Position numbers and translations under genes: made by a program. Below are positions 1-64,000 of a stretch of 64,000 bases of DNA, in pieces. A model generated the notes under the pieces. The model saw only the letters and a program-made list of their open reading frames with translations. It was not told the origin of the DNA and did no database searches. How positions within the stretch are numbered: position 1 is the stretch's first letter; each line of letters opens with the position of its first letter. Source of the DNA: Spirochaetia bacterium (GTDB lineage: Bacteria; Spirochaetota; Spirochaetia; UBA9216). The stretch is taken from assembly GCA_963677925.2 (NCBI GenBank), contig CAXXYH010000003.1, positions 64,001 through 128,000 of the forward strand, read 5' to 3'.

Positions 1-133
1 CTCTTGTTTCCACATGGCAAAACCCTTTTTTACACATAAATATTAGTAAAAGTATTCTAACAATTCCGGCCCGATTTCACAAGAAAGTAACTGTTGCAAA
101 ATAAGCGCAATATACAACAAGAAAACTTAAAAA

Positions 134-199
134 GTAGGGTAAACCCTACCCTGCCAGTTGCGTTAAAAGCGGTAGATTGAAATACAGTCTATCGCTTTT
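134..199. promoter_or_regulatory. Palindrome gtagggt-aa-accctac (134-149) and hairpin aaaagcggtagattg...cagtctatcgctttt (165-199) upstream of the excisionase-like gene
   Basis: Inverted repeats read directly; GGAGG SD at ~208-212 precedes ATG 220. Confidence 0.45.
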
Positions 200-219
200 T
201 ATTTTCGAGGAGGTTTGAG

Positions 220-471
220 ATGAAGGCATTATTGACTATTGAAGAAGCATCGGAACTTACGAAGCTGAGTATTAAAACCCTGTATAAATACGCGGAACGG
301 GAAACTATCCCGCATATAAAACTCGGGCGCCGGGTTCTGTTCGACGAAGATGCTATTGAGGGATGGGTAAACAGCTATAGGGTTGCACCCGTGAGTGAGG
401 CTGCGACGAAGCCTACCGCTGCGGTTGAAGCCAAGGAAGAGGCGTTGCAAGAAGCGGGAGAGCCGGTCTGA
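220..471 (+). CDS. Excisionase-like helix-turn-helix DNA-binding protein (HTH_17 type)
   Basis: LLTIEEASELTKLSIKTLY...IPHIKLGRRVLFD pattern; SD present. Confidence 0.85.
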   Translation: MKALLTIEEASELTKLSIKTLYKYAERETIPHIKLGRRVLFDEDAIEGWVNSYRVAPVSEAATKPTAAVEAKEEALQEAGEPV

Positions 472-791
472 TGAAGAAGAAATATCTTACCGTAGAAAAC
501 ATTCGCGGTGCGCTGAAGTTCTTAAAGGCGCGACGGGAGCATGCTAAGACCACCGGCAATAGAAAATGTATTAAATCATGCAAGATCTCTATATGGGCTC
601 TTTTCAGGGACTATATCCTATATTTATTTCTGCTGTTGAATCATTTTAAAGCAAGATCTGTTCAAAAGATAATTAACGTCATTATCAGGGAATCTCAATC
701 TCACAACCTTCCAGGAATACAAAAGAATCAACCTGACGGTGCCAGCCGCCAGGTTAAAACGACTTACTTTGCCGTACTGGACAGGTGCTGA
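471..791 (+). CDS. Hypothetical protein, translationally coupled to the HTH gene; 3' part overlaps the opposite-strand ORF
   Basis: TGATG overlap at 469-473. Confidence 0.35.
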   Translation: MKKKYLTVENIRGALKFLKARREHAKTTGNRKCIKSCKISIWALFRDYILYLFLLLNHFKARSVQKIINVIIRESQSHNLPGIQKNQPDGASRQVKTTYFAVLDRC

Positions 792-1025
792 ATCTGCAAC
801 ACCGGCAATAACATTTGTAAGCGGACAAAGAGCACACCGCCGGTCTCTGCAATTGCTGCAGATGTTATTGCATTTCTTCATGGAGACAAAAGCTGCAACA
901 GCGATATTCAGTGTCTGCGTCATTGGTTTGTTCAAGGCCCATGCGAGCCGCCTGAGAATGAAAGCCGTTTCGGAACTGATTTGGGGAGTATAAACTCTTT
1001 GTTTTGGTTGTTGATTCTGATACAT
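624..1025 (-). CDS. Hypothetical mobile-element protein with Cys cluster (CSNC...CALC)
   Basis: ORF with GGAGG SD (acctcc at ~1031 on +) and Zn-binding-like Cys motifs. Confidence 0.7.
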   Translation of the reverse strand: MYQNQQPKQRVYTPQISSETAFILRRLAWALNKPMTQTLNIAVAAFVSMKKCNNICSNCRDRRCALCPLTNVIAGVADSAPVQYGKVSRFNLAAGTVRLILLYSWKVVRLRFPDNDVNYLLNRSCFKMIQQQK

Positions 1026-1232
1026 AATGTACCTCCGTTTAGTGATTTGCTTTACGGACGAACAAAGGATTTACCTCCCTTGCTTGCCGCGCTTAACCGT
1101 TCTCGACCAGCCTTCATCAGGCCATGTCAAGGCCGACCGCAGGGAGCCCGCAGGGCCGAAGGGCCTTTACCTGGACAGATAAGGCGGTACAATGAGAGAC
1201 GTGCGGAAACATTTCTTTTTAAAGGATTGTGT

Positions 1233-3632
1233 TTATATTATTTCTTGTTCAACTGAATAGCCTAATGCCTCATAGCCTTTCAGTCTTTTTGCATGCATTC
1301 TTGATAATACCGGGACATTTAGATCGGCGTAATCGTAAATCACAACATCGTCCTTGCCGTGATAATCTCTGTGCAATCTGCCGGCATATTGAGAGAGGGT
1401 TCCCCTCCATGAAACAGGAAAAGTCAATAATAAAGTATCCAGAAACGGCATATCAATTCCCTCACCGAGATATTTACCGGTAGAGAGGATTATTCTTGAG
1501 GTACCATCTTCTACCTGATTTATTTCATCAAATATCTTCTTCAGCTGTTTCTTACCTAACCCGCCTTTTAGAAGAAATAAATTATAATTCATCGGTTCGA
1601 GAAGATCATAGAGGGTATTGAGGTGTTCAATCCTTTCACTCAGTATAAGTATTTGCCTGCCAGTAGAAACAAGGGTTTTAACGTCTGAAATGATTTGATT
1701 GTTTCTAATTTCATCCGCACAAACAACCTTAAAGAGTTCCTGAATGCTGTAGTCAGCGTTCTTATTAATAGTAAACTTAGTCACACACACAATTATCCGG
1801 TGATCAAAATCCCGTTCCAAAGCCTGCTTTCTGGCATTTACCGAATATCTGATTTTACCAAGGTTCATAAATATGATCGGATGCTGGCCATCCTTCCGAT
1901 ATACCGTTGCAGATAACCCCATCTTATAAAAAGCATTGCTTTGCCTAATTGCCTGTTCAAATGAAAAAGCTGATATGTGATGGCATTCATCCACTATCAC
2001 CTGACCATAATGCTGAATCCAATCCGGAGTGATTCCGTTTCGTGAGACACTTTGAATAACGGCTATATCCAGTTTTCCATTTCTTTTCTTTTTGCCGCCA
2101 CCGAATTGTCCTACTTCTTTGGCGGGAATGTCGAAAAACTGACTAATTCGCTCCACCCATTGCTCCATCAGCTGTTTTCTGTGAACCAGAATCAGAGTAT
2201 TTACTTTTCTCTGAGCAATTAACCATAAGGCAATAACTGTTTTCCCGAATGCTGTCGTAGCAGACAGAACACCGGTTTCATTCTTTAATAACCCTTCAGC
2301 AGCTTTTATCTGTTCATCTTTAAGTTTCCCGGCAAATTTTACATCTATAGGAGTCCCATGATTTCTTTCGTCATTAGTTATGGGTTTAATATTATAGTGT
2401 TTCAGCAAATCCATAAGTTCATCGAGACAGCCAATCGGAATTGCTATATACTTCGGAAACTGTTCATATAGATATAAGATTCTTGGTTTATCCCATGTCG
2501 GTAGCCGCATTCGCTGGGCTTGATAAAACTCAGGATTAGAAAAGGATGCCAATCGAAGTATTCTGTTTATAATGATTGGCGGCAAACCTGAATAATCAAT
2601 AAAGATCTGATTTGACAATGTGATATCTATCTTATCCGGAATCATTTCATTAATTTCCGGGTAACGTATATGGTTTTTAATTTTCCAGGGAAGATCTTCA
2701 TCAACCTGACTACCGAAATCAGGTCCGACCGGTAGAAGTTCTCCGTTACTCTGTGCCCTTTGAACAAAATCCTCAATAAAACCTTTTTCAATCTTTTCTA
2801 TTCCTGAAAGGAATGTCCATTGATCCGGATAAGGAGTGAAATTCCTATCTAAGAATACAGAATGGTTTTTATCGCGGGCTTTTTTCTGTAACGGTAATGC
2901 AATAAGATTTCCAAAACCGCCGCGAGGGATTGTATCCTGATTGGGAAAAAAGCGATCAAATGAATCAAGACCAATTTCGGGCCGTATGTCGAGAGTCTTG
3001 GTTATCAGCGAGGAACCCAGCTTTCTGGCAAGCGAGGCTTCTACCCTTTCTTTGAAAAATAGCCATACATGACCTCCGTTACCGGATCTGGATCTTTCAA
3101 GATAGGCAGGAACATCTTCAGCCGCACAAGTATCAAGAAAAGCGCAGGAATCAAGCTTCCATTGTTCTTTATCGAAATCCAATGCCAGAAACCAGCAAGT
3201 TTCATCTTTTAAAAGTGGATATACACCCATCACAAACGGCTTTGATTTCTTCTCACCCATCAAATGAGCTCTTATCTCTTCATCAGTTAATTCTAAATAT
3301 GCCTTGTTAGGGCAATCCCGACATTTCTTTTGGGGTTTTCCGCATAAGCCAAGTACCCATTCATTTCTACATGCCGGCTGATAACCAGTTTTACCGGTTT
3401 TTTTGCTTTCGAACCTGCGCGCAAAGACATCCTCTCTGCCGCGAAATAATGAACGAAACAGCTTTATCTTTTCTTCGGGAGATGAAGTATTTGAAATAGT
3501 AGATTGTTTCTCCGATATCTGCTCCGGAATAGTTTGCAGCAAAGCTAACTCTTCCTTTTTTAGGTTCAGCACTGCTTCAAGTTGTGAAATCTCAGACTGC
3601 AGTTTATTTATTTTATCAGCAGGATTTTCCAT
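1233..3632 (-). CDS. AEP-primase-like domain fused to an SF2 (XPB/Ssl2-like) DEAD/DEAH helicase, TOTE-like architecture
   Basis: N-terminal LALDFD, ERSRSGNGGHVW, GNLIALP; helicase ATTAFGKT, DECHH, GLSAT, QYAGRLHR. Confidence 0.85.
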   Translation of the reverse strand: MENPADKINKLQSEISQLEAVLNLKKEELALLQTIPEQISEKQSTISNTSSPEEKIKLFRSLFRGREDVFARRFESKKTGKTGYQPACRNEWVLGLCGKPQKKCRDCPNKAYLELTDEEIRAHLMGEKKSKPFVMGVYPLLKDETCWFLALDFDKEQWKLDSCAFLDTCAAEDVPAYLERSRSGNGGHVWLFFKERVEASLARKLGSSLITKTLDIRPEIGLDSFDRFFPNQDTIPRGGFGNLIALPLQKKARDKNHSVFLDRNFTPYPDQWTFLSGIEKIEKGFIEDFVQRAQSNGELLPVGPDFGSQVDEDLPWKIKNHIRYPEINEMIPDKIDITLSNQIFIDYSGLPPIIINRILRLASFSNPEFYQAQRMRLPTWDKPRILYLYEQFPKYIAIPIGCLDELMDLLKHYNIKPITNDERNHGTPIDVKFAGKLKDEQIKAAEGLLKNETGVLSATTAFGKTVIALWLIAQRKVNTLILVHRKQLMEQWVERISQFFDIPAKEVGQFGGGKKKRNGKLDIAVIQSVSRNGITPDWIQHYGQVIVDECHHISAFSFEQAIRQSNAFYKMGLSATVYRKDGQHPIIFMNLGKIRYSVNARKQALERDFDHRIIVCVTKFTINKNADYSIQELFKVVCADEIRNNQIISDVKTLVSTGRQILILSERIEHLNTLYDLLEPMNYNLFLLKGGLGKKQLKKIFDEINQVEDGTSRIILSTGKYLGEGIDMPFLDTLLLTFPVSWRGTLSQYAGRLHRDYHGKDDVVIYDYADLNVPVLSRMHAKRLKGYEALGYSVEQEII

Positions 3633-3785
3633 TGCTTTTTGATGATAACCTATAGTAGAAGTACTGTTAAGCGTCTCGCAAGAGACAATATATGATGAAA
3701 AAATCTATCAAATCAGTTATAATCCACATATGATATCTAAAAAATGTATGTATATATTCCAAGTTGAACATAAAAGGCAAAATAC

Positions 3786-6700
3786 TTGAGCATAGCCGGA
3801 GTTCATTCAAACAGGGGCGATATATACCAAACTCTGATCGCATTTGACTGGGCCATAAAAGTATTTTCTGACCCGTCCTTTCAATGGCTCGAAGTAGATT
3901 CGATATTATTCCCGGAGGTTGATGATGTAGTTATAGGAAAGACAGATGGAACATTAATCTGTTGTCAGTGTAAAAAGAATCAATCGGACTTCAAAGCCTG
4001 GTCTTTTTCTGACTTAAAAAATGAGTTGGAAAAGACAATTAATCTACTCTGCACCAATGAAATGGCTACAGCACATTTTTATTCCCGCGATTCCTTTGGC
4101 GGTATGGCCAATTTAAGAGACTACATTGATATCCAATCAGACAAGGGGAATTATTATAAAAATCTATCTCAGAAATTACAAAAAGTAGATTCTGATTTAA
4201 ACGATCTTATAACCGAACAAGGATACAACTTTTCATCATATGATTTAATAAAGCGTATAACATTTGAAACTACCTTTGGATTCGAGAAGTTGGAAGATCT
4301 TTTAAGGGAAAGATTAAATGCCATAGTCAGCAATTCTGACAACGCCTATAATGCCCTTTGGACACGTCTTGCTCACCTTGGCGGATGCATGGGCGGGGAT
4401 TTAGCATCCGGTTCAAACAACGCCCGGTTAACTAAAGAGGATCTAAACAAAATTCTTATTGAAGCAGGAGCAATAAAAGCCCCGATTGTTGATATCAAAG
4501 AAGCCAAAATGTCCTTTTTACGTGCGTCCTCAATCGGCCGGAACTGGCAGCGAGATATTGCCGGCAAAACTATACCTATGCCGATAATTGATGATTTGTT
4601 ATCCGCTATCAGTGAAAAGAAAAAATCAATTCTGCTTACAGGAGCCCCTGGCTCCGGAAAAACCTGTGTGCTTCTTTCGCTTATGGAAAAATTAGAGGGA
4701 CTTTATAAAAATAGATCTGATATTGTTCCCATATTTATCCAGTCCCGGGAATTTGCTGATTTAAAGAGCCAAATAGATCGTGAAGCTCAAGGATTTCCAA
4801 AACAATTCTTCGAAACAACTGCTCGTTTAGCTGAAGAGTCGCATGTAATAGTGATTATTGATTCCCTTGATGTCCTTTCAATTTCGAGGGAACATTCAGC
4901 TTTAACATTTTTTCTATCACAAATAGACCAACTGCTACAGATTTCAAATGTTTCTATTGTCACTGCATGTCGTAATTTTGACAGACAATATGATTATAGA
5001 ATTGCTGTAAGAAATTGGGAATATGAGCTTGAATGTCCGCCTCTGGATTGGGGCAGTCAGATTGTGCCTTTACTTGAAGCCGTGGGCATTGCTCCGGAAG
5101 AAATTGATAAAAATACACATGAGCTAATTTTAAACCCGCGAGAACTTGATTTATATGTAACGCTTGTAAAAAAGGAAGGGAATGTAAGTTCCGTTACCAG
5201 CCAGGATCTGGCGCAACGTTATCTGGAAGCCGTTATTAGTACTGATCCTCATTTAGGGAGACCTGCACTGGAGGCGGTTGAGGACATCGCAGATGAGATG
5301 TTAAAAAATCGCAGCCTCGTTGTCCCTGTTCAAAGATTTAAAGGATCGGAGTTTTTACCGAACTTGCGAAGCGCAAACATACTACGGGAAAAAGATGGGG
5401 GACTCTCGTTCGGTCATCAAACCCTGCTGGATGTATTGGTTATAAGCAGAGCCATACATAACGGCATTACCCTAAGCGAGTTTATTGAAAACCTCCCTCC
5501 TGTTCCGTTTGTTAGACCGAGCATCAGAAGCTTTGTTGCTCACCTTGCGAGTGGAAATCGAAAAACATTTAGAAAACAGATTAGGGCGGTGCTTACAAGT
5601 AGTAGTGCTTTTCATATACGGCGTCTTATTGCTGAATCAGTAGCGGAACAGATTCCGACTGACGATGATTGGCCTTTAATACGAGATCTGAAAATAAATC
5701 ATAATGAAGTTTTTCAGGTTATCTATATGAAAACACAGAAGATAGAGTGGCTTGATTTCTGGGATAGAAACCTTGTTCCAATGTTGACTACAACAAACGA
5801 TTACGAAGGGCTCGTATCTCATGCATATAAAATTTCAATTTGGGAAAATAACTCTCCTGAAAAAGTTATTAACTTCTGGATGGAACTTCTGAAAATGCAG
5901 ACTGATAACGAAGAACGTATTAGAACTCAAATTGAAATTTATCTTTCGGATATAAGAATTGAATATTCAAAATACATAGTTCCAATATTAGAAATCTTAA
6001 TAGATAAACCAAAATCGCAACATAATTTCTTAGGACGTAGTATAGCAAAGTGTGTTCACACAGGAGTTATAAATGATTCGCTACTTTGGAAATATATTTC
6101 CGGTGATGTTACTGATGAAGATGTAAGAAATAATCATTTCAATAAAAAATTATTCTGCGCTTATCATCATTTTGGAGATAAGGATAAAGACTTTCTTAGC
6201 GATAGAATGAAACATTCTGAAAATCTATTGGATCTTGCTATCACCTCAATTTTAGAATGGAATAAAATCAAATATCATGAATTTGGAAGAACCGGTTTCA
6301 ACTTTACAAATGGCTTTCTCTCCTATACTTCTTATGAAATGGTTCACACAAAACATGATACATATCCAGTTGATGACGAAACAATACTCTTCAAAGCTGT
6401 AGAGGTGGCCATATTTTATCATGCAGAGAACCATTCTGATTGGTGGAAGAATAATAGTGAATCCATTGCGTTCTGTAATGAAACGGCTTTACGCTATTTT
6501 ATTATTATTGCATGTACTCGTTTCCCTGAATTCAATATGGAATTAATTGGACGAATTCTAACTGATAAAGAATTGCTGGAATCAGAATTATCATATGAAT
6601 TAGGCTGCTTGATAAAAAAATCCTTTGTTTATCTCACCTCTGATATTCAACATGAAATTATTGAAATAGTTTCAAATATTCATAGTGACTATCTGTCTGA

Positions 6701-8339
6701 TGAAGAAAATAAACAGTGGGTCGAACGGAATCGAGCAGAAATGTTTAAAACTATCCCCTGTCATTTGCGCTCACCTGAAGCTCAAAGGCTATTAGATAGT
6801 TTTGAGAATATGAACGGTACATTGCATATTCAACCCCGGTTACATGCATGGGGAGGATTAGTTTCTGCTCCTTTTTCATATACCGCATTCCTTACTCTAT
6901 CTGATGATGCAATTGTTTGTATATTAAAACACTATACAGAATATAAAAGAGATCTTCATGATTATCCTCGTGGAGGGAGTACTGAGGTCAGTAGCCAATT
7001 ACGCGAAGCTGCATCAAGATCCCCGTCAAAATTCTTAAATATTTTGAAAAAATATCGTAATATAATTGGTAAAGCTTTTTGTGAAAACATTATTGATGGA
7101 ATATCGAATTATCTGGCCTACCAGTATGGTAATCTGACACCAAACAAGAACTGGGAACCTCTTGAACAAACTGATTCTGCTATTCTTGTTCACGATATTC
7201 TTACTGAACTTGAAACACAATCGGGCTCCTGGAATAAAGACCATTCGGCATCAAATGCCTTGCAAGCCTGTGCTCATGTTGTAGATAATAAAGAAGATGG
7301 AGAACGGATAGTTTTCTTAAGCTTGGGATTTAAATTTATACAAGAATATCATGATTCGAAAGATGATTATAGCGACCTTATTAATGTTGGCATCAATATG
7401 AGCAGAGGTCATGTTGCAGAAGCTTTAATAATCATTGCAAATAGATTCACTGAAAAAGGCATTCTACTACCCGAATTGCTTGTTCCTGCCCTATTCCATT
7501 TTTCTAATGATGATCATCCGGCAGTACGGGCAGTTATATTGCGCAGGCTACCTTATCTTTTATATTACAGACCTGATCTTGGCTGGGATTTACTAGAATC
7601 TTTACTACAGGCTTCAGAAGGCTTATGGCCGTTAGCTGAATCATGTCTATATCAAATGTACCATAAAAATTTCGATAAGGTCGGTCCATTGCTGGACAGA
7701 ATTCTGAAAGAGGGAAAGGAAAAAGATTTTGAAACCTGGGGAAGGATTTCTGCGCTTGCTGCAATAGGTAATTTCATAGACATAAATGACTTTATCAGAA
7801 ACCTGGAAAAACTGAACAGTTCCGAAGCATGGGATGGAGCACTAATGGTTTGGACACATTCCGGCAATTTCAAACAGAAAAAAGAGAGTTGCCTTTTAGG
7901 AATACGTGCAGGATTTACTTCAAATATGTCAATAATTACTACACAGAATGTTACTAAGATGTTCCTTAATAAGGATTTCGTATTTATACCTATGGACATC
8001 ATTGAAGCATGCCTTACAGTTGCCGCTGAGAATGATAAAGAACAAAACATGATCCATGGGTTGGAAGAATGGCTGAATACCCTATCACAATATTATCCGG
8101 AGCAGGCGTTAGATGGTATTGAGGCTTATGTTAAATATGCAAAACAGGCGTTTCCGTACATGCTTGACTATAAGAATAACCTTACCCAGCTGATGACCAG
8201 ACTCTTTGCAGAGGCGGAGGAAAAAGAAGAATCTGATAATGGAGATATGCTTCTTAGAGTTGTATCTGTACAGGACAGATTATTATCACTAGGAATTAAC
8301 GGCATCCAGGAATGGCTCGAGGCTGCTGAACGGCCATAA
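3786..8339 (+). CDS. STAND/NACHT-like ATPase with N-terminal PD-(D/E)XK-like nuclease and long helical C-terminus (Avs/AVAST-like defence protein)
   Basis: VDDVVIG...CQCK nuclease-like motif; Walker A GAPGSGKT; Walker B IIDSLD; FGHQTLLD; TTG start. Confidence 0.75.
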   Translation: MSIAGVHSNRGDIYQTLIAFDWAIKVFSDPSFQWLEVDSILFPEVDDVVIGKTDGTLICCQCKKNQSDFKAWSFSDLKNELEKTINLLCTNEMATAHFYSRDSFGGMANLRDYIDIQSDKGNYYKNLSQKLQKVDSDLNDLITEQGYNFSSYDLIKRITFETTFGFEKLEDLLRERLNAIVSNSDNAYNALWTRLAHLGGCMGGDLASGSNNARLTKEDLNKILIEAGAIKAPIVDIKEAKMSFLRASSIGRNWQRDIAGKTIPMPIIDDLLSAISEKKKSILLTGAPGSGKTCVLLSLMEKLEGLYKNRSDIVPIFIQSREFADLKSQIDREAQGFPKQFFETTARLAEESHVIVIIDSLDVLSISREHSALTFFLSQIDQLLQISNVSIVTACRNFDRQYDYRIAVRNWEYELECPPLDWGSQIVPLLEAVGIAPEEIDKNTHELILNPRELDLYVTLVKKEGNVSSVTSQDLAQRYLEAVISTDPHLGRPALEAVEDIADEMLKNRSLVVPVQRFKGSEFLPNLRSANILREKDGGLSFGHQTLLDVLVISRAIHNGITLSEFIENLPPVPFVRPSIRSFVAHLASGNRKTFRKQIRAVLTSSSAFHIRRLIAESVAEQIPTDDDWPLIRDLKINHNEVFQVIYMKTQKIEWLDFWDRNLVPMLTTTNDYEGLVSHAYKISIWENNSPEKVINFWMELLKMQTDNEERIRTQIEIYLSDIRIEYSKYIVPILEILIDKPKSQHNFLGRSIAKCVHTGVINDSLLWKYISGDVTDEDVRNNHFNKKLFCAYHHFGDKDKDFLSDRMKHSENLLDLAITSILEWNKIKYHEFGRTGFNFTNGFLSYTSYEMVHTKHDTYPVDDETILFKAVEVAIFYHAENHSDWWKNNSESIAFCNETALRYFIIIACTRFPEFNMELIGRILTDKELLESELSYELGCLIKKSFVYLTSDIQHEIIEIVSNIHSDYLSDEENKQWVERNRAEMFKTIPCHLRSPEAQRLLDSFENMNGTLHIQPRLHAWGGLVSAPFSYTAFLTLSDDAIVCILKHYTEYKRDLHDYPRGGSTEVSSQLREAASRSPSKFLNILKKYRNIIGKAFCENIIDGISNYLAYQYGNLTPNKNWEPLEQTDSAILVHDILTELETQSGSWNKDHSASNALQACAHVVDNKEDGERIVFLSLGFKFIQEYHDSKDDYSDLINVGINMSRGHVAEALIIIANRFTEKGILLPELLVPALFHFSNDDHPAVRAVILRRLPYLLYYRPDLGWDLLESLLQASEGLWPLAESCLYQMYHKNFDKVGPLLDRILKEGKEKDFETWGRISALAAIGNFIDINDFIRNLEKLNSSEAWDGALMVWTHSGNFKQKKESCLLGIRAGFTSNMSIITTQNVTKMFLNKDFVFIPMDIIEACLTVAAENDKEQNMIHGLEEWLNTLSQYYPEQALDGIEAYVKYAKQAFPYMLDYKNNLTQLMTRLFAEAEEKEESDNGDMLLRVVSVQDRLLSLGINGIQEWLEAAERP

Positions 8340-8412
8340 CTAAATTGCCGGCGCTCATATTTTCACCGACGACTTAGAAAAATCTGATTAAGGCATCTGT
8401 CTTTCAATAAAA

Positions 8413-11322
8413 TCAAGCGCAGTCATCAATGGTAACTTGAATTACAGTATGCGACATGATATCAAAAATAGAGCCTGGATCTATGTATTTCTCATCCGTT
8501 AAACACTCATATAAAGAACGTTCCATGTAGCTGCTTTCAATAGACTTCCTGACATCTCTTTTATAGATATTATCAAGATAATCCATATCATCAATATGGA
8601 CCGTTATAATATGATTAATCGATTGATCATGGATTTTCTCTTCACAAACATCCTTTATGACGAGAGCCTCTGCTTCAGATATTTTATATTTTTCGCGAAT
8701 ACTTTCAATAACATCACTAACTGTTACTTTTTGCGGCTTAGTATTACCGCCTGCGCCGCCAGTATTCTTTTTAGAATATTTCCCTTCAAGCTTTTTTTCT
8801 CCGGCATAGGACACTGCTGCCTTTGTTACATAGATCCCGCGCATTATTTTTTTTAACTCAGACTCGGAACCTTCTTTCAGTAATTGAGGATAGATAAAAG
8901 CAGTAAAAACAGCAAAGATCAAAAAATCTTCTTCTATTTCGAAAAAGTTGCTAAGGAAAACAAAGGTCGAATGGTATTTTGACAAGAGATTTATGTACTC
9001 TTTCTGGTGCTCTACATCTTTTATTTTCCCCAAGAAAAGGGTTTTCAATCTTATAACAAGCGTCTGTTGATTAGCATCTAAACCGGACTTAATTATTTCT
9101 ATATTATCCCTGGCGGTTGCCATATTAAAAACATTCCAGGATATTATTTCATCATAAAGACTTTTTAGTTTCTTTATGTTCGGTTCTACCGGTTCAAATG
9201 GTGTTCCTTCCCGATACTTCTTGAATGCCTTGATTATCTCATCAGCATTATTGGTGAAGTCGACAACAACTACATGGTCTTTATTGTCATGACAGCGGTT
9301 TAAACGGGATACTGTTTGAACTGCGTTTCGATCACTGACAGGCTTATCGAGAAACATTCCAGCTAACAGAGGTTGATCAAAACCTGTCTGGAACTTATTG
9401 GCGACAACAAGAAGGCGGTATTTATCAGTATCAAATAAATCTTCTATCAATTCACCATTGCTTAAGGCGTTTATCTGCTGTTCTGTAATATCTTTTCCCG
9501 TTTCAGGATTGGTAAAATCGGAAAAAGCATAGATGACGTCATACCCATATTTTTCAGGATCCGCTTTTCTTTTTTCTTTTAATTTTTCTTTAAGGACTTT
9601 GTAGTATTCCAAACCGGCAATTCTTGATGTTGCCACAATCATTGCCTTTGCTTTACCGTCTATAAGGTCGTAAATATTTTCTTCAAATATTCTCAGCATA
9701 AGCTCTGCTTTGTACTGAATAAGGCCCTTATCCTGATACGCAATATTCTTCAGCATCTTGCTGATAATTCCGGGCGGAAATGTTTTCTCATCCTTAAAAG
9801 GAATAATCCGGCTCTCAAGATTATAGAGCGTTTTATACGAGATAATGCTTGAAGCGACATCAACAATATAGCCTTCCTGAATAGCCTCAGCTTCAGAATA
9901 GGTATCAAAAGGTTTACCGAATAACTGAACAGTTGATTGGCTTGGAGTTGCTGTAAAGGCAACCGTCATCATATTGGGAAATTCAGCCTTTTTAAGCTCA
10001 GTATTGATTTCATCCTCTTCATCAGGAGCTTCCTCTACAACAAAAGATCCGTCATCCTTAAACAAGTTACGGATATTTGTTCCGGCTTTCCCTCCCTGAG
10101 ACCGATGAGCTTCATCTATCAGGAGGGCTACATTTAATGTTTTTATCTCAGAATCACTTTTCAGTTTCTCAATAATCCAGGTAATCTTTTGCTGTGTTGT
10201 AACAATAATCTGCTCACGATTTTTGATGTACTTAGGCAAGTCATCCGCTTTCCTGGCAAATTTCATTTTATTATTCAGATGAGTAAAGTTGCCGAGTTCA
10301 TCACAAACATTTTTATCCAGAACCTTTCTATCCGTCAGGATAAATACTATATCTATTATTTTCTTATTTGTTCCCGGAACATAGAGGCTGTTAAGACGGT
10401 CTGCCAACCAGGATATAGTAAGGGTTTTCCCGGATCCGGCTGAATGGTTAATCAGATAGCGGTTTCCACAGTTACCATGCTCATGGTAATAATCAAGTAT
10501 ATCATCCGCCAATGCAGAAACAACACGGGACTGGTGATATCGGGGGAAAATACTAAAAGCCTCTTTCTCCGGGATGCCATCTGCCGCAGAAACTTTAGGA
10601 ACATAGATGAGATAGAAACTTAAAATCTCCAATATCGATTCCCGGCTCAATACATGTCGATACAAATATTCGATCGGATACTCATCACTATTCTCCGGTT
10701 GATTAACAAGACCGGTATTATACCAGCGGAAGTTCTCTTCCTTCGACGGATTGGCAGCAGCCTTTACTTCGGTGGTATCCGAGGCAATATAAAGAAAAGG
10801 CAATCTAAAAATCTTATCCAGATGATTTCTTCGTACAAATTGGGTAACGGCATCATGTACATTCTGATTTTTTTCGTGCTTTAGCTCTATAACAATTATC
10901 GGAAGACCATTAAGAAACAGAACGATGTCGGGACGTTTCTCTTCTCCTATCTCAAGCTGCGGGATAAAACCGATAATATTATTTGAAGGATTCTCTGACG
11001 ATTCCAGGGAACGAGGAATACGGTCAAACAAATTGAAATGGATTCCTCTGACGGTTAATCCATTACGAAAGATCATCCACAGAGGTCTATGATTCGTCTC
11101 TTCTTTTAACGCTCTGATAATTTCATCATTAGTATCGCTTCCATAATTCTGCTCCAGTTTTACATAAGTATAGAGCTGAGTCTTACGAATATAGGCAATT
11201 AAATCATCTTCGATAAGATACCATTCTTTATCAGACAGATTCTGATTTGAATATTTCTCATATTCATGGATTTCAACTAATGCTTTCTCAAAATGCCTTT
11301 GAAAATCAAGTTCCGTTCCCAT
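8413..11322 (-). CDS. hsdR: Type I restriction enzyme subunit R
   Basis: RPDIVLFLNGLPIIVIELK, HSAGSGKT, DEAHRSQ, FTATP, QTGFDQP, QTVSRLNR. Confidence 0.93.
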   Translation of the reverse strand: MGTELDFQRHFEKALVEIHEYEKYSNQNLSDKEWYLIEDDLIAYIRKTQLYTYVKLEQNYGSDTNDEIIRALKEETNHRPLWMIFRNGLTVRGIHFNLFDRIPRSLESSENPSNNIIGFIPQLEIGEEKRPDIVLFLNGLPIIVIELKHEKNQNVHDAVTQFVRRNHLDKIFRLPFLYIASDTTEVKAAANPSKEENFRWYNTGLVNQPENSDEYPIEYLYRHVLSRESILEILSFYLIYVPKVSAADGIPEKEAFSIFPRYHQSRVVSALADDILDYYHEHGNCGNRYLINHSAGSGKTLTISWLADRLNSLYVPGTNKKIIDIVFILTDRKVLDKNVCDELGNFTHLNNKMKFARKADDLPKYIKNREQIIVTTQQKITWIIEKLKSDSEIKTLNVALLIDEAHRSQGGKAGTNIRNLFKDDGSFVVEEAPDEEDEINTELKKAEFPNMMTVAFTATPSQSTVQLFGKPFDTYSEAEAIQEGYIVDVASSIISYKTLYNLESRIIPFKDEKTFPPGIISKMLKNIAYQDKGLIQYKAELMLRIFEENIYDLIDGKAKAMIVATSRIAGLEYYKVLKEKLKEKRKADPEKYGYDVIYAFSDFTNPETGKDITEQQINALSNGELIEDLFDTDKYRLLVVANKFQTGFDQPLLAGMFLDKPVSDRNAVQTVSRLNRCHDNKDHVVVVDFTNNADEIIKAFKKYREGTPFEPVEPNIKKLKSLYDEIISWNVFNMATARDNIEIIKSGLDANQQTLVIRLKTLFLGKIKDVEHQKEYINLLSKYHSTFVFLSNFFEIEEDFLIFAVFTAFIYPQLLKEGSESELKKIMRGIYVTKAAVSYAGEKKLEGKYSKKNTGGAGGNTKPQKVTVSDVIESIREKYKISEAEALVIKDVCEEKIHDQSINHIITVHIDDMDYLDNIYKRDVRKSIESSYMERSLYECLTDEKYIDPGSIFDIMSHTVIQVTIDDCA

Positions 11323-11325
11323 TTT

Positions 11326-11763
11326 TTACCTGCTTATTGCTTCATATATCCTTAATTTTATTACTTCATCATCTATATCATCGTTAATTACCGCTTCAAT
11401 AATATCATGCAGAAGCTCTTTATCAATCTTACCGGCAGCCAGATGAAAACTTATATTCTCCATCTCTTTAATAAAACGCGGAACAGCAAAAACATAACCG
11501 TTTATAAGAAGGAACTGAGCTCCCAGTGATATTGCAATACGCTTATTTCCATCCTGAAAGCAATGGAATTTATTCGAGCAGTAAAAGAGGTGGGTCAATT
11601 TCTCGACAAAGTCGGGATAATAATCATCGTTCTGGATATGAGCTAAGACACTTTCCAACTGCCCTAAATTCAAGACACCGTCAGAACCGCCGCCGCTGAC
11701 CTCTATAGTCTTATGATATACCTCGAGAGCATTTTCAATGGTGATATAAACGGTGCGGCTCAA
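11326..11763 (-). CDS. Doc/Fic family protein
   Basis: HCFQDGNKR Fic/Doc motif. Confidence 0.9.
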   Translation of the reverse strand: MSRTVYITIENALEVYHKTIEVSGGGSDGVLNLGQLESVLAHIQNDDYYPDFVEKLTHLFYCSNKFHCFQDGNKRIAISLGAQFLLINGYVFAVPRFIKEMENISFHLAAGKIDKELLHDIIEAVINDDIDDEVIKLRIYEAISR

Positions 11764-12785
11764 TCCCTCTCCTTCAGACGCTTGAACACATCCTTGGCCT
11801 CTTCCAGACGATCCGCCAATTCTTTGCTCTTTTCCCCAATAAACCGCTCAAATTCATCAGCCTGTACCGGAGAAATGTAATCCTTAAGCTGCAAGTGCAG
11901 AGCATCGCGAAAGGCCAAATCACGGCTTGCCATCTTGTTTCTTGCACGTTCGACAAGGGGTACCCAATGGGGCTGCCTTTCGAATTCGGAGAATAAGACA
12001 TCAGCTTCAAAGGATGTCAGCATTGCCCCTTTCTTCTTGAAGGCTTCTTCAAGTGTTTTAGCAAATCCGTATTCATATGCAGCAATAAGGTCGAGGATCT
12101 CGGAATAGAAGGTATCCCGGACCTTATCCTTCTCCTGAAGTTTCAGGATTTTCCTATATTCTTTCGAATTCTCCCTGAAAATGCTTACATATATCTTATC
12201 GGTATAAAGAGGGTACTTGTATTTCCCCATATCAAGATAGTTCTTAAGGGCATCGGTAAACTCTTTTCGATAGTTTTCTTCCTGAAAATAGGCGATTATA
12301 AAGTCTTCATCACGCTGATTCACATATTTTGTAGCACCGCCGGTACACTTGTTGATAGTATCGATGACGATATCCAGAATCACCTGACGGAGGATTTTAG
12401 CCTTTTCGCTTTCCGTAATCAGCATTCCCAGGTTCAAAAATGAACGAAAATCAAAAACACCAAGGCTTGGAGCCTTCTTGATGTTAACGAAATACATTTC
12501 GTCGACATCAGCTTCGGAAATGGCTAATTTCAACTCCTGCAAGGCTTTACCCCGTAAAACCTCGTAACCGTTATGTTTAAGCTCATCTTCGTTCTGAGAC
12601 AGATAATTATCGATAGTCCGGGGGCTTACCTCAAAAAAATCAGCAACCTGCTCTTTTGTTAGAACGGCCTTATCCATGTAGCTGATGGTGTGGATTCCGA
12701 CATTGCTTTTAATTTCTTCCAGAGCATATGGATTATTGAGGATATTCTGCCGTTCTACCCCGGATACGGTGAGATCTTTAGGCAT
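11760..12785 (-). CDS. Putative DNA-binding protein coupled to the Doc/Fic gene (start likely MPKDLT at 12785)
   Basis: HTH-like TKEQVADFFEVSPRTIDNY; overlaps the hsdS stop and the Fic start. Confidence 0.7.
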   Translation of the reverse strand: MPKDLTVSGVERQNILNNPYALEEIKSNVGIHTISYMDKAVLTKEQVADFFEVSPRTIDNYLSQNEDELKHNGYEVLRGKALQELKLAISEADVDEMYFVNIKKAPSLGVFDFRSFLNLGMLITESEKAKILRQVILDIVIDTINKCTGGATKYVNQRDEDFIIAYFQEENYRKEFTDALKNYLDMGKYKYPLYTDKIYVSIFRENSKEYRKILKLQEKDKVRDTFYSEILDLIAAYEYGFAKTLEEAFKKKGAMLTSFEADVLFSEFERQPHWVPLVERARNKMASRDLAFRDALHLQLKDYISPVQADEFERFIGEKSKELADRLEEAKDVFKRLKERD

Positions 12786-14061
12786 AAACAGCCTCCTGTA
12801 CATCTGCTTCGGTAATTCGCCGTTTACCGGTAACACATTCATGAATCAACGATTTCTTATACTCTTCCAGCTTCTCAATCTGGAGGGTTATTTTCTCGAG
12901 AACGGTATCTATTTCAGATGTTTTTTGGTCGAGGTAAGCTGCAATATTTAATTGTTCTTTATAGCCTGGAACAGGAATATATAATCTTTTTATTGTATCA
13001 ACTGAAATCCCAGGCTGTGCTGCGGCATTTGAATATTGATTAAGATTCATAATGATTAATAATGCCTCTAACCAACGAATTGCATATCGCCTTATTGGAT
13101 AGCAAACTATTGCATGCTCTGTTGCCCAAAACTTTCCGCTAATATAATTTATATTCCCACAAAGAGCGCCTTGTCGTCCAATTAATAGATACTCACCATC
13201 ATTATTGTATTCTGGAAAATATCCACGTAAACCATTGCCGCCCAATACAGGGAATGAGCCTTCATTTTGTATCTGCTCTGATGTAAGGTTCTCACCACTT
13301 TGAAGTTTAAAATTATCTTTAATTCTTTTAACCTTCCAGCCTTTCGGTATTTTTCCAATCCATTCAATTCCGGAATCTTTCATCTCTACTGAATCATCCA
13401 GCCCCTTGGTAACAGCTTTATAGATAATGGATTTCTTGAGTTCTTCAAGATTCTCAAGCTGTTTCCTTTTTACAGCAACGGCCTTATCTATGGTAGCAGT
13501 TGTTCTATCCAGATAGGCTGAGATAAGCTTTTGCTCCGGAAGAGGTGGAAGAGGCAGTATTCCATTTTTGATATGCCTTCTTGAAATAGCCCATCGAGTA
13601 ATTCCTGTTGCTTCCCGATGAAATTGAGATGCAATAGATAAATCTTTAAAACACCAAAAAATAAAAGCCCCATACAAGCGATTTTTATAATTTCGTAATA
13701 TTGCTAAATGATAACCACATAATAGATTTTCAATTTTATCCTTAACAATAGCAGGTACTGCAATATCGAAAGGGTCCTCAGAGTCTTTTGTAATAATTAC
13801 ATCGCTTTCTTCAAGCTGGAACTTAATAACTTCATTTTCATTTGCAGTTGCTTCCATGAAATTGATATCTTGTTTTATGAAATCGTTATAATAGACATCA
13901 ACATAATTACATAGTTTAACTGGTTGCTCATTATCCTCAGTCTTTTTATCCACATTACTAGGAATTACATAGCAACTCCCCTTAATCTTTGTAGAACGCC
14001 ATTCCCTCTGGATCATACCGATCCATTCGGTACCTGACTCAATCAAATCTGACACAATCAT
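12778..14061 (-). CDS. hsdS: Type I RM specificity subunit
   Basis: Two TRDs, PPLPEQ and KDSGIEWIG conserved spacers. Confidence 0.92.
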   Translation of the reverse strand: MIVSDLIESGTEWIGMIQREWRSTKIKGSCYVIPSNVDKKTEDNEQPVKLCNYVDVYYNDFIKQDINFMEATANENEVIKFQLEESDVIITKDSEDPFDIAVPAIVKDKIENLLCGYHLAILRNYKNRLYGAFIFWCFKDLSIASQFHREATGITRWAISRRHIKNGILPLPPLPEQKLISAYLDRTTATIDKAVAVKRKQLENLEELKKSIIYKAVTKGLDDSVEMKDSGIEWIGKIPKGWKVKRIKDNFKLQSGENLTSEQIQNEGSFPVLGGNGLRGYFPEYNNDGEYLLIGRQGALCGNINYISGKFWATEHAIVCYPIRRYAIRWLEALLIIMNLNQYSNAAAQPGISVDTIKRLYIPVPGYKEQLNIAAYLDQKTSEIDTVLEKITLQIEKLEEYKKSLIHECVTGKRRITEADVQEAVYA

Positions 14062-16079
14062 TTCAGCCCCTTCAGAATTACTTCCGCTTCTGATTCCAGC
14101 TGCCAGAACTCTTCCAGTATTTTATCCGCAGGCTTTGGAGGTTCGTATTTATAAAAATACTTGTTCGGCAGGATTTCATAACCAAGCTGCGGCCGGTCTT
14201 CCCATTTGATAATGGGCTTGGAAATCTCCCTTTCAAGAAAAGCCTCTATATCTTCACCATAGGGAATGTATTCATCATCCTGAATGTAATGCTTATGTGT
14301 ATATTTTGCAGAAAGATCCCAATCCTTTATTGCCTTAAAAATCTTCGCGGCTGTTTTATGTACTTCAAGCTCGGGGAAATCAGTCCTGGCTAAATCTGAT
14401 AGCTGGGCTTCAAAAGATTTTGATTCTTTGGTTTGAAGTACAGAATATTCTTTTTCAATACCATCAGGGGTAATAAGCTTTACAGTAAAATCAAGATCAC
14501 CATAGAGATCAAATTTCTTTTTCACATTCGTATTGGAAAGCTGGACATCGAAATTTTCGGTAACCATCATCGGCTCATCATTTTCATCAGTCTGCCAGAA
14601 AGTAACGGCAACCTTATGATATGCAAAATCACTGTTCTGAAATATCTTTACATTTTCATTATCATAACCGGACTTCCTTCCAAGATTATACTGTTCTTTA
14701 ATCCAGGCTCTATGTTCATTCGTCATTCGATTACGCTTGTTGCCGAAGGATTTAGGTTCTTTTTCAAACTGCTGTCTGGCATCAATAATCATCACCTTGC
14801 CTTTATGTTCTACAGGCCTATTGTTTGAAAGCAGCCAGATATAGGTATAGATGCCGGTATTATAGAACATCTGATCCGGCAGCATAACAATTGCATCAAG
14901 CCAGTTATTTTCAATGATCCATCGGCGGATTTCACTCTCTCCGGATCCGCAGTCACCGTTACTCAATGGTGAACCATTAAAGATTATTGCAATTTTGCTG
15001 CCGCCGTCATCTACAGGCTTCATCTTAGTCAGCATTGTCTGTAAAAATAGTAATGCACCGTCATTGGTTCTGGGCATTCCGGCTTTGTAGCGGGTGCTTC
15101 CCAGCTTGCGGGCTTCTTTTTCATAACCGTCTTCACCGCCCCAGGTTACGCCGAAAGGAGGATTTGAAAGCATGTAATCAAATTGATCGTGTTCTCCGGA
15201 AAGCTGGTCCCCGGGATCATCGCTTTCCGGATCATGAGGAATAAGTGAATTTCCGTAATAAATAAAGGCGTTGGAATCGTTCTTAATGAGCATATCAGCC
15301 TTACAGATAGCATAGTTCTGGGGCTGAATTTCATGGCCATGGAGGGTAATCAGGGTTTCGGTTCTGGACTTTTCATCTGAATCATGTATTCTGTCCACAA
15401 CATGGGCTTTTGCAACGGAAAGCATTCCGCCGGTTCCGCAAGCAGGATCGTAGATGGAAACATGCTTATCTTTAACGGAGATATCAAGAAGTTCTACCAT
15501 TAGACGAATGACTTCTCTTGGCGTAAAATGTTCTCCGGCTTCTTCCCCGCTCTGCTCTGAGAATCGTCTTAACAATTCTTCATAGATATATCCCATCTCA
15601 AGGTTACTGATTTTCTCAGGGCTCAGATCTTCATTTCGATACTGGTTAATGATTGGAGCAAGGCGGCCGTTCTTTTTCATCTGGCCGATGATAGCTCTGT
15701 AATTGAAATGATCTATGATCTCCTGGATATTCTCGGAAAAACCGTTGATATAATCCCGGAAGTTCTTTTCCATTATGGTATGATCTTCCTGATAGATTGA
15801 ATCCAGGGTCCAGTTTGTTGAATTTGAGAAATTGTAGGTGGATAATTCCATCTTTTTGACCATCTCATCAAGGTTCCTGGAAGCAAGATCAGGACGTTTT
15901 GAGTGTATTTCTGCTTTTGTTGCTTCTCTCATTTCAATAAGAACACATTCAATGCGCCTGATTACTATAATAGGGAGAATAACGTTTTGATATTCGTATG
16001 CTTTGAACTTTCCCCGAAGGCGTTCAGCTGATTTCCATATTTCATTCGCTAAATTATTAAGTATTTCCTGTGTTGCCAC
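14058..16079 (-). CDS. hsdM: Type I RM N6-adenine methyltransferase
   Basis: GEHFTPREV, YDPACGTGGML, NPPFG. Confidence 0.95.
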   Translation of the reverse strand: MATQEILNNLANEIWKSAERLRGKFKAYEYQNVILPIIVIRRIECVLIEMREATKAEIHSKRPDLASRNLDEMVKKMELSTYNFSNSTNWTLDSIYQEDHTIMEKNFRDYINGFSENIQEIIDHFNYRAIIGQMKKNGRLAPIINQYRNEDLSPEKISNLEMGYIYEELLRRFSEQSGEEAGEHFTPREVIRLMVELLDISVKDKHVSIYDPACGTGGMLSVAKAHVVDRIHDSDEKSRTETLITLHGHEIQPQNYAICKADMLIKNDSNAFIYYGNSLIPHDPESDDPGDQLSGEHDQFDYMLSNPPFGVTWGGEDGYEKEARKLGSTRYKAGMPRTNDGALLFLQTMLTKMKPVDDGGSKIAIIFNGSPLSNGDCGSGESEIRRWIIENNWLDAIVMLPDQMFYNTGIYTYIWLLSNNRPVEHKGKVMIIDARQQFEKEPKSFGNKRNRMTNEHRAWIKEQYNLGRKSGYDNENVKIFQNSDFAYHKVAVTFWQTDENDEPMMVTENFDVQLSNTNVKKKFDLYGDLDFTVKLITPDGIEKEYSVLQTKESKSFEAQLSDLARTDFPELEVHKTAAKIFKAIKDWDLSAKYTHKHYIQDDEYIPYGEDIEAFLEREISKPIIKWEDRPQLGYEILPNKYFYKYEPPKPADKILEEFWQLESEAEVILKGLK

Positions 16080-16469
16080 GATATTCCTCTTTTGTATTGC
16101 CCAGCAGAGGGGCCTATGATAATAGTTTCTCTTTATCTGATTATTATTTATATCATATTTTGATATATTTTAGGGTTAAATTATATTGGATATAGATTGA
16201 ACTTGTGAACCTTAATGAACTTTTTTTGAAAAGAAAAATATAAAATATAGAAGTGTATAGTATAAGTAAAAGAAGTGAACTCATTCTTGGCAAAGGCCTC
16301 CCCCCTACTGTGGGCATAAATCATTGTAATTACTTTATATGTAGCAGATTGCATAAGATAGTGTTACTCCATTTTTTCACAAAAATATATAAATTTTTGT
16401 GAAATTTCTCGGGTATCAATTGTTACAAGCACCAAAATTTTCACCGACGTTTTCCCGGCAATTGCGGTA

Positions 16470-17285
16470 TCATCTTATAAACCGCTCCACAGACATTGTC
16501 TCAGTATCTATCACTACAAATACCAGTGCTCCGGTTTGACCTGGTTGTATCACAATCGTGTTGCCTACTTCGTGCTTCCATTTCCCGCTGACATCGGGTG
16601 ATTCATGAATATGGCCATGTAATGAAAATAAAGGTTGTCTTTGCTTTATGAAATTATATATGGAATCGGAGCCAACACGTCTTCCATCCATACAGACATC
16701 CAGACCAAGCTTTGAAGGCGGCATGTGAATAATATAAACAACCTTTTCATTACCGGATTTCGGCAAATTCTCGAGTTCATCATGTATAGTAGGTAGTTTT
16801 TTTACATATCCGGACCAATCGACAATTTCAGTCCATCCGTCCTCAGTCGAAAGCAGCGCAGTTCCGTTTTGTATTTGAGGAAGGTAATTGTCATTATCCA
16901 TCCGGCATCTATCTTTTAATCTGAACGGGTAATCGACAACCCAGTTCATTCCAATAAAATCAAAATCATTAATCGTTATTATTTTTTGAGCGATATCATG
17001 GATATAATCAAATCGACTGCATTCTTCCTGAAAAAGTTCGTCAAAAATCTTTAGATCATCATTTCCCGGGTAACTTAGATAATGGATTCCAAGCTGCTCG
17101 AATCTTTCAAAATGCTTATGCAGTTTATCCTTTATAAAAGCATCCTGTTTGTGCAGATCAATATTCTTAGGAAACATATCTCCACCATTAATCACAACGT
17201 CAGGATGTAATTCATCAGCAACATTCACTAATGCATCATATTTTCGATTATCACCGTGAAGATCTGTAATGTATATTATTTTCAT
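16470..17285 (-). CDS. Metallophosphoesterase (Icc/calcineurin-like)
   Basis: TDLHG, GGD, PGNDD, HGHIHE motifs. Confidence 0.9.
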   Translation of the reverse strand: MKIIYITDLHGDNRKYDALVNVADELHPDVVINGGDMFPKNIDLHKQDAFIKDKLHKHFERFEQLGIHYLSYPGNDDLKIFDELFQEECSRFDYIHDIAQKIITINDFDFIGMNWVVDYPFRLKDRCRMDNDNYLPQIQNGTALLSTEDGWTEIVDWSGYVKKLPTIHDELENLPKSGNEKVVYIIHMPPSKLGLDVCMDGRRVGSDSIYNFIKQRQPLFSLHGHIHESPDVSGKWKHEVGNTIVIQPGQTGALVFVVIDTETMSVERFIR

Positions 17286-17294
17286 CGTTTCCTT

Positions 17295-17864
17295 TTAATC
17301 GCCAAATATTCCGCCGTTAGCGCCTCTATCCTGAAACTTATGTTTTTCTACTAAAGCGCCAAGAGGGTCCTCGACTTCCAATATTTCACTTTTTGAAAGA
17401 AGATTGAATGTATTTAATAAAAAAGCTTCTTTATCTTCTGCCTTTTCATATTCACTGAGAATTGAAATCTCCTGATACAAACTGCTGAAGCGTCTATGCC
17501 ATAGATCCCGTTCCGTTTGGGCCTTGTCCAGCCATTCAATGAGATCGAGCCTATCAATTGAGTTCAACCTTTCTTCTGCTTCATCTTCTGAATTGAAAAT
17601 ACCGATATATATTGAATGCCAGACAGCGATATAAACAAGACCGTTATTTACATCTTTTGGCCAACGACATTTATCACAATACAGTGTCTCAGTAATAATT
17701 CCCGTTCTTATCCTGCATCCTCTTGTTATATCTCCCGGCTCATATGTATCCATAAAGTTTTCAAAAACTTTGGTCTGAACAGAATTGATTTCATTACCGC
17801 AATCAGGACATTTTATCGAATCCCCCAGTATTAATGTGTCGAATAATCCCATATTATGCCCCAA
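17295..17864 (-). CDS. Hypothetical zinc-ribbon protein
   Basis: MGLFD...CPDC...QTK...CDKC. Confidence 0.7.
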   Translation of the reverse strand: MGHNMGLFDTLILGDSIKCPDCGNEINSVQTKVFENFMDTYEPGDITRGCRIRTGIITETLYCDKCRWPKDVNNGLVYIAVWHSIYIGIFNSEDEAEERLNSIDRLDLIEWLDKAQTERDLWHRRFSSLYQEISILSEYEKAEDKEAFLLNTFNLLSKSEILEVEDPLGALVEKHKFQDRGANGGIFGD

Positions 17865-18830
17865 AAAAGTATAGTTTTACGCAGTTTTATACGTTACTAA
17901 CGTATATCTCATTATAACCTGAATCTAATAAAAATAATTCCGGTGTTTTGCATTTTAATACCGGGGTGACAATTAGCAAGTTTATTTTAAATATCTCATG
18001 ACTCATCTATAAAGCCATCTACTAAAACATATTGTAATACAAGAATCAGTAAATATCAAACATTCATAAAGTTGGCCGTCACATCAACCTTAACAATTAC
18101 AGATATTGGTATAGTATTGGTGGCATGGATGATGTAAAGAGGGCCGCGGTGTGAAACACGGCGGTGCGCGGGCCTTTTTACGGCTGGAAGCCAGACGCTC
18201 CCCCCCAGCGGGGGGGACGGGAGGGGGGGGAGAATACAATAACTTACCTTTCGGCGCCGGTCCGGGAGGAAGCCGTAAAAAGCCGACCCGAAGATAGCAG
18301 CTATTCAATAGCCTTATTTACCGCTCATGAGGGTTACTATAAAAATGAGGTTCCAATGCCTATTACGTTATGATTCTATTGAATGGCTGTTTGATGAGGG
18401 CCGGAAAAGTTCCAGGTAACAACCCAGGCACACAACCGCGCAGGGACGCGCGGGACCTGCAGGTACAGCCCTGGACTAAATGGCATGCCCGGAAAAGGGA
18501 GCGCGGAAGCGCGGTTTCCGGGTGTTGAAACAAAGAGTGTCAGAGCAAAAACGGGAGCGTGAAAATGCAAAGCATTTTACGCGGGTTTTTGCAGCGGCTA
18601 CGGATTAAAAGCCCGCCGGTCTGCGTGAGCAGTCCGGGAGTATTGTCTTTTTTTCTTGTAATAAGGAATTTATCACGGGCGGAGCCGGTGATAAATATTG
18701 GTATTACTAAACAACTATCTGAACAATATTCGGCTAACACCATAGCTTTTAAAATAATATTATTTACTATACGCTCATACTGTATCATAATATGCATATA
18801 ATTTAATTCGTTATTAAGAGGTGAATGTAG

Positions 18831-19313
18831 ATGGCAAAAATACAGTGTCCTTATTGTCGAAAACCCATCGATGAAAATATAGAATATTGTTCTTTTTGTG
18901 GTAAATCTTTAGATGTAGATACAATCAAACTCAGTAAAGAGAAGCAGAAGAAAAGAAATAAACGGATTTGGATATTTGTTGCTATTTCTATTGCTTTTTT
19001 TACGATTGTCATGTTCATTCCATCGGATGGGTCGTCATCAAGTAGTAGTACAGCACAAACTAAAGAAGTTGTCACAAATAGTTCTTTAGATTCCTCTGTA
19101 TCTCAAGTAAAAGTGTGGATGAGAAGTAATTTAAAAGATCCAGATTCATTGGAATATTTAGAATGGTCAGCTGTACAAAAGACAAACACCGGAGATTATA
19201 GAGTTCGTGTTAAATATAGAGCAAAGAATTCTTTCAATGCAGTGGTTATTGAAAACAAGTTATTCACGTTGGATTCTAATGGTGTTGTTATAGATGTGGT
19301 GGATTATCATTAA
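18831..19313 (+). CDS. Zinc-ribbon, single-TM membrane protein
   Basis: CPYC/CSFC, hydrophobic segment, LKDPDS...AKNSF C-terminal domain; GAGG SD. Confidence 0.8.
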   Translation: MAKIQCPYCRKPIDENIEYCSFCGKSLDVDTIKLSKEKQKKRNKRIWIFVAISIAFFTIVMFIPSDGSSSSSSTAQTKEVVTNSSLDSSVSQVKVWMRSNLKDPDSLEYLEWSAVQKTNTGDYRVRVKYRAKNSFNAVVIENKLFTLDSNGVVIDVVDYH

Positions 19314-19470
19314 ATATAAATTATTCTTTGTCAGCAAATATGATAGCATTTAGCTTACGGAATTGGTAGAAATAGGCAAGAATTAAGAACATTACAAGGC
19401 AATCATATTTGACTAATTCCTTATATAGTAGTAATATAGAGAAATAGATAGTAATCTACGGAATTGAGCG

Positions 19471-19609
19471 GTTTAACGACGATTTGAGTAGCGAAACCGG
19501 CCGAGTCTTCGAGGCTTGGCGCAGTTCTGGAACGTAGCGCAATCAGCGCGGAGTGTCTTTAGCCAGAACTGTGACAAAGGTTTTGACTACTCCAAATCTC
19601 TTGTTATAT
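19471..19609 (-). repeat. attC family A (distal end of array)
   Basis: gtttaac gacgatttgagtagc...gactactccaaatctctt gttatat. Confidence 0.9.
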
Positions 19610-19610
19610 G

Positions 19611-20693
19611 TCATTCTAAATTTCTTACAATATCTTCAACATCCTTTCTCTTAGATGCTACAATACAATTGTATTTATTATCATATGATAATTTCCCATT
19701 AATAATCATAGAATTTAATGGTTTTTCTGTAAAAAAGTAATCACAATAAGGCAAAGCAAATGAGGCATGTATAAAATCCATTGTATCATTCTTATGATGC
19801 GGTTTATTTTTATCCCATCTTACAGCTGCAAATAAACCGGAAGGAATATCAATAGATGGAAATTCATCTTTAATTTTTCCTAATCTAATCAAATTATAAA
19901 TAGCATAAATAACATTACTTTCATTCCCAAAACTCTCTAAATATTCTTTTTCATCATTTGTAAAATAATAAAATAAATCTTTCATTGCTTCTTCTATTAT
20001 ATTCCTATGGGATTCAAGCCCTCCAGCGAGTTCTGCCAAATATAATTTTTTAAATGTATTATGCTCTGATATATGCTCAATTTTCTTTTTATTCAAATAT
20101 TCAGTATTATCAAAATGTTTAAAAACATCATTTCCCATATATTCATCAATTTCTAAGAATTTCATGCCCCACAAACGATCAATAAATTGTCTATTAATAT
20201 ATTTAGTATCTTCAATTTTCTCAAATTTATAAGGTGGAATTAAAGTACCAAAAATAAAAGGTAATTTTGTCCAAACAAGTTCTTCATTTTTATATAAATT
20301 AATTGGTAATGATTTCCCGAAATACGTCATCACCTCTAAGGTTATCCTTTCATAAAGACTAATTGAAGTTATTCCTTCAGAAAGTAAATCAATTAGTTTG
20401 ATTGTTTCAATCCTTGTATTTTTGTCTGATTGCTTTATAACTTCTAAATATGTTACATCACTGATTGGGAAAATATATTTCCCAGAATCATGAAGTTGTA
20501 AGATTTTTTTAAGAAATACATTATCAGATGATATTTTTTTCAAATCTCTTAAAATAATCCAATAATTAACATCGAGATATATCTTTACTTTATCTTTTAC
20601 TTTTTCTTCATATAGAGCAATTTTCTTCTTTTTTACATAAGCATTGTAATCATCATTAATTTGAAATTCTTCACTTTTCATAATGCTAATCAC
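19611..20693 (-). CDS. Cassette: PIN-like domain protein
   Basis: IYLDVNYWI, TYLEV, DTMDFIHA...DYFFTE acidic pattern. Confidence 0.6.
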   Translation of the reverse strand: MISIMKSEEFQINDDYNAYVKKKKIALYEEKVKDKVKIYLDVNYWIILRDLKKISSDNVFLKKILQLHDSGKYIFPISDVTYLEVIKQSDKNTRIETIKLIDLLSEGITSISLYERITLEVMTYFGKSLPINLYKNEELVWTKLPFIFGTLIPPYKFEKIEDTKYINRQFIDRLWGMKFLEIDEYMGNDVFKHFDNTEYLNKKKIEHISEHNTFKKLYLAELAGGLESHRNIIEEAMKDLFYYFTNDEKEYLESFGNESNVIYAIYNLIRLGKIKDEFPSIDIPSGLFAAVRWDKNKPHHKNDTMDFIHASFALPYCDYFFTEKPLNSMIINGKLSYDNKYNCIVASKRKDVEDIVRNLE

Positions 20694-20736
20694 CTTATAA
20701 TCAATTAAGATTATTTAATCTTTATTATTTATGTAC

Positions 20737-20854
20737 ATATAACGCCCGCATCAGCTGCAATTTTGCCCCGAAGGGTTGGCGTAGTTTTTGAAATGAGCGA
20801 AGTGACTTCAAAAACTATGACAAAAAAATTGTCAGTTGCATGCGATTGTTATGC
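20737..20854 (-). repeat. attC (divergent family A)
   Basis: atataac...cgcatcagctgcaatttt/aaaattgtcagttgcatgcg...gttatgc. Confidence 0.88.
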
Positions 20855-20911
20855 ATCTCCTTTTTCTAAATTGAATTACTAATCTGTAATATTTATCTTC
20901 ATTTACTTCCA

Positions 20912-23302
20912 TTATAATCTCGACTCTATAAGACTTAATGTATCTTGAATTAAATTATCTAACTCTGAAACTGTTATTGTATTTGGGTTCATTCCAAGTG
21001 TTGTATAATCTGGATTAGGGTCACCATGATGAGGTTTCCAAGAAACCCCATTGATTAAGTTTAATTTCAAAATAATATCAGATCTATTTGCATTGTCTCT
21101 AAATGTTACTGGATAATTATTTAAGAAAGAAATAAGCCTTCCAAAAGTCTGCTGACTCGACATAGAGCGAATTTCTTTATAAAATTTAAACCGTAAATGA
21201 GACTCTAGTACATTTCTTAACCAACCTAGAACAGAATCTTTTAAATTAATGTCTGGGTTCCTTCTAAATTCTTCTAATTTTTCGATATGTTTAAAGTAAT
21301 CAATTTTGACTAATTCATTTAAATCACATAGCTCAATTCTTGAAGCTTTTGCAACAAAATCTTCAGTAATACGTAGGGTACATTTATTTGAAGCATTGAT
21401 ATCTTTACCAATTTCATGAAGAAAATACTCATTGTGACTTAAAACAACGATTTGTTTTAAATCATTAAAAAGAGCCCTAATTAGCCCAATGGTATATGTT
21501 CTTCTGTTTGTATCCAAACTTGACAATGGATCGTCAAAAATCAGTATTTTATTTTGCCTATTTGAATCTATATCAAGTTTTGACAAAAAGAACGAAAGAG
21601 CAATTGTACTTTTATCTCCCTCACTTAAGCATTCTTTTGCATTAAATGGTTCGTTGGGTATAAATGAAATATCTTGTCCATCAATTGTTAGCTTATAACT
21701 TATTTTACTTTGAGTAGCTCTACCCCTGGGTGCAATATGGTTTACATCTTCAATTTTAAATGGTGTTCTAAATACATTCTCCAAGTAATGGTTTATTCTT
21801 ATTTGATAATTACTGAAGAATGTAGAAGCCGCTTGCTCTTGTTGCTGAGATAATTGTGTATAAATAGTTTCAAGATCTCTAAGTTTCTGCCTTTCAGTAC
21901 TAAGTTGATCACAAAGAGTATTAATCGGAACTTCAAATCTCTTTTTTATCCTTTTTAGACTATCAAGTTCACTTTGTGCATTTTGCACAGACTTTATACT
22001 CGAACGAAAGGTAGATATTTCCGAATTATATTTGATAACAGTTTGATTATATTCATTTATTTTTGAAGATATAATTTGAAATTTCTCCCTAATATCATCA
22101 ATTGTGGATATATCAATAGCAACTGTGGGATTTTGGATTTTACTCTGAACTAAATCAATTGCGGTTTGAAATTCAGATTTTAAATTTTCTTCATCTTCAA
22201 TAAAACTAAATTCTGGGATCTGGACAGTCTCTGGCAAATGTAATGACCAAGTTTCTATTAAACTCAAATTCAGCGTATGGATATTAATTATTGATTGTAT
22301 TTTGGCTTCAATATTAAAACTCTGAAGTTTTTCTTTATATTCATTTAATCTTCTAATCAGATCATTAAAGGCTGTATCAAATTTACTTGTATAGGCATTT
22401 ATTATATCTGAATTAAAATCAAGAGATTGCCTACAAAAAGGACATAGCTGATTAAGCTCATTATTTGCTTGCTTTTTTTTCACATAAGAATAGCCTTTCT
22501 GTAGCCAGTTTTCAGATCCATCAAGATTGTTATTCGTTAATTCTTCACAATGTTGATTGTACAAAGCTTCTAGTGCAGCATTTTGAATTGTTTTCGATGT
22601 AATTTGTAAGTCAGAAGTTATAGGATTTAAATCTAATCTCGAAATTTCATCAGTAATTTTGGAAAGGGTTTGAAAACTCTGAATAAAAGCATTTGCATTT
22701 GCACTTGCTAGTGCAGCTTCTGCATTAGAAATTTGTTGATCTATATCATTTTTTTGGGAGGGAGGAATATTTAGAAAACGATTAATTAAGTCATCTGTTA
22801 AATTATTTCCAACTTGTTGAATTAATTCTGATTTTAAGCTTGTTTGAACTTGTCTTGAGTTGGTCTTTGCTGCTTTATTTTGTTCAATCTGATTCTGGAC
22901 AGCAACGCCTTGAGCTCCAATAACAAAATTATGAAGTTGCTTTCTTTGTTCATCATTGAAATCAAATCCTGAGTATATATTTTCATTAATAAAATGAATA
23001 TCAAAGACTTCTATATCCGAAAAAGGAATTGACCAACCAGATGTTCCAAATGTATGGAAAATATTAGGAGATCCAACTTCACTAATTTGTGCAGACTGTG
23101 GATCGGAATGATTTGTAGAAATTCTATTTCTAATTATTTCTGGATCATTATTGGATACTGAACGAAATATCGATGACAAAGTTGTTTTACCTCCGCCATT
23201 ATCACCATAAATCAAAGTCAATTTCTTAAAATTTACTGGACCTGATGCTTGATAATTGCGATATTTTCCAATGGAGATGATTTTTTCTATTTTATTAATC
23301 AT
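20912..23302 (-). CDS. Cassette: AAA_13/RloC-like ABC ATPase with zinc hook (putative anticodon nuclease)
   Basis: GDNGGGKT, CPFC hook, LSEGDK, FDDPLSSLD, VLSHN, RNVLE. Confidence 0.75.
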   Translation of the reverse strand: MINKIEKIISIGKYRNYQASGPVNFKKLTLIYGDNGGGKTTLSSIFRSVSNNDPEIIRNRISTNHSDPQSAQISEVGSPNIFHTFGTSGWSIPFSDIEVFDIHFINENIYSGFDFNDEQRKQLHNFVIGAQGVAVQNQIEQNKAAKTNSRQVQTSLKSELIQQVGNNLTDDLINRFLNIPPSQKNDIDQQISNAEAALASANANAFIQSFQTLSKITDEISRLDLNPITSDLQITSKTIQNAALEALYNQHCEELTNNNLDGSENWLQKGYSYVKKKQANNELNQLCPFCRQSLDFNSDIINAYTSKFDTAFNDLIRRLNEYKEKLQSFNIEAKIQSIINIHTLNLSLIETWSLHLPETVQIPEFSFIEDEENLKSEFQTAIDLVQSKIQNPTVAIDISTIDDIREKFQIISSKINEYNQTVIKYNSEISTFRSSIKSVQNAQSELDSLKRIKKRFEVPINTLCDQLSTERQKLRDLETIYTQLSQQQEQAASTFFSNYQIRINHYLENVFRTPFKIEDVNHIAPRGRATQSKISYKLTIDGQDISFIPNEPFNAKECLSEGDKSTIALSFFLSKLDIDSNRQNKILIFDDPLSSLDTNRRTYTIGLIRALFNDLKQIVVLSHNEYFLHEIGKDINASNKCTLRITEDFVAKASRIELCDLNELVKIDYFKHIEKLEEFRRNPDINLKDSVLGWLRNVLESHLRFKFYKEIRSMSSQQTFGRLISFLNNYPVTFRDNANRSDIILKLNLINGVSWKPHHGDPNPDYTTLGMNPNTITVSELDNLIQDTLSLIESRL

Positions 23303-23356
23303 TCATCTATCCTGTTATTGTATTCTTTTGTATTTAACATACTCATACTTCTGTAT

Positions 23357-23494
23357 GCATAACGACGATTTGAGTAGCGAAACCGGCCGAGTCTTCGAGG
23401 CTTGGCGCAGTTCTGGAACGTAGCGCGATCAGCGCGGAGTGTCTCTGCCAGAACTGTGACAAAGGTTTTGACTACTCCAAATCTCTTGTTCTAC
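23357..23494 (-). repeat. attC family A
   Basis: gcataac...gttctac. Confidence 0.9.
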
Positions 23495-24765
23495 AGATTT
23501 TTCTCTAAATTCTCAATCTTCATATTAATCATATCATTTTTATTATCTCTAACAACCTTAAATAATACCTCATTTTTATCACATAATATTTTCTTAACTA
23601 ATTCAACTTCTTCTTTTGTTGTATTAATTCCAAATATAATTTCCTTAATTTCAGGCGCTTCAATTTTATCTTTTTTCATATTATAACTAATCATTCTATA
23701 TTCATTTTCATAACACCATTCATTATTCTTGATCAAAAATGAATCTTCTAGTAGCCCTTCATATTCTTCAGGATTCTTATTAATAAATTCATGTTTTTTG
23801 TATTTAACTTTTTCAAAAATTACATTATTTTCTTTACAATATTTATCATCTATTATGTATCCAATACATATTCCTTTATGTGAATCAGCATAATGGCTCC
23901 ACATAAGTATCGAATTTTCATATGATGAAAAACATGTAACTCGTATTTTATCTAAAACGTTTGAAAGTGATTTATGATTTCGATAGTTATCTCCTCTATA
24001 TATAGGACAATCAAAAGGATCATTAAACTGTTTAGGGTCATTAAAAAACAAATTTTCATTAATCAAATCAACAATTGTATATTTATCTAATTTGATATAT
24101 TTATAAAACATTTTATTAAAATTATACTTTTGTAATTTCTGATCCATTAGAATTGTAATTGATTTTTCGTAATAATTTTCTGCTTGCTCAATATTTCCTA
24201 AATTATTATATACTAACGCTAAATGTGTATAAGTAACATAATCCTGGTCATCAATATCTAAAGCCTTTTCAAGATTATCTTTTGCCATTTCTAATAGCTC
24301 ATTTTTTTCTTTTATATCTATCTTTTTTTCTGAAACAGCGGCTTGTATTCTTCCCAGCTCTTGTAATGCTATTATTAGAGGTAAATTATTACTAATATTT
24401 GAATTATTTTCATACGTATTAATTATCTCACCGTATATATCAACAGCTTTTTGTAAATTTGATATATTCTTATATGAATTCGCCATAATCATTTTAGTAG
24501 AATTTAGTATATATAATAATTCTCCTTTAGCTATCCCCAAGTCCGTATTATTTAACTTTTCAATAATCTTATTACCACAATCAATATTTTTTTCATAATC
24601 GTTTTTTGAATTATAGCGGCCAAACAACTCTATATATATTGGTAAGCTTTGAGTTTTATTATTATGTAATTCTTTTAAGAGGTTGTCTAATTCAATTATT
24701 GCTTTCTCATCATCTTCAATTTGTTCAATCTCATTTAGTTTCTTTTCATACTCGTAATTGTTCAT
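23491..24765 (-). CDS. Cassette: TPR + DUF2971-like protein
   Basis: TPR helices; FNDPFD, MWSHYADSHKGICI, WCYENEYR. Confidence 0.8.
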   Translation of the reverse strand: MNNYEYEKKLNEIEQIEDDEKAIIELDNLLKELHNNKTQSLPIYIELFGRYNSKNDYEKNIDCGNKIIEKLNNTDLGIAKGELLYILNSTKMIMANSYKNISNLQKAVDIYGEIINTYENNSNISNNLPLIIALQELGRIQAAVSEKKIDIKEKNELLEMAKDNLEKALDIDDQDYVTYTHLALVYNNLGNIEQAENYYEKSITILMDQKLQKYNFNKMFYKYIKLDKYTIVDLINENLFFNDPKQFNDPFDCPIYRGDNYRNHKSLSNVLDKIRVTCFSSYENSILMWSHYADSHKGICIGYIIDDKYCKENNVIFEKVKYKKHEFINKNPEEYEGLLEDSFLIKNNEWCYENEYRMISYNMKKDKIEAPEIKEIIFGINTTKEEVELVKKILCDKNEVLFKVVRDNKNDMINMKIENLEKNL

Positions 24766-24812
24766 AATACTATTTTACCTTTTTAAAAACATTAATACCA
24801 ATTCTGAATTCT

Positions 24813-24949
24813 GTAGAACGACCAAATAAGTAGCGAAACCGGCCGAGGGCTTCCGAGGCTTGGCGCGGTTTCTGAGCGAGGAGTATTCGACGAGCGTCTC
24901 CGCAGAAACCGTGCCAAAGGTTTTGACTACTTCATTTGATGTGTTAAAT
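24813..24949 (-). repeat. attC family A
   Basis: gtagaac...gttaaat. Confidence 0.88.
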
Positions 24950-24987
24950 ACCGATCAAACCATAGTACACGGATGTACTATGGTTTT

Positions 24988-25788
24988 TTATCTTAAATTC
25001 TCTAAAATTTGCTCTCTAAAATAATTAATTGACTTTTCCAAACCTTCTATTGTCTTTGTTTCTAAAATTATTGATTTTACATCTGTTCGCGTTGATTCTA
25101 ATATTTTCATAATATCTATTTCTCCAGTTCCTAATGGAAGGTGATTATTTTTCCCAATCGCATCATGTAGATGAAGATGAATTATCTTTTCAATATTCTT
25201 CAAATAACAATTCTTATCTTTTTCTCCACTGGAAAAATCATGCCCGACATCCCAGGTAAGCCTAAAACTGTCATATTCTATTAATAAATCTACTGCTTCT
25301 TTAATAAACTTTTTATCCAAAACTCCGGTATTTTCTATACATATTTTTATATTAGTATTTCTTAATTTCTTATTTATCTTTTCTCCAAATTCTTTGCTTA
25401 AATCAAGATATCTTTCTTTATTTTCTTCAAATATAAATCTTTTTTCATCTGGTAAAGTGAAATATATTCCTTCATTCATATGCATATTCAGTATTTCTAT
25501 ATTTTTAATCAGAGATACTTCTATCAATTCATCGATTGTCTCTAAATAAGTATTTTTTATCTTTCCATTATAATCCCATATATTAAATTCTTCTGGAAGA
25601 TGAATTGAAAACCTAATGTTTTTATTTACATCTATTTTCTTTATATTTTCTATTTGTAGATAGGGTAAATTCATGTTTAGTTCTATTAAAGATAGTCCAA
25701 GCCTTTTACATAATTCTATATTTTCTTCAAAAGAGTACAGTTCAATAAGTGTAGGCATTCCTAAAAGGACGTTTTCATTTAATGACAT
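24988..25788 (-). CDS. Cassette: sugar-phosphate isomerase/epimerase (xylose-isomerase-like TIM barrel)
   Basis: IENT, WDVGHD, HLHLHD, HLPLGTG; start moved to MSLNE because the upstream frame runs through a hairpin. Confidence 0.8.
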   Translation of the reverse strand: MSLNENVLLGMPTLIELYSFEENIELCKRLGLSLIELNMNLPYLQIENIKKIDVNKNIRFSIHLPEEFNIWDYNGKIKNTYLETIDELIEVSLIKNIEILNMHMNEGIYFTLPDEKRFIFEENKERYLDLSKEFGEKINKKLRNTNIKICIENTGVLDKKFIKEAVDLLIEYDSFRLTWDVGHDFSSGEKDKNCYLKNIEKIIHLHLHDAIGKNNHLPLGTGEIDIMKILESTRTDVKSIILETKTIEGLEKSINYFREQILENLR

Positions 25789-25889
25789 ATTTTCTATTCT
25801 TCTCTTTGCCATGGACGGCAAAGAGTCTTCTTTCCCCCACAAAAAAATCTATTACTTTTAAAATATCCCAAATCTGAGAAACTTCGTGT

Positions 25890-26036
25890 ATTTAACGACG
25901 AAATAAGTTGCGCCCTCGATCCTGGAGCGAAGCGGAAGGAATTGGCGTGATTCTGGAGTGGAGCGCGATCAGCGCGGAACGTCTTTAGCCAGAATCATGA
26001 CAATAGACGGCGACAACTTCATTTCATTTGTTATGC
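25890..26036 (-). repeat. attC family A
   Basis: atttaac...gttatgc. Confidence 0.9.
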
Positions 26037-26047
26037 AGCTATTTCGA

Positions 26048-27067
26048 TTATGAAATTTTAGCTCCATTTCTATTTTTCTTTCCTAAGAAGTAACCGTAGA
26101 TTAAGTTAATTACTATTGCAACAGAAAACACTAATACTAACATTTTCAAGGAATATGAATTTCCTGAGCGCAGATTTAAAAATAAGATGCCAATAAAGAA
26201 GAGTATCGCACTTTCAATAGTAACAGCTAATTGTAACCAACTATGTGCAGAAAATGGCCATGGTAGACCTTGCTCCTTTCTACTCAAATTTTGATGAATT
26301 CTAAAACGAAATAATGCATACCCAAAAATTTGCAATATTAAACCTAATATTATATAGAGAATTCCTATTGCAAGTAGCATACTAATTCCATTTTCATTAG
26401 GCCAATTCATATTTTTCACTGTAATTGATCCAATGAAAGAGATTGCTAGTGTAAATATAGCTGTAGCCCAAGCAGGAACTTGCCATATTAAGTTATCGAA
26501 GTGCTTATATTCAGTACTATATGAAGGTGGATTCTCTTTTGTGTAGTGATTAAAAACTGAAAAATAATTTCTTAGTGACGTTCGTTTTAATTCATCTTTT
26601 TTCTTATCTTTATTTTGTTTTAAATTATATTTAGATTCTAATTCAGTCTTAAATTCTTCAAAGGTTATCGATGTATCTTCATGCCAATCAGACATAGATA
26701 CATCACCATGTTTAACTGTATGCATAATTGTGTCAGGAAATGTATAGATATTATGAGGGACATTTGGTTCTGTTGTAAAAATACCATTTTCATTTATTAT
26801 TTCTTCATACCATTTATTTTCTTTATTGAAAGCATAGATAACTTTTCCTGATTGAATTATATATGTTTCTCCAAAATATTTATGATAGTGAGGTTTTTGC
26901 CAAACACCTTCATCTTTAGATATAGTCATAATATATCCATATTTGCCTTTCTGATTTAAATAAAAACGTACTTCTCCATTTTTCATTTTCTGATTATAAG
27001 TCTTAATCCCAAACTTCAATTTTCTTATTGTTCTACTAATAATTCCTACCATTTTTTTCACCTTCAA
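26048..27067 (-). CDS. Cassette: cupin domain fused to a 4-TM domain
   Basis: HYH...ETYII.SG...PNVPHN cupin motif; four hydrophobic segments. Confidence 0.7.
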   Translation of the reverse strand: MKVKKMVGIISRTIRKLKFGIKTYNQKMKNGEVRFYLNQKGKYGYIMTISKDEGVWQKPHYHKYFGETYIIQSGKVIYAFNKENKWYEEIINENGIFTTEPNVPHNIYTFPDTIMHTVKHGDVSMSDWHEDTSITFEEFKTELESKYNLKQNKDKKKDELKRTSLRNYFSVFNHYTKENPPSYSTEYKHFDNLIWQVPAWATAIFTLAISFIGSITVKNMNWPNENGISMLLAIGILYIILGLILQIFGYALFRFRIHQNLSRKEQGLPWPFSAHSWLQLAVTIESAILFFIGILFLNLRSGNSYSLKMLVLVFSVAIVINLIYGYFLGKKNRNGAKIS

Positions 27068-27525
27068 CCTATTATTTACAAAATAGGTATAGAGATATTG
27101 CCTTTATTGAATATTATCATAATTACTGCAATTTTATTATTTTATTCTTGCTTGCTTCTTATCCTTTGTATATTTGTTCGTTTGTTAAGACCGAGCTTTG
27201 TATACAAATTTCTAATAACCACATGTACAAATTTTCTTGCATTTCTATCATTTTAAGGCTGTTTTCAGCCCCTGGGAACTATATTTTATAAATAATTCTA
27301 TCAAGCTTAGCTTGAAATAGACAATTATTAGTTAAGTCCTTGGACAGTTAAGACTTATTGATTTGTAATGTAATGAAAAATCAATAAGTCCCTTAATTTT
27401 TAAAACTCTTTTCGGTGTATTATCTTAATCAGGAGCTAATCTCATCTCTTTTTCTTAATAAATCATAGCTGTACACTAATCTATTAGAATTGTGTTGACC
27501 AAGCTACCGGCGTTACCTGTTGTCT

Positions 27526-27667
27526 GCATAACGACCAAATAAGTTGCGCCCTCGATCCTGAGCGAAGCGAAGGAATTGGCACTGTTTCTGAGTGAGGGCC
27601 ATTGCCCGAACGTCTTTAGCAGAAACCGTGACAATAGACGGCGACAACTTCATTTCATTTGTTATAT
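27526..27667 (-). repeat. attC family A
   Basis: gcataac...gttatat. Confidence 0.9.
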
Positions 27668-27695
27668 GCCGTTAATACCAGACCGCACGACGGAG

Positions 27696-28319
27696 TCAAG
27701 GGCTGGTTTCTAATTCTTGATTTTCCAACCTCTCTTTAATTTTATTATAAACTTCATATTTATCTAAATCAGGATTTAAAACAATTTCTATCAAATAATC
27801 ATATTCTATCATTCTCATTGACATAATTTTATCCAGATCAACAGTATTCCATTTTTCTTCAGTCATATCTGGTTCAGTTGGTAATTCAACCTCGATTATC
27901 CACCACTTATCAATCTTAGCGATCAATCTTTTTATTTCAAACAAATATTTCGTATTTATCTCTTTTTCAGAATCTGATAAATATTTAAATAATTCATGAG
28001 CGACTTCATTTCTATGAATTGTTATTTCTTCAATTATTTTCACTTCATTATCATTTATTATTTTACGATTTTGCAACCATTTTATTGAACTTTGAAATTT
28101 TCTTTTTTTAGGATCTAATTCTAATACATTCAGGATGTATCTATCACTATATGTTGTTTTATTATTTTTATATCCGTTAATATAGAAAGATTTCAAATTC
28201 TCCACTATTGATTCTTTTAAAAGTTCATATCCGGTTAAAAACAAAGAAGCAGTTATAAAATTAGCAAATAAACTATCAGGATTTAGAAATTTTAGCCAAT
28301 CGTTATCAGATTTGGTCAT
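27696..28319 (-). CDS. Cassette: hypothetical protein, HEPN-like RxxxxH
   Basis: RNEVAH motif. Confidence 0.6.
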   Translation of the reverse strand: MTKSDNDWLKFLNPDSLFANFITASLFLTGYELLKESIVENLKSFYINGYKNNKTTYSDRYILNVLELDPKKRKFQSSIKWLQNRKIINDNEVKIIEEITIHRNEVAHELFKYLSDSEKEINTKYLFEIKRLIAKIDKWWIIEVELPTEPDMTEEKWNTVDLDKIMSMRMIEYDYLIEIVLNPDLDKYEVYNKIKERLENQELETSP

Positions 28320-28945
28320 AGTTTCTCTTCATCTTTTATCTTCTCTACAATCAAGTCGAAATCTTCTTGCGTATTACTAAGTAATAATTTAGCAATTTCA
28401 GTATTTTTCATTTCCAAATATTCTTGCACTTCATTAAACTGCTGAGAATTATTCCCCATAGACCAGGCCGCAGAAACACGAGTGTAAAATAAATTCTTCT
28501 CAAAATCTTTTAAAGAAGAACCATCAATAATTTTATATAATATTTTTAAATATTTAACATCACCATATGCAAAATATGATGCCCAAATCATATCATTCAA
28601 CTCTGGGCTGTAATTTTCTTTAACATAATAATCGTCTATATTAGTTCTTGAAATTGTATTAAAATAGCCTTTTACTTTTTCATTTGCTTTTTCATCAATT
28701 ACAGCCATAATATCTTTCTTAATATTGTCATCTTCGAATAAAGTTGAATAAAAAGCCAAATATATATTTGTTAATTCTGGGCTTAACTCATCCACATCTT
28801 GAAAATAATCTATTGTGATATCAACAATTTCATTTGTTCTATTTTGAAAAAAGTGCATTATATATATCGTAAAATCTTCTGAACTAATTGAAAATAGATT
28901 AGAAGCTGTTAGTAACAATGTAATTATTAATAATATCTTTTTCAC
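28316..28945 (-). CDS. Cassette: secreted hypothetical protein
   Basis: N-terminal signal peptide; overlaps next gene (ATGA). Confidence 0.7.
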   Translation of the reverse strand: MKKILLIITLLLTASNLFSISSEDFTIYIMHFFQNRTNEIVDITIDYFQDVDELSPELTNIYLAFYSTLFEDDNIKKDIMAVIDEKANEKVKGYFNTISRTNIDDYYVKENYSPELNDMIWASYFAYGDVKYLKILYKIIDGSSLKDFEKNLFYTRVSAAWSMGNNSQQFNEVQEYLEMKNTEIAKLLLSNTQEDFDLIVEKIKDEEKL

Positions 28946-29081
28946 CTTTCATCTACTCCTTGACTCATTTTTTTTAAATCTTCATAGCCCGTCGGCCGGA
29001 GGTCCGGGCTATTTCTTTGGTCTTATTTTACACCCACCTGCGAATATATTCTAATACTTTTAGCTATATCTAAATTCGTGC

Positions 29082-29220
29082 ATATAACGACGATTTGAGT
29101 AGCGAAACCGGCCGAGTCTTCGAGGCTTGGCGCAGTTCTGGAACGTAGCGCGATCAGCGCGGAGTGTCTTTAGCCAGAACTGTGACAAAGGTTTTGACTA
29201 CTCCAAATCTCTTGTTATAA
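29082..29220 (-). repeat. attC family A
   Basis: atataac...gttataa. Confidence 0.9.
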
Positions 29221-29228
29221 AGCAATCT

Positions 29229-30290
29229 TCATATTTCTAAATATTTTAAAATAATCTCACATCTTTGTAGTATAGATAGCGCATCATTAGTGCCTTGTTG
29301 TGTCATATTAAAATAATCATATAATTCATAATTAGCTTTATCGAATTCATTTTCTGCAATTTCTCTATTATCCTGAACTTTATCAACAAATTCTTCAAAA
29401 TGCTTTCTACTTATTTTTGTAACCAAATTCCTTTTAATTAACTCATCAAATACTAGATAGAAAACAACCATATTACCTTGTGCTGATAACAATTTATCAT
29501 TATCAATAAAAATATTAGTCATTACATCTAATTTTCGAATTACTTCTTTTGTCAATTCATTAACAAATTTTTTATTTCCACTTTTATATCTTTTAGTTAT
29601 ATCGTCTAAGAAAACTTTCTTTGTATCAATCAATTTTTCATTTTTACTCAATTTCTCTTGAGTTAATAATAATCTACAAGCGATTTCTCTATGTTGATAT
29701 CTTTTGTTAGTAAATTTAACTTTTTCTTTAAAAAACTTATGATTAGCTACTTTTCTTATTGATACAACAAAATCTCCACCTAAGGCGTTTCGTTTCTCAG
29801 CTGAATTTAGTGGAGCAGCTTCATTTAGCCTAGAAAACATTTCTTCTATTAAATCTATCTCATCTGTTCTTACTAAAACAATAGGTAAAACAAATGAATC
29901 GAATATAATTTTTATCTTTGGATATTTTTTTGAAATATCATTATAACTCATTCCACTTAAATTTATTTCCTTATTTTTTAAGTATTCGAAATTTTTATCC
30001 AAGGTAAATTTATTTTCAATAAAATCCCAAATTGTTTCTAATCTTTGTTTGCCATCTATTACAGAGTAAGAAAACCCAGATTTCAATTTTTCATCTTGTT
30101 CATAAACATGAAAATATAGTTTAGGTATATCATATTCATTAATTATTGAATCAATTAACAATTTCTTTTTATCTTCTGTCCAAATCTGACTATTTCTTTG
30201 ATAGTCAGGATCTAACACAAGTTCATCTTTTTCTGAATAAATTCGTAAAATTGCGCTATTTGTTAACTCATAAGTATCAATGAAACTCAT
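29229..30290 (-). CDS. Cassette: DUF262 (ParB/GmrS-like) protein
   Basis: PDYQR...W, VIDGKQRL, FSRLN. Confidence 0.85.
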   Translation of the reverse strand: MSFIDTYELTNSAILRIYSEKDELVLDPDYQRNSQIWTEDKKKLLIDSIINEYDIPKLYFHVYEQDEKLKSGFSYSVIDGKQRLETIWDFIENKFTLDKNFEYLKNKEINLSGMSYNDISKKYPKIKIIFDSFVLPIVLVRTDEIDLIEEMFSRLNEAAPLNSAEKRNALGGDFVVSIRKVANHKFFKEKVKFTNKRYQHREIACRLLLTQEKLSKNEKLIDTKKVFLDDITKRYKSGNKKFVNELTKEVIRKLDVMTNIFIDNDKLLSAQGNMVVFYLVFDELIKRNLVTKISRKHFEEFVDKVQDNREIAENEFDKANYELYDYFNMTQQGTNDALSILQRCEIILKYLEI

Positions 30291-31015
30291 TTCAAATCCC
30301 CTTTGATTATTTCGCCAATACTTGACAATTCCGGAAATAATTGGAATTTTGTAATTCCAAGATATCTTAATTCTTCAATTAAATCGTTCTTAGTATTTGA
30401 TGCTATTATATACTTTTTAATATGACTTTTATCACCTATCTCTTCAATTGGTGTTTTATTACGATGACTTATTGTGAAAACACCTAATTGAGCTTGAATC
30501 CTATCATTATTCCTTGTAGCTATTGAAGCCATTGGTAATAATTTACTCGTCGTTTCTTGTTGAAGACTTTCAACTGAATAATTCTTTAGATAATCCGATT
30601 CAAATGATGGTATAAAATTCTTCTCTTTTGAGTCTATTCCGGCATTAATATTTAATTGTGTTGGTTTCAATACCCATAAAGCAGCATCCTTTTTCTTATG
30701 CTTTGATTCATTAATAGCAAAATATAATGCTACTAAAGCACTTTCCGACCAATCTAGTAAACGAGTAGGAACACCATAATGCTGCATTAAAAACAGCCAA
30801 TCGAAACTTTCCTTTGGTTTGTCTGATAATAACATCATGGCATTTTGTTTAAACCGCACAAGTAAACTATTTTCTGAAGGAGCTTTTGACAACCTCAAAT
30901 AATTTGGTAATAGTGGCCAAGTTTCATTTGCTTGTCCCCTAAACCATAATGGACCATTGTAATCAATATAATCTCTCTTTAATGTACTAACGAGATCTCC
31001 AATACTGTTTATCAT
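30287..31015 (-). CDS. Cassette: FRG-domain protein
   Basis: WFRGQ, MQHYGVPTRLLDWS, RIQAQLGVF. Confidence 0.9.
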   Translation of the reverse strand: MINSIGDLVSTLKRDYIDYNGPLWFRGQANETWPLLPNYLRLSKAPSENSLLVRFKQNAMMLLSDKPKESFDWLFLMQHYGVPTRLLDWSESALVALYFAINESKHKKKDAALWVLKPTQLNINAGIDSKEKNFIPSFESDYLKNYSVESLQQETTSKLLPMASIATRNNDRIQAQLGVFTISHRNKTPIEEIGDKSHIKKYIIASNTKNDLIEELRYLGITKFQLFPELSSIGEIIKGDLK

Positions 31016-31096
31016 TCATTTCTCCATCAATAGAGCATTTTTATTATTAAACCACCAAAACTATATTATAACAATTATTTATTCATTTTTTTGTCT

Positions 31097-31235
31097 TTAT
31101 AACGACGATTTGAGTAGCAAAACCGGCCGAGTCTTCGAGGCTTGGCGCAGTTCTGGAACGCAGCGCGATCAGCGCGGAGTGTCTTTAGCCAGAACTGTGA
31201 CAAAGGTTTTGACTACTCCAAATCTCTTGTTATGT
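31097..31235 (-). repeat. attC family A
   Basis: ttataac...gttatgt. Confidence 0.9.
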
Positions 31236-31239
31236 ACAT

Positions 31240-32241
31240 TTAATCTATGAATATACTTGTTACAAAATGGTTTAAGCTACTCATAATATCAAAGTAATTT
31301 ACTAAATTGATTTTTTTCTCTTTTTGACTTTTATAATAATCTCTCTTAATATCTCCAGTTCCTTGTTCATCATGCATTTTATTAGATAATATTGTTAATT
31401 CAGTATCATAGAATTCATGTGTATGCGGACCGTATTCTAAGAAATGTATATTGGTCTCATCAAACACCTCGAAAAGTGGTTCCCCTTTTAGTACCGATTT
31501 AGGTAATTGATATATCAAATTTGAAGATTTTCCAAATTTCTCACAATGCTTAACATGATAATAATAAATTAAACCATCGCTAATTTGTTTAGAACCAATT
31601 GTATTTACATGTAATAATTTACTTTTATCATATTTTGATATTCTGACTTCGTCATTGAAAGTTAATTCTTTTCTATCATTTTCTTCATTTGTATTAGGTA
31701 TTAATACTGCTCCGTTAAAAGGATATGAACTTACATCAAAGCTATATAATTCTTTTGGATGTTCAATGTATTTATCCCTAAAAAAAAGAGCATTTTCAAT
31801 AATTTTTGAAAAATTTAATATCTTATTTAATATTTCATCATTATATTCACTTTTCTTTATTGATTCATAGAAACTATGAAAACTCTTAAATCTTAAATTA
31901 TTTTTATTCATATATATCTTTGAAAAATATATTGTTATTTCATTTAGAAATGTTTTAAAATTTGATAGAAAAATTAATATAGCATCAATAAATAGTTCCT
32001 TATTATTATGATACTTTTCATGTTCACAAAGTGAAATAGAATCAATCGTACAGTGTTCTTCAATTAAGATTTGTCTATCCTTATCATAATTTAAACATTG
32101 CATAAAACATGTATATACTTTTTTATAACTTTTCGACAACGTCATATTATTTTTCTTCAAATATTCGTAAAGTATTGAATACTCACTATTAAAATCTTTT
32201 TTTATTTTTGAATATTCTTTATTAAGATATGATTTTTCCAT
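31240..32241 (-). CDS. Cassette: hypothetical protein (possible HEPN-like RDKYIEH)
   Basis: ORF fills the cassette. Confidence 0.6.
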   Translation of the reverse strand: MEKSYLNKEYSKIKKDFNSEYSILYEYLKKNNMTLSKSYKKVYTCFMQCLNYDKDRQILIEEHCTIDSISLCEHEKYHNNKELFIDAILIFLSNFKTFLNEITIYFSKIYMNKNNLRFKSFHSFYESIKKSEYNDEILNKILNFSKIIENALFFRDKYIEHPKELYSFDVSSYPFNGAVLIPNTNEENDRKELTFNDEVRISKYDKSKLLHVNTIGSKQISDGLIYYYHVKHCEKFGKSSNLIYQLPKSVLKGEPLFEVFDETNIHFLEYGPHTHEFYDTELTILSNKMHDEQGTGDIKRDYYKSQKEKKINLVNYFDIMSSLNHFVTSIFID

Positions 32242-32327
32242 CTATCTATTATACACCCTCTTTTATAATAATTATTACTTTTTCATCCTTATATAGTCTT
32301 TAATGCATATAGCATCTCTCTTATTGT

Positions 32328-32465
32328 ACATAACGACGATTTGAGTAGCGAAACCGGCCGAGTCTTCGAGGCTTGGCGCAGTTCTGGAACGCAGCGCGAT
32401 CAGCGCGGAGTGTCTCCGCCAGAACTGTGACAAAGGTTTTGACTACTCCAAATCTCTTGTTATGA
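32328..32465 (-). repeat. attC family A
   Basis: acataac...gttatga. Confidence 0.9.
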
Positions 32466-32471
32466 AGTATT

Positions 32472-33635
32472 TTATAAATAATAATCAGTCAGATTCTCCA
32501 ATTCTTTATTAAATTCTTCTATTGTGTTCTCTTCTATATTAAGCACGACAGTTATATCTAATTTAATATCCTCTTCACCCTTTTCTATTTTATCATATAA
32601 CCTATTTACATCTTCATGAAATTTCTGTGGAAATCTCCATAAAGTATTTATTGAATCATCAAACATTCCACCAAGAATCTTTATTATCTTTACCATTTCA
32701 TCATTTACGCTAACACTTTTGATTTCTAAAGAGCATTTTATCATTTCTTCTAATAATCTTGTCATTGCAACAGCAACAAGGAATAAGCCATTTAAATCTG
32801 CCGGTTCACCAGGGGCACCAATACTTTGATTTAATTTATTATTAAATAAATTAGTAAATGAAGTTGAAATATTTTCCATTGTTCTAAAATGGCTTCTACT
32901 CCAATCAGCAAATATTTGTGGTTCACTTATATGTAGATTGCTTTTAGTAAGAATATTATAATCAAAATAATCTTTTAATAATTCTATTTTATTATACTCA
33001 TCAAATAACACTTGATTAAAAAACTCAAATTCAAATAATTCATTTTTCAAAATTAAGATTCGTCTAGCTTCTGGAGATATTTTATCAAATAATTTTCTAT
33101 CCTTAATATTCATTTCGATTTTTCTTTTATCTAGCATTTTTTTAAATAAAAATGAAAACTGTTCCTTTAAACATTCAATAATATCTCCAGCATATTCAAA
33201 TTCGAAACACCAATTTTCTCCAGAATCTCTTAATTTTTCAATAAATTTAAATATTTCAATGTCATCAACAATTCCTTCGAAATTACCACTTTTATTTCTT
33301 TTCCAAACCTCATATGTAGGTAAGATTTTCTTATTAATAAAAATATAGATCGGAACATTTTTTTCTTTTGCAGTTAAGTATTCTAAATTTGTTATAGATT
33401 TACCGCTTTCATTCTTAGAACCATACCTATTCCCTATTAATAAAATAAAAAGATCTGCATTTTCACGAACAGTTTCTATACAATTTGTATACGTATCGTT
33501 TTCTGGATTAATTGGAAAACTTTTATGCTCTGATAGAATAGGTATAAATCCGATATTGTTTAAATATGTAGATATTTCTTGCCTAATCTGTGATAGATCA
33601 TAGCAAGTTGAACTAACAAATACTTTTGGTTTCAT
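32472..33635 (-). CDS. Cassette: DUF4062 domain protein
   Basis: KVFVSSTCYDL..R, GNRYGS, SITNLEY. Confidence 0.85.
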   Translation of the reverse strand: MKPKVFVSSTCYDLSQIRQEISTYLNNIGFIPILSEHKSFPINPENDTYTNCIETVRENADLFILLIGNRYGSKNESGKSITNLEYLTAKEKNVPIYIFINKKILPTYEVWKRNKSGNFEGIVDDIEIFKFIEKLRDSGENWCFEFEYAGDIIECLKEQFSFLFKKMLDKRKIEMNIKDRKLFDKISPEARRILILKNELFEFEFFNQVLFDEYNKIELLKDYFDYNILTKSNLHISEPQIFADWSRSHFRTMENISTSFTNLFNNKLNQSIGAPGEPADLNGLFLVAVAMTRLLEEMIKCSLEIKSVSVNDEMVKIIKILGGMFDDSINTLWRFPQKFHEDVNRLYDKIEKGEEDIKLDITVVLNIEENTIEEFNKELENLTDYYL

Positions 33636-33748
33636 TTTATCCTTCTTTATTGATACTTTTTACTATATTTTATCACCAAACTTAATAATCTTAAATTTAT
33701 TTCTATAGAGATTTTTTATAAGACACTATTGCGATAAATCCTATATCT

Positions 33749-33886
33749 TCATAACGACCAGTTCAGCAGCTTAGCGGCGTGTGTTTTCACACGCATTGGC
33801 GAGGTTCTGGAGTGTAGCGCATCAGCGCGTAACGTCTCAGCCAGAACCTTGACAATAGCTAAGACTGTTGCAACTGCTTGTTATAT
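33749..33886 (-). repeat. attC family A variant
   Basis: tcataac...cagttcagcagcttagc/gctaagactgttgcaactg...gttatat. Confidence 0.85.
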
Positions 33887-34227
33887 TTCGATATGCCCAA
33901 GTTAAAAAAATTAGGAAACCCATGAGCTTTCTCCAGTTCAAAAAGCTTCTTAATTCGTAGATTCCCAGGCAAATTCGGATACCTTAACCCTACTTGCCTG
34001 CTTTAAGAAAGCTCATTCGGTTCAGGCAAATTCACATATATTTTTGCTATCTTGGCCTGCACAGATTAATTCAATGAACCTTTAATTTACGCAGACCATC
34101 AGGTCTGATTTATTTTAAACCCAAATATGAAATTTACCTAACCAATTATTGGCCAGGAGTTAAGCTTTTATTGTAAAAAACAAGTTTAAAGAATAGACAA
34201 AGTTTACTGATATAGTCGTAAATATAA
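33887..34227. other. Gene-less cassette with inverted repeats
   Basis: No ORF >=60 aa; complementary cores gttatattt/aaatataac. Confidence 0.75.
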
Positions 34228-34417
34228 CGACCAAATTGAGTTGCGCCCTCGATCCTGGACACTGGAATAAGTTAAATGCTGCTGTTTAGTCGGAAAAGTA
34301 ACGGTTTTAGTAATGTGTGTCCAGGAATTGGCGTGGTTCCAGAGTGGAGCGATTAGCGGAACGTCTCCGCTGGAACCATGACAATAGACGGCGTCAACTC
34401 CAATTTATTTGTTATGT
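34222..34417 (-). repeat. attC family A, long-loop variant
   Basis: Side arm tcctggacac...gtgtccagga with ~55-nt loop. Confidence 0.85.
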
Positions 34418-34438
34418 TCATTTTTTTAATTATAATTA

Positions 34439-35476
34439 TTATTTGTCAAAAGTAATATTTTTAATATTTCTCCAATCAGTTTCCATGATAATATCAATTT
34501 TTATTTCATTTTCAGTATCTATTAATTCTATATTTTCATTTTCGAAGCTTAACAATTTTATATGCATTTTGCTAATGGAAATACCAATATTTTTCTCTAT
34601 TTCACTTCTTTTTTCATTAATTATTTCAATTATTTTTTTTTGGATTTGTTCCCAAATAATGGCAGATTGAATATAATTCATTGTTGCCTTTGTACTACGT
34701 CCGGCAGTATTAATACCTCCGCCTGGAGAAAAATAGAGATCACCATCGATTGAGGTTGATGTCGAACCACCAGCTTTTCTAATAGAAATCCTTTCACTTT
34801 CAGTTATATTTTGTTCGGGATTATGTATGTTTTCAAATTTTGAGTTTTCCAAAATCTCTGGAAAATCATTTTTGATTATTTTTAGTAAATCCAAATCTGC
34901 CCATTTACCATGGTTATCAATACAAAGGAAGAATGCAATATCTTTGTAAAAAGTTAAATATAAAATTTCTGCTGTAGTCTCAACTAAATAAGGCTTATCT
35001 TTATGAGGTTCTATTCCGAGATGTAAATGATATATTCCCCAATCAAATAGCATTCCATCTTGCATAGTAGAAGCCTGTATTCCACGGCTGACATGTGGAT
35101 ATAAAGACTCTCCATTTTTTATCTTTTTTTCTAAGTTATCTAAACCTTTTCTTAAATATGTAGGACACTTAAAATCTCTAGAATATTTTACTTTTCTTGG
35201 GATAGATTCAGGAATTTTATATAATAGATTATGATAAGTTATTATTAATTCAGATTTAAATTTATTTTTTAAAGATTTTTCTTCAAGTAGTTTTTCAACA
35301 TTAGCAAAGTTTTTTTTCTCTTTTTTTAAAGTATTAATTCTATTTTTGTAGTCAACAATTTTTTGAGCTTTCCAATCATCATATTCAATAAAAGTAAAAC
35401 CAATAGTTTTTAATTCATTAATCTTCAATAAAATCTTATTTTTCCAATCGTTTATTAAATTTATCGTGATTTCCAT
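34439..35476 (-). CDS. Cassette: hypothetical protein
   Basis: ORF; DWGIYHLHLG motif. Confidence 0.7.
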   Translation of the reverse strand: MEITINLINDWKNKILLKINELKTIGFTFIEYDDWKAQKIVDYKNRINTLKKEKKNFANVEKLLEEKSLKNKFKSELIITYHNLLYKIPESIPRKVKYSRDFKCPTYLRKGLDNLEKKIKNGESLYPHVSRGIQASTMQDGMLFDWGIYHLHLGIEPHKDKPYLVETTAEILYLTFYKDIAFFLCIDNHGKWADLDLLKIIKNDFPEILENSKFENIHNPEQNITESERISIRKAGGSTSTSIDGDLYFSPGGGINTAGRSTKATMNYIQSAIIWEQIQKKIIEIINEKRSEIEKNIGISISKMHIKLLSFENENIELIDTENEIKIDIIMETDWRNIKNITFDK

Positions 35477-35619
35477 TTTTTACCTCTTATTGAGATAATT
35501 TTTATAATTTTAAGTATAATACCAAATTTTAATAAAAAAAATATTGTATTTGGTATCGAATAAACATTATGGTAAATTAACTAAAATTTAAAAATTATAT
35601 TTTAGTTAATTGTAAATGA

Positions 35620-35816
35620 ACATAACGACCTTTTGAGCTGCGCCCTCGTTCCTGGCCAGAAGAGTTATATTGTTCTTGCGGTTTGTGAGTAAAATGGGTC
35701 AGATTTATTGAAGGTCTGGCAAGGAATTGGCGCGGTTTTTGAGTGAGCGATTAGCGAACGGCTGAAAGCAAAAACCGTGACAATAGACGGCGTCTGCTCC
35801 AAAAGACTTGTTATGT
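35620..35816 (-). repeat. attC family A, long-loop variant
   Basis: acataac...gttatgt. Confidence 0.85.
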
Positions 35817-35828
35817 CGATTTTGTCTA

Positions 35829-36431
35829 TTATTTTCTAAATATCTTTAAAACAGGTGTTAATAAACTTTTATTGATTGCCTCACTATCTTTCAAGCTATA
35901 TAGCTTTCTTTCTAAATATTCACCTTTTAATGTCATATAAGAATCTGAATAATTAATTGTTTTTGGTTCAGTAAAAATCTTCTTGTAGGAATATTCAATT
36001 TGGCCAATTATATTTTCATATTTTTTTATCCACTTAACGTTTTCTTTTCTTGCGATTTCATTAAAAATCCCTGCTAAAATTATTGGCTCTGAATCTAATG
36101 AATCAAAAAGTGAAAATCGAAAGAAGATAACTTTTAAATCAGGTGAAAAATTTGTTATTGTTTGGCCTTTTTCTAGTTTGGTGAAAATTTCAGGAATAAA
36201 TGTTACGGAAAAATTCTTTAATAACCAATATGGTACATTATTTGATTCTAAGCCAGTTGAACTTCTTGCCGAAATACTATAGCCAGACGGTCTGGCGATT
36301 AAAAAATTCTCTTCTTCATTACTTAGTATGCCTTCAATTTCTTTTATGAGATAAGAAATTTCAAAAAAAAGTTTTTCAATAAAATTAAAAGCGTTATTAG
36401 ATTGAATAATTAAATTTTTGCCATCATCCAT
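35829..36431 (-). CDS. Cassette: hypothetical protein
   Basis: Coupled to the upstream nuclease-like gene. Confidence 0.7.
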   Translation of the reverse strand: MDDGKNLIIQSNNAFNFIEKLFFEISYLIKEIEGILSNEEENFLIARPSGYSISARSSTGLESNNVPYWLLKNFSVTFIPEIFTKLEKGQTITNFSPDLKVIFFRFSLFDSLDSEPIILAGIFNEIARKENVKWIKKYENIIGQIEYSYKKIFTEPKTINYSDSYMTLKGEYLERKLYSLKDSEAINKSLLTPVLKIFRK

Positions 36432-37257
36432 AAAATTCTCCTGAAAAAAATATATTGTTGGTAAAATTTCTTATTACTCCAATATCTTCCAATGAAGAAA
36501 AATGTTTCTTAATGGAGTTGAAGAAAATGGTTTTATCATTAGTTATTTTGTTTATGGTATTTGTATCATTTAAACTGTTTATAAAACCGATAAAATGTCC
36601 TCTAAATTTAGATTTTTTAAAATTAAAGAAAATTTCGTTGCGATCTTCTATCTGAGAATTGAATTGATTCAAATTTTTCAAATCAAATTTTATTAGTTTT
36701 TTCTTTTCAAGAAGTAAATATAAATCAAGAGCAAAATATAAATTTTGCTGCATTTTATCAATAAATAGTTTTTGATAAAGAAATGTAGAAATGGATTGCC
36801 AATTTGTCCAAATATGATATTTTTTCTGGGTTGAATTAATAATATTAAACTTTTCTTTTTTGTAAAAATAATCAGCTGTAACTGTTAAATAGATAAAGTT
36901 AAGATTTTGGTTTGATGCTTCTTGTAATCCCATTTCGATTTCTCTGTTAATTTGAGAATCAATTTTGTTTGTTGCATCTGAAAAATTTGAGAAATATTTT
37001 GCTTCAACTAAAATATAATAAATTCCTGCAATAATAACTAAATCAGGTTCAGTTCCATCAATGAATTTAGGCCAGAAAATGAATTGTGCATTATTTACAT
37101 CATTTACAGTAACTTCAAGATTAAGATTTAATAAATAATTAAATAAATAGATTGAACGATCTGAATACTTAAAAAAAGAGAAAACGTTTGAAGTTAATAT
37201 ATCCTCTAAATTGTCTAATTTTGAAGATATTTTTCCATTTAATTCCGCTTGGTACAT
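36424..37257 (-). CDS. Cassette: PD-(D/E)XK nuclease-like protein
   Basis: EDILTS, TEPDLVI...ILVEAKY. Confidence 0.7.
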   Translation of the reverse strand: MYQAELNGKISSKLDNLEDILTSNVFSFFKYSDRSIYLFNYLLNLNLEVTVNDVNNAQFIFWPKFIDGTEPDLVIIAGIYYILVEAKYFSNFSDATNKIDSQINREIEMGLQEASNQNLNFIYLTVTADYFYKKEKFNIINSTQKKYHIWTNWQSISTFLYQKLFIDKMQQNLYFALDLYLLLEKKKLIKFDLKNLNQFNSQIEDRNEIFFNFKKSKFRGHFIGFINSLNDTNTINKITNDKTIFFNSIKKHFSSLEDIGVIRNFTNNIFFSGEFYG

Positions 37258-37312
37258 TTATTTTAATATTATAATTGAAAAAATTAAAATGTAAACAATT
37301 ATTTGTAAAGCG

Positions 37313-37514
37313 ACATAACGGCCCAATTGAGCTGCGCCCTCGATCCTGGACATCCGAATGAGCTAGTTCTTCCTGTTTTTGGTTTAAAAGGGTGGGTTGT
37401 AGAAATGGTGTGGCCAGGAATTGGCGCGGTTCCAGAGCGGAGGGCGATAAGCCCGCAGCGTCTCTGCTGGAACCGTGACAATAGACGGCGTCAGCTCCAA
37501 TTGATATGTTAACT
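37313..37514 (-). repeat. attC family A, long-loop variant
   Basis: acataac...gttaact. Confidence 0.85.
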
Positions 37515-37934
37515 TCCAGTATCGAGGGTTAGATGTTTCCTCTTTTAATAATCACAACCGAAAAGCAAATATTTATTCAGTAAAGAAATGGGTTGTAAGT
37601 GCGATTCTTTATCTTTCCAGTAATGAAATATTTATCAATTTGGATTAAAAATGGTAGCCGAAGAGCAGTAAAAGAAAGCAAGCATGCCTTAAAAATGCCA
37701 TGAGGACTATTTATAGCCTAAAAGATAAGTACAAAACCGAAAAACATGAATGGGGTGCGCGGGATGAGCGAGGCCCAGCGTGGAGAACAGGCGAATATGC
37801 GTGGGATTTCTCTTGAGCGCGGAAGCCTGTTCAATAAGGGCTCGAACCGTGAATATAGTGAAAAATGCTCATGCTTGAGGCCCTTATCCAGAAAGGCAAA
37901 AATATTATAAAGCCCTCCCCGGAGGGGAAGTTAA
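37515..37934. other. Gene-less structured cassette (ncRNA candidate)
   Basis: No ORF >=60 aa; cores gttaacttcc/ggaagttaac; nested inverted repeats. Confidence 0.7.
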
Positions 37935-38125
37935 CGACCCAATTGAGCTGTTCCCTCGATCCTGGACAAAGATTTATTTATTTCTTATGGTTTTGGGGGT
38001 GAAAAAGTAGGTTTTAGTGATGGTTTGGCCAGGAATTGGCGCGGTTCCAGAGTGGAGCGAAGAGCGGAACGTCTATGCTGGAACCGTGACAATAGACGGA
38101 ATCTGCTCCAATTGACTTGTTATCT
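37929..38125 (-). repeat. attC family A, long-loop variant
   Basis: agttaac...gttatct. Confidence 0.85.
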
Positions 38126-38133
38126 TCATACTT

Positions 38134-38991
38134 TTAATATTTGTTAATTTCTCCGTATAACATTTCATATTGTAATTCTTGAAATGTTTTAGGAAGTTGT
38201 TTTTCAATTTTTTTAATATCCGGAATCAAATCAAAAATTGTGTTATATAATCCCATTTGTCCCAATATCCAAATACAATAGCATAGTTCTCCGATTGATT
38301 TAACACTATAAAAAATTTCCTTTATATTACTTAAAAAATTTTTATTATTTGCATGATAAGAAGCTGACATAAAAGATACCAAATCTAATTCTTTTATTTT
38401 TGGTAATATATCCTTATTATATTTTCCTAATTTATTAATAATATCATGCTTTAGCTTTATATTTATTTCAGTATTATTCCATAATTCTTTAAAATTATTA
38501 TAAATATAGTCATAATCATCTTTTGCAATAAATATATAAATTACCTCAATATCATGATACTTTTCCCAATTATCAATTAAATCTTTTTTAATATTATTTC
38601 TATTATATAATGAATAAGCTTGCTCATATCCTTTTTTCCTAATAGATGGCATATTAGATTTAATTGATAATTTATATATTTTTTCTCGTTGAAAAGTATT
38701 TAATTTTTCATCTAATACAGTAAATATTTTTCCAATAATTCTTTTTATTTTTCCATTTGCATTTTCATATTTTTCAATTAAGAAAGATATTAGTTCTTCA
38801 CAGTTCTGTTTTACATATCTTTTTTCTAATTGTTTTAAGAGTTTATCTCTTATTTCAACATTCAAATAATTTTCTTTTAAATACTTTATTATTTCTTCAT
38901 ATTTTAAGGTTGAGTATAAAGCATATTTAATTGTGTATTCAGATCTTAATGATTCTTCTGAAATTCTTTCAATTTTACTTATTTTACTCAT
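38134..38991 (-). CDS. Cassette: helical-repeat hypothetical protein
   Basis: ORF fills the cassette. Confidence 0.65.
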   Translation of the reverse strand: MSKISKIERISEESLRSEYTIKYALYSTLKYEEIIKYLKENYLNVEIRDKLLKQLEKRYVKQNCEELISFLIEKYENANGKIKRIIGKIFTVLDEKLNTFQREKIYKLSIKSNMPSIRKKGYEQAYSLYNRNNIKKDLIDNWEKYHDIEVIYIFIAKDDYDYIYNNFKELWNNTEINIKLKHDIINKLGKYNKDILPKIKELDLVSFMSASYHANNKNFLSNIKEIFYSVKSIGELCYCIWILGQMGLYNTIFDLIPDIKKIEKQLPKTFQELQYEMLYGEINKY

Positions 38992-39111
38992 AATATATTA
39001 GCTTACTCTTATATTACAACGAATTTGAGAAATTGCAATCATTTCTCTATTTACCATTATATAAATATTATTAAAAAAATAAATTTAAATTTTGAATTTC
39101 CCAATTATTGA

Positions 39112-39250
39112 AGATAACGACGTTTTGAGTAGCAAAATCGTTCGGCGTCTTCGCCGAATTGGCGCGATTCTGGAGTGAGGGCCATTGCCCGAACGTCTTT
39201 AGCCAGAATCGTGACAATAGATTTTGACTACTCCAAAACTCTTGTTAAAT
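39112..39250 (-). repeat. attC family A
   Basis: agataac...gttaaat. Confidence 0.9.
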
Positions 39251-39296
39251 GCCGTTTCTTACCAGACCGCACGGTAGAGCCAAGGTCTGGTTAATT

Positions 39297-40016
39297 CTAA
39301 TATGACTTTCTGAAATGTTCTAATATTTCTTTTGCAATATTCAGATTTTTATCATATTCAGTATCAAGCAAATTACTGATCAATTCACATGATTTTACCA
39401 ATACCCCCATCATGCTATCAACATAAGGTAATATCTTTGATTCATCAATCTTCTTAAATATCTCAACCCCGAGAGTATCTTCATTAAAATGTCTACTAGA
39501 TAAACTTATCACATTATTATGAGTTTCTTGGCAGAGCAAATTATAAATAGATAAATATAAATCTTCAGATTCAGCTTTCTCAAATTTTTCTATTATTGTT
39601 AAGACTTTGGCACCATCATTTATTAAATCATCAAATTCGTCTTTTGATTCTTGGTATTTTTTACAAATATCCTCTATATTTTTTAATTCTTCAATAAATC
39701 TATTTTCTTTTTTATCACATGCAGATTTCAGAATTTTATTTCGTTCTTTTAAATAAGATACCGCCATATCTTTATAATAATTTTCATCCTGAATAATATT
39801 AATCAAGTCGATATGGGCTTCTAAGATATTTCTAAATAATACAGTAACTGCTGTATACATATTTTTCTTCAATAAAATCATACTTGACGTACAATTCTCA
39901 TAAATTGTGCACAGTAAGGTCATCATAAAAAATTGCTGTGGGATTGTATTATCAAAAACATAGTTTTTTATTGTAGATTCTAATAATGTAATTACATTTT
40001 CTAAATATTTAATCAT
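39297..40016 (-). CDS. Cassette: DUF5677-like (HEPN-related) protein
   Basis: FRNILE...YNLLCQETH pattern. Confidence 0.65.
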   Translation of the reverse strand: MIKYLENVITLLESTIKNYVFDNTIPQQFFMMTLLCTIYENCTSSMILLKKNMYTAVTVLFRNILEAHIDLINIIQDENYYKDMAVSYLKERNKILKSACDKKENRFIEELKNIEDICKKYQESKDEFDDLINDGAKVLTIIEKFEKAESEDLYLSIYNLLCQETHNNVISLSSRHFNEDTLGVEIFKKIDESKILPYVDSMMGVLVKSCELISNLLDTEYDKNLNIAKEILEHFRKSY

Positions 40017-40034
40017 CTCTTAAATCTTCATTTT

Positions 40035-40496
40035 TTATTGTTTTTTAATTTCTTTTACTATACGAATAATGCCTTTTGCAACTTCAAAACTTGCTTCATC
40101 CATATTATCCCAAGTTGTTATCGGCTTCCCATCAGCTGGTAATGCTTGTAATTTACCAAATGGAGAATCTTGCCAAGCACATGGTCTTAAAATAATAGGT
40201 ATTACAACAGCTTCTTGAGCTTCATGTCTTTTTAAAGCTTCCTGCCCCTCAATTTCATAACAATATTTTGATTCTATAAAACTTGGACTCATAAATAGTA
40301 ATATTATAGCAGCCCGTTTTATTCGATTATCAATTTGGGTCTTCCATTCTGAGCCAGCAGGTATTTTCCTATCATGCCATTTCCGAATATAATTTTCTCG
40401 TTCATAAACAATCAATTGACGTCTCACTTCATCCATCAGAACTTCATCTTCATGTGCGTATGAAAAGAAAACTTCTATCATTATTATATTCTCCAA
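40035..40496 (-). CDS. Cassette: TIR-domain protein
   Basis: VFFSYAHED, WHDRKI..G, SPSFIESKYCYEIE, VIPIILRPC. Confidence 0.9.
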   Translation of the reverse strand: MENIIMIEVFFSYAHEDEVLMDEVRRQLIVYERENYIRKWHDRKIPAGSEWKTQIDNRIKRAAIILLFMSPSFIESKYCYEIEGQEALKRHEAQEAVVIPIILRPCAWQDSPFGKLQALPADGKPITTWDNMDEASFEVAKGIIRIVKEIKKQ

Positions 40497-40607
40497 CAGT
40501 TCATATTTCTAATAGCCCGTCGGCCGGAGGTCCGGGCTATTTCTTCCCTCATTTTACACCCAGAAACGAGAAACTCCTAAGATTTTTAGTATTCCTCCGC
40601 TTCATGC

Positions 40608-40745
40608 ATTTAACGACGATTTGAGTAGCAAAATCGGCCGAGTCTTCGAGGCTTGGCGCAGTTCTGGAGTGAAGCGCGATCAGCGCTGAACGTCTCCGCC
40701 AGAACTGTGACAAAGATTTTGACTACTCCAAATCTCTTGTTAAAT
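40608..40745 (-). repeat. attC family A
   Basis: atttaac...gttaaat. Confidence 0.9.
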
Positions 40746-40793
40746 ACCTTTCTTAACCAGACCGTACGGCGGAGCCAGGTCTGGTTTATCTTC

Positions 40794-41381
40794 TTATTTT
40801 AAGATATCTATTACTTTTATTTCTCCATTAAAAATTATTTCATTATTTCTCTTAATATTCGTACTTTCTCCTGACCAATATTTGACAGCATTATTATAAT
40901 ATTCATTGTACCCTACAATCTCGCTATCAAGAAAATCTTGATTACCTTTATGAAAATTTCCTTCACACTCAAATTCATAAATTTTATAATCAAAACCATC
41001 CTGCTTTATCCACTTCAACCAAAATTCTATATTTTCTTCTTCTGTTAGCCAAATACAATTCCTACGAGAAGGCGAATTATTATAATCTTGCTTTCTTACT
41101 TCTTCAAATATCAATTCTCGAATAAGCATTCCACTTTCATATAATGCATCAGAAAGATATTTTAAACCAATTGGATGTATTTCATTTTTCTCTACACAAG
41201 ATAATGCGTATCTTGCAGGTTTTATATATCGTTTATCATCGAAAGTAATATATGGAGAATATGTTTTATAAAATTCCCAAAAATTATTACTATCAAAAGT
41301 ATTATATATTTTTCCTAATTCAAAAAACGGTTTATTTTTACATTCAAATTTATGTATGTGAAATAATCTTTTAATATTCAT
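40794..41381 (-). CDS. Cassette: DUF2441-like (ADP-ribosyltransferase-fold) protein
   Basis: RELIFEEVR..PSRRNCIW...YWSG...EIIF.G. Confidence 0.6.
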   Translation of the reverse strand: MNIKRLFHIHKFECKNKPFFELGKIYNTFDSNNFWEFYKTYSPYITFDDKRYIKPARYALSCVEKNEIHPIGLKYLSDALYESGMLIRELIFEEVRKQDYNNSPSRRNCIWLTEEENIEFWLKWIKQDGFDYKIYEFECEGNFHKGNQDFLDSEIVGYNEYYNNAVKYWSGESTNIKRNNEIIFNGEIKVIDILK

Positions 41382-42147
41382 TATTTTTTACATCTTCATC
41401 TGATAAAAACAATTCAAATTTTTCAATTCCATTTTCTTTTGCTATTCTTGTTATTTCTTGTTTTCCTTGTATGACTATAACATTTGACTCTCTTGCTTCA
41501 CGATATTGTTCACTTGATAATCTTCCGGTTGTAATAAATATTGCATTATCTACCCTTCTTGCAAAACATCCTGATAAGAATTTCAACCATTCCATTTGCG
41601 TTGGTGAATTCTTTTCTTTATGAAACTTAGCTTGAACACCTATAGATCGTATTTCACTAAATTTTTCACCCAATTTATCTCCAATAAAATCCAATCCTCT
41701 TTCAGAAGCTTTATATCGACCTTGATGATGCCATACAAAATTTGGATATAATGCTTTTAGCAATTCTAATGTATATAGCTCAAAAGCTTGCCCACGCGCT
41801 GAATTAGAGATAGATAATTCTTCTTGATCAGTATCAGTATTTACTGTAATTTCATTTTCTAATTCATTTTTTATATATTCTTTTCCAGACGGTGTAACTT
41901 GCCATCCTGGATCTTCTTTATTATAAGGATATATAAAACCAGCTTTCACAGCTACCTTATTTATAAAAAACCTTAGGCTTGCTTTCCCTTGAGTTGATAA
42001 CTTCTTTCCTGGCATTTCATTTTCAATAGCTTTATATAAATCTTTAATATCAGCTTTTCCACCTAAATCTAAAATCGCTTTTATTGCAATTTTAATTTGA
42101 GCTTCACCATTTAAACCAATATCATTTCCAGTACATTCATTATCCAA
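41371..42147 (-). CDS. Cassette: Mrr-like restriction endonuclease
   Basis: N-terminal wHTH; AFE...ERGLD...VQAK...FITTG. Confidence 0.8.
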   Translation of the reverse strand: MDNECTGNDIGLNGEAQIKIAIKAILDLGGKADIKDLYKAIENEMPGKKLSTQGKASLRFFINKVAVKAGFIYPYNKEDPGWQVTPSGKEYIKNELENEITVNTDTDQEELSISNSARGQAFELYTLELLKALYPNFVWHHQGRYKASERGLDFIGDKLGEKFSEIRSIGVQAKFHKEKNSPTQMEWLKFLSGCFARRVDNAIFITTGRLSSEQYREARESNVIVIQGKQEITRIAKENGIEKFELFLSDEDVKNNEY

Positions 42148-42267
42148 TTTTAACCTCTTACATTTCTTTATAGCTCGTCGGCCGGAGGTCCGGGCTATTA
42201 CTTCTCATATTTTACACCCAACCAGCGAATTCTTCTAATATTTTTATTGCTTCAAATTCTAATGTGT

Positions 42268-42409
42268 ATTTAACGACGTTTTGAGTTGCAAAATCGTTCG
42301 GTGTCCACGCCGAATTGGCGCGATTCTGGAGTGCAGCGCGATCAGCGCGGAACGTCTTTAGCCAGAATCGTGACAATAGATTTTGACTACTCCAAAACTT
42401 TTGTTAAAT
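42268..42409 (-). repeat. attC family A
   Basis: atttaac...gttaaat. Confidence 0.9.
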
Positions 42410-42496
42410 GCTTATACCCAACTTACCCTGCACATAAAATAAAAATGTGGCAAAGCCTGGAGCCCGAATGGGCGGAACATATAACCCCTGTTATAT
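42410..42496 (-). repeat. Right half of split family-B att site
   Basis: aaaataaaaatgtggc...catataacccct gttatat matches the right half of 61740-61830. Confidence 0.8.
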
Positions 42497-43057
42497 AAAG
42501 TACTTGGGCCACCTAATTAAAAACCCTAAATACATGGATGTATTTAGGGCAGTATTGATTTTGGTTTTATATTTCAATATCTGTAATACGAATAAATAAA
42601 TTACTAATTCTATCAATAATTTTTCAAACACTTCATGATTATCAATTACTTCTATCATAGTCTTTAAACCAGTTTTGTTTTTATCTTTCATTCTTAAATA
42701 TTTGATATAACTTCCATGGTATTCAACTATCTCATAATATGAATGAACATATTTATTTCTATCTTCTTCAACTCTTTTTAATTCTTTCTTCAGTTCTGAA
42801 AATTCGTCAATCACAATACTTTTAACATTATTCTGATACATTATTGATTCAATAATATTTATGATTTTATAGAAACTAATCTCGGAGGCTATAATTCTTG
42901 CATATTCAACATTCCCCAATAATTGCCCCAACAATTCAACAAGTGCATGTTCCAATTCTTGAAAGGAAAAAATAATTAATCCTAATGTACTTGTCGGATC
43001 ATTCATGAATAAATTATTATTTGCATTTTCCATCCAATCGGGTATTTTTGAATCCAT
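42491..43057 (-). CDS. Cassette: hypothetical protein, HEPN-like RNKYVH
   Basis: FQELE...RNKYVH; stop lies in the family-B core. Confidence 0.6.
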   Translation of the reverse strand: MDSKIPDWMENANNNLFMNDPTSTLGLIIFSFQELEHALVELLGQLLGNVEYARIIASEISFYKIINIIESIMYQNNVKSIVIDEFSELKKELKRVEEDRNKYVHSYYEIVEYHGSYIKYLRMKDKNKTGLKTMIEVIDNHEVFEKLLIELVIYLFVLQILKYKTKINTALNTSMYLGFLIRWPKYFI

Positions 43058-43091
43058 TTCATCCTCTATCTAAGATTTAAGTTTTAACTTG

Positions 43092-43445
43092 TCAAACAAA
43101 TTGAACTAATATTATCACACCTTCTGCCCATTCATATTTCTCAATTATGCGTTGAACTATTTTTGTAACAAACTCTATATAATTGTTTTTGGCACTATAA
43201 GATATTGGATTTTCTCCATTAGCAGTAGTCAATGTAACAATTAATTTATTAACTCCTTCTTCATTTAATAGGGCAACTCTAAAAGCTATTCTAGTTGCCC
43301 ATGCATCAGTTTCAATTTTTATATTTTTAAAAGCTTCATATTCTAACCATTCTTTTCTACTGATATCATATGGTAGAGTTAAATCATAAGAGAATAATGG
43401 TATAGTTAAAGCAAAAAGCATAATACTGAAGATTAATTTTTTCAT
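43092..43445 (-). CDS. Cassette: secreted hypothetical protein
   Basis: Signal peptide; SD. Confidence 0.7.
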   Translation of the reverse strand: MKKLIFSIMLFALTIPLFSYDLTLPYDISRKEWLEYEAFKNIKIETDAWATRIAFRVALLNEEGVNKLIVTLTTANGENPISYSAKNNYIEFVTKIVQRIIEKYEWAEGVIILVQFV

Positions 43446-43530
43446 TCTTACTCCTAACTTCTAATTCAATCTTTTATGTTCAACACGAGCCAGGACGGCG
43501 AGTGCCAAATCTCCGCTGCCCAAGTATTTT

Positions 43531-43628
43531 ATATAACGTCCCGGGGTTATATGACGTTTTTATTTTTCTTAATTTTACCACCACTTACCCGTATTTACCA
43601 ATCATAAACTATTGGCCCATGTCTGTGC
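43531..43628 (-). repeat. Left half of split family-B att site plus linker
   Basis: atataac gtcccggggttatatgacgtttttatttt. Confidence 0.8.
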
Positions 43629-43772
43629 ATTTAACGACGAAATAAGTTGCGCCCTCGATCCTGAGCCGCAGGCGAAGGAATTGGCGCGGTTTCTGAGTGA
43701 GGGCCATTGCCCGAACGTCTTTAGCAGAAACCGTGACAATAGACGGCGACAACTTCATTTCATTTGTTATGT
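43629..43772 (-). repeat. attC family A
   Basis: atttaac...gttatgt. Confidence 0.9.
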
Positions 43773-43775
43773 GTT

Positions 43776-44792
43776 TCATTCCCTCATCTCAGGTGCAAAT
43801 CGATAAGAATATACTATTTCTTCTACTGAATTATTATAAAGTATTTCATTATCAACTAAATTATATAATTGTCTTAGTAATTTTTGATATTCTTCATTAT
43901 CATTTATCTGGCTCATTACAGTGTAATGTTCTAAAAAGAATGGTAAGAATGAAATAGTAGTAATTTCGTTTACTTCTTTATAAAATTCATTTGTATCAGT
44001 ATTATTATACAATCCTAAATACTTCTCAAAATTTTCATATTGAATTGTCAAATACTCTAATATTTCTATTTCTCCATTGATCAACTTATCCAAATTCATT
44101 TTACCACTGATAACCACATCTCTATCAATTCCTAAAAAATAATTTGAGAAAGAGGCTAAATAATTATCTTTATAATCTACACTTAAAAACCATTCAAATC
44201 TGGTAACCTTATATCCTTTTTCAATAAATGCATGATTAATATATCTGCTTTGAAAATAATATGAATCAAGAATATACAAATATTCTTCTAATTTGTTTGC
44301 AGAAATATATTCGAACCTTTTATTATTCATATAATCATATATAACTTTGAATTCTCGTACCACTGAAGATATTACTAATGTTAATAAGTCTTCTTTTTCA
44401 AGATAATATCTACTTAGATACAATGTTAAATTCTCATTTTCATCAGTTGATACGAGTGCGACATGGGTTATATCTTCATCTGTATTAGTCTTTATTTCAA
44501 ATACTCCATTTTCAATCATTTCTGCAATATCTTTAGCGATTGCCCCATAATCGATCATTTCATCTTCAATATTTTGCATATCATCTAAAATATGATCTAT
44601 CAATTCATATGTCCCAGGCCCTGCTTCTCGTGAATCTGTGTCAGGTAATAAATCATTTAAATCTGAATAATTAATATTCCATTCTTCTTCCATTCCGGAT
44701 ATATACCCAGTTCTTGCACTGAAATCAATTGTTTCAGCATAAATGATTACTGTACTGCAAAAAAATAGAAGTATTAGACTAATCTTTTTCAT
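43776..44792 (-). CDS. Cassette: secreted hypothetical protein
   Basis: Signal peptide. Confidence 0.7.
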   Translation of the reverse strand: MKKISLILLFFCSTVIIYAETIDFSARTGYISGMEEEWNINYSDLNDLLPDTDSREAGPGTYELIDHILDDMQNIEDEMIDYGAIAKDIAEMIENGVFEIKTNTDEDITHVALVSTDENENLTLYLSRYYLEKEDLLTLVISSVVREFKVIYDYMNNKRFEYISANKLEEYLYILDSYYFQSRYINHAFIEKGYKVTRFEWFLSVDYKDNYLASFSNYFLGIDRDVVISGKMNLDKLINGEIEILEYLTIQYENFEKYLGLYNNTDTNEFYKEVNEITTISFLPFFLEHYTVMSQINDNEEYQKLLRQLYNLVDNEILYNNSVEEIVYSYRFAPEMRE

Positions 44793-44842
44793 TAAATTTC
44801 CTCTTTAAATTATTTTATCACTAAATCGTAAATCTTAAATAC

Positions 44843-44986
44843 ACATAACGACGAAATAAGTTGCGCCCTCGATCCTGAGCGTAGCGAAGGAATTGGCGTG
44901 ATTCTGGAGTGGAGCGCGATCAGCGCGGAACGTCTCCGCCAGAATCATGACAATAGACGGCGACAACTTCATTTCATTTGTTAAAT
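44843..44986 (-). repeat. attC family A
   Basis: acataac...gttaaat. Confidence 0.9.
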
Positions 44987-45147
44987 GCCGATAATATCGA
45001 CTCATTTCAGAAAAATAAAAATGAGCTGAAGGCCAAGCTCAATTATAACAATGCTTATATTCTCCAAGAATGTACAAGTTTCTGATTACTTTTAATAATA
45101 TCGCCAAAAGTACACGGATGTACTTTTGAAACTGTATTCTAATATAT

Positions 45148-45912
45148 TTACAAATCTTCTCCAGTTTTATTTTTATATGCAGCAAACAAATAGTTACATA
45201 TAGATTTTGTAGAATCAATTGTCAGTCTTGCATGATGTTCTTTAAGTTTATAATATTTCCCCTTAGATTTTCCATGTGAATCCGAATGTTGATTTCTTAT
45301 CTCACTAATTCCTTGTACTATTGAAAAAAATCCAGATAGAATTTTCTTAAAATATTCTTCTTTATAATCTATTGGATCTAAGTGAAGAAAATTAGAAACT
45401 TTCTTATACAGTTTTATTAGATCATCATTACTACTAATTTCTATAGACTGCTTTTCAAGTATTGTTTTTAATAATGTTTCAAGTAATGTTCGAGAATTTG
45501 TTACTGCACCGTCAAAATCTTTATCCATTAATTTACGATCAATTTTTTCTATCTGTTCTATAGCGTAATCAAAGCTAATTTTCTCTATATGGTTTTCAAT
45601 TTTGATATTATCTACAGGAATTTTCATTGTTGGATCTATAAAAGATTCAATCCAACAAAGATCAATAGAATTTTCTTCAACTGGATATAAAATATGGAAA
45701 GCATCCAAGATTATTTCATTATCATCATGAGAAAGTTCTTGTAACTTTTCATAAGTTACAATATCAGAGTATAATTTTAGTCCAGTACGATATGAATTAA
45801 AGGCTCGACCAAAGCTACTTGATTCAATAAACTCATATGAACATTTTTTAAGTAAAATTGCTAAATCATTCCTTTTTTTATAAATCAAATATTCTAAAAT
45901 TCTATCTTCCAT
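45148..45912 (-). CDS. Cassette: abortive-infection C-terminal (Abi_C) family protein
   Basis: GAVTNSRTLLE...IRNQHSDSHG. Confidence 0.8.
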   Translation of the reverse strand: MEDRILEYLIYKKRNDLAILLKKCSYEFIESSSFGRAFNSYRTGLKLYSDIVTYEKLQELSHDDNEIILDAFHILYPVEENSIDLCWIESFIDPTMKIPVDNIKIENHIEKISFDYAIEQIEKIDRKLMDKDFDGAVTNSRTLLETLLKTILEKQSIEISSNDDLIKLYKKVSNFLHLDPIDYKEEYFKKILSGFFSIVQGISEIRNQHSDSHGKSKGKYYKLKEHHARLTIDSTKSICNYLFAAYKNKTGEDL

Positions 45913-46054
45913 TCTTCCTCTTTATAGCGAGCCAAGGACGGCGAGCAAAAAACCAACTAAAATCAGAAATTGTACATAGATTATGTGACGTTTTATTTTT
46001 CTTATTGTATTCTATCACACTCATCATTTTCCCAAAACTGTTATTTTTTCGTGC

Positions 46055-46194
46055 ATTTAACGACAATTTGAGCTGCCTGGCGGCGCGAGTCTTCGAGCGC
46101 ATTGGCGTGATTCTGGAACGTAGCGCGATCAGCGCGAAGTGTCTCTGCCAGAATCATGACAATAGCCAGGACTGCTCCAAATTTTTTGTTAAAT
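46055..46194 (-). repeat. attC family A
   Basis: atttaac...gttaaat. Confidence 0.9.
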
Positions 46195-47355
46195 GCCGTT
46201 TTCCATCAAGTCTAAAGTTTCATCTGCTTCTTCAATCCATCTATTTATTATCGCTTTATTCTCATTCTTTTTTTCTTGATTTTTTGTATAGGATTCATTC
46301 AAGTCTTTTTGATGTTTATAATATTCACCGAGTTTTGATATTAAATCGCGTCCTTTCTCATTAATTTTCTTATCTTTAATTATCTTGGTTAGTTCTCTTT
46401 CCATTTCTTCAACAGAATATCCTGTCGTTTTCTTAAAATCTCTTATTACCCATTGTTTTTCAAATATATTTCGTTTCAACCAGCCGTCATATTGTTCTTT
46501 ATATGTTCCATAGATCTTTTCTATTTTGTTTTCCAGTTCTTTATCTATTGCTCTTTTATTTTCTTCTTTTTCACTAATTTTTATTTTCTCATCAAGTAAT
46601 ACCTGTATTGAGCCTACTTCCTTTCCATTATATTTCTCCGGCACTAATAATGATAATGCAACCCCTAAACCTGCTTCTTCTTTGGTTAATTCATGACTTT
46701 TATTTATTTCATCAAATTCTTTTTGACTTATTCCCATATATCCTGCAATTTGTTCTGTTGATTCTTTTGTCGTCATAGTTTTTACATACCCCGGCCCAAC
46801 ACAATAAGTATTTATCTTTAATCTTTCTAATTCCATTGATAAAGTATTACATAATTCAATCTGTGCTGTTTTTAATATCTCATAACATCCCATATATGGG
46901 ACTGCACCTGATGACGGCATAAAAACTATAGTTCCACTATTCTTTTCTTTCATATATGGTAAAAATGCTTTTATTAGTAATACTGGACCCTTTAAATTTA
47001 CATTATAGCTTAAATCCCATTCTTCCGGTTCAATTTCTTCAAGTTTTCCAATCTTTACTATTGTTGCATTATTTATTATCACATCTATTCTTTTATATTT
47101 ATTAAAAATAAGTTTTTTAACTTTTTCAATTTCATTGATATCACCAATATCGCATTCTATTATCTTTAAATTTCCTAATTCCTTTTTCTCACGAGTGTAA
47201 TTTTCTATTTTATTCTTGTCATTTTCTAATATTACTACATTTGCTCCAAATTTTTCACAATTCCTCGCAATTTCCATGCCTATATCACCACAGCCTCCAG
47301 TAATTAAAATGACTTTTCCTTTTAACCTATCGTAGTCTTTAATTTCTTTTTCCAT
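46189..47355 (-). CDS. Cassette: SDR family oxidoreductase
   Basis: TGGCGDIG, IDVIINNA, YEILK. Confidence 0.85.
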   Translation of the reverse strand: MEKEIKDYDRLKGKVILITGGCGDIGMEIARNCEKFGANVVILENDKNKIENYTREKKELGNLKIIECDIGDINEIEKVKKLIFNKYKRIDVIINNATIVKIGKLEEIEPEEWDLSYNVNLKGPVLLIKAFLPYMKEKNSGTIVFMPSSGAVPYMGCYEILKTAQIELCNTLSMELERLKINTYCVGPGYVKTMTTKESTEQIAGYMGISQKEFDEINKSHELTKEEAGLGVALSLLVPEKYNGKEVGSIQVLLDEKIKISEKEENKRAIDKELENKIEKIYGTYKEQYDGWLKRNIFEKQWVIRDFKKTTGYSVEEMERELTKIIKDKKINEKGRDLISKLGEYYKHQKDLNESYTKNQEKKNENKAIINRWIEEADETLDLMENGI

Positions 47356-47414
47356 ATTCTTCTCATCATAATTGTATTATTGATAATAACAAATGTATAT
47401 CATAAATTCCGTGC

Positions 47415-47547
47415 ATTTAACGACGAAATAAGTAGCGAAACTGTCCCGAGTCTTCGAGGGTTGGAGCGGTTCTGGAACGAGCGATCAGCGAGTGTCTCCG
47501 CCAGAACCGTGTCAAAAGTTTTGACTACTTCATTTCATTTGTTAAAT
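47415..47547 (-). repeat. attC family A
   Basis: atttaac...gttaaat. Confidence 0.9.
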
Positions 47548-47587
47548 GCTTTTCTTTATCAGACCGCACGACGGAGTCAAGGTCTGA

Positions 47588-48469
47588 TTATATATTACTC
47601 TTAATAATGATTGTGGTACCAACTCCACCTTCTTTATAAATATTTCCTAAATTTTCTTTAAAATATTCTATTCCTACATCTCCAGTGCTATGCATAGGAT
47701 ATAAACATCTTAAAGGTATCTCCTGAAATTTCTTCTTTGTATATACCAATAATCTTTCATTTGCTTGATGTAATTGTAAGCCTCCAATAATAAAACTTAT
47801 ATTATTATCACTCTTTTTTATGATATGATTTATTGTATTCACTATTCCTGAATGACAACATCCACATATTACAATTTTACTATTATCTTCAAGTTCAATA
47901 ACTAATGAAATATCATCATCCAATTGATCCTGTTCTTCAATTCCATTCTCTCTTTTTATTACTTTTTTTAACATTGGATTTAAAATCTCATAATCATTTT
48001 TTCTTGGGATTTCTCCTGTTATCCAAATATTATCAGTTATTCTATATTCATCTTTTCTCTTAATTATTCTGCCACTTTGTTCAATTCTTTCTATTTCTTT
48101 AGTATCTTGTATCCCAACATTTTTTTCAGTACCATCTTCCAATATTAATATTTTTTCTATTAACGTATCAGGATGGCAAACAACTCTAACATAGTCATTT
48201 GAATTCGTAAAAGCATATGATAATCCACCGGTATGATCAAAATGTCCATGACTTAAAACTATATAATCAATATCGCTTATATCTAACTTTAATTTTTGTA
48301 GATTTATTTTCAATCTTTCATTTTCTGGGCCAGTATCAAATAGTATTTTTATAATAGTTCCATCATCTAATTCATTCTCAACTAATGCTGAAAATCCTCC
48401 AGGAGCATATTCGTCTCCAACAATTGATTTATTATCAACTATTACCGTGATTTTAACCTGTTTTACCAT
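47588..48469 (-). CDS. Cassette: MBL-fold metallo-hydrolase
   Basis: LFDTG, SHGHFDHTGG, CGCCHSG. Confidence 0.88.
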   Translation of the reverse strand: MVKQVKITVIVDNKSIVGDEYAPGGFSALVENELDDGTIIKILFDTGPENERLKINLQKLKLDISDIDYIVLSHGHFDHTGGLSYAFTNSNDYVRVVCHPDTLIEKILILEDGTEKNVGIQDTKEIERIEQSGRIIKRKDEYRITDNIWITGEIPRKNDYEILNPMLKKVIKRENGIEEQDQLDDDISLVIELEDNSKIVICGCCHSGIVNTINHIIKKSDNNISFIIGGLQLHQANERLLVYTKKKFQEIPLRCLYPMHSTGDVGIEYFKENLGNIYKEGGVGTTIIIKSNI

Positions 48470-48619
48470 TTACAATATTTCCCTTATCTATTATCGAGAG
48501 TATAAACACTGATACAATCCTATAGCCCGTCGGCCGGAGGTCCGGGCTATTTCTTCATTCTTATACTAAACCCAATATACAAAATCGACTAACATTTTTA
48601 TGATTTATACTTTAAGTGC

Positions 48620-48756
48620 ATTTAACGACCAAATAAGTAGCGAAACCGGCTGAGGTCTTCCGAAGCTTGGCGCGGTTTCTGAGCGAGGAGCATTCGACGA
48701 GCGTCTCCGCAGAAACCGTGTCAAAGGTTTTGACTACTTCATTTGATTTGTTATCA
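48620..48756 (-). repeat. attC family A
   Basis: atttaac...gttatca. Confidence 0.9.
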
Positions 48757-48783
48757 AGAGCAATTTTCTTCATTTCTCGAATT

Positions 48784-49221
48784 CTATTTTTCCCATTCCA
48801 TTATGAATTCTATTTCTCCAGTATCTTTATCTATTGAGTCTGATATTATTTCAAATTTTTTATTCCTATAGAATCTTATACTTTTCTCATTCTTTTTATA
48901 TACTCTTAATTCTATTCTTTCTCGTTTTTCTTTTACGAAGTTTAATAATTGACTACCAATCCCCATACCTTGTATTTCTGTTAGTACAAAAATTGCTGCA
49001 AGATATTCATTTATCATTGATACGAACCCCAAAAGCTTTTTATCATTTTGGGCGATATAGGTTTCTGACTTTGGGATATATTCTTCTTTCATCATTGATT
49101 TATTCCTTTCCCAATATTCATCTGAAATAAAACTATGAGTTTCTATTGATACCTTATACCAAAGTTCAACAATATCATCTATATCTTCATGACTTGCTTT
49201 CGTTATCCTTACATTTTCCAA
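48784..49221 (-). CDS. Cassette: GNAT acetyltransferase (YjaB-like)
   Basis: THSFI, QGMGIGSQLL, NEKSIRFY. Confidence 0.88.
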   Translation of the reverse strand: MENVRITKASHEDIDDIVELWYKVSIETHSFISDEYWERNKSMMKEEYIPKSETYIAQNDKKLLGFVSMINEYLAAIFVLTEIQGMGIGSQLLNFVKEKRERIELRVYKKNEKSIRFYRNKKFEIISDSIDKDTGEIEFIMEWEK

Positions 49222-49342
49222 TAATTTACCTTTTAATATCGACGCAGTCTCTATTCCCAGCCCTAATGTTCGCTTCCACTGGGGTTTTTACTTTCAGTTC
49301 CGCTTCCATTGGGATTTTTCTTAATTATCTCTTTCCTTTTCT

Positions 49343-49588
49343 TTATGATACCTTCCACTTAATATCCAATTTAAGATGTTTTCTAGCGCAATCTGCCAAA
49401 TACAAATTGATCAATTGCTGATATTTTATTCCAGATTCCTCTGACATATCCTTAAAATAATCTATTGTATCTTCATCTAAGCGGATAGTTATCTGTTTCT
49501 TTAATTTCGATACATACGGATTCTTTTTTGCATTTGAAAAATCATAATGTTCTCTCATAATTTCATCCTCCATATTCCCTTGTTTCAT
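49343..49588 (-). CDS. brnA: BrnA-like antitoxin (true start probably MREHYDF)
   Basis: KKQITIRLD...YFK...YQQLINLYL. Confidence 0.85.
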   Translation of the reverse strand: MKQGNMEDEIMREHYDFSNAKKNPYVSKLKKQITIRLDEDTIDYFKDMSEESGIKYQQLINLYLADCARKHLKLDIKWKVS

Positions 49589-49847
49589 CCTTATCAGCTT
49601 TCCTTGCTGATATAATCCTTATTATTTCGTCATTTTCCCTATAACAATGACACACCACCAATACTTTTAAAGTTTGTGATAATCCCATAATCAAGAATCT
49701 TTCTTCATCTTCAGAATGATCCGGATCATGTATTATTAAAGCAGCTGGATCATAGAACACTGTTTTTGCTTCATCAAAGCTTACCTTATGTTTCTTTTTA
49801 TTGATATTATTCTTATTTTCATCCCATTCGAACTGGATATTTTTCAT
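49563..49847 (-). CDS. brnT: BrnT family toxin
   Basis: FEWDENKN..N..KH.VSF, IRIISARKA; start placed at MKNIQ behind the promoter. Confidence 0.88.
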   Translation of the reverse strand: MKNIQFEWDENKNNINKKKHKVSFDEAKTVFYDPAALIIHDPDHSEDEERFLIMGLSQTLKVLVVCHCYRENDEIIRIISARKADKDETREYGG

Positions 49848-49853
49848 ACTTAT

Positions 49854-49882
49854 AATGTACATACATTGTAGTGTTTTGTCAA
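49854..49882 (-). promoter_or_regulatory. sigma70-like promoter of brnTA (leaderless)
   Basis: TTGACA-17-TACATT, ATG 6 nt downstream. Confidence 0.7.
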
Positions 49883-50032
49883 TTTTTATATTTCATAATA
49901 ATCCCAGCCCTAACGCTCGCTTCCACTGGGGTTCTCTCACCGTTTCGCTTCCGCTGGCAGCTGAATTTCGTTCCCATATGGGTTTAAACTACAACAATTA
50001 TTTCATCAAATTTACACTGCGTTATTGGTTCT

Positions 50033-50178
50033 TGATAACGACGAAATAAGTTGCGCCCTCGATCCTGAGCCGAAGGCGAAGGAATTGGCGTGATTCTGGA
50101 GTGGAGCGCGATCAGCGTGGAACGTCTCCGCCAGAATCATGACAATAGACGGCGACAACTTCATTTCATTTGTTATAC
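50033..50178 (-). repeat. attC family A
   Basis: tgataac...gttatac. Confidence 0.9.
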
Positions 50179-50185
50179 GGATTTT

Positions 50186-50476
50186 CTATACTTTTTCCAA
50201 TAATTTCCCAGATACATATTTATGCAATATCATTGAAACCAGGGTTTGATATGGTAATCCTTCTTCCATTGCTTTTATCTTCAAATTCTTCAAATCTCTT
50301 TCTGATATTCTTATATTCATCCTTTTATCTTTTTTCATCGTAGCTTCAGCATATTTTTTTGCTTGAAGCCTATATTCTTCATTTTCTTCTATTTCTTCCC
50401 ATTCACCTTTCTCAAGTGAATTTATTAAATCGCGTTCTTCTTCATCTATCGGAGTAAACATATTTTCCTCTTTCAT
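50186..50476 (-). CDS. Cassette: CopG/RHH-type antitoxin
   Basis: KDKRMNIRISERDL..K.KA.EEGLPYQTL. Confidence 0.85.
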   Translation of the reverse strand: MKEENMFTPIDEEERDLINSLEKGEWEEIEENEEYRLQAKKYAEATMKKDKRMNIRISERDLKNLKIKAMEEGLPYQTLVSMILHKYVSGKLLEKV

Positions 50477-50760
50477 TCCTTTCCTCCATTCTTCAATAAT
50501 TTCTTCGTATATTCCCTACTCGGGTATATTGTCTTTAGAAATATCTCTTCACCTTCTTTATTTTCAACAAAAGGCACTATATATATATAATCATTATAGT
50601 TGATTAGATAAATTTTCTGATTTCCATATTTTTCTTCATTTGGATGCCTTAAGACTTTTACAACTTTTCCTTCAGAAATACACAATATAATTTCTTCAAA
50701 TGACATGTTTCGTTGTTCCTTCAGTATTTCATTCTTTTCATCATTCCAATTATATGTCAT
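50473..50760 (-). CDS. Cassette: BrnT-like toxin
   Basis: YNWNDEKN..LK..R..SFEEI, FLKTIYPSR. Confidence 0.85.
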   Translation of the reverse strand: MTYNWNDEKNEILKEQRNMSFEEIILCISEGKVVKVLRHPNEEKYGNQKIYLINYNDYIYIVPFVENKEGEEIFLKTIYPSREYTKKLLKNGGKE

Positions 50761-50766
50761 ATTATA

Positions 50767-50795
50767 AAGATAAGCTCACGTGTGCCTTTTGTCAA
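50767..50795 (-). promoter_or_regulatory. sigma70-like promoter of the TA cassette (leaderless)
   Basis: TTGACA-17-TATCTT, ATG 6 nt downstream. Confidence 0.65.
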
Positions 50796-50896
50796 TACTT
50801 TATATTTCTTAATTTTTTACGGAGTCTCGATTTAACCACAAATGGCCCACTAAACTATGAAATCTATCAATATTATTTTATCTAATTCTTAATTCC

Positions 50897-51034
50897 GTAT
50901 AACGACGATTTGAGTAGCAAAACCGGCCGAGTCAGCGAGGCTTGGCGCAGTTCTGGAACGTAGCGCGATCAGCGCGGAGTGTCTCCGCCAGAACTGTGAC
51001 AAAGGTTTTGACTACTCCAAATCTCTTGTTATGT
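50897..51034 (-). repeat. attC family A
   Basis: gtataac...gttatgt. Confidence 0.9.
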
Positions 51035-51598
51035 TTCAGTATCTCTATCTATTAAAGCTCTAATATTCTCTCGATTCTTTAATCTATTAATTTCTTTATA
51101 AAAAAATCTTAATGATTGTTCATTGAAAATGTCATGCATATATTCAAAAGCATCCTTAATTTCAGATGTTAATTCCATTATATCGACACTATCGTATTTT
51201 CTTATCATTTTATGAGCAAGTAAATTTCTTGTTGCATTTAGTTTCTTGCTTAATATTAATATATCTTCTTTACCTTCAAATTGAAAAGAATCTTTAATAT
51301 AACTGATTATATTGCCAATAGGGATATCTAAATTATGTTCTTTTATTTTCTTTGGATATGCCTTACATTTTTCAATTAAATCTATATACAATAATACCAA
51401 TTTTAAAATTTCTTTTTGCAATTGATTATAAATAAATACTGATGCTATTCTTCCTTCAATTGTATTTTGTTCAAACATTTGTGATGCTTTTTTATTTAAT
51501 TTCACATGTGGTTCAATATTCTCTATCCAGAGACGATTAGGAGTATCAATTAAATCTAGTTTCAATATTTCTTCATATTCCATATATTCTATCTCCAA
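51029..51598 (-). CDS. Cassette: hypothetical protein, HEPN-like RNLLAH
   Basis: RxxxxH motif. Confidence 0.6.
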   Translation of the reverse strand: MEIEYMEYEEILKLDLIDTPNRLWIENIEPHVKLNKKASQMFEQNTIEGRIASVFIYNQLQKEILKLVLLYIDLIEKCKAYPKKIKEHNLDIPIGNIISYIKDSFQFEGKEDILILSKKLNATRNLLAHKMIRKYDSVDIMELTSEIKDAFEYMHDIFNEQSLRFFYKEINRLKNRENIRALIDRDTET

Positions 51599-52434
51599 AA
51601 TCTATGATCGTATCTATAAATATTTTTCATATTTTCATAGTCAAATTGAAAAAAACCTCTATCATGAAAATCATATATCTCTTTTTCTACTTTAATACTT
51701 TCTATAATCTCAATTTTATCATTTTCAAAAGATTCAAAACAGGTATAGTCATCTAAAATAATTTCCGAGTCAATTTGAATCTTAAAATATCTAGAAATTG
51801 CTTTTCTATACATATATATTTTGTCATATGACGTAACCGCTTCTATAGGGACTCTACATTTTAAAATGTATGGAACACCATTATTCCTTAAAAATCTCCT
51901 ACAAATTTCTGGATTTAAACTAGTTACAATACCTAATAGCGTTTCACTCCCATATATTAAATAATGACATGAACCATCATGGTCAAAGCAATGAATATTA
52001 GAGCAAAAATTCAAGTTCATATCATTAATTCGGTTAGTATTGTTCTCTATTGCCTTCTGTATCTCTTCATCAGCAAATCCATCAAACATGGTTTTACATA
52101 TATATTCATAATCACTTTTTCTTAATATTTTTAAACTGGTAAAACCACCTTGAAATAGTTTAGTTGCATGATATCCGTAAATATTATTTAATGAATTTTC
52201 TATTAATTCAATTTGTATATCATTATCATAGAATTTATAATCAATCAAATAGCCGTCTATAATTTCTTCAATTACTGAATAGAAATCTAATCCACTTTGG
52301 TAAGGATCTATTTTCAATATCTCTTCTCTTACATAATCAAGAAGATACTTATTTATATGTTCTTCGAGCAAATTGATATATACTTCTTTATCATCTAAAT
52401 CAATAACATCATACATATTTATTATATTTCTCAC
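51589..52434 (-). CDS. Cassette: hypothetical protein (YHAT motif, ART-like fold possible)
   Basis: GYHATK, YGSE. Confidence 0.6.
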   Translation of the reverse strand: MRNIINMYDVIDLDDKEVYINLLEEHINKYLLDYVREEILKIDPYQSGLDFYSVIEEIIDGYLIDYKFYDNDIQIELIENSLNNIYGYHATKLFQGGFTSLKILRKSDYEYICKTMFDGFADEEIQKAIENNTNRINDMNLNFCSNIHCFDHDGSCHYLIYGSETLLGIVTSLNPEICRRFLRNNGVPYILKCRVPIEAVTSYDKIYMYRKAISRYFKIQIDSEIILDDYTCFESFENDKIEIIESIKVEKEIYDFHDRGFFQFDYENMKNIYRYDHRFWR

Positions 52435-52462
52435 TCATTTTATTCCAATTTTTCTTCTGTAA

Positions 52463-52601
52463 ACATAACGACGATTTGAGTAGCGAAACCGGCCGAGTCT
52501 TCGAGGCTTGGCGTAGTTCTGGAACGTAGCGCGATCAGCGCGGAGTGTCTTTAGCCAGAACTATGACAAAGGTTTTGACTACTCCAAATCTCTTGTTATC
52601 T
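52463..52601 (-). repeat. attC family A
   Basis: acataac...gttatct. Confidence 0.9.
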
Positions 52602-53241
52602 ATATTATTTTTCTTATCAAAATTCCTCGTTCTGCAAAATATTTTTTAAATAGTTCCAATTGTATTTTGTAATTTTGTTGAGTTCTTATTTCATCTCCTG
52701 AAGGATTATTAATATAAATAGTATTGTTCAAATTATCGACACCTGATACAACAACAAGATGACCACCTTTTTCCCCATTATATGTCATATCCGGTTTACG
52801 GATTAAATAATGTACCGACACAATAAATATATTGCCATCTAATGTTGCATTAAATATCTCATCTGTGTTTAAAGGTGAAACAGAGTTTGCATCTAACTGA
52901 AAACTATCCTTTAAATATTCACAAAACGGTACATAAAATAATCCATCAATACTTTCCTTATTAACTTTAGATCCACCATATTCAGTACATTCTTTTGCTA
53001 ATTGGATTATAGGTGGTGAATCAATCTTCCAGTATTCTAAAATCATTTTCAAACATGCCATTCCGCAAATGTTTTTAGCCCATAATTCATATTCTTTAAC
53101 ATTATTTGCTCCAGAATATTCCCATAAAGGATCATTTGTTGCTTGGATTTTACCAGATATAATTTCTCCTACTATCTCACGAGACATCCATTGTGAATAA
53201 TAAGGCATTTCATTAAGTATAATTTTTTGACTATTAACCAT
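52600..53241 (-). CDS. Cassette: C39-like cysteine peptidase (copy 1)
   Basis: PYYSQ, CGMACLKM, GHLVVVSG, INNP. Confidence 0.8.
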   Translation of the reverse strand: MVNSQKIILNEMPYYSQWMSREIVGEIISGKIQATNDPLWEYSGANNVKEYELWAKNICGMACLKMILEYWKIDSPPIIQLAKECTEYGGSKVNKESIDGLFYVPFCEYLKDSFQLDANSVSPLNTDEIFNATLDGNIFIVSVHYLIRKPDMTYNGEKGGHLVVVSGVDNLNNTIYINNPSGDEIRTQQNYKIQLELFKKYFAERGILIRKII

Positions 53242-53771
53242 TTTCCCAACTTAAAATTTGATAGACAATAATATAGAGCTTTATTCCCAATTTTTTTGGG
53301 TTAATTCTATCACCTAACATAATCATTTACATTTATTCAATAGCTTAGTGCTTTTGTATATTCATATTCTTCTTATTTACCTCATAATACGGTAAAATCT
53401 ATTCAAAGACATTAGATCTATTTCCGAATGTTCAGACCGAGCCTTATATACAAATTTCTAATAACCACATGTACAGAAATTCTTGTATTTTTTCATTTTA
53501 AAGCTGTTTTCAGACTATTGGAACTATATTTTATTAATTATTCTATATTGTTCTTTTGGATATAGGCAATTGTTAAGTAAGTCTTTAGCTGATAAATACT
53601 TAATGATTTTAAATGCAATTGAAAATCATTAATTTCCTTTATTCTTATAATTCTTATAGGCTTAAGATTTTAATAACAAACTGCTTTTTTAAAGAATTCT
53701 AATTGTATTAAGCTTGTACACTAATTCATTAGAAATTTGATGACAGAGTTATCCGCCTGTACCCGAATTAT

Positions 53772-53909
53772 AGATAACGACGATTTGAGTAGCGAAACCG
53801 GCCGAGTCTTCGAGGCTTGGCGCAGTTCTGGAACGCAGCGCGATCAGCGCGGAGTGTCTCTGCCAGAACTGTGACAAAGGTTTTGACTACTCCAAATCTC
53901 TTGTTAAAT
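53772..53909 (-). repeat. attC family A
   Basis: agataac...gttaaat. Confidence 0.9.
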
Positions 53910-53988
53910 GCCTTATTATCCAGACCGTACGGCGGAGCCAGGTCTGGATTTCTTCATTATTATTTTTTTGATATTAATAAAGTTTTTA

Positions 53989-55152
53989 TTAAACCTCTTG
54001 TATTAATTCATTTTTATAGAAATTTTTTAAACTTTCTTCATATGCTAAATATGGTCTTTTTATAGATTCGGTTGATAATTTTATTAATTCTGATAACCAA
54101 ATAATTAGATCAACTAATGCATTTTCAATTCTAAATTTATCTATTTCAAAATGTAACCCTTTATTAAATAAGTCTAAAAGACGATCAGCTTCATCCCCAA
54201 GTTCAGTTAATTTATTTGTTTCTTTTATATTATTTTCTTCAATTGTTTTTTCAATATATGCCCATATTCTATTTTTAAACTTATCATTTCCAACATCTCT
54301 CCCTTTCCATTTTTCTTTTTGTGCAGGGAAAAGGTAATTTGCAATTTTTTCTAAAAATCTTCTTCCAGATATTGCAACTTGAGCAAAATCATCCTCTGTT
54401 TCAGCATTTTTAAATACTCTTGCAGCAGAAGCTAAAGTTTCAAAAATCTTTGGATGAAGCTCTTCAATAAAAAAGCTGACGTCTGATGCAATTTCATCAT
54501 TTAATCCATTTAACTTAGAAAAAATATCTTTAAATTCTTCAACTCTTTTAAAATGTTCTAAACTATCATAATTATCAAAAATTGTTCTTCTTGCGCCTAT
54601 ATCTTCATAATTAACAATAAATCCATTTTTTTCGAAACAATTCTTTATGGAGATATCGGGATCTTCATTATCATTCATATGGTAAAAGATTGAGCATTTA
54701 TTTGAAATTAATCCATATTCTTCACATAATGAATTCCTAAATAATGCCAAATGTGGGCCATAATTAAAAATAACATCCATAGCTCCAAGATAAGTTTTAT
54801 CATCTCGTAAAATTACATCAATGTTAGAAGCAATTTCATATGTCATATTTTGAAAAACCCAACAAAAAACTGTTGCAGTTGTAAATGTACTTTCCAACTC
54901 TGTTTCTTTAAGCTTATTATATTTATGAGGTCTATAAACTTTTCTACAAACTTCTTCCAGATGAGCATAAGTTCTATTCTGACTTTGAGAAACAATTCCA
55001 TAAGTTAAAACGTCTCCTATCGAAAGCCTCATATGTCTCTTTGTATTTTGTAAAATGTTAGTTCTAAGTATTTTATTCATTATCGGAATACCATAAAATC
55101 CATCATACTCTTCATGATCTGAATTAAATAGAAAAGCAATATTCATACACAT
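53989..55152 (-). CDS. Cassette: hypothetical protein with HEPN/Abi-like C-terminus
   Basis: SGRRFLE...NRIWAY...NKGLH. Confidence 0.65.
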   Translation of the reverse strand: MCMNIAFLFNSDHEEYDGFYGIPIMNKILRTNILQNTKRHMRLSIGDVLTYGIVSQSQNRTYAHLEEVCRKVYRPHKYNKLKETELESTFTTATVFCWVFQNMTYEIASNIDVILRDDKTYLGAMDVIFNYGPHLALFRNSLCEEYGLISNKCSIFYHMNDNEDPDISIKNCFEKNGFIVNYEDIGARRTIFDNYDSLEHFKRVEEFKDIFSKLNGLNDEIASDVSFFIEELHPKIFETLASAARVFKNAETEDDFAQVAISGRRFLEKIANYLFPAQKEKWKGRDVGNDKFKNRIWAYIEKTIEENNIKETNKLTELGDEADRLLDLFNKGLHFEIDKFRIENALVDLIIWLSELIKLSTESIKRPYLAYEESLKNFYKNELIQEV

Positions 55153-55294
55153 CCCTTCGTCATAATTTTTTAATAAGAGTTAATTACTCCCCACAATCGC
55201 CCGTCGGCCGGAGGTCCGGGCGATTTCTTATTCCTTATATTACCCCCTAAAACGATTATCAGCTAATATTTTTATTATTACATTCTCTAAGTGC

Positions 55295-55434
55295 ATTTAA
55301 CGACGTTTTGAGCTGCCTGGCGGCGCGAGTCTTCGCGCGCATTGGCGTGATTCTGGAGTGCAGCGCGATCAGCGCGGAACGTCTATGCCAGAATCATGAC
55401 AATAGCCAGGACTGCTCCAAAACTTTTGTTAAAT
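55295..55434 (-). repeat. attC family A
   Basis: atttaac...gttaaat. Confidence 0.9.
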
Positions 55435-55520
55435 GCTATACCCAAACAACCCAATCCATAAAATAAAAATGTGGCGCAGCCCGAAGCCCGAATGGGCTGA
55501 GCATATAGCCCCTGTTATAG
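55435..55520 (-). repeat. Right half of split family-B att site
   Basis: aaaataaaaatgtggcgcagccc...catatagcccct gttatag. Confidence 0.8.
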
Positions 55521-55619
55521 GAAGTATTTTGGCTCTTGAGTCAGACCGTACATCGGAGATAGGGCTGGCCTCTTAAACATACAACTTTCAACTTTAACAG
55601 TATCCTAAAACAAACTTTG

Positions 55620-56747
55620 TCAATTAAAAGCATACTTCACTAAAGCTATTTCATTCTCACTATCACTACCTTTTTCAAATAAAAATAAGTTATCTCCAGT
55701 TTGAAGTTTTCTTACAACTTCGATGTCTTTCAAATCCTCATCAATAGTCCCAATCCATCTTGGACTATTTAACTCTCTTATATCATAAACAAAATAATTC
55801 CCGATTAAAATATTATTAAAATCAAAATCTAAATCAAAATAACTAAACAAGTTTATTTCATCTGTTGAATTACATTTTTGTAGAAATTCATATTTTTTTT
55901 CACTATCTAATTTTATTATGCTCCAAAAATACTCTTCTGAATTTAAACCTCTTGCTCCATCACTTACTATAATATCATTATATATATTAAATCCATTGTC
56001 CTCTAAACTGATAGAATTTATATCGACCAATTCATAATTATTAGAAATATTAGTAATATCATAAACAATCATTTGATTTGTTATTGTAAAAGGATTACCA
56101 TCTTTATCAACTTTAAGCTCACTTGAAAAAGTGTATAAATAATTTGAATTTAAGTAAATTTCTTTATCAATTACTCCTTCGAAAGAATCTAAATAATGTC
56201 TTTCAATTTCTAGCATATTATCAGCATCCAAAATTAATAATAGTTTATAGTATGAAAATGAATTAGAATCTAAAATATAAATTTTATTATCCATACATCT
56301 TAAACTTAAATAATAGGTAGTGTTTAAATTATAGGTATTATTTTCACTAATAGAATATTTAAAAGATGGATTTGTTATATCCTCAATCAAATATACCAGA
56401 CAATCCGTTGACCCTAGAAGATACAAATAATTTTCATAAATATACAATTGTTTAAAATCAGGAACAATATCATTATAATAATTTGAATTATCAACCCAAG
56501 GGATGGTGGAAACTTCAATCAATCCTTCCAAATCTATCAAGTGCACCATCCCATCAGTACTATAATATACTAAAACTTTAGAAGTCTCAGATATAAACGC
56601 AGAGAATGAATCTGCTTTTTCATCTAAAATAAGTTTTGTATCTTTAGAAAATATTTGATTGAAATGGTATCCATTTTGATAATATGGAAAAAAGTTTTTA
56701 CATGAGGTTATTCCTAATAATAATAAAAATAATAAAATCCTTTTCAA
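55620..56747 (-). CDS. Cassette: lipoprotein, probable beta-propeller
   Basis: Lipobox-like LLGITSC; repeated YDI-type strands. Confidence 0.7.
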   Translation of the reverse strand: MKRILLFLLLLGITSCKNFFPYYQNGYHFNQIFSKDTKLILDEKADSFSAFISETSKVLVYYSTDGMVHLIDLEGLIEVSTIPWVDNSNYYNDIVPDFKQLYIYENYLYLLGSTDCLVYLIEDITNPSFKYSISENNTYNLNTTYYLSLRCMDNKIYILDSNSFSYYKLLLILDADNMLEIERHYLDSFEGVIDKEIYLNSNYLYTFSSELKVDKDGNPFTITNQMIVYDITNISNNYELVDINSISLEDNGFNIYNDIIVSDGARGLNSEEYFWSIIKLDSEKKYEFLQKCNSTDEINLFSYFDLDFDFNNILIGNYFVYDIRELNSPRWIGTIDEDLKDIEVVRKLQTGDNLFLFEKGSDSENEIALVKYAFN

Positions 56748-56860
56748 TACGTTTCATTCCTTATATATTGACATAATATATCAATTTTAAATTTTATTCT
56801 TTTTTTCTTATTGCCCGTCGGCCGGAGGTCCGGGCGTCTTTCTCTTAGCCAAAATATTTC

Positions 56861-56954
56861 CTATAACGTCCCGGGGTTATATGACGTTTTTATTTTTTAA
56901 TTTTACCACCAATTACCCGTATTTACCATTTCAAACTGTTTTACCATGTTGTGC
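56861..56954 (-). repeat. Left half of split family-B att site plus linker
   Basis: ctataac gtcccggggttatatgacgtttttatttt. Confidence 0.8.
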
Positions 56955-57092
56955 ATTTAACGACGATTTGAGTAGCAAAATCGGCCGAGTCTTCGAGGCT
57001 TGGCGCAGTTCTGGAACGTAGCGCGATCAGCGCGGAGTGTCTCTGCCAGAACTGTGACAAAGATTTTGACTACTCCAAATCTTTTGTTATAT
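56955..57092 (-). repeat. attC family A
   Basis: atttaac...gttatat. Confidence 0.9.
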
Positions 57093-57106
57093 GGGATTTC
57101 CATTAT

Positions 57107-57601
57107 TTATGGATAAAAATTATGTTCTGGGTCTACAAATACGACATAAAAAGTATTCTTATCAAATGCTTTTCCAGTTTTACAATGGATTTTCCCATTA
57201 TATTCATCTGGAACTACAAAACCAATAAGCCTTTTATCATATTCTAAACGGAATCTACCCCATAGTACTTGATGTGGAATATATGAAGGATGTTTTAATT
57301 TTGAATGCTTTGGAAATGCACCATAATTTACATAAATACTGTTTCGGTGCTTCCCACTTCCAATTTTCATATTTTCCCAATGCTCTAAATTTTCTCTACT
57401 ATACTCAATTAATTTCTTAAATATTTTATTACTATCATCCTTCTGCATATTCTTTATATCTTCACATAAAGACTGAGAGCTATCAAAATAGCTGAAATTA
57501 AATTTCATTCTATTGGATAGAGTATCGGTTTCAGAATCAAGACTAGCTTGTGGAAAAGAATTAATAAACGAATCTTTTTTACTATTCTGAAAATTTTTCA
57601 T
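57107..57601 (-). CDS. Cassette: hypothetical protein, partner of the ATPase (RelE-like fold possible)
   Basis: RFRL...RLIGF...FYVVFVDPEH; ATGA overlap. Confidence 0.65.
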   Translation of the reverse strand: MKNFQNSKKDSFINSFPQASLDSETDTLSNRMKFNFSYFDSSQSLCEDIKNMQKDDSNKIFKKLIEYSRENLEHWENMKIGSGKHRNSIYVNYGAFPKHSKLKHPSYIPHQVLWGRFRLEYDKRLIGFVVPDEYNGKIHCKTGKAFDKNTFYVVFVDPEHNFYP

Positions 57602-58734
57602 ATTTTAGGGACTCCCCCTAATTTACCACTAAAATAAATATTTGAAATTTGTCGATCATTCCTTACAATATCGCCAGGTAGCTCATCTAATCTATAAGCA
57701 AAACTACAATTTTTTTCTTTATTTACCAGAATTGTTTTGTATTTCCCAAGTTCGTCCATTATTTTATTATTATGTGTTGTAAAAATTAATTGAGCATCCT
57801 TTTGATTTGCTTCTTCATCAAATAACTTAATTAGTTTTGGTAAAATTAATGGATGGAGATTTATATCAAATTCATCCAGAACTAAAACTCCTCCCACATC
57901 CAAAATTGCTTTATATAAAAATAAAGTTGAATACAATGCTTTAGTTCCACTTGATTCATAATGTATTGTTAATGCTTCGACTCTATCCTCTAAATCATGA
58001 TAAAAAATAGGAAAATAACTTTTATCACCATTATCTAAATCGCGATCGAATATTTTTATATCATTAATTCCTACATCACATTTTTTTATTTGTTCAATTG
58101 CAAAAGTAAAAGCTTTTTCATTTTGTAAATATAATTCTGAGATCTTACTAATATCAGGGTTGAATCCATGATAACCAAAATTATTTACATTAGTTACAAT
58201 GTTTTTAAAAAATGAATACACATTATTGATTGATTTGAAATCATATTGATGTGCAGTACTTATAAACGAGGCATTATTTCTTAACTTCATCATTTTGATT
58301 TCATCATAATCTTTATTCGTGTATATAATTTCATTATATTTTCTTTCTACTATTTTAGTATTTCTTTTAATTTTCTTATATAAGACTTCTGAAATAACGT
58401 TTTGTTGTGTTGTCTCTAGCTCGTATCTATACTCGATATCATCAATCTTGAAAACAATATAAAAATCGGTTGGGTCCTTACTTTCAAAAAATGATTCTAA
58501 CATTATTTCATCGTCAGGTTTCATTCGAAATGAATCAATACAAAAATTCCTTATGAAATCTATAGTTTTTAATATATTTGTTTTTCCACTTGCGTTTCCA
58601 CCTTTTACACATATTACATTTGTAAATTCCTTTCCATGAGATATGCTTTCTGGACAATTATTATTCAAACGCAATGAAGCTTCAAAACCTTCTTTAAAAG
58701 AAAAGTAATTCCTAGCACCAAATTCTAATAACAT
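57598..58734 (-). CDS. Cassette: AAA_21/AbiEii-type ATPase
   Basis: GGNASGKT, ESSGT, LDEFDINLHP, QLIFTTH. Confidence 0.88.
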   Translation of the reverse strand: MLLEFGARNYFSFKEGFEASLRLNNNCPESISHGKEFTNVICVKGGNASGKTNILKTIDFIRNFCIDSFRMKPDDEIMLESFFESKDPTDFYIVFKIDDIEYRYELETTQQNVISEVLYKKIKRNTKIVERKYNEIIYTNKDYDEIKMMKLRNNASFISTAHQYDFKSINNVYSFFKNIVTNVNNFGYHGFNPDISKISELYLQNEKAFTFAIEQIKKCDVGINDIKIFDRDLDNGDKSYFPIFYHDLEDRVEALTIHYESSGTKALYSTLFLYKAILDVGGVLVLDEFDINLHPLILPKLIKLFDEEANQKDAQLIFTTHNNKIMDELGKYKTILVNKEKNCSFAYRLDELPGDIVRNDRQISNIYFSGKLGGVPKI

Positions 58735-58850
58735 ATCGATCTCCTATAGGATTCTACTAATAATATCGTCTAAATCCTTAAAAAGTCAACTCTTATTAGC
58801 TTTTTTTGTCATTTTTGACTAATTATGCCTGTTATAATCCAATATTCTCC

Positions 58851-58991
58851 ATATAACGACGATTTGAGTAGCGAAACCGTGCCGAGTCTTCGAGGCTTGG
58901 CGCGATTCTGGAGTGGAGGCACGATCAGTGCCGCAACGTCCCTGCCAGAACCGTGACAATGGTTTTGACTACTCCAAAACTTTTGTTATAC
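58851..58991 (-). repeat. attC family A
   Basis: atataac...gttatac. Confidence 0.9.
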
Positions 58992-59001
58992 ATTTTTTAT
59001 T

Positions 59002-59856
59002 TCAATCATGTTTTTCTATTTCTTTTTGTTCTTTTGAATAAATAGTTTTAGCCATTCCTTTAACCATAGTTTCAGAAATAAAAATAATTTGTCCTTTTTT
59101 ATTTTTATAATAATCAGAGGATAATCTTTTATAATAACCTCTACGAAAGTGAGGGGACACAACTTTACCAGAAGAAGAGTTATTGACAGGTTCTACTATT
59201 TTATCGGCAATTTCTAATATGAAAGATTTTTCCTTTATTTCCTCCTTAATATAAGGAGGAACTCCTTCCTTAACACATTCAGGAAATGCTTCCATATATG
59301 CAATAGTGTTAATTGCAAGTCGAAAGATTCGGCAAATTTCATTGGAATTTCGTGAATCTTCCTTTAATAATTCTTTATAATTTTTCTCTGAGCACCAGGC
59401 ACCTCCTTTGCCTATAGCCCAATATAGAATAATTTGATTCTGTTCATTATTCATTAATCCAAATGCATAACCCTTATACTTATTTTCATATGGAATATGT
59501 AATCCAAATGGAAAAATACGTAATTTTAAATTACCTTGTTCTTCAATCATTCCATTCTCATTAATATATTTTCCAATACCTTCGAGATCTGCTAATTGAA
59601 TATTTTCAAGAAAATTTCTTAAGTTTTTATCAATGAAGTATAGGTGTAACATTTTATTAATAGCATCTGTATACCATAAATCCCACGTAAACTTTTTTAA
59701 TTGCTGCTTTTGCCAAGATTGAAAAGGATTATTCATTATTTGTTGATTAATGCGTATTAAAAACTGTTCAATTGTATCTTTATTATTTTTGTAATTTTCT
59801 AAGTAGTTATCCCATTGAGTCGCTAAAGGTTTACTATACCAAGGTTTCTTTCCCAT
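59002..59856 (-). CDS. Cassette: hypothetical protein with C-terminal PHFRRGY motif
   Basis: ORF; SPHFRRGY...FISETMV. Confidence 0.7.
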   Translation of the reverse strand: MGKKPWYSKPLATQWDNYLENYKNNKDTIEQFLIRINQQIMNNPFQSWQKQQLKKFTWDLWYTDAINKMLHLYFIDKNLRNFLENIQLADLEGIGKYINENGMIEEQGNLKLRIFPFGLHIPYENKYKGYAFGLMNNEQNQIILYWAIGKGGAWCSEKNYKELLKEDSRNSNEICRIFRLAINTIAYMEAFPECVKEGVPPYIKEEIKEKSFILEIADKIVEPVNNSSSGKVVSPHFRRGYYKRLSSDYYKNKKGQIIFISETMVKGMAKTIYSKEQKEIEKHD

Positions 59857-59859
59857 ATT

Positions 59860-60246
59860 CTAAAATAGTGGCATTATAAATTGTTCATCTTTATTAAAAG
59901 ACCACTGAACTTGCCACGTTGAACCTGTAATTTGATCTAAAAGGATAAAATTCCACATATTACTAGTATAATATAGTGTAAATCTTCCATCTATCTTTTT
60001 TTTATTTTCTGCCAGATTCTTATCATTTAAAATTACTCCACCTCTTTCATTATCTTCTACAGAATATTGTAAAATCCACATTTTTCCCGTAGCAGTCTCT
60101 AGTTCAATAAATGTCCAAATATTTTGTGTTTTAAAGAGTCGATAAGGAGCATTAGGATCTTGAGTTGATTCTATAACCTGAGTTTGTGCTATTAATCCTG
60201 TAGATATAATAAAAAAGACAACTAAAAATATCATAACTTTCTTCAT
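59860..60246 (-). CDS. Cassette: secreted hypothetical protein with internal duplication
   Basis: Signal peptide MKKVMIF; repeated T.N.W.FI.L...TG..W unit; GGAGG SD. Confidence 0.75.
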   Translation of the reverse strand: MKKVMIFLVVFFIISTGLIAQTQVIESTQDPNAPYRLFKTQNIWTFIELETATGKMWILQYSVEDNERGGVILNDKNLAENKKKIDGRFTLYYTSNMWNFILLDQITGSTWQVQWSFNKDEQFIMPLF

Positions 60247-60283
60247 AATATCCTCCAAAACTATTTAACCCTTCTTAGAATAT

Positions 60284-60419
60284 GTATAACGACGATTTGA
60301 GTAGCAAAATTGATCCGCGTCTTCGCGGAATTGGCGCGATTCTGGAGTGAGCGATCAGCGAACGTCTTTAGCCAGAATCGTGACAATAAATTTTGACTAC
60401 TCCAAATCTCTTGTTAAAT
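60284..60419 (-). repeat. attC family A
   Basis: gtataac...gttaaat. Confidence 0.9.
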
Positions 60420-60508
60420 GCTTTTGCCCAACTTACCCAATTCATAAAATAAAAATGTGGCGTAGCCCAAGGAGCGCTTAGCGACGAAGCAAATAACCCC
60501 TGTTATAC
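60420..60508 (-). repeat. Right half of split family-B att site
   Basis: aaaataaaaatgtggcgtagccc...aataacccct gttatac. Confidence 0.8.
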
Positions 60509-60603
60509 GCTTTGAGCTTGACATACAGACCGTTCAACGGAGTTAGGTCTGGATTCTTTATCTAATATAGTAAAATTTTTATCGGAATAATTAATATTAT
60601 ACT

Positions 60604-61638
60604 CTAATCAACCCAAGCAGGTACTTCAGGAGCAAAATCTATTTTATTAGTTACTAACCGATATGCTAATGCCTCTCCTTCATGTTTTATATCAATAGAT
60701 GTTATTTCACATTTGAAAATATGTTGATATTTCTCAGTTAGAACTTCATACGCTTGTTGATTCAGGAGAGTATTAGAAGCTTCTGTATTTGACATTCGAC
60801 AAGCATATACTACAGGGACTCCAACAACAGTGTACTCATTATTTATGATATTCAACGAAACCTCTCCATAATCAATCCCAATGCCTAATCCTATATTATT
60901 TAAAATAACGTTAAAACATGATTTTGATTGATCATAAACTTTATTAAATTCTTCATGACATTCAATTGAACTTTTTAAAGCATAAAACAGAGCATCTTTT
61001 CCTGAATAAAAATCAGGAAAAAATGCAAGAATCCCATCGCCAGTAAATTTATCAAATATACCATAATTTTTTTGTATTATTTTAATTATTCCTTTTATTA
61101 GCTCATTTATAAATTCAGAGAATTTATCTGGGGTTCTTGACTTTAACATTAATTCTGTAGATCTTCTAATATCCAATGAAAACACAACAGCATTTGATTT
61201 TCTCACTTCCTCAAATTGCTTTCTAAATTTTTCATCATTTAGTAATTTGGTTTGAGCTGCTTCATTAATCCTATGATAAATGTATCTTAATTTATATTTA
61301 TTCTGAAGTTCTTCGAATTTATCCTTTAGCACTTTTGTTTCATCTCTTGGATTTTTATTAAAAGTACCAAGTTTTTTTGCCATATCTGCTATTTCATCAA
61401 AAGTGCTAAAATAGTTTTCAAATTTTATGGATTTTAATGTTTCGTCTAATTGATCCAACACATCAAAAGCTATTGATTTAATATTTCTATCAGAAAAATC
61501 TTTTAGAGCCTCAGCTAATTCTTTTATTTTTTCTTCTTCTAAATAACTTTTTGTTAAAATAGCATCTACTTTTGAAATATTATTTTTAGATTCTCTTAAT
61601 GCTTTTCCTGACTCTTCTTTTGCATCATCAAAATTCAA
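60604..61638 (-). CDS. Cassette: class III adenylate/guanylate-type nucleotide cyclase
   Basis: SLDIRRST, DKFTGDG, IGIDYG, GVPVVYACRM. Confidence 0.85.
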   Translation of the reverse strand: MNFDDAKEESGKALRESKNNISKVDAILTKSYLEEEKIKELAEALKDFSDRNIKSIAFDVLDQLDETLKSIKFENYFSTFDEIADMAKKLGTFNKNPRDETKVLKDKFEELQNKYKLRYIYHRINEAAQTKLLNDEKFRKQFEEVRKSNAVVFSLDIRRSTELMLKSRTPDKFSEFINELIKGIIKIIQKNYGIFDKFTGDGILAFFPDFYSGKDALFYALKSSIECHEEFNKVYDQSKSCFNVILNNIGLGIGIDYGEVSLNIINNEYTVVGVPVVYACRMSNTEASNTLLNQQAYEVLTEKYQHIFKCEITSIDIKHEGEALAYRLVTNKIDFAPEVPAWVD

Positions 61639-61739
61639 TATTACACCTCCAACTTTTTTATATCTAAAAATAAAAACTAAATATTAACTCGCCCGTCGGC
61701 CGGAGGTCCGGGCGTCTTATTCTTGTCAAGCTCATTGCG

Positions 61740-61830
61740 TAATAACGTTCCGGGGTTATGTGACGTACGGCGAAGCCGTATGTGGCGCAGCCCGAGGAGC
61801 GTAGTGACGAGCGAATAACCCTTGTTAGAC
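61740..61830 (-). repeat. Intact family-B attC-like site
   Basis: taataac gttccggggttat gtgacgtacggcGAAgccgtatgtggc...ataaccctt gttagac. Confidence 0.8.
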
Positions 61831-61879
61831 GATGTCACGAACCTTCTTCAAAGCCAAGCAACATGGATGTTGTTTGGCT

Positions 61880-62209
61880 TTAATCTATTAACATTTCCTG
61901 TAGCACATTCTTGACGAGATCTACTTCTTTTCTATTTATTTTACCAATCTTTTTAATTAATCTCTTCCTATCAACAGTTCTTAATTGATCTAAAACAATC
62001 CATCCATCTTTATTTTGAAACTTAACAGCTACACGAGTAGGATATGTATGTGATTTTGTTGTCATTGGAGCGATAATAATAGTCTGGATTGTTTCATTCA
62101 TTTCATTTGGTGAAATCACTAAACAAGGTCTTGTCTTTTTTATTTCATGGCCAACTGTTGGATCTAAGTTTATTAAATATACCTCATATTGATGAATTAC
62201 CATTCCCAT
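61880..62209 (-). CDS. mazF: PemK/MazF toxin
   Basis: NLDPTVGHEIKKTRPCLVIS, APMTT, DQLRTVD. Confidence 0.9.
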   Translation of the reverse strand: MGMVIHQYEVYLINLDPTVGHEIKKTRPCLVISPNEMNETIQTIIIAPMTTKSHTYPTRVAVKFQNKDGWIVLDQLRTVDRKRLIKKIGKINRKEVDLVKNVLQEMLID

Positions 62210-62445
62210 TCAAAATCACCCTGTTCAGTCAAATTGTCTAAAAGTAATGAATCATCCCCATTTTGATGCATCTTCATAAACTCTTCGGACCATCCTTCCC
62301 TTGGCTTTTTCTTTATTGGTCTAATCAGTATTTCTGTATTATGCACTTCTAATTCAACTTTTTCTTCAATATTTAACTGTTGCAAAATGCTCTTCGGAAT
62401 TCGTATTCCTTTTGAATTGCCTATAGGAACCACTGAAACTAACAT
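62197..62445 (-). CDS. mazE: AbrB/MazE antitoxin
   Basis: IGNSKGIRIPK; start MLVSV behind GAGG SD. Confidence 0.88.
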   Translation of the reverse strand: MLVSVVPIGNSKGIRIPKSILQQLNIEEKVELEVHNTEILIRPIKKKPREGWSEEFMKMHQNGDDSLLLDNLTEQGDFEWEW

Positions 62446-62460
62446 AATACACCTCTTTAT

Positions 62461-62493
62461 TGTAATTATATAGTAATTACATAAATTTGTCAA
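62461..62493 (-). promoter_or_regulatory. Consensus promoter with overlapping operator palindrome for mazEF
   Basis: TTGACA-17-TATAAT; tgtaattatatagtaattaca inverted repeat. Confidence 0.8.
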
Positions 62494-62546
62494 TCTTTGC
62501 TTGCCAAGGATGGCAAGCATCCTCTTTCTCTTAGGTTCGTGATTTC

Positions 62547-62642
62547 GTCTAACGCCCCGGGGTTATATGACGTTTTTATTTTTCTCAATTTTACCACCAA
62601 TTACCCGTATTTACCATTTCAAACTGTTTTACCATGTTGTGC
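62547..62642 (-). repeat. Left half of split family-B att site plus linker
   Basis: gtctaac gccccggggttatatgacgtttttatttt. Confidence 0.8.
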
Positions 62643-62781
62643 ATTTAACGACGATTTGAGTAGCGAAACCGGCCGAGTCTTCGAGGCTTGGCGTAGTTCT
62701 GGAACGTAGCGCGATCAGCGCGGAGTGTCTTTAGCCAGAACTATGACAAAGGTTTTGACTACTCCAAATCTCTTGTTATCT
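62643..62781 (-). repeat. attC family A
   Basis: atttaac...gttatct; appears identical to 52463-52601 internally. Confidence 0.9.
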
Positions 62782-62784
62782 ATA

Positions 62785-63438
62785 TTATTTTTCTTTATTT
62801 ATTAATTTTCTTATCAAAATTCCTCGTTCTGCAAAATATTTTTTAAATAGTTCCAATTGTATTTTGTAATTTTGTTGAGTTCTTATTTTATCTCCTGAAG
62901 GATTATTAATATAAATAGTATTGTTCAAATTATCGACACCTGATACAACAACAAGATGACCACCTTTTTCCCCATTATATGTCATATCCGGTTTACGGAT
63001 TAAATAATGTACCGACACAATAAATATATTGCCATCTAATGTTGCATTAAATATCTCATCTGTGTTTAAAGGTGAAACAGAGTTTGCATCTAACTGAAAT
63101 CTATCCTTTAAATATTCACAAAACGGTACATAAAATAATCCATCAATACTTTCCTTATTAACTTTATATCCACCATATTCAGTACATTCTTTTGCTAATT
63201 GGATTATAGGTGGTGAATCAATCTTCCAGTATTCTAAAATCATTTTCAAACATGCCATTCCGCAAATGTTTTTAGCCCATAATTCATATTCTTTAACATT
63301 ATTTGCTCCAGAATATTCCCATAAAGGATCATCTGTTGCTTGGATTTTACCAGATATAATTTCTCCTACTATCTCACGAGACATCCATTGTGAATAATAA
63401 GGCATTTCATTAAGTATAATTTTTTGACTATTAACCAT
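62785..63438 (-). CDS. Cassette: C39-like cysteine peptidase (copy 2)
   Basis: Near-identical to 52600-53241. Confidence 0.8.
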   Translation of the reverse strand: MVNSQKIILNEMPYYSQWMSREIVGEIISGKIQATDDPLWEYSGANNVKEYELWAKNICGMACLKMILEYWKIDSPPIIQLAKECTEYGGYKVNKESIDGLFYVPFCEYLKDRFQLDANSVSPLNTDEIFNATLDGNIFIVSVHYLIRKPDMTYNGEKGGHLVVVSGVDNLNNTIYINNPSGDKIRTQQNYKIQLELFKKYFAERGILIRKLINKEK

Positions 63439-63968
63439 TTTCCCAACTTAAAATTTGATAGACAATAATATAGAGCTTTATTCCCAATTTTTTTGGGTTA
63501 ATTCTATCACCTAACATAATCATTTACATTTATTCAATAGCTTAGTGCTTTTGTATATTCATATTCTTCTTATTTACCTCATAATACGGTAAAATCTATT
63601 CAAAGACATTAGATCTATTTCCGAATGTTCAGACCGAGCCTTATATACAAATTTCTAATAACCACATGTACAGAAATTCTTGTATTTTTTCATTTTAAAG
63701 CTGTTTTCAGACTATTGGAACTATATTTTATTAATTATTCTATATTGTTCTTTTGGATATAGGCAATTGTTAAGTAAGTCTTTAGCTGATAAATACTTAA
63801 TGATTTTAAATGCAATTGAAAATCATTAATTTCCTTTATTCTTATAATTCTTATAGGCTTAAGATTTTAATAACAAACTGCTTTTTTAAAGAATTCTAAT
63901 TGTATTAAGCTTGTACACTAATTCATTAGAAATTTGATGACAGAGTTATCCGCCTGTACCCGAATTAT

Positions 63969-64000
63969 AGATAACATATTAGATCCCAAGTTTTCTATAT
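63969..64000 (-). other. Probable attI junction (start of array)
   Basis: Core agataac is followed by atattagatccc..., not by any attC sequence seen here; truncated by window end. Confidence 0.5.

Follow-up and report, generated by a model that had tools for sequence, protein, structure and literature searches.

Matched pairs of GGA-tipped hairpins inside the borders of cassettes in a spirochaete chromosomal integron

The integron array and its hairpin cassettes

The window analysed here, a stretch of 64,000 nucleotides, is a sedentary chromosomal integron of a Spirochaetia bacterium. The integrase gene intI lies just beyond its right edge, and the array-adjacent match to the IntI-specific profile TIGR02249 (C3:128526-129455; 382.9 bits, cut-off 265) identifies the product as an integron integrase. 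A second tyrosine recombinase is XerA-like, lacks the IntI insertion and carries an extra N-terminal domain, HARP-like by sub-threshold Pfam match only; a rec2 ortholog or relative adjoins hairpin arrays in G000, G001, G005, G006 and G007. The genome has 43 long attC1 sites, 31 of them in the window; their + strand, TAACGAC...TTGTTAT, folds better in 41 of the 43 copies (-31.0 versus -25.4 kcal/mol) and forms 133 G.T pairs against 42 on the minus strand. The attC2 sites, whose apex is GAA, GCA or GTA, also fold better as the + strand (-22.9 kcal/mol, z -3.65) than as the minus strand (-17.1 kcal/mol). The attC1 sites have ends of the RYYYAAC...GTTRRRY type, and cassette orientation is uniform, all cargo in the window lying on the minus strand, as in an attC array.

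Two classes of hairpin occur within the cassettes. The eight class-2 hairpins listed by the first-pass annotation were all recovered, one pair per cassette, and are given below with the class-1 hairpins, the inverted-repeat arms and the cargo (z, DNA folding against 200 shuffles per hairpin).

19474-62778, + (better-folding bottom strand): attC1 array, 31 long sites of 110-195 nt each
24957-24986, +: class-2 left hairpin, 13-bp stem, loop CGGA (aca-CGGA-tgt), z -8.67
24988-25842, minus: cargo ORF, xylose-isomerase-like TIM barrel (PF01261)
25802-25825, +: class-2 right hairpin, 9-bp stem, loop ATGGAC, z -5.33
42491-42509, +: left inverted-repeat arm, partner of 43518-43536, position 10 forming a G.T wobble
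42524-42549, +: class-2 left hairpin, 11-bp stem, loop TGGA, z -5.08
43092-43445, minus: cargo ORF, no Pfam match
43484-43504, +: class-2 right hairpin, CAC-GA-GCC / AGGAC / GGC-GA-GTG, tandem G.A mismatch, z -1.35
43518-43536, +: right inverted-repeat arm, ends ATAA at the crossover
45105-45128, +: class-2 left hairpin, 10-bp stem, loop CGGA, z -7.25
45148-45912, minus: cargo ORF, abortive-infection C-terminal domain (PF14355)
45927-45946, +: class-2 right hairpin, GC-GA-GCC / AAGGAC / GGC-GA-GC, z +0.44
61825-61843, +: left inverted-repeat arm of the MazEF cassette, pairs with 62534-62552
61850-61881, +: class-2 left hairpin, 14-bp stem including one G.T on the + strand, loop TGGA
61880-62445, minus: cargo MazF/PemK toxin (61880-62209) and MazE antitoxin (62197-62445)
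62498-62519, +: class-2 right hairpin, 9-bp stem, loop AGGA/AAGGAT, z -5.71
62534-62552, +: right inverted-repeat arm of the MazEF cassette, pairs with 61825-61843
27678, 39262, 40757, 47559, 53920, 55541, 60525, +: seven class-1 left hairpins, apex C-GGA-G
28984, 40512, 42170, 48522, 55196, 56810, 61688, +: seven class-1 right hairpins, apex C-GGA-G
C3:128199-129458, divergent from the cassettes: intI, just right of the window

The class-1 pairs span 27678-61716 in the window. The hairpin at 42524-42549 falls in the last codons of a second called ORF of its cassette (42491-43057), for which no Pfam match was found, and the MazE call, over-extended to 62520, was taken as 62197-62445.

Along the + strand the order of elements is crossover, short inverted-repeat arm, left hairpin, antisense cargo, right hairpin, pyrimidine-rich spacer, inverted-repeat arm and crossover. 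The hairpins keep fixed distances from the crossover, a little inward of each cassette end, and abut the inverted-repeat stem directly; crossovers, placed by the boundaries between conserved and variable sequence, lie 11-40 nt outside the left and 30-150 nt outside the right hairpins. Class-1 left hairpins start 17-18 nt past attC1 or 24-29 nt past attC2, and the gap after the class-1 right hairpin is 74-81 nt to attC1 and, in most cassettes, 30-33 nt to attC2. In class 2, the right hairpin ends 31-36 nt before attC2 in most cases, and the left hairpin at 24957-24986 begins 11 nt past the end of attC1. Pure attC1 arrays carry hairpins too, at a different spacing (G007_a). The hairpins were rejected as attC sites themselves, having neither AAC/GTT cores (R''/R') nor a crossover inside. 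Among 43 attC2-type cassettes the arms, of many sequences, show a recurrent + strand G.T at position 10, and circular junctions folded in silico gave the same series in four of four cassettes: right hairpin, 10-14 nt, a long arm-containing attC stem, 0-16 nt and left hairpin.

Hairpin cassettes carry genes for defence, toxin-antitoxin systems and the like, with Abi_C, TIR, HEPN, Mrr_cat, SduA_C and MazEF among those represented. One frame can hold different cargo, since the cassette at 42.4-43.6 kb and its counterpart at G001 6051-6827 share arms and right hairpin (89% over 65 nt, 80% over 69 nt) around unrelated interiors. Conversely, a toxin-antitoxin-like module at 49343-49862, flanked in the window by 29-nt direct repeats instead of hairpins, has a 79% homolog flanked by class-2 hairpins in the C4 array, and homology breaks off close to the feet of the hairpins (about 1 nt away on the left, 7-10 nt on the right). 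In one lineage the left hairpin has been deleted.

At least some cassettes have promoter-like sequences of their own. Five attC1-type class-1 cassettes share a conserved TTAGNN-18 nt-TA(A/G/A)(A/T)AT that, in the mRNA sense, precedes the right hairpin by 10-12 nt; the transcript would then reach the hairpin at about +3 to +5. The promoter falls between right hairpin and gene in the MazEF cassette and, as judged by eye, in several of the attC2 type; the MazEF right hairpin is 5 nt upstream of the -35 box of TTGACA-17-TATAAT (62493-62465, minus strand), and therefore lies outside the mRNA of that promoter and is not its 5'-UTR element. In three of the four class-2 cassettes the right hairpin stands 13-40 nt upstream of the start codon. 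That at 25802-25825 is about 13 nt from the likely cargo ATG and that at 45927-45946 directly precedes the cargo Shine-Dalgarno sequence, while the left hairpin at 24957-24986 lies 3' of the cargo stop.

Covariation of the stems and strand preference

Six of the eight class-2 hairpins were strong by DNA folding (z -5.1 to -8.7; at most one shuffle did as well). The right hairpins at 43484-43504 (z -1.35) and 45927-45946 (z +0.44) were not significant alone by the energy model, and were accepted because other cassettes contain the same CGAGCC..GGCGAG motif, its outer pairs covarying (CAC/GTG, GC/GC, AAC/GTT and CC/GG) around the tandem G.A mismatch. Stems had previously been described as differing yet complementary, and among 20 unique class-2 hairpins, kept out of 31 core matches in the arrays, this took the form of covariation around a fixed apex, CA-NGGA-NG: stem pairs 3-9 each occur as three to four Watson-Crick types, and CA/TG and GGA are invariant. 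The outer stem of class-1 left hairpins covaries as well (CAGACC/GGTCTG, CAAGCC/GGCTTG, CAAGCT/AGCTTG and CCAACC/GGTTGG), and the class-1 right hairpin is nearly invariant across genomes in which IntI is only 50% identical. The invariant loops and covarying stems of class 2 and the near-invariance of class-1 right hairpins point to purifying selection on structure and loop.

Within positions 1-10 of class-2 stems the non-Watson-Crick pairs on the + strand comprise five G.T/T.G, four A.G/G.A, three T.T, one T.C and no A.C. The tandem G.A of the class-2 right hairpins is formed by the + strand, and a C to T change in the G001 ortholog of the MazEF right hairpin gives a G.T on that strand; the hairpin at 61850-61881 folds to -11.7 kcal/mol as the + and -10.4 as the minus strand. 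Of 32 unique copies of the class-1 right hairpin, 29 were more stable as the + strand; the mean advantage in RNA folding was 2.7 kcal/mol. Class-1 left hairpins showed no strand preference (11 versus 11), and their C..A position would be a U.G on the sense strand.

The 10 nt following the stem on the + strand contain a mean of 5.9 T for class-1 right, 4.8 for class-2 right and 4.8 for class-1 left hairpins, against 2.0, 2.5 and 2.7, respectively, for minus-strand tails (background T 0.37, A 0.30); class-2 left tails have no + strand excess (3.7 versus 3.5). The + strand tails are T/C-rich, with interrupted T runs rather than clean U runs. A terminator consensus scan over 39000-57000, given as three of the four class-2 cassettes, flagged two of three class-2 left hairpins (42524-42549 and 45105-45128), both on the sense (minus) strand, and neither of the two right hairpins in range.

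Pairing and distribution of the two classes

Every class-2 left hairpin in the window (4/4) shares its cassette with a class-2 right hairpin, and the seven class-1 lefts are likewise matched with seven class-1 rights. This agrees with the earlier claim that the classes never mix; under random pairing the probability of no mixing among the window's 4 + 7 pairs is 1/330. Five genomes of the family supplied 131 cassette intervals, with about 37 class-1 and 15-18 class-2 pairs; a clean mixed pair was not among them. Class matching is simply explained if a cassette is inherited and moved as one unit.

Both strands of the 5.04-Mb genome were scanned for the class-2 motifs. ACAYGGATGT has 15 matches, of which six continue into at least seven further pairs and the other nine into at most three; the six comprise four in the window, one duplicate in the second array and one outside the arrays (C4:10273). 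GCCA(N)GGAYGGC has 13 matches: four in the window, four in the second array region and five elsewhere. Abundant solitary copies outside cassettes, which the first-pass annotation had named as the case against its reading, were not seen; such copies are rare, and strong ones are almost confined to cassette arrays. The distribution of the hairpins is family-restricted. The GGA strand lies opposite the cargo in 41 of 43 hairpin pairs examined, in keeping with its antisense assignment. By automatic screen, 72 of the 131 intervals have no such hairpins. The most duplicated cassettes are hairpin-less, ORF-less and about 400 nt long, and two families of these, with 12 copies in G001, lack hairpins.

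Resemblance to CsrA sites and possible roles

CsrA binds RNA with the SELEX consensus RUACARGGAUGU, the RsmE consensus is (A/U)CANGGANG(U/A), and in both the GGA is presented in a hairpin loop; known examples are site BS1 of flagellin (hag/flaB) leaders and the RsmZ/CsrB stem-loops. The likeness of the class-2 loops to this consensus proved stronger than first stated, as the genome encodes csrA (PF02599, 90.8 bits) and bears similar hairpins in its flagellin leaders. Class-2 left hairpins agree with the SELEX consensus at 11-12 of its 12 positions; the core CA-NGGA-TG occurs in 20 of 20 unique kept hairpins, which would, judged by sequence, satisfy the CsrA consensus. The right-hand class-2 type reads CC-A(N)GGA(N)-GG, and the class-1 C-GGA-G triloop fits only partially. 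In each of the three flaB-type flagellin leaders the Shine-Dalgarno sequence is preceded, at about 20 nt, by a hairpin of the CA-AGGA-TG or CA-AGGGA-TG type (GGGACA-AGGA-TGTCCC, GGGCA-AGGA-TGCCC and AAGGCA-AGGGA-TGCCTT, then AAGGAGG or a similar GGA-containing Shine-Dalgarno); the fourth Flagellin_N match in the genome has no such hairpin. The flagellin-leader sequence GACAAGGATGTC recurs without a letter changed in cassette hairpins of G007. Hairpins with the core and at least four further pairs number 63 in the genome, 11 of them in the arrays, which make up 1.5% of it.

Cassette hairpins resemble CsrA/RsmA sites in the GGA at the tip and the same closing CA..UG pairs, the class-2 apex being identical to that of the three leader hairpins. 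They differ in that the GGA lies on the strand opposite to the only genes present, in stems of 9-14 bp rather than 2-7, and in having one hairpin per end of a 0.6-1.2 kb unit, whereas CsrA sites come as two, 10-60 nt apart, one covering the Shine-Dalgarno sequence. Compared with attC sites (VCR-type, of sedentary chromosomal integrons), the hairpins share the bottom strand, a structure kept while sequence varies and a location at cassette borders of an intI-linked array, but they lie inside the cassette beside the real attC, two per cassette and absent from most cassettes. REP/BIME elements and intercistronic stem-loops, likewise short, GC-rich and imperfectly palindromic, also lie just beyond coding regions and could stabilise or terminate transcripts, yet they are spread genome-wide and not restricted to cassette arrays, and the cassette hairpins keep the loop rather than the stem foot, have strictly matched left and right types and are accompanied by no RAYT transposase. 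No Rfam 15 family matched the 64-kb window on either strand at gathering score, and matched GGA-tipped hairpin pairs bracketing integron cassettes were not found in the literature searched.

We tentatively favour, at less than even confidence, a reading in which a single lineage of self-contained integron cassettes carries both classes as conserved stem-loops at the cassette borders, each acting as a CsrA site and terminator on transcripts of antisense polarity. The hairpins expose a fixed apex (CA-NGGA-NG in class 2, C-GGA-G in class 1), in attC bottom-strand polarity and antisense to the cargo, and would act on + strand transcripts, if that strand is transcribed. Antisense transcription could then be stopped on entering (left border) or leaving (right border) the cassette, and a GGA-loop-reading protein, most likely CsrA, might find a high-affinity site. 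A potentially toxic cargo gene would thereby be insulated and coupled to a global regulator. The covarying stems, the CsrA-type apex, the + strand bias, the T content of the tails and the place of the MazEF right hairpin outside its promoter's mRNA argue for this, and so does the link to expression, as hairpin cassettes have coding cargo and the ORF-less families of about 400 nt lack hairpins. Against it, the 10-14 bp stems far exceed those of the flagellin leaders (4-5 further pairs), the sequence preceding the left hairpins yielded no conserved + strand promoter, the tails are pyrimidine-rich, class-2 lefts have no T excess and two of the four look terminator-like on the sense strand, class-1 apexes fit the consensus only in part, class-1 lefts have no strand preference, and fixed crossover distances with abutment on the inverted-repeat stem are the pattern expected of a DNA-level element.

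The closest rival, which we consider somewhat less likely, takes that pattern at face value: the hairpins would be accessory single-stranded-DNA hairpins of the recombination substrate, formed whenever the cassette's bottom strand is exposed as a single strand, chiefly in the excised circle. The arms would lengthen the attC stem and bring the right and left hairpins next to each other at its foot, where they would clamp the attC fold or insulate it; alternatively they might be arm-type sites for a structure-specific DNA-binding protein such as the HARP-like domain of the XerA-like recombinase. Since the + strand is also the recombining single strand, and the folding strand of both attC types, the strand bias fits this rival equally well. 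The recurrent G.T at arm position 10, the junction fold predicted in all four cassettes, the constant hairpin-to-attC distances, the rec2 orthologs or relatives beside hairpin arrays in five genomes and the exact restoration of class matching in the circular form also favour it, as does the class-1 apex, a GNA-type triloop closed by C-G that resembles the attC2 apex. Such triloops are extra-stable in DNA. However, the hairpins are dispensable for mobility, the most duplicated cassettes and, by automatic screen, 72 of 131 intervals being without them; the G007_a spacing differs; constant spacing may be plain homology of a conserved frame; and a DNA element has no known reason to copy the CsrA consensus and flagellin-leader apex, a chance match estimated at about 1 in 1000 (five free positions). 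The earlier interpretation stands as to two matched, non-mixing classes, the rarity of solitary copies and CsrA likeness; its end-recognition code, taken as one for recombination, is not supported, the hairpins being internal to the real recombination sites.

It seems distinctly unlikely that the hairpins are elements of the sense mRNA, the right one serving as a stem-loop that stabilises the 5' end or, with a UCC/CCUCC loop, as an anti-Shine-Dalgarno decoy, and the left one as a 3' terminator or stabiliser. The TTAGNN box just upstream of class-1 right hairpins, the closeness of three class-2 right hairpins to start codons, the two of four class-2 lefts that look terminator-like on the sense strand, the possible U.G in class-1 lefts and the company of protein-coding cargo agree with it, but the promoter lies between right hairpin and gene in the MazEF and several other cassettes, mismatches turn into A.C and tandem U.C/C.U on the sense strand, no sense-strand U tract follows class-1 or right hairpins, and we know of no factor that reads CNUCCNUG loops. 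Inert inheritance, in which leftovers of cassette making or of an ancestral frame are tolerated with no present function, would explain frames with other cargo, cargo in other frames and the lineage that lost a left hairpin; stems covarying around invariant loops in 20 unique class-2 hairpins, and a class-1 right hairpin nearly unchanged where IntI has diverged by half, make it improbable. Subterminal hairpins at both ends, on one strand and around variable cargo, recall IS200/IS605-type or REP/RAYT-type single-strand transposons, an origin we regard as highly improbable: the Y1 transposase PF01797 has no match in this 99.6% complete genome (6 of 14 control genomes matched), strong copies are almost confined to integron arrays, and the ends coincide with integron-type crossover sites.

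A broader and rather unlikely proposal is that the pairs belong to a second, previously undescribed integron-like system with the XerA-like recombinase, a three-hairpin site, GGA tips as protein-read arms and points of cargo swap. It would capture folded single-stranded cassettes, its module being right hairpin, extended attC stem and left hairpin; in a variant reading, cassettes recruit host CsrA through the GGA tips. Heterobivalent tyrosine recombinases such as lambda Int use arm-type accessory sites flanking the core site, and the fixed distance from the core and a neighbouring recombinase with an extra N-terminal domain are alike; the cassette sites, however, would be folded single-strand hairpins, and the N-terminal domain is HARP-like by a sub-threshold match. 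If the hairpins mark cargo-swap points between frames, they would offer a way into the problem of how cassettes arise, and if CsrA is recruited by their tips, the expression or mobility of defence cargo would be tied to the flagellar/CsrA circuit.

The integron array and its border hairpins

An AT-rich cassette array (about 30% GC) spans ~19.4 kb to the right end of the window, and all of its large ORFs lie on the minus strand. Between the cassettes stands a conserved repeat of 110-195 nt (attC1) that reads TAACGAC...TTGTTAT on the + strand. A profile built from 26 copies identified 43 attC1 sites in the 5.04-Mb genome, 31 of them in the window, eight just upstream on the same contig and four in a second locus on contig C4. 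An integron integrase, divergent from the cassettes, adjoins the window on the right (TIGR02249, 382.9 bits; cut-off 265), with its closest relatives in Spirochaetia genomes (79% and 50% identity). The attC1 repeats, the adjoining integrase and the minus-strand cargo identify the window array as a sedentary chromosomal integron. Ahead of its IntI-model region the integrase is extended N-terminally by ~105 aa (locus L001:1199-1513, just right of the window), a feature common to its closest relatives, whose matches span residues 1-419.

The + strand of attC1 contained 133 G.T pairs against 42 on the other strand. It also folded better in 41/43 copies (-31.0 versus -25.4 kcal/mol) and is thus the recombining 'bottom' strand, in agreement with the orientation of cargo and intI. 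A candidate + strand promoter in attC1 (TTGACT-16-TAAATG) proved to be confined to one attC1 subtype and was not usable as evidence. A 187-nt non-coding repeat (73% identity) was observed at 27243-27429, 53488-53674 and 63685-63871, inside the long non-coding tails of three cassettes that include a near-duplicate pair (52600-53774 and 62785-63975).

Just inside the recombination sites are GGA-tipped hairpins of two classes, with a C-GGA-G apex (class 1) or a CA-NGGA-NG apex (class 2); left and right refer to the + strand ends of the cassette. The hairpins are not recombination sites, since attC sites have their own core sites and crossover whereas the hairpins have neither. All eight class-2 hairpins proposed in the first-pass annotation were confirmed in the sequence. 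The four left hairpins do have stems of 10-14 bp, perfect or near-perfect, closing on aca-YGGA-tgt, while the right hairpins take two forms.

Right class-2 hairpins in the window
25802 and 62498: 9-bp stems around A(N)GGAY
43484 and 45927: only GCC/GGC with a tandem G.A mismatch and 2-3 outer pairs

Six of the eight were highly significant against shuffled sequences (z -5.1 to -8.7). The hairpins at 43484 and 45927 were not (z -1.35 and +0.44) and were accepted because the motif CGAGCC-loop-GGCGAG is found again in other cassettes, where its outer pairs covary. Complementarity between left and right stems was dropped as chance, the MazEF pair showing an 8-nt arm similarity and the other three class-2 cassettes none. 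Rfam, searched at gathering thresholds over the 64-kb window, returned no match. Genome-wide, ACAYGGATGT had 15 matches, of which six have a real stem (four in the window, one in the duplicate MazEF cassette of the C4 array and one outside arrays) and nine have at most three further pairs. The sole strong hairpin of this pattern outside arrays (C4:10262-10293; 12 further pairs, loop TGGA) follows closely on the stop of a minus-strand gene, and here too the GGA is antisense. No rule emerged for the class-2 left core as a general 3' hairpin, orientation being mixed among the five inspected of six out-of-array long-stem copies (seven or more further pairs). A solitary GGA-tipped hairpin, CCCTCCCC-GGA-GGGGAAG, occupies the right-hand position of an ORF-less cassette (37895-37925), directly preceding the attC1 at 37932.

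The proposal that the two classes never mix held in the window, with four class-2 pairs, seven class-1 pairs and no mixed pair, an outcome expected 1 time in 330 under random pairing. An automatic screen of 131 inter-attC intervals, from arrays of the source genome and four further genomes, detected 30 class-1 pairs, five class-2 pairs, 72 intervals with none, 19 single-end cases and five complex cases; clean mixed pairs were absent (0/131). By eye, 16 of the 19 single-end cases were variants missed by the pattern. The totals after inspection are about 37 class-1 and 15-18 class-2 pairs, with variants partly assigned to class by eye and with many cassettes being copies of one another, so that the counts overstate independence. 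Real exceptions comprise a class-1 left hairpin without a right one (related genome G006), its class-2 counterpart (related genome G007), one ambiguous case and two complex intervals. In the automatic screen, 59 of the 131 intervals, ~45% of those examined in this one spirochaete family, had hairpins. The class-1 right motif is present, clustered in arrays, in 6/10 other genomes of this family, and 50 genomes from other families in the class yielded only three single one-mismatch matches. A survey of 80 loci surrounding relatives of IntI in many phyla found class-1 motifs solely in a Spirochaetia locus (L013), and class-2-like matches numbered two, both isolated.

The stems differ yet stay complementary, as had been claimed. 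In 20 unique CA-NGGA-TG hairpins, kept from 31 core matches, pairs 3-9 each occur as 3-4 Watson-Crick types with mismatches almost absent, and the two closing pairs and the GGA are invariant. The outer stem of the class-1 left hairpin likewise covaries. Such patterns point to selection acting on both stem and loop. Non-canonical pairs read on the + strand (pairs 1-10) comprised five G.T/T.G, four A.G/G.A, three T.T, one T.C and no A.C, and the tandem G.A falls on the + strand. The class-1 right hairpin was better on the + strand in 29/32 unique copies. The class-1 left hairpin had no strand preference (11 versus 11), one position being U.G on the sense strand. The evidence for the + strand is consistent without being strong, and it draws on few independent substitutions.

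A second site type and a second recombinase

The second array, on contig C4 (C4:1138043-1160300; loci L003 and L101), uses a different site of ~90 nt, attC2. Cassettes of this type start and finish with cassette-specific inverted-repeat arms of ~20 nt that extend the R box, and that would pair in a circular cassette and lengthen the attC2 stem. Across 43 attC2-type cassettes the arm sequences vary and a G.T wobble at position 10 is kept on the + strand. The arms often also have a + strand T.T at position 8-9, irrespective of arm sequence. Three of the four class-2 cassettes in the window are attC2-type, as are several of class 1. At these cassettes an attC1 with short flanks lies within the loop of a split attC2 to form a composite site, so that cassettes of both systems are interleaved in one array.

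Inverted-repeat arms and composite recombination sites in the window
42491-42509 and 43518-43536, + strand: inverted-repeat arms
61825-61843 and 62534-62552, + strand: inverted-repeat arms (41 further cassettes with arms lie in related arrays)
42271-42490 with 43537-43631: composite site
55298-55515 with 56865-57089: composite site
60287-60503: composite site
62553-62778: composite site

Left hairpins start 11-40 nt past the site, and those of class 1 start 17-18 nt past attC1 or 24-29 nt past attC2. Right hairpins mostly end 30-36 nt ahead of attC2 or 74-81 nt ahead of attC1. When circular junctions were folded in silico, the right hairpin, a long attC stem including the arms, and the left hairpin formed in 4/4 cassettes tried.

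A 357-aa tyrosine recombinase heads the C4 array, co-directional with the cargo. It passes a XerA-type model (232.5 bits, cut-off 220) and fails the integron-integrase model (194, cut-off 265), which it matches in two pieces; judged by this low, split match, it appears to be without the IntI insertion. Its N-terminal domain of ~60 aa was confidently modelled as beta-beta-alpha-beta-beta-alpha, with a sub-threshold HARP hit as the sole domain match. A fold search with the recombinase model was dominated by the catalytic core (VchIntIA 2a3v, XerA) and did not identify this domain. The junction between recombinase and first cassette is conserved between the source genome and the related genome G001 while the first cassette differs, which is the signature of an attI-like site. 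Orthologs (52-96% identity) were found in 6/10 family genomes and distant relatives (38-45%) in three more; at the loci inspected they adjoin hairpin arrays. By its sequence, the C4 array resembles an integron platform whose recombinase is not an IntI.

Cargo, cassette frames and likeness to CsrA sites

Hairpin cassettes mostly carry defence- or toxin-like cargo (Abi_C, TIR, HEPN, Mrr_cat, SduA_C, MazEF), and several ORFs had no Pfam match. The window cassette at 42.4-43.6 kb and a G001 cassette share both arms and the right hairpin around unrelated interiors. Conversely, a two-gene toxin-antitoxin-like module (49343-49862) is bracketed in the window by a unique pair of 29-nt direct repeats (CCCAGCCCTAAYGYTCGCTTCCACTGGGG; 49255-49283 and 49902-49930), but in the C4 array class-2 hairpins flank its 79% homolog, and homology ends near the hairpin feet. 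Each 29-nt repeat is followed by a second CGCTTCC copy. A metallo-beta-lactamase-fold cargo retains its class-1 pair at 75% identity across attC1 and attC2 frames. Frame and cargo are separable, so the hairpins would mark seams of cassette construction. Two families of ORF-less ~400-nt cassettes (12 copies) occupy much of the attC2 array of G001 (contig C9, about 465900-486600; loci L092 and L093), both without border hairpins. Two copies related to them are present in the C4 array of the source genome.

The source genome encodes csrA (C4:2339507), near two of its three flaB-type flagellin leaders (C4:2599100, 2348840 and 2347769). In all three leaders a short hairpin tipped by CA-AGGA-TG or CA-AGGGA-TG stands ~20 nt ahead of a GGA-containing Shine-Dalgarno sequence. 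The flagellin genes of Bacillus and Borrelia, which are under CsrA control, have this arrangement. Class-2 hairpins share the leader apex, and GACAAGGATGTC is common letter for letter to a flagellin leader and cassette hairpins of a relative. Hairpins with the core and at least four further pairs number 63 in the genome, 11 of them in the arrays, which make up 1.5% of it. The resemblance was taken as real because the chance of matching the five free positions was estimated at about 1 in 1000. The CsrA-like loop noted in the first-pass annotation thus stands as a resemblance, backed by the shared apex and the presence of csrA, and as a resemblance only: known CsrA sites have a similar GGA-tipped apex, but here the GGA strand is antisense to the cargo in 41/43 pairs, as the annotation had also observed. 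The class-2 hairpins are best described as candidate CsrA sites. Both exceptional pairs enclose one and the same + strand ORF of 385 aa, which is probably an inserted element. Inverted cargo was uninformative as a test of gene versus attC orientation, given minus-strand cargo in 41/43 pairs.

Possible roles of the hairpins

An action on antisense-polarity RNA, with a CsrA site and a terminator on such transcripts, is the leading though tentative reading and draws on the CsrA-type apex together with the strand bias. The + strand tails past the stems are T/C-rich (5.9, 4.8 and 4.8 T per 10 nt, versus 2.0-2.7 on the other strand), and the absence of hairpins from both ORF-less families points the same way. 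So does the MazEF right hairpin, which lies 5 nt upstream of the cassette's own TTGACA-17-TATAAT promoter, by consensus reading, and hence outside that mRNA. A role in single-stranded DNA is somewhat doubtful. In its favour, the hairpin strand is the recombining strand, the distances at which the hairpins adjoin the arm stem are fixed, the class-1 C-GGA-G triloop resembles the GNA apex of attC2, and the second recombinase sits beside arrays; against any requirement in recombination, most cassettes are without hairpins and the cassettes with the most duplicates have none. The boldest reading takes the XerA-like recombinase as its basis and envisages a second integron-like system with a three-hairpin site, in which the GGA-tipped hairpins would be protein-read accessory arms; we regard it as unlikely.

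In attC1-type cassettes of class 1, a conserved promoter-like TTAGNN-18-TAnnAT lies upstream of the right hairpin by 10-12 nt, and two class-2 left hairpins resemble sense terminators. Both features, which are consensus readings, are consistent with elements of the sense mRNA; a sense-mRNA role seems improbable. REP or IS200 ends were ruled out by the lack of a Y1 transposase in the genome.

The usual description of an integron cassette is 'gene plus attC', without any further conserved element. What is new here, on sequence evidence, is integron cassettes with a conserved, matched and covarying border stem-loop pair. The literature searched nowhere described hairpins at cassette borders, CsrA-type sites within cassettes, or cassette arrays of the XerA-like kind. 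In hairpin cassettes the cargo is enclosed by a second layer of structure, conserved and covarying, that comes in two matched classes, has the polarity of the recombining strand and is tipped by a CsrA-type motif as in flagellin mRNAs. Should the hairpins act on RNA, integron cargo, here largely defence and toxin genes, would for the first time be linked to a global post-transcriptional regulator by an element of the cassette itself; should they act on ssDNA, the definition of an integron recombination site would widen. Under either reading, cassette homology breaks at or near the hairpins, which makes them a place to seek the mechanism of cassette assembly, a long-standing question.

Follow-up and report, generated by a model that had tools for sequence, protein, structure and literature searches.

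Two kinds of described system are relevant to the locus analysed here: the canonical integron, with its integrase IntI and an array of attC sites, and single-strand transposons (IS200/IS605-like, REP/RAYT-like or rolling-circle), whose ends are recognised by HUH enzymes. The window, a stretch of 64,000 nucleotides from a Spirochaetia bacterium, carries a canonical integron array from 19.4 to 64 kb, and IntI adjoins the right end of this array just outside the window. The 30 canonical (class-1) attC sites found in the window define 29 intervals; the cassette genes lie on the minus strand, and the bottom strand of class-1 attC is the plus strand of the window. An earlier note on this DNA had described a left (L) and a right (R) hairpin bracketing seven cassettes, and all seven L and seven R copies were recovered. 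R is GCCCGTCGGCCGGAGGTCCGGGC on the plus strand, with six exact copies and one carrying a single mismatch (42173); the coordinates first given for it take in three flanking bases. No copy of R was found in 100 shuffled sequences, and none of the window's hairpins is expected by chance. A fixed-length pattern for L retrieved 4/7 window copies, and a length-tolerant pattern retrieved 7/7. The previously noticed covariation of the L inner stem is present, with gac/gtc, ggc/gcc, atc/gat and aac/gtt variants. Both hairpins occur in seven of the 29 class-1 intervals, a single hairpin in none and neither in 22 (Fisher p = 6.4e-7).

Since the cargo genes are on the minus strand, each cargo has L on its 3' side and R on its 5' side; all L and R coordinates refer to the plus strand. 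The first pair, a type A L (27679..27705) and R (28987..29009), encloses a two-gene cargo whose HEPN-like assignment is weak. The L at 39263..39289, with the AGA loop reported for it and an inner stem with G.T on the plus strand, is paired with R at 40515..40537 around genes for a DUF5677 protein and a ThsB-like TIR protein, and the Mrr_cat and DUF2441 cassette lies between L at 40758..40783 and the mismatched R at 42173..42195. An MBL-fold protein is encoded between 47560..47586 and 48525..48547, a 387-aa protein of unknown function between 53921..53946 and 55199..55221, a 375-aa protein, also without assignment, between 55542..55567 and 56813..56835, and a Pycsar-type cyclase-like protein between 60526..60551 and 61691..61713. 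Comparison of these proteins bore out the claim that the bracketed genes are mutually unrelated, while the label 'lipoprotein' given to one of them was not confirmed.

Elsewhere in the genome, R (up to four substitutions) and L occur in only one further place, an array on another contig, C4, and a scan with a covariance model of L gave 14 matches, all inside the two arrays. The statement that neither motif occurs alone nearly holds genome-wide: L shares its cassette with R in 15/15 cases, and one degenerate copy of R (C4:1160283, four mismatches) stands by itself. Two dissimilar but architecturally related hairpins, subterminal, on one strand and with variable cargo between them, are what would be expected of transposon ends of the HUH-recognised kind, an analogy drawn earlier. 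It fails because neither a Y1 transposase (PF01797) nor a reverse transcriptase (RVT_1) was detected in this 99.63% complete genome; a search for Y2 enzymes likewise gave no matches, but its positive control was equally silent. Moreover, this genome has no copies outside its cassette arrays, unlike what independently scattered REPs or terminators would show, the two hairpins keep a fixed distance from the attC crossovers, and the linked gene encodes a tyrosine recombinase. HUH or IS ends, REPs and terminators were rejected as identities of L and R, and a single-strand transposon origin, largely refuted for this genome, is barely credible.

At the head of the array on contig C4, and in the same orientation, lies the gene of a Xer-like tyrosine recombinase. 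The N-terminus of this protein is HARP-like, the IntI insertion is missing, with about 41 residues fewer than in IntI4 (2a3v), and XerA proteins give the best matches among solved structures. In this array L is joined to R by a palindromic attC of a second class (class 2), about 95 nt long, with both hairpins 24–33 nt outside it and a cassette-specific stem of about 20 bp in between. R starts 30–33 nt past the crossover (31 nt in 19/25), and L ends 24, 28 or 29 nt ahead of the R'' box. Leader and trailer of the same cassette agree at no fewer than 15 of 22 positions in 26/45 intervals, compared with 5/63 across a site. The crossover G|TTA is situated between the class-2 attC and R, and thus both hairpins move with one cargo. 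The attI-like regions of this genome and of a same-genus one diverge exactly at GAG|TT and continue into different first cassettes. The window cassette 55620-56747 also has a copy in the C4 array with 97% identity, and the homology begins at G|TTATAGG.

These features indicate that the cassettes very probably belong to a second, integron-like platform and that L and R are their outermost conserved modules. Such a platform would consist, in order, of the co-oriented Xer-like recombinase as the candidate enzyme, an attI-like junction (..GAG|TTAT..) and an array with class-2 attC. On the coding strand, a cassette would begin with G|TTAxxxx, AAT, a 10-nt cassette-specific arm, a purine linker and R, followed by the cargo, and would end with L, a purine linker, the complementary arm, xxxxTAAC and the attC core. 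In the window, cassettes of this platform appear to have acquired a new frame and now to lie within canonical IntI/class-1 cassettes of the array. The inner gene-capture unit proposed earlier would then be a cassette of the second attC class, tied to a platform on another contig whose Xer-like enzyme lacks the IntI insertion; the earlier interpretation as a whole is partly supported. Spirochaete-type genomes would gain a second, unusual cassette platform, and the paired hairpins offer a new way to approach the assembly of gene cassettes.

The window holds hybrid cassettes of two forms, in which the class-1 attC sites are on the plus strand and the class-2 remnants and leaders on the minus strand. 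In form b both halves of the class-2 attC are kept and its apex now contains a class-1 attC, as seen for the class-1 sites at 55297..55431, 56957..57089, 60286..60416 and 62645..62778. The left halves at 55469..55518 and 60455..60506 lie outward of the L hairpins at 55542 and 60526, and the right half at 56863..56886, outward of R 56813, bears the G|TTATAGG crossover and is separated from the class-1 attC by a conserved leader (56886..56955). A further right half with its form-b leader occupies 62550..62643, and an intact class-2 attC (61742..61828), next to R 61691, separates the cyclase cassette from a MazEF cassette, both within one class-1 cassette. In form c the class-2 halves are gone, and only the linker and hairpin are kept. 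The form-c leader at 40538..40609, conserved across species, ends as a purine-rich linker beside R, and equivalent leaders are found at 29010-29083, 42196-42269, 48548-48621 and 55222-55296. Class-1 attC sites abut L at 27528..27664 (L 27679), 39114..39247 (L 39263), 47417..47544 (L 47560) and 53774..53906 (L 53921); the site at 40610..40742 lies between R 40515 and L 40758, the R' side of that at 29084..29217 begins the leader ending in R 28987, and two others are located at 42270..42406 and 48622..48753. The hybrid class-1 frames have one common R-box variant, while ordinary class-1 cassettes have cassette-specific variants, which suggests one frame with many cargoes.

Among 23 verified class-2 cassettes, 12 carry both hairpins, none a single one and 11 neither (p = 7e-7); counted per recombination site, the hairpins give 11/14/11/27 (p = 0.28). 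L and R thus show linkage to the cassette cargo and none to the recombination site. In the 11 cassettes without them, other hairpins ('type B') occupy the same positions, so the class-2 system does not depend on L and R. Type-B examples in the window, all on the minus strand, are a 3' hairpin with a TCC loop on the top strand (24957..24986) and its 5' partner in the same cassette (25802..25825), 3' hairpins at 42524..42549 (a form-b cassette with class-2 halves 42445-42494 and 43533-43556) and 45105..45128, and the 3' (61859..61872) and 5' (62498..62519) hairpins of the MazEF class-2 cassette.

An R identical over at least 23 nt is present in 13/301 sampled genomes belonging to four families. 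An ortholog of the recombinase is directly upstream of, and co-oriented with, R-bearing arrays in G039, G066, G091, G134, G237 and G261; G261 has 84 copies of R and a canonical IntI only as a broken copy elsewhere. An isolated cassette in L087 contains R, cargo, L and its own attC, and form c is conserved in four other records. One could propose that L and R are functionless relics of the extended attC of a donor lineage. The occurrence of bracketed and unbracketed cassettes side by side in the same arrays, as well as of both hairpins at nearly every site of OY759746.1, fits such a lineage-of-origin signal. However, R is identical over at least 23 nt although the cargo has diverged to 67–78% protein identity, and the L pairing is preserved by compensatory changes where neutral relics would be expected to decay, which makes passive markers very improbable.

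Relatives have homologues of the MBL and Mrr cargo that are likewise bracketed by R and L, though within a different attC frame. Homology of the inner unit begins at R and ends at L, the breakpoints being the hairpins plus linkers, and does not run through them; a unit with defined ends, as first proposed, is therefore upheld, and the suggestion that it is a footprint of cassette genesis is possible. Unrelated cargo with the same hairpins is found in three frames: class-2, split class-2/class-1, and class-1 with leader. Together with these breakpoints and the single R-box variant, this could be explained if the GGA-loop hairpins, in the sense of the inner capture unit proposed earlier, marked points of cargo insertion or swapping between pre-formed frames, the agent being a structure-specific enzyme (the HARP-Xer recombinase, for example) or short-homology recombination at R and L. 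Yet no empty frame was seen among 150 R–L pairs, whose minimum spacing is 557 nt, and the only short cassettes found belong to a 404-nt repeat that has no ORF, no L and no R. No intermediate was found either, the non-cassette MBL homologues (35–46% identity) having no such hairpins, and form c can be explained by form b having lost its class-2 halves, together with ordinary recombination. We consider cargo loading at the hairpins improbable.

Regarding the folding strand, 94.5% of L stem cells are paired in 83 distinct copies, and compensatory changes affect 9/12 pairs, a level matched by 0/500 shuffles. The GGA loop, put forward earlier as a cGNAg triloop, is not universal: it makes up 72/90 distinct L loops, and others are AAC, ACC and the like. 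Non-Watson–Crick cells of L are G.T on the bottom strand in 30 cases and on the top strand in 6, counts drawn from related copies and representing fewer independent events. In R, one G.T of the bottom strand, which is A.C on the coding strand, is invariant; the cassette-specific arms show an 18 versus 1 asymmetry, while type-B stems have no bias (21 versus 19). The compensatory changes and the G.T versus A.C asymmetry point to folding on the bottom strand, the one that folds in attC recombination, in agreement with the original proposal. The plus strand at 40508-40792 is predicted to fold into a hairpin, a long attC stem and a second hairpin (z = −6.3). Nearest-neighbour DNA energies show no preference for the bottom strand and count against this view: R has −8.7 kcal/mol on either strand, and L at 40753-40790 has −8.5 on the plus and −10.7 kcal/mol on the minus strand.

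One could hypothesise that the hairpins are structural landmarks in a single-stranded recombination substrate, a mechanism to which we assign slightly less than an even chance; for the best explanation as a whole, identity and mechanism together, the chances seem evenly balanced. Folded on the attC's own strand (bottom; plus in the window), leader and trailer of an excised single-stranded circle would zip into an extension of the attC stem of about 20 bp, with R and L at the forked stem base on pyrimidine linkers of 9–11 nt. Their most probable function there would be to mark the recombination substrate as structure-specific landmarks or to clamp its fold, excluding cargo from the attC fold or positioning the recombinase or a host factor, and this role would be independent of the attC class lying between them.

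The G.U-compatible asymmetry would also suit an antisense RNA from the bottom strand, with L and R as terminators or as CsrA-type binding sites with GGA loops. That strand has pyrimidine- and U-rich tracts after both hairpins, the genome encodes CsrA, and the bottom-strand loops of type-B hairpins resemble the published CsrA selection consensus. But the sites are 0.6–3 kb apart, unlike known multi-site sponges, terminator calling on both strands scored neither L nor R, and antisense U-richness is general in this A-rich coding DNA. An antisense role is highly improbable.

A more serious alternative to the recombination landmarks, although still unlikely, is that the hairpins are mRNA ends, R being a stem-loop in the 5'-UTR, preceded by a promoter that lies in the leader or in the attC apex, and L a stem-loop at the 3' end, which together would stabilise or insulate each cassette transcript in any attC surroundings. 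Their positions agree with this, since R lies 18–65 nt before the start codon and L 0–52 nt past the stop, and in the conserved leader a −10-like box of TAAAAT type precedes R by about 12 nt. Type-B 3' hairpins in the same position resemble coding-strand intrinsic terminators (e.g., 42550-42523 with its T run), L at 40753-40790 is the more stable on the coding strand, and retention of the hairpins in form c without a class-2 attC is as compatible with a role linked to cargo or expression as with one in recombination. On the other hand, no U run follows either hairpin on the coding strand, where the non-Watson–Crick cells of L would be A.C in 30 and G.U in 6 cases and R is always A.C, and the invariance of R across genomes is more than simple stabilisers would need. 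In at least two C4 cassettes of the toxin–antitoxin type, a promoter-like site recognised by eye (TTGACA-17-TATACT) is located downstream of R, so that R would fall outside that transcript.

From 19.4 kb to its right end, the window is an AT-rich (about 30% GC) array of genes on the minus strand, separated by a repeat of about 135 nt with TTAAC at one end and GTTAA at the other, which folds as a long imperfect hairpin (fold computed at 40608–40745). An nhmmer profile of this class-1 repeat found 42 copies genome-wide, 30 of them in the window, eight further left on the same contig (C3:51629–60510), and four on another contig, C4. The 30 window copies form an attC cluster of imperfect palindromes with AAC and GTT boxes, all on a single strand. 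The position of the extra base in an attC stem tells the bottom (recombining) strand; here it sits in the 3' arm of the + strand, and by this rule + is the bottom strand and the minus-strand genes lie on the coding strand. A canonical IntI carrying the IntI-specific additional domain is encoded next to the array at C3:128199–129455 (locus L001:1174–2433), 199 nt past the right end of the window and divergent from the cassettes. Its TIGR02249 score is 382.5 against a cut-off of 265, and its match to 2a3v is unbroken over residues 13–319; the open reading frame comprises 419 aa, with about 110 residues N-terminal of the portion aligning with IntI4. Since an array of attC sites lies alongside a canonical IntI, the class-1 array is a sedentary chromosomal integron. 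It is divided by a defence island (window 1–18000) encoding a TOTE-type AEP primase-helicase, a large AAA protein, a type I restriction–modification system (HsdR/S/M), Fic, and a metallophosphoesterase.

A weak tyrosine-recombinase match is found at C3:62023–62532, immediately left of the window. Between the defence island and the first attC, positions 18100–18700 are GC-rich and non-coding, and contain long runs of G and of C as well as several inverted repeats; Rfam gave no matches in this segment. At 34317–38122, four sites match the class-1 profile in its 3' two-thirds only and belong to a repeat family of their own (D14, D17), which may be a third attC subclass.

Part of the class-1 cassettes carry two further hairpins, namely the GGA-loop hairpin L at the 3' end of the cargo and the near-invariant hairpin R at its 5' end. 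Seven R copies (six of them exact) and seven L copies are present in the window, and no matches to either were obtained in shuffled sequence. Among the 29 intervals between class-1 sites of the window, seven contain both hairpins, none contains only one, and 22 contain neither (p = 6.4e-7), in agreement with the claim of the earlier note that a matched pair brackets the cargo. The bracketed proteins are mutually unrelated, and the defence-like ones include a ThsB-type TIR protein, Mrr, a Pycsar cyclase, an MBL-fold protein, and a HEPN-like protein. All other copies in the 5.04-Mb genome, nine of R and eight of L, are located at C4:1139215–1160305, and a covariance model of L gave the same distribution. 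Altogether 16/16 R and 15/15 L copies lie inside two arrays, with no dispersed copies outside them in this genome.

The second array, on C4, comprises about 20 sites in which L and R are contiguous, joined via a palindrome of about 95 nt that represents a second attC class (class 2). The order on the coding strand is gene, L, purine linker, palindrome, purine linker, R, and next gene, and the palindrome reads ..TAAC-A-GGGGCTATGTG ... CACATAACCCC-GGGAC-GTTA... Three lines of evidence place the class-2 crossover at G|TTA. The sequences 3' of the recombinase gene that heads the array are alike in this genome and a same-genus one up to ..CTGAG|TT and then continue into differing cassettes; the window cassette 55620–56747 recurs in C4 with 97% identity, the homology beginning at G|TTATAGG; and a lone cassette outside any array in another record consists of exactly TTA.., R, cargo, L, and attC. 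R starts 30–33 nt after this crossover and L ends 24–29 nt ahead of the R'' box, and it follows that R is the 5' end of the following cassette and L the 3' end of the preceding one. The same class-2 cassettes reappear at other array positions, and their insertion at a fixed junction beside a recombinase gene makes the C4 array an integron-like platform. The gene of cassette 55620–56747 is a single 375-aa open reading frame in the window and is split into frames of 297 and 76 aa in the C4 copy (C4:1147931–1149057).

The two ends of a class-2 cassette are complementary to each other. In 26 of 45 intervals, the first 22 nt past the crossover pair with the 22 nt before the cassette's own ..TAA at 15 or more positions, with 17–20 being typical; for the sequences facing each other across one class-2 site, this level was reached in 5 of 63 cases only. 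Positions 1–8 and 11–20 pair, while 9–10 are mostly unpaired, and the 10-nt outer arm is hypervariable between cassettes, whereas the adjacent linkers and R are constant. These private arms follow the 5' R box and precede the 3' R box at the C4 locus (L121) and at eight further loci (L029, L039, L042, L060, L073, L086, L106, and L116). Since such pairing needs the cassette ends to be joined or on one strand, the private stem is probably a property of the excised circle.

The flanks of 63 intact class-2 sites carried both hairpins in 11 cases, R only in 14, L only in 11, and none in 27 (p = 0.28). Counting instead by cassette, in the 23 intervals with complementary ends, which were taken as bona fide single cassettes, both hairpins were found in 12, only one in none, and neither in 11 (p = 7e-7); since the copies are mutually related, the site- and cassette-level p-values overstate the case. 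Outside this genome, R and L alternate as well, with 47 RL successions versus five RR and two LL, and the matched pairing described for the window therefore extends to the second array and across genomes. Both hairpins are located outside the R''/R' boxes and flank only some of the sites; they go with the cassette, not with the recombination site, and are not part of attC proper. R was found in 13 of 301 sampled genomes of the class, representing four families, and in public contigs it occurs mainly in records labelled Spirochaetia, the lone matches in high-GC actinomycetes being at chance level. Marine metagenome contigs carry class-1 attC, R, and class-2 halves at high depth, as seen in contig-level data in which ends, strands, and circles are not visible.

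The C4 array is headed by a gene (C4:1138043–1139116, L121:1043–2116) that encodes a tyrosine recombinase of 357 aa, is co-oriented with the cassettes, and ends 98 nt before the first R. Its closest solved relatives are XerA/XerC-like proteins. The IntI-specific insertion characteristic of canonical integrons is absent from this recombinase: 24 residues stand in place of 65 in IntI4 (2a3v), and the TIGR02249 match, with a score of 194 (below 265), is broken into two pieces, as in all orthologs examined with this model. Orthologs with 38–96% identity are located directly upstream of, and co-oriented with, R-bearing arrays in six further genomes, one of which has 84 R copies and a canonical integrase only as a broken copy elsewhere. 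A HARP domain was matched at the N-terminus of five of nine orthologs, in one of them above the cut-off. Linkage of the hairpins to a recombinase gene, which the earlier note proposed to look for, thus holds both for C4 and for these six genomes.

The window array combines both attC classes. Two of its seven bracketed cassettes (L 55542/R 56813 and L 60526/R 61691) keep split class-2 attC halves outward of the hairpins, and in this form the 14-nt apex of the class-2 palindrome is replaced by a class-1 attC together with a spacer of 33 nt and a leader of 72 nt. Such compound sites are found at 55297–55518, 56863–57089, 60286–60506, 62550–62778, 42270–42494, and 43533–43769 in the window, and four more at 1142523, 1143764, 1145043, and 1149159 on C4. 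With a class-1 attC within a class-2 apex, a single locus offers crossovers for two systems. The class-1 cassette 60416–62645 contains two class-2 cassettes with an intact class-2 attC between them; a MazE/MazF-type toxin–antitoxin pair (61880–62520) forms a class-2 cassette of its own inside it. In the other five bracketed cassettes, the class-2 halves are gone: on the 3' side, L is followed by an 8-nt linker, 3–4 nt, and the class-1 attC, and on the 5' side a conserved leader, as long as that of the first form, runs from attC via a purine linker directly into R. This reduced form was found with other cargo in four other records. The hybrid class-1 frames all share one R-box variant, while ordinary class-1 cassettes have private ones; cassettes of the hybrid kind account for about 11 of 30 in the window. 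The 'inner unit' proposed in the earlier note was right in substance: the unit is a cassette that belongs to a second and unusual platform and lies nested within a canonical integron.

Comparison of cargo genes with their homologues, a check suggested in the earlier note, places the limits of this unit at the hairpins. For the MBL cargo (47588–48469), a class-2 cassette of a relative holds a homologue with 67% identity, and for the Mrr gene (41371–42147), another such cassette holds one with 78% identity. In both pairs the nucleotide similarity starts at R, which is itself identical, and in the MBL pair it stops at L; beyond them the flanks differ, being the class-1 leader and attC in one copy and the class-2 arm and attC in the other. 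The window Mrr cassette has an extra gene within the brackets. Non-cassette homologues of the MBL protein, with 35–46% identity, are too distant to place the end of homology. The same bracketed cargo occurs in three different attC frames. Empty frames, in which R is directly followed by L, were absent among 150 R-to-L pairs, the minimum gap being 557 nt. Short class-2 cassettes that could be taken for such frames represent an unrelated, apparently ORF-less repeat of about 404 nt, present among the fetched loci in single copies in L121 (12950–13351, with the region 12870–12950), L039, and L042 and in three copies in L106; the repeat also takes the first cassette position behind the recombinase gene in a same-genus genome.

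The pairing of L is conserved through compensatory changes, as in a structured hairpin. In 83 distinct copies, 94.5% of cells are paired and nine of 12 pairs are changed on both sides; the alignment was fitted to the model, which favours the pairing score, while none of 500 shuffles reached the observed level and slid controls gave 12–49%. Non-Watson–Crick positions point to the bottom strand: in 90 parsed distinct copies (of 94), 30 cells are A.C on the coding strand and G.T on the bottom strand, and six are the reverse; R has a constant G.T on the bottom strand, and for the private stem the asymmetry is 18 versus 1 in favour of the same strand. Folding energies do not separate the strands. 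On the bottom strand, L and R follow a common plan comprising an outer stem, a bulge of 2–4 nt on the 5' side, an inner stem of 3–4 bp, and a triloop, which is GGA in 72 of the 90 L copies.

The 11 cassettes lacking L and R, nine of them distinct, were also found to have end hairpins. Another 5' hairpin is present in eight of the nine and another 3' hairpin in all nine, at the same positions, with perfect stems of 5–13 bp and loops that contain TCC on the coding strand and hence GGA on the bottom strand. Such type-B hairpins also occur in the window (24957–24986, 25802–25825, 42524–42549, 45105–45128, 61859–61872, and 62498–62519). A GGA-loop hairpin at each end is thus the general rule for this kind of cassette, and L/R is the commonest allele pair of these hairpins; the finding of the earlier note is real and more general than could be seen there. 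The type-B stems show no strand bias (21 versus 19), and these hairpins resemble ordinary coding-strand stem-loops.

In a single-stranded excised cassette, the private stem would lengthen the attC hairpin, and R and L could fold at the forked base of the lengthened stem, on pyrimidine linkers. We infer that the folded hairpins may clamp or mark the recombination substrate, irrespective of the attC class between them; HARP domains bind forked DNA. Alternatively, the hairpins could be mRNA-end elements. The genome encodes CsrA (C4:2339507–2339662), whose sites have GGA in a hairpin loop of transcribed RNA, usually at the Shine–Dalgarno site, and some type-B hairpins, on the opposite strand, resemble the CsrA selection consensus; the GGA of the hairpin loops lies on the strand antisense to the cargo. 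A simple promoter/terminator scan called none of the L or R copies at 39000–57200 on either strand, a weak result given that bulged stems are not scored; its 125 promoter calls, compared with a chance expectation of 106, are uninformative in such AT-rich DNA. Half of the cassettes do without the specific L/R sequences, and the type-B hairpins look like ordinary coding-strand stem-loops. Because both points speak against a clamp or landmark, we hold that role only tentatively, at slightly less than an even chance, and consider the mRNA-end role unlikely.

The earlier note also likened the hairpins to the ends recognised by HUH enzymes. In IS200/IS605 and REP/RAYT elements, subterminal imperfect hairpins on one strand, alike at both ends, are likewise read as single-stranded DNA; here, in contrast, the hairpins show no dispersal over the genome, keep a fixed phase with the attC crossovers, and enclose arbitrary cassette genes. 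No match to the Y1 transposase profile PF01797 was obtained in the genome (99.63% complete), the control being positive in six of 14 genomes, and no reverse transcriptase was found. A search of the genome for HUH Y2 gave no matches, a result of little weight since its control was silent as well. With no Y1 gene and all copies confined to two arrays, IS200/IS605 or REP/RAYT ends were rejected, and neither HUH-type ends nor a linkage to HUH or reverse transcriptase genes is borne out for this genome.

The system described here shares with integrons the runs of promoter-poor unrelated genes parted by imperfect palindromes with ..TAAC / GTTA.. boxes, the G|TT crossover, first cassette bases complementary to the cassette's own R'' box, a folding bottom strand, and an attI-like junction adjoining a tyrosine recombinase gene. 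To our knowledge, the conserved 5' end of canonical cassettes is only about 6 nt, whereas the cassettes described here conserve a 5' module of about 55 nt (R box, 10-nt private arm, linker, and R hairpin) together with a corresponding 3' module; the IntI insertion is missing from the recombinase of the platform, and one attC class is nested within the other. In sedentary chromosomal integrons, attC sites such as Vibrio VCRs are highly conserved within a lineage, exceed 100 nt, and have a variable apex; here, conservation passes the R boxes into both neighbouring cassettes, with two separate flanking hairpins. In systems of the CTX-phi type, an Xer recombinase without the IntI domain exchanges one strand pair between a folded single-stranded hairpin and a double-stranded site, and replication resolves the product. 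There, however, one phage genome is integrated at dif by the host XerCD, while the C4 recombinase is a dedicated enzyme that carries a HARP-like N-terminus and stands at the head of arrays with tens of cassettes. Recombination of folded single-stranded DNA by Xer-type recombinases has been reported (PMC3442271), and by analogy the C4-type enzyme could plausibly act on folded class-2 attC.

The DUF1874 motif, as presented by Weinberg et al. 2017 (PMC5737381), is a multi-stem structure in consecutive intergenic regions, suspected by its authors to be an unusual, more complex single-stranded attC without a nearby integrase. The L/R system is a different sequence family: Rfam, DUF1874 motif included, gave no window matches at the gathering score, and at E ≤ 1 the C4 sites yielded a chance snoRNA match only (E = 0.62). 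In the literature searched, with the published attC sets of Cury 2016 and Ghaly 2021 outside the comparison, nothing was found on attC-flanking hairpins or on arrays headed by Xer/HARP proteins; the available sections of Ghaly et al. 2021 model attC sites of Spirochaetes and do not mention flanks.

Textbook cassettes have in common only an attC at one end; the cassettes described here are conserved at both ends of the cargo, each of which is flanked by a hairpin, a linker, and a complementary arm private to the cassette. These brackets provide concrete, testable boundaries for models of cargo loading or swapping. One could hypothesise that the hairpin pair, whether L/R or type B, is the docking boundary of a cassette-building pathway in which genes would be loaded or swapped between the hairpins of a pre-formed frame, with a private 10-bp 'barcode' stem per cassette, by the HARP-Xer platform as a second integron-like lineage independent of the IntI insertion. 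We regard this as quite improbable; if true, the brackets would be a direct footprint of cassette genesis, and the origin of integron cassettes is described as unexplained by Cury et al. 2016. Following the brackets also leads to arrays that comprise 20 to more than 80 cassettes and have an Xer-like recombinase without the IntI domain at their head. According to Cury et al. 2016, recombinases lacking this domain near attC sites are not integron integrases and are always beside fewer than three such sites; tools requiring the IntI signature would class the arrays described here as integrase-less clusters. Since the cargo consists largely of anti-phage defence genes (ThsB-like TIR protein, Pycsar cyclase, Mrr, and HEPN-like), the nested cassettes also give defence genes a route between two recombination systems in one genome.

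Some cassette segments of the class-1 array are themselves repeated: 52603–52902 and 62800–63099 are 99% identical, and the segments 27170–27429, 53416–53674, and 63613–63871 share 73–78% identity.

Follow-up and report, generated by a model that had tools for sequence, protein, structure and literature searches.

Nested attC-in-attC sites and cassettes shared between two arrays of a spirochaete genome

A sedentary chromosomal integron consists of an IntI integrase, an attI site and an array of attC cassettes, as in the Vibrio superintegron with its VCR repeats. The attC site (59-base element) is made of the simple sites 1L-2L and 2R-1R and forms a bottom-strand hairpin with a variable terminal structure; in solved IntI-attC complexes the extrahelical bases of this hairpin are read by the IntI-specific insert. 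In the usual view, an integron cassette has a single attC, which one kind of integrase reads, and exchange between platforms hinges on integrase tolerance. Mobile elements such as the IS1111-attC insertion sequences and the group IIC-attC introns target attC sites. To our knowledge no integron cassette with two nested sites is known, and we found in the literature no published description of a cassette with two nested recombination sites. Non-standard or hybrid boundary sites inside an integron array are described for the delta-attI-type cassettes of mobile integrons, which have unusual boundaries and truncated attI sites of a single system; as far as the accessible part of that account goes, and unlike the sites reported here, they involve no site within a site and no link of two recombinase systems (PMC12901181).

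Here we analyse a 64,000-nt stretch of contig C3 of a Spirochaetia bacterium (the window; coordinates refer to it unless a contig is named). The locus resembles a sedentary chromosomal integron in that an IntI scoring above the curated model cut-off is oriented divergently from a long array of mutually similar attC sites that form imperfect palindromes, and in that the cassettes are low in GC and include a toxin-antitoxin pair. It differs in that some cassettes carry a second, different hairpin wrapped around the attC. We refer to the attC family as A, to the second hairpin as B and to the composite as B[A].

Two cassette systems and their recombinases

The genome runs two cassette systems, A and B, on different contigs. 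System A is the array on C3, with 31 A-type sites within the window; genome-wide, the nhmmer A profile finds 43 (39 on C3 and 4 on contig C4), and all four on C4 sit within composite B sites of roughly 310 nt. The A-type hairpins measure ~135 nt and have a common 69-nt central block at up to 99% identity. Their cores ATTTAAC/GTTAAAT fit the RYYYAAC/GTTRRRY rule and the array lies beside intI, which identifies them as attC; many compensatory pairs are found in the A part of the composite alignment (A2). The integrase, IntI-A (C3:128199-129458, just past the right end of the window), reaches 382.5 bits with TIGR02249 (cut-off 265), in one stretch covering model positions 5-315. Judging by the sequence, system A is a canonical integron with an IntI-type integrase.

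System B is an array of 16 B-type sites on C4, downstream of the tyrosine recombinase IntB (C4:1138043-1139116). The B profile gives 21 matches in the whole genome, the 16 of the C4 array and five on C3, the latter being solely right halves or the single intact B found between halves. B-type hairpins measure ~87 nt, each with R and L boxes and a three-way junction, and the consensus fold of 11 intact sites (31 pairs, 6 with compensatory changes) comprises an R stem TAAC(G)/(T)GTTA, an 11-bp L stem and the junction, an R/L hairpin as expected of an attC-like site. Also as in attC, the box layout reads TAAC, spacer, GGGGTTAT / ATAACCCC, spacer, GTTA, the hairpin is conserved around a variable central structure, and core bases travel with the cassette. 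Unlike in attC, the L stem is continuous, without single extrahelical bases, the sole asymmetry being a one-sided 4-nt bulge (TCCC/TTCC) between the R and L boxes, and the neighbouring recombinase lacks the IntI insert.

Counting sites with a recognisable left box, and so leaving out 1/16 in this genome (G000), 3/32 in its congener G001 and 5/10 in G007 (another genus), the three variable core bases are fully complementary across the cassette in 8/14, 22/28 and 3/5 pairs respectively, the G001 pairs being non-independent owing to repeated near-identical units. Within one site they are complementary in 1/15, 7/29 and 0/6 cases (permutation P <= 0.005). Since the variable bases match across the cassette and not within the site, B is, on this sequence record, a real crossover site with the crossover inside the core.

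A search for a second integrase had been proposed in the preliminary description, and a second tyrosine recombinase does lie beside the B array, although it turns out to be Xer-like and not of the IntI type. On TIGR02249 IntB reaches 194 bits, below the cut-off of 265, in two stretches that skip model positions 181-235; BLASTP against IntI-A leaves gaps of 31 and 8 residues at the IntI-specific insert, and the additional domain near patch III is absent. The solved IntI4 chain 2a3v matches IntB in two stretches, whereas XerA chains match it in one; its best solved relatives are the XerA chains 4a8e and 5hxy. Like archaeal XerA and bacterial XerC/D, IntB passes the NCBIfam XerA-type model (232.5 bits, cut-off 220), but unlike a Xer enzyme at its single dif site it heads an array of 16 or more cassette-bounding hairpin sites. 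An additional N-terminal domain of ~80 aa in IntB gives a HARP-like match below threshold, and further Xer-like genes are present in the genome.

What ties IntB to B is its position. IntB orthologues adjoin B arrays in unchanged relative orientation in G000, G001, G004 and G007, and in 4/4 of these a B-box-like motif (GGTTATATG/GGTTATGCG) directly follows the IntB stop codon. A scan of the genome collection with IntB gave five loci, of which the congener alone is close (96%), and a metagenome scan gave 16 loci, all at or below 41% identity. As a repeat search found no site arrays at two of the metagenome loci or at the Pacearchaeota locus of the genome-collection scan, the link between IntB and cassette arrays is shown only within this spirochaete lineage. 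Presumably IntI-A acts on A and IntB on B. Both recombinases occur in 5/5 relatives checked, so co-occurrence does not tell their roles apart, and since IntB lacks the IntI insert and the B L stem lacks single extrahelical bases, IntI-A may act on both site types.

Split B sites in the A array

The preliminary description had noted one cassette of the A array in which the two halves of a B site lie at opposite ends, in the order attC-A, right half of B, two genes, left half of B, A core. Each of these elements is where it was claimed to be, and the layout recurs: there are three cases in the window and a fourth ~10 kb to its left. The features are as follows.

42264-42410, plus strand: left attC-A of the first case (nhmmer A profile, 131 bits; cores atttaac and gttaaat)
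42411-42436, plus strand: spacer R, 26 nt, between the A core and the B right half (moderately conserved in alignment A2)
42437-42497, plus strand: B right half, aaaataaaaatgtggc...ataacccctgttatat (B profile positions 38-87, E 4.9e-7 genome-wide)
42491-43057, minus strand: cassette ORF, 188 aa, no confident family
43092-43445, minus strand: cassette ORF, 117 aa, no family match
43531-43566, plus strand: B left half, atataacgtcccggggttatatgacgtttttatttt (motif counts)
43567-43626, minus strand: spacer L, 60 nt, with a promoter-like site on the sense strand
43627-43770, plus strand: right attC-A (nhmmer A profile, 90.9 bits)
55291-57089, plus strand: second split case (A and B profiles)
60285-62778, plus strand: third split case (A and B profiles)
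C3:53380-54350, outside the window: fourth split case

In the first case (42264-43770) the left attC-A folds on the plus strand at -34.7 kcal/mol (z -5.7) with asymmetric bulges. It is the dual-site cassette's own A site on the sense (minus) strand, the plus strand being the folding 'bottom' strand. The B right half contains the 3' strand of the long arm (aaaataaaaatgt), a second arm, the L box and the core gttatat; the left half contains the core atataac, the 4-nt bulge, the L box ggggttatatg and the 5' strand of the long arm (acgtttttatttt). Neither motif is expected by chance: within the window the 17-nt left-half motif occurs 4 times (0.00 expected) and the 16-nt right-arm motif 3 times (0.01 expected). 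The right attC-A belongs to the neighbouring upstream A cassette and opens with the core gcatttaac (43627-43635), which is the crossover point. For the 188-aa ORF there is a sub-threshold HEPN-like match (17.4 bits, cut-off 27.1) and a terminator-like hairpin lies at 42550-42523. No homologue of the cassette was found in the set searched, namely C1, C2, C4 and the other-genome loci L022-L063, and Rfam gives no match at E <= 0.1 in window 40000-64000.

The second case runs A, spacer R, B right half (55460-55518), cassette Z with a minus-strand ORF (55620-56747), B left half (56864-56896), spacer L, A. The third encloses two cassettes and the intact B with short arm acgtacggcGAAgccgtatgt that had been used as the reference for the split halves, found at 61743-61827; its order is A, spacer R, B right half (60446-60506), cassette X (ORF 60604-61638, with 2 core mismatches by eye), intact B, cassette Y (MazF-like 61880-62209 and MazE-like 62197-62520), B left half (62548-62582), spacer L, A. 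In the fourth the halves are of different subtypes with mismatched L boxes, and a poor B stem is expected; this mismatch fits an A x A excision between two different composites and does not contradict the model given below.

The idea that the halves rejoin in a circle could have failed in two ways, through halves that do not rebuild a B fold or through halves that occur unpaired. When closed in silico, the circle junctions of all three window cases form the outer B stems around the A hairpin, with 31-35 end-to-end pairs and z-scores of -6.5 to -9.2. In genome-wide B-profile and motif scans of this genome, all B halves detected in A arrays are paired, right then left, and no orphan halves were found.

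Unsplit composites and their conservation

If the halves derive from one site, unsplit B[A] composites might be found elsewhere, as had been suggested, and they are: four on C4, inside the 16-site B array, one in the B array of G001 and two in that of G007. In each, a complete A site with its conserved spacers sits inside the short arm of B. Where a plain B site has its 13-nt short arm, the composite has a 13-bp AT stem (acgtttttatttt / aaaataaaaatgt), which encloses spacer L, the A site and spacer R, and the folding strands of A and B are the same DNA strand. The unsplit composite folds at -61.9 kcal/mol (z -5.4) into the outer B stems, the AT arm and the inner A hairpin. Alignment of the seven unsplit composites gives 80 pairs, 22 with compensatory changes; in G007 the L stem itself differs and is compensated (gggaatataag / cttatattccc). 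G007 also has one split copy in its A array, with variable core positions mismatched 3/3 by eye, whereas the A-array stretches retrieved from G001 contain no split halves. The left junction pattern occurs in 5/401 genomes of the class (reversed control, 0 matches) and has 0 matches in a metagenome scan. In G237, from another family, only a remnant is present, in which the left arm, spacer L and the A core give way to unrelated DNA.

Foreign DNA at a fixed position of an attC-like hairpin is also seen with IS1111-attC elements and group IIC-attC introns, but the insert in the B arm is ~235 nt long (spacer L, A site, spacer R), contains neither transposase nor reverse transcriptase and is itself a recombination site. 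Birth of the composite by an A cassette inserting at a secondary site in the B arm was considered and rejected: a full canonical core follows the A core, which indicates an att-type target and not a random GTT. Differing A subtypes are found inside composites, and core crossovers alone do not explain them.

At 43601 to 43572, spacer L contains a promoter-like site directed into the cassette, with TTGGTA and a TG-preceded TAAAAT separated by 18 nt. The motif TGnTAnAAT is present in 13/13 distinct spacer L copies, and we suggest that it may function as an extended -10 promoter. The region as a whole is not enriched in promoter-like matches (11, against 8.5 expected from shuffles). A second arm with a T-run was also considered as a sense-strand terminator in the composite, and was dropped as the terminator scan called none there.

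The composite might be only a dead-end scar, left when an A unit landed in the short arm of B, with no adapter role and with split copies as rare accidents. The short arm does behave as an insertion hotspot, since a different insert of ~95 nt occupies the same position in one G000 site and five G001 sites; taken as a candidate third nested site, this insert has no second or split copy in this genome. A scar would not, however, be expected to keep its two folds, A and B, intact in two genera with compensatory changes, a 13-bp arm invariant in 7/7 unsplit composites, or an extended -10 motif in spacer L across two divergent sequence types, and the composite has been used at least four times in G000 and once in G007. 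We therefore consider a mere scar quite unlikely and favour a composite that serves cassette movement.

Shared cassettes and routes between the arrays

Two of the enclosed cassettes have copies in the B array, at 98.4-100% identity and with breakpoints at the A and B cores. Cassette Z (window 55291-56890) matches C4:1149386-1147787 at 98.4% over 1601 nt. Similarity between the two copies begins at the A core and fades out at the B core, and the left flanks are unrelated, being the 5' region of a cassette at one locus and spacer L at the other. Spacer L and the flanking A site of the window copy are 81% identical to the composite of the C4 twin and 87-90% identical to two other C4 composites. 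Because its spacer L differs from that of the C4 twin, a single B x B excision fails to explain the window copy. Cassette Y is identical to its C4 copy over 720/720 nt, and copies at 90% and 88% lie in the B arrays of G001 and G007, which suggests that Y moved from a B array into the A array. For cassette X and the cassette of the first case no twin was found in C4.

Could these shared segments be an assembly artefact, the assembler having jumped between arrays at A repeats and copied B-array segments into C3? The genome has metagenome-assembly hallmarks, its congener G001 is labelled a MAG, the arrays are rich in repeats, and short-read contigs from the likely source run break at attC sites. 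Yet about 1.3-1.6% of positions differ between the Z copies, which marks them as distinct loci, and the spacer L and left half beside the C3 copy are not those beside the C4 copy. The split layout is also present in G007, a separate one-contig genome of another genus, and cassette X and the cassette of the first case have no C4 segment from which they could have been copied. An artefact of this kind is thus hardly credible. In the short assembled contigs of two runs, which are broken at repeats, no circle junctions were found; the apparent joints there are explained by other B sites or by C4 composites, and in the joint of 43640 to 42314, for example, the A body is that of the third C4 composite.

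Cassettes would also move without any site-specific crossover at the A core if A repeats of one array underwent homologous recombination or gene conversion with those of the other. The 69-nt A block is long and similar enough for RecA-type exchange, and the differing A subtypes in composites hint at exchange within A bodies. The identity of the Z copies, though, begins at the A core, and as the flanks to its left are unrelated there is no homology there to support a crossover; moreover, in the B arrays the variable core bases stay with their cassettes, the pattern that core crossovers leave behind. As the origin of the split cassettes, such exchange appears very improbable to us, and we prefer site-specific recombination at the cores.

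The site-specific reading can itself be turned around. In that case C3 would have begun as a B-type array with composites, and IntI-A would have inserted A cassettes into their A sites. Topology alone cannot separate such an invasion from the entry of B cassettes into an A array, and the segment bounded by the B left half at 43531 and the B right half at 55460 could count as a single giant composite with ~9 A cassettes inside. Against this, the C3 array starts at IntI-A, its 31/31 window sites match the A type, and its distal 23 kb (window 19472-42410) contain A sites only. Three genomes have cassette Y in their B arrays, but it is in an A array here only, and none of the unsplit composites holds an inserted A cassette (0/4 in G000, 0/1 in G001 and 0/2 in G007). 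This origin of C3 is therefore unlikely, and entry of B cassettes into the A array remains our preferred direction. The adapter role originally proposed for these cassettes is supported, but the cassettes are not foreign as first supposed, since they belong to a second array resident in the same genome.

We consider it likely that dual-site cassettes shuttle between two platforms, the A and the B arrays. Release of a circle carrying B[A] could take place at two B sites (B x B) or at the A sites of two composites in a B array (A x A). Either circle would enter an A array via its A core, and this integration would cut the composite open, the product being a cassette flanked by 'A, spacer R, B right half' and 'B left half, spacer L, A', precisely the layout observed in the window. 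By the reverse path the cassette would return to a B array, and the promoter-like motif of spacer L would be aimed outward at the downstream cassette. Recombination itself, a part for IntB in it, the direction of transfer and current activity are what we infer from the arrangement, the shared cassettes and their breakpoints.

More tentatively, B[A] could be an evolved two-key site, an attC within an attC that is a substrate both of a canonical IntI and of an insert-less Xer-like enzyme and that, with its own promoter, acts as a dedicated shuttle pooling two otherwise incompatible reservoirs. Should this reading be true, IntB and the B array would constitute a cassette platform of a new kind, separate from the IntI family. 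The nested sites show that an attC-like hairpin can tolerate large insertions in its variable part and that these can even be put to use, and structure-recognised nested sites could serve as orthogonal recombination tools. A second platform under a Xer-like enzyme without the IntI insert would bear on the evolution of integron integrases from Xer-type ancestors, and a nested double site would give genes a structural path from one recombination system to another.

Split and unsplit forms of the B site

A low-GC cassette array with its genes on the minus strand fills the window from ~19.4 kb to the right end and contains sites of two attC-type families, A and B. The preliminary description had pointed to a cassette bounded by A sites and carrying half of a B site at each end; every element of it, and an intact B site, was confirmed in place (bare coordinates are window positions, the window being C3:64001-128000 of genome G000):

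42264-42410: attC-A
42437-42497: right half of B
between the B halves, minus strand: two ORFs
43531-43566: left half of B
43627-43635: core gcatttaac, start of the next attC-A
61743-61827: intact B, short arm acgtacggc-gaa-gccgtatgt

The B motifs occur far more often than expected by chance (left-half motif, 4 matches versus 0.00 expected; right-arm motif, 3 versus 0.01). The split layout recurs at 55291-57089 (second case, with cassette Z), at 60285-62778 (third case, where two cassettes, X and Y, and an intact B lie between the halves) and a further time outside the window, close to its left end (fourth case, C3:53380-54350), and the spacers joining the A site to the left and right halves of B (spacers L and R) are conserved among split copies. 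When the two ends of each window case were joined in silico at the A core by script and folded, the rejoined halves rebuilt the B fold at all three circle junctions, as had been expected, with 31-35 end-to-end pairs and z of -6.5 to -9.2.

The earlier prediction that unsplit composites, B[A], with a whole A site inside the short arm of B, should be found elsewhere was borne out within the same genome (G000), where all four A sites of contig C4 sit within ~310-nt B sites:

C4:1142523-1142833: composite B[A]
C4:1143764-1144075: composite B[A]
C4:1145044-1145357: composite B[A]
C4:1149159-1149469: composite B[A]

The order is B left half, acgtttttatttt, spacer L, complete A site, spacer R, aaaataaaaatgt and B right half, and the composite exists in two physical states, unsplit on C4 and split in the window's array. 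One C4 composite folds into outer B stems, a 13-bp AT arm, an inner A hairpin and a second B arm (-61.9 kcal/mol, z -5.4). The consensus from an alignment of seven unsplit composites (four from G000, one from its congener G001 and two from G007, of another genus) has 80 pairs, 22 of them with compensatory changes, and an invariant AT arm. The A sites that the composites enclose belong to more than one subtype. That the insert is an attC-targeting IS or an intron can be ruled out since, in contrast to these, it has neither an ORF nor an Rfam match.

A third state of the short arm was also observed, in which a conserved ~95-nt insert with its own inverted repeat occupies the same position as the A-containing insert (L007:11634-11812, that is C4:1147640-1147806, and five sites in the G001 loci L022 and L023; mean column identity 92% over the six copies). 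G000 has a single copy of this insert and no split copies.

In spacer L, a script found the motif TGnTAnAAT at a distance of 3-8 nt from the A-run in each of 13 distinct copies, which represent two divergent spacer types; two copies of genome G008 also have it, by eye. A scan also called a promoter-like site in spacer L; as this AT-rich region shows no excess of matches of that kind, a promoter function of the spacer is put forward here as hypothetical.

Among other genomes, the B array of G001 has 32 matches with one unsplit composite, and no split halves were found in the fetched stretches of its A array. The B array of G007 contains two unsplit composites, in which the L stem differs and the change is compensated, and one split copy, with mismatched core boxes, is present in its A array of 51 sites. 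A scan of 401 genomes of the class found the left junction pattern in 5 and its reversed control in none. One of the five, G237 from another family, retains a remnant only: around G237:C1:1313254-1313325 (locus L047) nothing more than the left arm with spacer L and an A core is present before unrelated DNA begins, with one A site 2 kb off, and on its sequence we read this stretch as the remnant of a composite-derived cassette start.

The two arrays and the neighbouring recombinases

Profile searches of the whole G000 genome identified 43 A-type sites and 21 B-type matches; the 5 B-type matches outside the C4 array are on C3 and are only right halves, or the single intact B between halves.

Sites and recombinases of the two systems
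C3, window's array: 31 A-type sites
C3:51614-60510: second block, 8 A-type sites
C4: 4 A-type sites
C4:1140792-1157964: B-type array, 16 sites
C3:128199-129458: IntI-A, integron integrase, divergent from the cassettes, just past the window's right end
C4:1138043-1139116: IntB, 357-aa tyrosine recombinase, same orientation as the cassette ORFs, heading the C4 array

System A is a chromosomal integron of the ordinary sedentary kind, and IntI-A scores 382.5 bits on TIGR02249 (cut-off 265). The IntI model has a match at E <= 1e-40 in all five relatives checked and is over the cut-off in four; the match in G004 is split and under it. The 31-site block spans C3:83472-126778 and is separated from the 8-site block by ~23 kb of normal-GC DNA (inside the window, positions 1-19400, C3:64001-83400); a weak tyrosine-recombinase match lies at C3:62023-62532. 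The DNA between the two blocks may have entered the array as an inserted element. A 300-nt stretch is present twice (52603-52902 and 62800-63099, 99% identity), each time with a similar attC-A site on its left, and represents a recent duplication of a cassette start inside the array.

Two hairpins recur among the cassettes. Many cassette genes have the conserved GC-rich hairpin gcccgtcggccggaggtccgggc (+ strand, ~30 nt each, at 28984, 40512, 42170, 48522, 55196, 56810 and 61688) close to their 5' end on the sense strand; both kinds of array contain it, G001 and G007 have it too, and it also lies immediately downstream of IntB. The other, ccagaccgt.cggag..aggtctgg (~28 nt each, at 40750, 53930 and 60540), sits between cassette genes and attC sites and, being at the cassette 3' end on the sense strand, is probably a terminator.

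A second integrase had been suggested, and a second tyrosine recombinase, IntB, does adjoin the B array, but it fails the integron-integrase model, staying below the cut-off: its 194 bits come from two stretches, between which the IntI-insert region is passed over. It is over the threshold of a XerA-type model (232.5 bits, cut-off 220), its closest solved structures are archaeal XerA chains (4a8e, 5hxy), and in BLASTP it is 30% identical to IntI-A, the alignment being interrupted at the IntI-insert region by gaps of 31 and 8 residues. Residues 1-80 (L003:1258-1500) form an extra N-terminal domain with a sub-threshold HARP-like match (22.3 bits, cut-off 25); many homologues carry such a domain, and PF07443 or PF22823 is precomputed for relatives. 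HARP domains bind branched DNA, and a HARP-like domain would suit a hairpin or junction substrate. Orthologues of IntB stand at the end of the B array in G001 (96% identity) and beside it in G007 (53%), and G004 has the same IntB-to-array layout. Directly after the IntB stop codon a B-box-like motif is conserved in four genomes (GGTTATATG in G000, G001 and G007, GGTTATGCG in G004), a candidate attI of system B.

The B core as cassette boundary

The common fold of 11 intact B sites consists of an R stem TAAC(G)/(T)GTTA, a one-sided 4-nt bulge, an 11-bp L stem and a three-way junction, without extrahelical bases. As far as its sequences can tell, system B functions like an integron, from which it differs in a recombinase failing the IntI test and in the lack of extrahelical bases. 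Complementarity of the three variable bases beside the B core is much commoner across the cassette than within a site (permutation test, P <= 0.005).

Complementary core bases, sites without a recognisable left box dropped
G000: across cassette 8/14, within one site 1/15
G001: across cassette 22/28, within one site 7/29 (inflated by repeated units)
G007: across cassette 3/5, within one site 0/6

Matching of variable core bases across the cassette is the classic signature of crossover inside the core, and this pattern argues that B is a true cassette boundary. The split cases follow the same pattern: by eye, the cores are GTTATAT/ATATAAC in the reported split case, GTTATAG/CTATAAC in the second and GTTAGAC/GTCTAAC in cassette Y, with two mismatches in cassette X.

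Cassettes common to both arrays and their proposed transfer

Window 55291-56890 is 98.4% identical to C4:1149386-1147787 over 1601 nt, covering the A site, spacer R, B right half, cassette Z and B left box. Identity begins at the A core, left of which the two loci are unrelated, so simple homologous exchange is excluded at that end; on the other side it decays at the B core. Cassette Y (61880-62520; MazF/PemK-like toxin, 112.9 bits, and MazE-like antitoxin, 36.4 bits) is identical to its C4 copy over 720 of 720 nt. Since it is also found in the B arrays of G001 (90%) and G007 (88%), its home appears to be the B array. Toxin-antitoxin pairs of this kind are a typical feature of large chromosomal cassette arrays.

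The spacer L that adjoins cassette Z in the window differs from that of the C4 twin: over this spacer and the A site next to it, identity is 81% with the twin's composite and 87-90% with two other composites of C4. In the fourth split case the left half is of the G007 subtype, the right half of that of G000. Neither the non-twin spacer nor halves of mixed subtype would result from a single B x B excision; both fit A x A excision between two different composites of a B array and subsequent insertion at an A site.

In full-text searches of literature mostly from outside the subscription journals, we found no description of a nested or composite attC or of a dual-site cassette. In PMC7439510 'double attC' denotes double mutants, and passages of an archaeal integron preprint (10.1101/2022.02.06.479319) note atypical Spirochaetota IntIs and mention no nesting.

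The original proposal, of one circular cassette with two recombination sites that would serve as an adapter for entry of B cassettes into an A-type array, is supported by independent predictions that were borne out. The arrangement may be an adapter under selection, or an accident that is tolerated and put to use again and again. In the mechanism that we propose, the A core would be cut by IntI-A and the B core by IntB, with circles bearing B[A] as intermediates. A x A recombination of two different B-array composites would excise the cassette, which would then insert at an A site, and most transfer would lead out of the B array and into the A array. Since A and B sites fold on the same DNA strand, gene orientation would be kept after transfer, as is observed.

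Follow-up and report, generated by a model that had tools for sequence, protein, structure and literature searches.

Four cassettes in an integron array of a Spirochaetia bacterium (GCA_963677925.2) are bounded by recombination sites, here called family B, that probably represent an attC-like hairpin site apart from ordinary attC, whose folded bottom strand is likely the substrate of a second recombinase with its gene on a different contig. All four cassettes are likely part of a second system of gene capture, integron-like and as yet undescribed; a full-text literature search returned no description of such a cassette system.

Family-B cassettes in the classical integron array

The window (the whole stretch of DNA that was analysed, 64,000 nt) contains a classical integron cassette array with canonical attC sites, here family A (Table 1). 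The integrase gene lies 0.5 kb to the right of the window on the plus strand (G000:C3:128526-129455) and encodes the genome's only true integron integrase (IntI), which serves the family-A sites and scores 382.5 bits on TIGR02249. A window ORF at 19611-20693 was rejected as a candidate integrase, having no Pfam match. The L arm of family A carries the extra base typical of attC (ATTTG[G]AGTAG versus CTACTCAAAT). An nhmmer profile of the A sites matched A sites only, though any model derived from A would be expected to miss B on sequence grounds alone, and a B covariance model matched none of the 31 A sites of the window at E <= 10. An Rfam gathering scan of the window gave no match, despite the 31 attC sites.

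Every junction between units of the IntI array is an A site, and B sites are found only within three A-delimited units. Of four B sites counted in the window, one (61740-61830) is whole and lies between cassettes 4 and 3; the other three are composite sites, each present as two halves and likely split through recombination at a nested A attC. In minus-strand orientation, the whole site runs R'' GTCTAAC, A, L'' AGGGTTAT, branched tip, L' ATAACCCC, GGAAC and R' GTTATTA, and is identical to a site in a second array, on contig C4 (C4:1152792-1152882). The half-sites align to both halves of intact composite sites on C4, in which an A attC is nested within the B site. The 3' half upstream of cassette 1 begins at the base that follows the G in R' of the A attC before it; aligned with the corresponding halves of four intact C4 composites, it shows a mean column identity of 93%. 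The matching 5' half aligns with the 5' halves of intact C4 composites, gives a partial B-model match at 42432-42476 and runs into the nested A attC that joins cassette 1 to the array. A weak full-length B-model match lies at 55417-55520, beside cassette 2, and the composite half next to cassette 3 closes a two-cassette carrier (62649-60413).

Two cassettes are common to the window and C4 arrays. Cassette 4 matches C4:1152049-1152880 at 99.76% over 832 nt, and the segment with cassette 2 (55300-56891) matches C4:1147787-1149377 at 98.4% over 1592 nt. Identity between the cassette 4 copies is kept to GTTAT, beyond which the neighbours diverge; the upstream spacers differ as well (GGGGC versus GGGAC). 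Because the same cassette and site has different neighbours in the two arrays, we place the crossover within C|GTTA. Judged from these alignments, the window B cassettes are likely passengers, captured through the A attC nested in the B site: the half-sites would flank the cassette because IntI would have opened the circle at the inner attC. The IntI array of a sister genome, searched for a B passenger, had no clear half-sites and one divergent B-like hairpin in reverse orientation.

Table 1. Features of the classical array and the family-B cassettes, in window positions.
Feature	Position	Strand	Details
Classical integron cassette array	19472-64000	-	31 A-type attC sites in window
B cassette 1	42490-43537	-	Stem 20 nt, score 18, one A.C mismatch at position 11
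B cassette 1 closing arms	43518-43537 (5'), 42490-42509 (3')	-	
B cassette 1 ORFs	43092-43445, 42491-43057		Two, no known family
3' half of split composite B site, upstream of cassette 1	43538-43634	-	Tip arm, L' ATAACCCC, 5-nt spacer GGGAC
5' half of composite B site of cassette 1	42404-42489	-	1-nt spacer, L'' GGGGTTAT, tip arm
Nested canonical A attC, cassette 1 composite	42274-42409	-	nhmmer E = 8e-41
B cassette 2	55514-56867	-	Stem 21 nt, score 19; arms 56847-56867, 55514-55534
B cassette 2 ORF	55620-56747		One, 375 aa, no Pfam family
3' half of split B composite, on the upstream side of cassette 2	56868-56960	-	Alignment to C4 halves
5' half of composite (55429-55513) with nested A attC (55301-55434)	55301-55513	-	
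B cassette 3	60502-61746	-	Stem 22-23 nt, one-base bulge, two A.A mismatches, score 16
B cassette 3 closing arms	61724-61746, 60502-60523	-	
B cassette 3 ORF	60604-61638		One, 344 aa, no Pfam family
Sole complete B site in window	61740-61830	-	B model 81.3 bits, E = 6.5e-20
B cassette 4	61824-62553	-	Stem 21 nt, score 17; arms 62533-62553, 61824-61844
Cassette 4 genes	mazE-like 62197-62520, mazF-like 61880-62209		Toxin-antitoxin pair
3' half of split B composite, on the upstream side of cassette 4	62554-62648	-	Alignment to C4 halves
5' half of composite (60414-60501) with nested A attC (60290-60419)	60290-60501	-	

Complementarity of the cassette ends

The ends of all four window B cassettes are complementary over 20-23 nt. 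The original prediction had described such terminal complementarity of about 20 bp, with a central mismatch, and each of the four end pairs it quoted does fall at a cassette boundary; for the first pair, 0 matches were expected (100 shuffles). In an anchored end-to-end alignment (+1/-1/-2), the window B cassettes scored 16-19, against 4-14 (median 10) for 36 A cassettes of the same array and a median of 5 for non-self end pairs (Mann-Whitney p = 0.0005 for window B versus A, among cassettes partly kin by descent). The A cassettes have perfect end pairing over 9-10 bp only, and none of the 36 scores above 3 beyond position 12, whereas 12 of 16 B cassettes (window and C4) score 8-10 there. Equally long complementarity in A cassettes, which had been named as grounds for giving up the distinction, is thus absent.

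The central mismatch is positional. Counting from the G of GTT, all but one of the 22 distinct long stems (four genomes) have a non-Watson-Crick pair at position 11: of these 21, 15 have A.C on the top strand, which is T.G on the bottom, and six have A.A, which is T.T on the bottom, the A being conserved on the 5' arm. Long stems recur beyond this genome: a score of at least 15 was reached by 7 of 16 regex-delimited intervals in G002, by the single interval in G008 and by 2 of 5 in G010. Weaker values were obtained in G002 (4 of 16 below 10 and 5 of 16 at 11-12), G005 (none of two high) and G010 (two of five low). On C4, 3 of 12 such intervals are low, and each holds a further site or a false boundary. 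The narrow regexes missed variant B sites, so that several C4 cassettes appeared falsely stemless until the extra sites were located; a looser regex made false boundaries (splitting cassette 4, for example), and those rows were excluded from the evidence. An AAGAG direct-repeat motif outside the stems was dropped, being present in some cassettes and missing in others.

The stems could be relics with no present role, left where a site was inserted into a pre-existing palindrome or by snap-back synthesis. Like the arms of a recent inverted duplication, they are nearly perfect and cassette-specific, varying in sequence from one B unit to the next, and some related cassettes share theirs by descent. 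We consider this reading unlikely, since related stems have changed on both arms: the family of GAGCCCGACA includes four variants with the identical change on each arm. The closing stems also recur in separate genera, with recombinase identities of only 53-58%, and the stem mismatches are strand-biased (18 top-strand A.C versus 1 top-strand G.T). Furthermore, the fixed non-Watson-Crick pattern at position 11, with its conserved A, points to selection on a defined geometry.

A Xer-like recombinase at the head of the B arrays

B signatures in this genome are confined to the window and C4 arrays, with 1 B-model match in the window and 16 in C4:1140789-1160257. The C4 array (C4:1139117-~1160257) begins at the stop codon of a gene for a 357-aa Xer-like tyrosine recombinase, labelled IntB here, and its layout is integron-like: cassettes poor in promoters, with a recombination site at the end of each, stand head to tail as in canonical integrons and abut the recombinase gene, with which they are co-oriented. 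In addition to the 16 matches it has four composite sites, all with the nested A site intact, and none of its junctions is A-only. IntB scores 194.2 bits on the integron-integrase model TIGR02249 (cut-off 265) and 232.5 bits on NF040815, Xer-type models giving the best scores. Aligned with the IntI of this genome, it shows gaps of 31 and 8 residues, and the additional domain of integron integrases (the I2 helix) is absent. A HARP match in this protein reached 22.3 bits, below the Pfam cut-off of 25.

The search with a B model for linked tyrosine recombinases, as originally proposed, extended the linkage to four relatives. In G002, G005, G008 and G010, B-model matches lie directly downstream of an IntB orthologue (52-96% identity), and a B array stands directly 3' of the recombinase gene in 5/5 genomes with usable contigs. 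No B-model match was found in G001, G003 or G004, whose IntB homologues are 38-45% identical, and there is no repeat array at an archaeal locus (L012) with a 39%-identical recombinase. IntI scores above the cut-off in 8 of 11 family genomes, and in G005 an IntI match falls in two overlapping pieces in separate open frames. Since IntI and IntB occur together in most genomes of the family, their distribution does not tell the two enzymes apart.

Sedentary chromosomal integrons of the Treponema denticola type have an integrase that is co-oriented with the cassettes and classed as IntI. The C4 system likewise belongs to a spirochaete, with the same orientation and an array directly after the recombinase gene, but its enzyme, at 194 bits against the cut-off of 265, has no insertion. 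Insertion-less relatives of IntI are on record as proteins within an 'integron-like' subgroup of tyrosine recombinases (Smyshlyaev et al., 2021; PMC8138268). The available portion of that article calls the insertion essential for integron function and ties no cassette array or site type to the insertion-less proteins.

Fold of the B site

The boxes of the B site are R'' xxxTAAC and R' GTTAxxx, with TAAC...GTTA invariant in 24/24 aligned sites. As in canonical attC sites (Vibrio VCRs, class 1 attCs and family A), R'' and R' hold the AAC and GTT boxes with a G|TT crossover, the site stands at the 3' end of its cassette, whose first bases pair with its own R'', and the two-stem hairpin varies at its tip, has a G after AAC and is predicted to fold better from the bottom strand than from the top. 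On the bottom strand, the R stem is followed by a one-sided bulge of 4-5 nt directly 3' of AAC, an 11-bp L stem and a branched tip. The plus-strand spacer is GTCCC, GTTCC or GCCCC (5 nt) on the R'-L' side versus T (1 nt) on the other, in line with the asymmetry originally described, and folds into a one-sided 4-nt bulge in place of the two-sided central-spacer bubble of canonical attC. The spacer can also be read as AGGGG / CCCCGGGAC, with GGGG:CCCC zipped and most of it paired. Unlike canonical attC, the L stem, GGGG(T/C)TATGTG / CACATAACCCC, has no extrahelical L'' bases: its arms are equal in length and 97.7% paired, with only G.T wobble. In GGGGTTAT/ATAACCCC no base is bulged, as had been claimed, and GGGGCTAT, found in one window copy and most C4 copies, gives a C.A mismatch on the top strand and a G.T wobble on the bottom. 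Tips start at a hairpin of 15 nt and reach about 110 nt, and some are an entire nested A attC, which yields sites of ~310 nt. The second tip hairpin as drawn is poorly supported (54.9% paired, better so on the top strand).

These likenesses raise the prospect that B is a divergent attC subfamily under the classical IntI, in which case the C4 array would have no integrase of its own and the Xer-like neighbour would be unrelated. The AAC/GTT boxes, GTT crossover, G after AAC and 5-nt R'-side spacer are all shared with ordinary attC (Bouvier, 2009), B cassettes do lie within the IntI array, and the two enzymes co-occur. We nevertheless hold this to be quite improbable. IntI junctions are invariably A, with B kept inside A-delimited units, while the C4 array has no A-only junction and its nested A sites are intact; B arrays follow the IntB orthologue wherever contigs were usable; and B has no flipped-out bases and pairs most of its central spacer. 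According to Bouvier (2009), extrahelical L'' bases are common to all known attC substrates and the main strand selector, and spacer pairing combined with removal of the flipped-out bases lowered IntI1 recombination 8.5e4-fold.

Covariation among 24 distinct B sites from five genomes argues for a site used as a hairpin. The fold pairs 89.8% of cells and 14 of its 30 pairs change on both sides, counts that overstate independent events because B sites share 85% column identity within a genome and many cassettes are related. None of 500 shuffles reaches either value, and sliding the partners along the arms lowers pairing to 32-46%. In the L stem, 6 of 11 pairs are compensatory, although the L'' and L' arms are 60-300 nt apart. 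Across the R, L and first-hairpin stems, the bottom strand has 71 G.T wobbles and the top strand 2. The bottom-strand fold is predicted to be steadier by 4.5-6.3 kcal/mol in all three isolated B sites and by about 5-8 kcal/mol in all five circle contexts. The compensatory changes and the bottom-strand G.T bias thus support, from sequence comparison, the single-strand hairpin reading of B. The original suggestion of a distinct class of single-stranded recombination site with its own recombinase gains support accordingly, although we infer both the enzyme and the use of single-stranded DNA.

XerC/D-dif sites and the pdif modules of Acinetobacter plasmids also combine a Xer-type recombinase with short modules between repeated sites, and dif-type sites are 28-bp duplexes not known to have long-range intrastrand pairing. 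The B system shares the first two features, IntB scoring best on Xer-type models and lacking the IntI insertion, and B holds a core-like ATAAC-N8-GTTAT in which ATAACCCC-GGGAC-GTTAT can be read as two inverted arms round an 8-bp spacer. Recombination of this core as a duplex, with the hairpin incidental, is nonetheless, in our view, very improbable: compensatory changes join L'' to L', complementarity exists between cassette ends some 1 kb from each other, and a duplex site gives no reason for the wobble bias. An origin of the B units as small MITE- or IS-type transposable elements inserted in the array is scarcely credible, for although terminal inverted repeats of ~20 bp bound units of 0.7-1.4 kb, the units have neither transposase nor flanking target-site duplication, their repeats differ from unit to unit, their boundaries are GTT crossover points within a conserved hairpin site, and they stand head to tail, one site between each, in a 20-kb array.

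If B is a separate hairpin site, the enzyme that recombines it would be IntB, the HARP-plus-Xer-like protein at the head of the C4 array. Excision of a circle would bring the cassette ends together round the B site, and the R stem, of about 5-6 bp beforehand, would grow to about 21 bp, with the wobble or mismatch fixed at position 11, compared with 9-10 bp in the A cassettes here. The predicted gain from this closing stem is 10-17 kcal/mol and is confined to the excised circle; predicted bottom-strand minimum free energies are -33 to -41 kcal/mol in the circle and -21 to -30 kcal/mol in the array. The site would thus be weakly folded in the array and strongly in the free cassette, favouring circle capture over repeated excision. 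Circles with composite sites were likely opened by classical IntI at the inner attC and taken up into the IntI array. More speculatively, the stem base and position-11 wobble may be read by the extra N-terminal domain of IntB. In its fullest form, which we offer tentatively, the proposal is of a second integron class in which a recombinase lacking the IntI-specific helix and carrying a fork-binding HARP-like domain acts on bulged bottom-strand hairpins; a closing stem of ~21 bp per cassette, formed only in the circle and bearing a constant wobble a helical turn away from the cut, would be the capture signal, and the nested attC would make cassettes bilingual between two systems of one cell.

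Integron recombination is thought to rely on an IntI-specific insertion that reads flipped-out bases of the attC hairpin. The B system has neither the insertion nor the flipped-out bases, yet its sequences bear the hallmarks of active single-strand hairpin recombination, and it shares the genome with a classical integron, with which it exchanges cassettes, among them the mazEF pair at 99.8% identity. If this reading is true, the IntI insertion would not be the sole route to hairpin recombination, and a site that folds weakly within the array and strongly once free as a circle would be a simple way to favour capture over loss. Surveys that require IntI would, in that case, undercount cassette platforms.

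Complementarity between the two ends of B cassettes

The four pairs of complementary ends attributed to family B cassettes by the original prediction are real and lie exactly on the cassette boundaries. In every cassette we took the opening 32 nt, from the G of R' onward, and the closing 32 nt, down to the C of R'', in reverse complement (R''/R' and L''/L' are the arms of a site), and scored their end-to-end alignment (+1/-1/-2; the anchored score). The four B cassettes of the window reached 16-19 with stems of 20-23 nt, whereas the 36 A cassettes of the same array, which carry ordinary attC sites, reached 4-14 (median 10) with perfect pairing over 9-10 bp. Past position 12 the score was 8-10 in 12 of 16 B cassettes (4 from the window and 12 from the array on contig C4) and exceeded 3 in none of the 36 A cassettes, which thus lack equally long terminal complementarity. 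Ends drawn from different cassettes gave a median of 5, the few high non-self values coming from duplicated cassettes. Among regex-delimited intervals on C4, 9 of 12 scored at least 15, and the three low ones contain a site that the regex did not recognise or a wrongly placed boundary.

The central mismatch reported for each end pair proved to be positional. Of 22 distinct long stems, drawn from four genomes, 21 had a non-Watson-Crick pair at position 11; this count, like the others given here, does not represent independent events because many sites and cassettes share descent. Read on the top strand, the pair was A.C in fifteen stems and A.A in six, corresponding to T.G and T.T on the bottom strand, and the 5' arm had a conserved A. 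Within one related stem family, the variants GAGCCCGACA, GAGCCTGACA, GAGCCCAACA, GAGCTTGACA and AAGCCCGACA differ by changes on both arms. Long stems with the position-11 feature were also found in the related genomes G002, G008 and G010 (Table).

Two further elements recur near cassette ends. Terminator-like hairpins sit immediately upstream of the 3' closing arm at the 3' ends of many cassettes and take two recurrent forms, CCAGACC...GGTCTGG and stems around the conserved loop ACATCCATGT. A 21-nt GC-rich conserved element, CCCGGACCTCCGGCCGACGGG, has seven copies in the window (chance expectation 0), ~15-25 nt ahead of the first start codon and in A as well as B cassettes; cassettes on C4 have it too. 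The element includes an ACCTCC that resembles an anti-Shine-Dalgarno sequence and is possibly a common 5' leader or regulatory hairpin of the cassettes.

Anatomy of the A and B sites

The window corresponds to C3:64001-128000 of this genome. Thirty-one copies of the family A repeat (130-185 nt) punctuate its array. The integrase next to this array, IntI, is the sole protein of the genome to pass the integron-integrase model (TIGR02249, 382.9 bits vs a cut-off of 265). One cassette segment is present twice, with a near-identical A site left of both copies; since the duplicated cassette carries its site on the left, the cassettes run from high to low coordinates and the site is at the 3' end. 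An A site reads, on the minus strand, xxxTAAC-AAGAG-ATTTG[G]AGTAG ... CTACTCAAAT-CGTC-GTTAxxx; its spacer is two-sided and its L'' arm contains one additional base. The bottom strand, which is the plus strand of the window, folds better than the top (-27.2 vs -20.4 and -33.6 vs -26.7 kcal/mol). Family A is canonical attC. Four copies of a longer variant have ~60-90 nt extra within the 3' arm and an R''-to-R' distance of ~185 nt, and the A profile covers only their first ~100 positions. A non-cassette block of ~22 kb fills window positions 1-19470, and the A array resumes beyond it with eight further sites; the ends of the "cassette" spanning the block (in the window, 1-19477) do not match (score 4), which fits an island inserted into the A array. 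Some A cassettes encode defence-like proteins (Table).

The sole complete B site of the window reads GTCTAAC-A-AGGGTTAT-[tip]-ATAACCCC-GGAAC-GTTATTA on the minus strand, and genome motif searches found it at least ten times more on C4. We aligned 24 distinct B sites from five genomes against a structure comprising an R stem, a one-sided bulge, an 11-bp L stem and a first tip hairpin. Of all cells, 89.8% were paired and 14 of 30 pairs had changes on both sides, values attained by none of 500 shuffles; slid partners paired at 32-46%. Pairing was 97.7% in the L stem (6 of 11 pairs compensatory) and 90.2% in the first tip hairpin (5 of 9). A second tip hairpin as drawn was unsupported, at 54.9%. 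Three pairs are almost always G.T on the bottom strand, and across the R, L and first-hairpin stems 71 such wobbles fell on the bottom strand vs 2 on the top. Isolated sites likewise folded better as bottom strand in 3 of 3 cases (-19.9 vs -13.6, -15.6 vs -10.8 and -20.2 vs -15.7 kcal/mol); z-scores ranged from -2.1 to -3.3, vs -0.55 to -0.74 for the top strand. The non-canonical fold proposed earlier holds as a prediction: the L stem has no bulged base, and the spacer, 5 nt vs 1 nt, would fold as a one-sided 4-nt bulge. In a variant B site on C4, a GCGG...CCGC L stem replaces GGGG...CCCC by compensatory change and the tip is ~110 nt.

Coordinates of the features (window positions unless a contig or locus is named; C3 and C4 belong to this genome, G002, G005, G008 and G010 are related genomes; scores are anchored scores of B intervals)
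Feature	Coordinates	Strand	Details
Classical cassette array	~19470 to right end of window	genes minus
IntI	C3:128526-129455	+	0.5 kb right of window, divergent from cassettes
Further A sites	C3:51622-60512		8 sites
Duplicated cassette segment	52603-52902; 62800-63099		300 nt, 99% identical
Longer A-site variants	38030-38124; 37415-37512; 35723-35815; 34317-34416
AAA_13 ATPase gene	20912-23302		E = 3e-46
Mrr_cat restriction endonuclease domain gene	41371-42147
AAA_21/AbiEii-like ATPase gene	57598-58734		E = 2e-39
CCCGGACCTCCGGCCGACGGG copies	28988-29008; 40516-40536; 42174-42194; 48526-48546; 55200-55220; 56814-56834; 61692-61712	minus
Terminator-like hairpins	42517-42546; 60530-60560; 61850-61880
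B cassettes 1-4	43537-42490; 56867-55514; 61746-60502; 62553-61824	minus
A-delimited units with B cassettes	43635-42403; 56961-55428; 62649-60413
Complete B site	61740-61830	minus
Cassette 4 genes	61880-62520
C4 copy of cassette 4 and its B site	C4:1152049-1152880
B site copies on C4	C4:1141730-1154604		motif searches
Variant B site	C4:1147636-1147812		
IntB	C4:1138043-1139116
B-model hits, this genome	C4:1140789-1160257		16 sites
B-model hits, G002	C9:455966-486616		IntB orthologue 487083-488153; score >=15 in 7/16, 11-12 in 5/16, <10 in 4/16
B-model hits, G010	C1:3512689-3529949		IntB orthologue 3511207-3512256; score >=15 in 2/5, 12 in 1, low in 2
B-model hits, G005	C10:175485-185520		IntB orthologue 186301-187353; score >=15 in 0/2
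B-model hits, G008	C15:322812-330161		IntB orthologue 319846-320904; score >=15 in 1/1
Weak B-model hits, G010	C1:3906578-3919105		3 hits, ~147 nt
IntI match, G005	C45:6889-7828		model positions 2-204 and 198-315
Divergent B-like hairpin	G002:C6:939583-939671		

A recombinase linked to the B sites

Immediately ahead of the C4 array, which starts at its stop codon, lies the gene of a tyrosine recombinase of 357 aa that we label IntB. It has a SAM-like domain (PF13495), a catalytic domain (PF00589) and an N-terminal HARP match below threshold (22.3 vs 25 bits). IntB passed the NF040815 model (232.5 vs 220 bits) and failed the integron-integrase model (194.2 vs 265 bits). Its alignment with IntI (30% identity) has gaps of 31 and 8 residues, which, read from sequence, would be the place of the additional domain of IntI. 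Smyshlyaev et al. 2021 (PMC8138268) describe that insertion as incompletely conserved in their "integron-like" recombinase subgroup and nonetheless term it essential for integron function.

A covariance model of the B site, scored on 150 first-look candidates per genome, found 17 sites in this genome, one of them in the window and the others on C4, and further sites in six more genomes of the same order. B sites adjoin an orthologue of IntB wherever the contig permits checking (Table). Genomes with an IntB homologue at just 38-45% identity gave no B-model match among the 150 candidates scored in each. On the window the model matched one site in full and, in part, two half-sites, with no match at E <= 10 to the 31 A sites; the A profile matched A sites exclusively. 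Most genomes have both IntI and IntB, so their distribution cannot separate the two. All unit junctions in the IntI array are A sites and none on C4 is A-only, which fits one enzyme per site type.

Three weak B-model hits in G010 lie far from its IntB (3.51 Mb) and IntI (4.53 Mb) and may be a third cluster of sites. In G005, a 100%-complete relative, the IntI match falls into two overlapping pieces that occupy different open frames, suggestive of a frameshift in the integrase, whereas the IntB orthologue of this genome is intact. The classical A array of the sister genome G002 contains one divergent B-like hairpin, in opposite orientation to the cassettes.

Probable movement between arrays and a proposed role of the closing stem

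Four sites on C4 are composites of ~310 nt in which an A attC is nested in the tip of a B site: the A attC is complete and lies between two tip arms, preceded by B R''-L'' and followed by B L'-R'. The B cassettes of the window, single or paired, each sit within one A-delimited unit, in the order composite 3' half, B cassette(s), composite 5' half and A attC, and the half-sites align with the halves of intact C4 composites (mean column identity of 84% for the 5' and 93% for the 3' half). In the simplest reading, circles excised at B sites would have entered the IntI array by opening at their nested A attC. The unit 62649-60413 would correspond to a two-cassette circle of cassette 4, a plain B site, cassette 3 and a composite site.

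Cassette 4 carries genes for a MazE-like antitoxin (E = 5e-9) and a PemK/MazF-like toxin (E = 1e-32). Both arrays contain it, and the two copies, taken together with their B sites, share 99.76% identity over 832 nt. Downstream, identity stops just past GTTAT (TACGC in the window vs CCGAA on C4), and upstream the spacers differ (GGGGC vs GGGAC). A shared cassette with divergent flanks places the exchange point within C|GTTA, as in attC, and the mobile unit is TTA..., the ORFs, R'', the site and the final G. Cassette 2 with its composite site is also common to both arrays (98.4% identity over 1592 nt); its junction runs via R' of the B site on C4 and via R' of the inner A site in the window.

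Within an array, the ends on either side of a B site come from different cassettes, and pairing is confined to TAAC/GTTA. In an excised circle the cassette's own ends would come together and the closing stem would form. Joining these ends in silico to imitate the circle lowered the bottom-strand minimum free energy to -33.0 to -40.6 vs -21.1 to -30.3 kcal/mol in the array, a gain of ~10-17 kcal/mol in all five cassettes; in the circle context the bottom strand was also more stable than the top by ~5-8 kcal/mol in 5 of 5. We infer that the closing stem is under selection and makes the B site strong solely in the free cassette. Speculatively, the extra N-terminal domain of IntB may recognise the stem by its length of about two helical turns and by the fixed wobble located one turn away from the cut.

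According to Bouvier et al. 2009 (PMC2727003), the attC substrates known to date share extrahelical bases, an unpaired central spacer and a variable terminal structure, and recombination by IntI1 drops 8.5e4-fold upon pairing of the spacer together with loss of the flipped-out bases. The B site shares with canonical attC the G after AAC and a 5-nt spacer on the R' side. Of the three hallmarks it lacks two: flipped-out bases and a two-sided spacer. Full-text literature searches, judged mainly from listings, returned no published description of such a system. The B site would work like an attC. Because it fails two of three structural hallmarks and the linked enzyme fails the IntI test, we class the system as of the integron kind, yet outside canonical attC/IntI.
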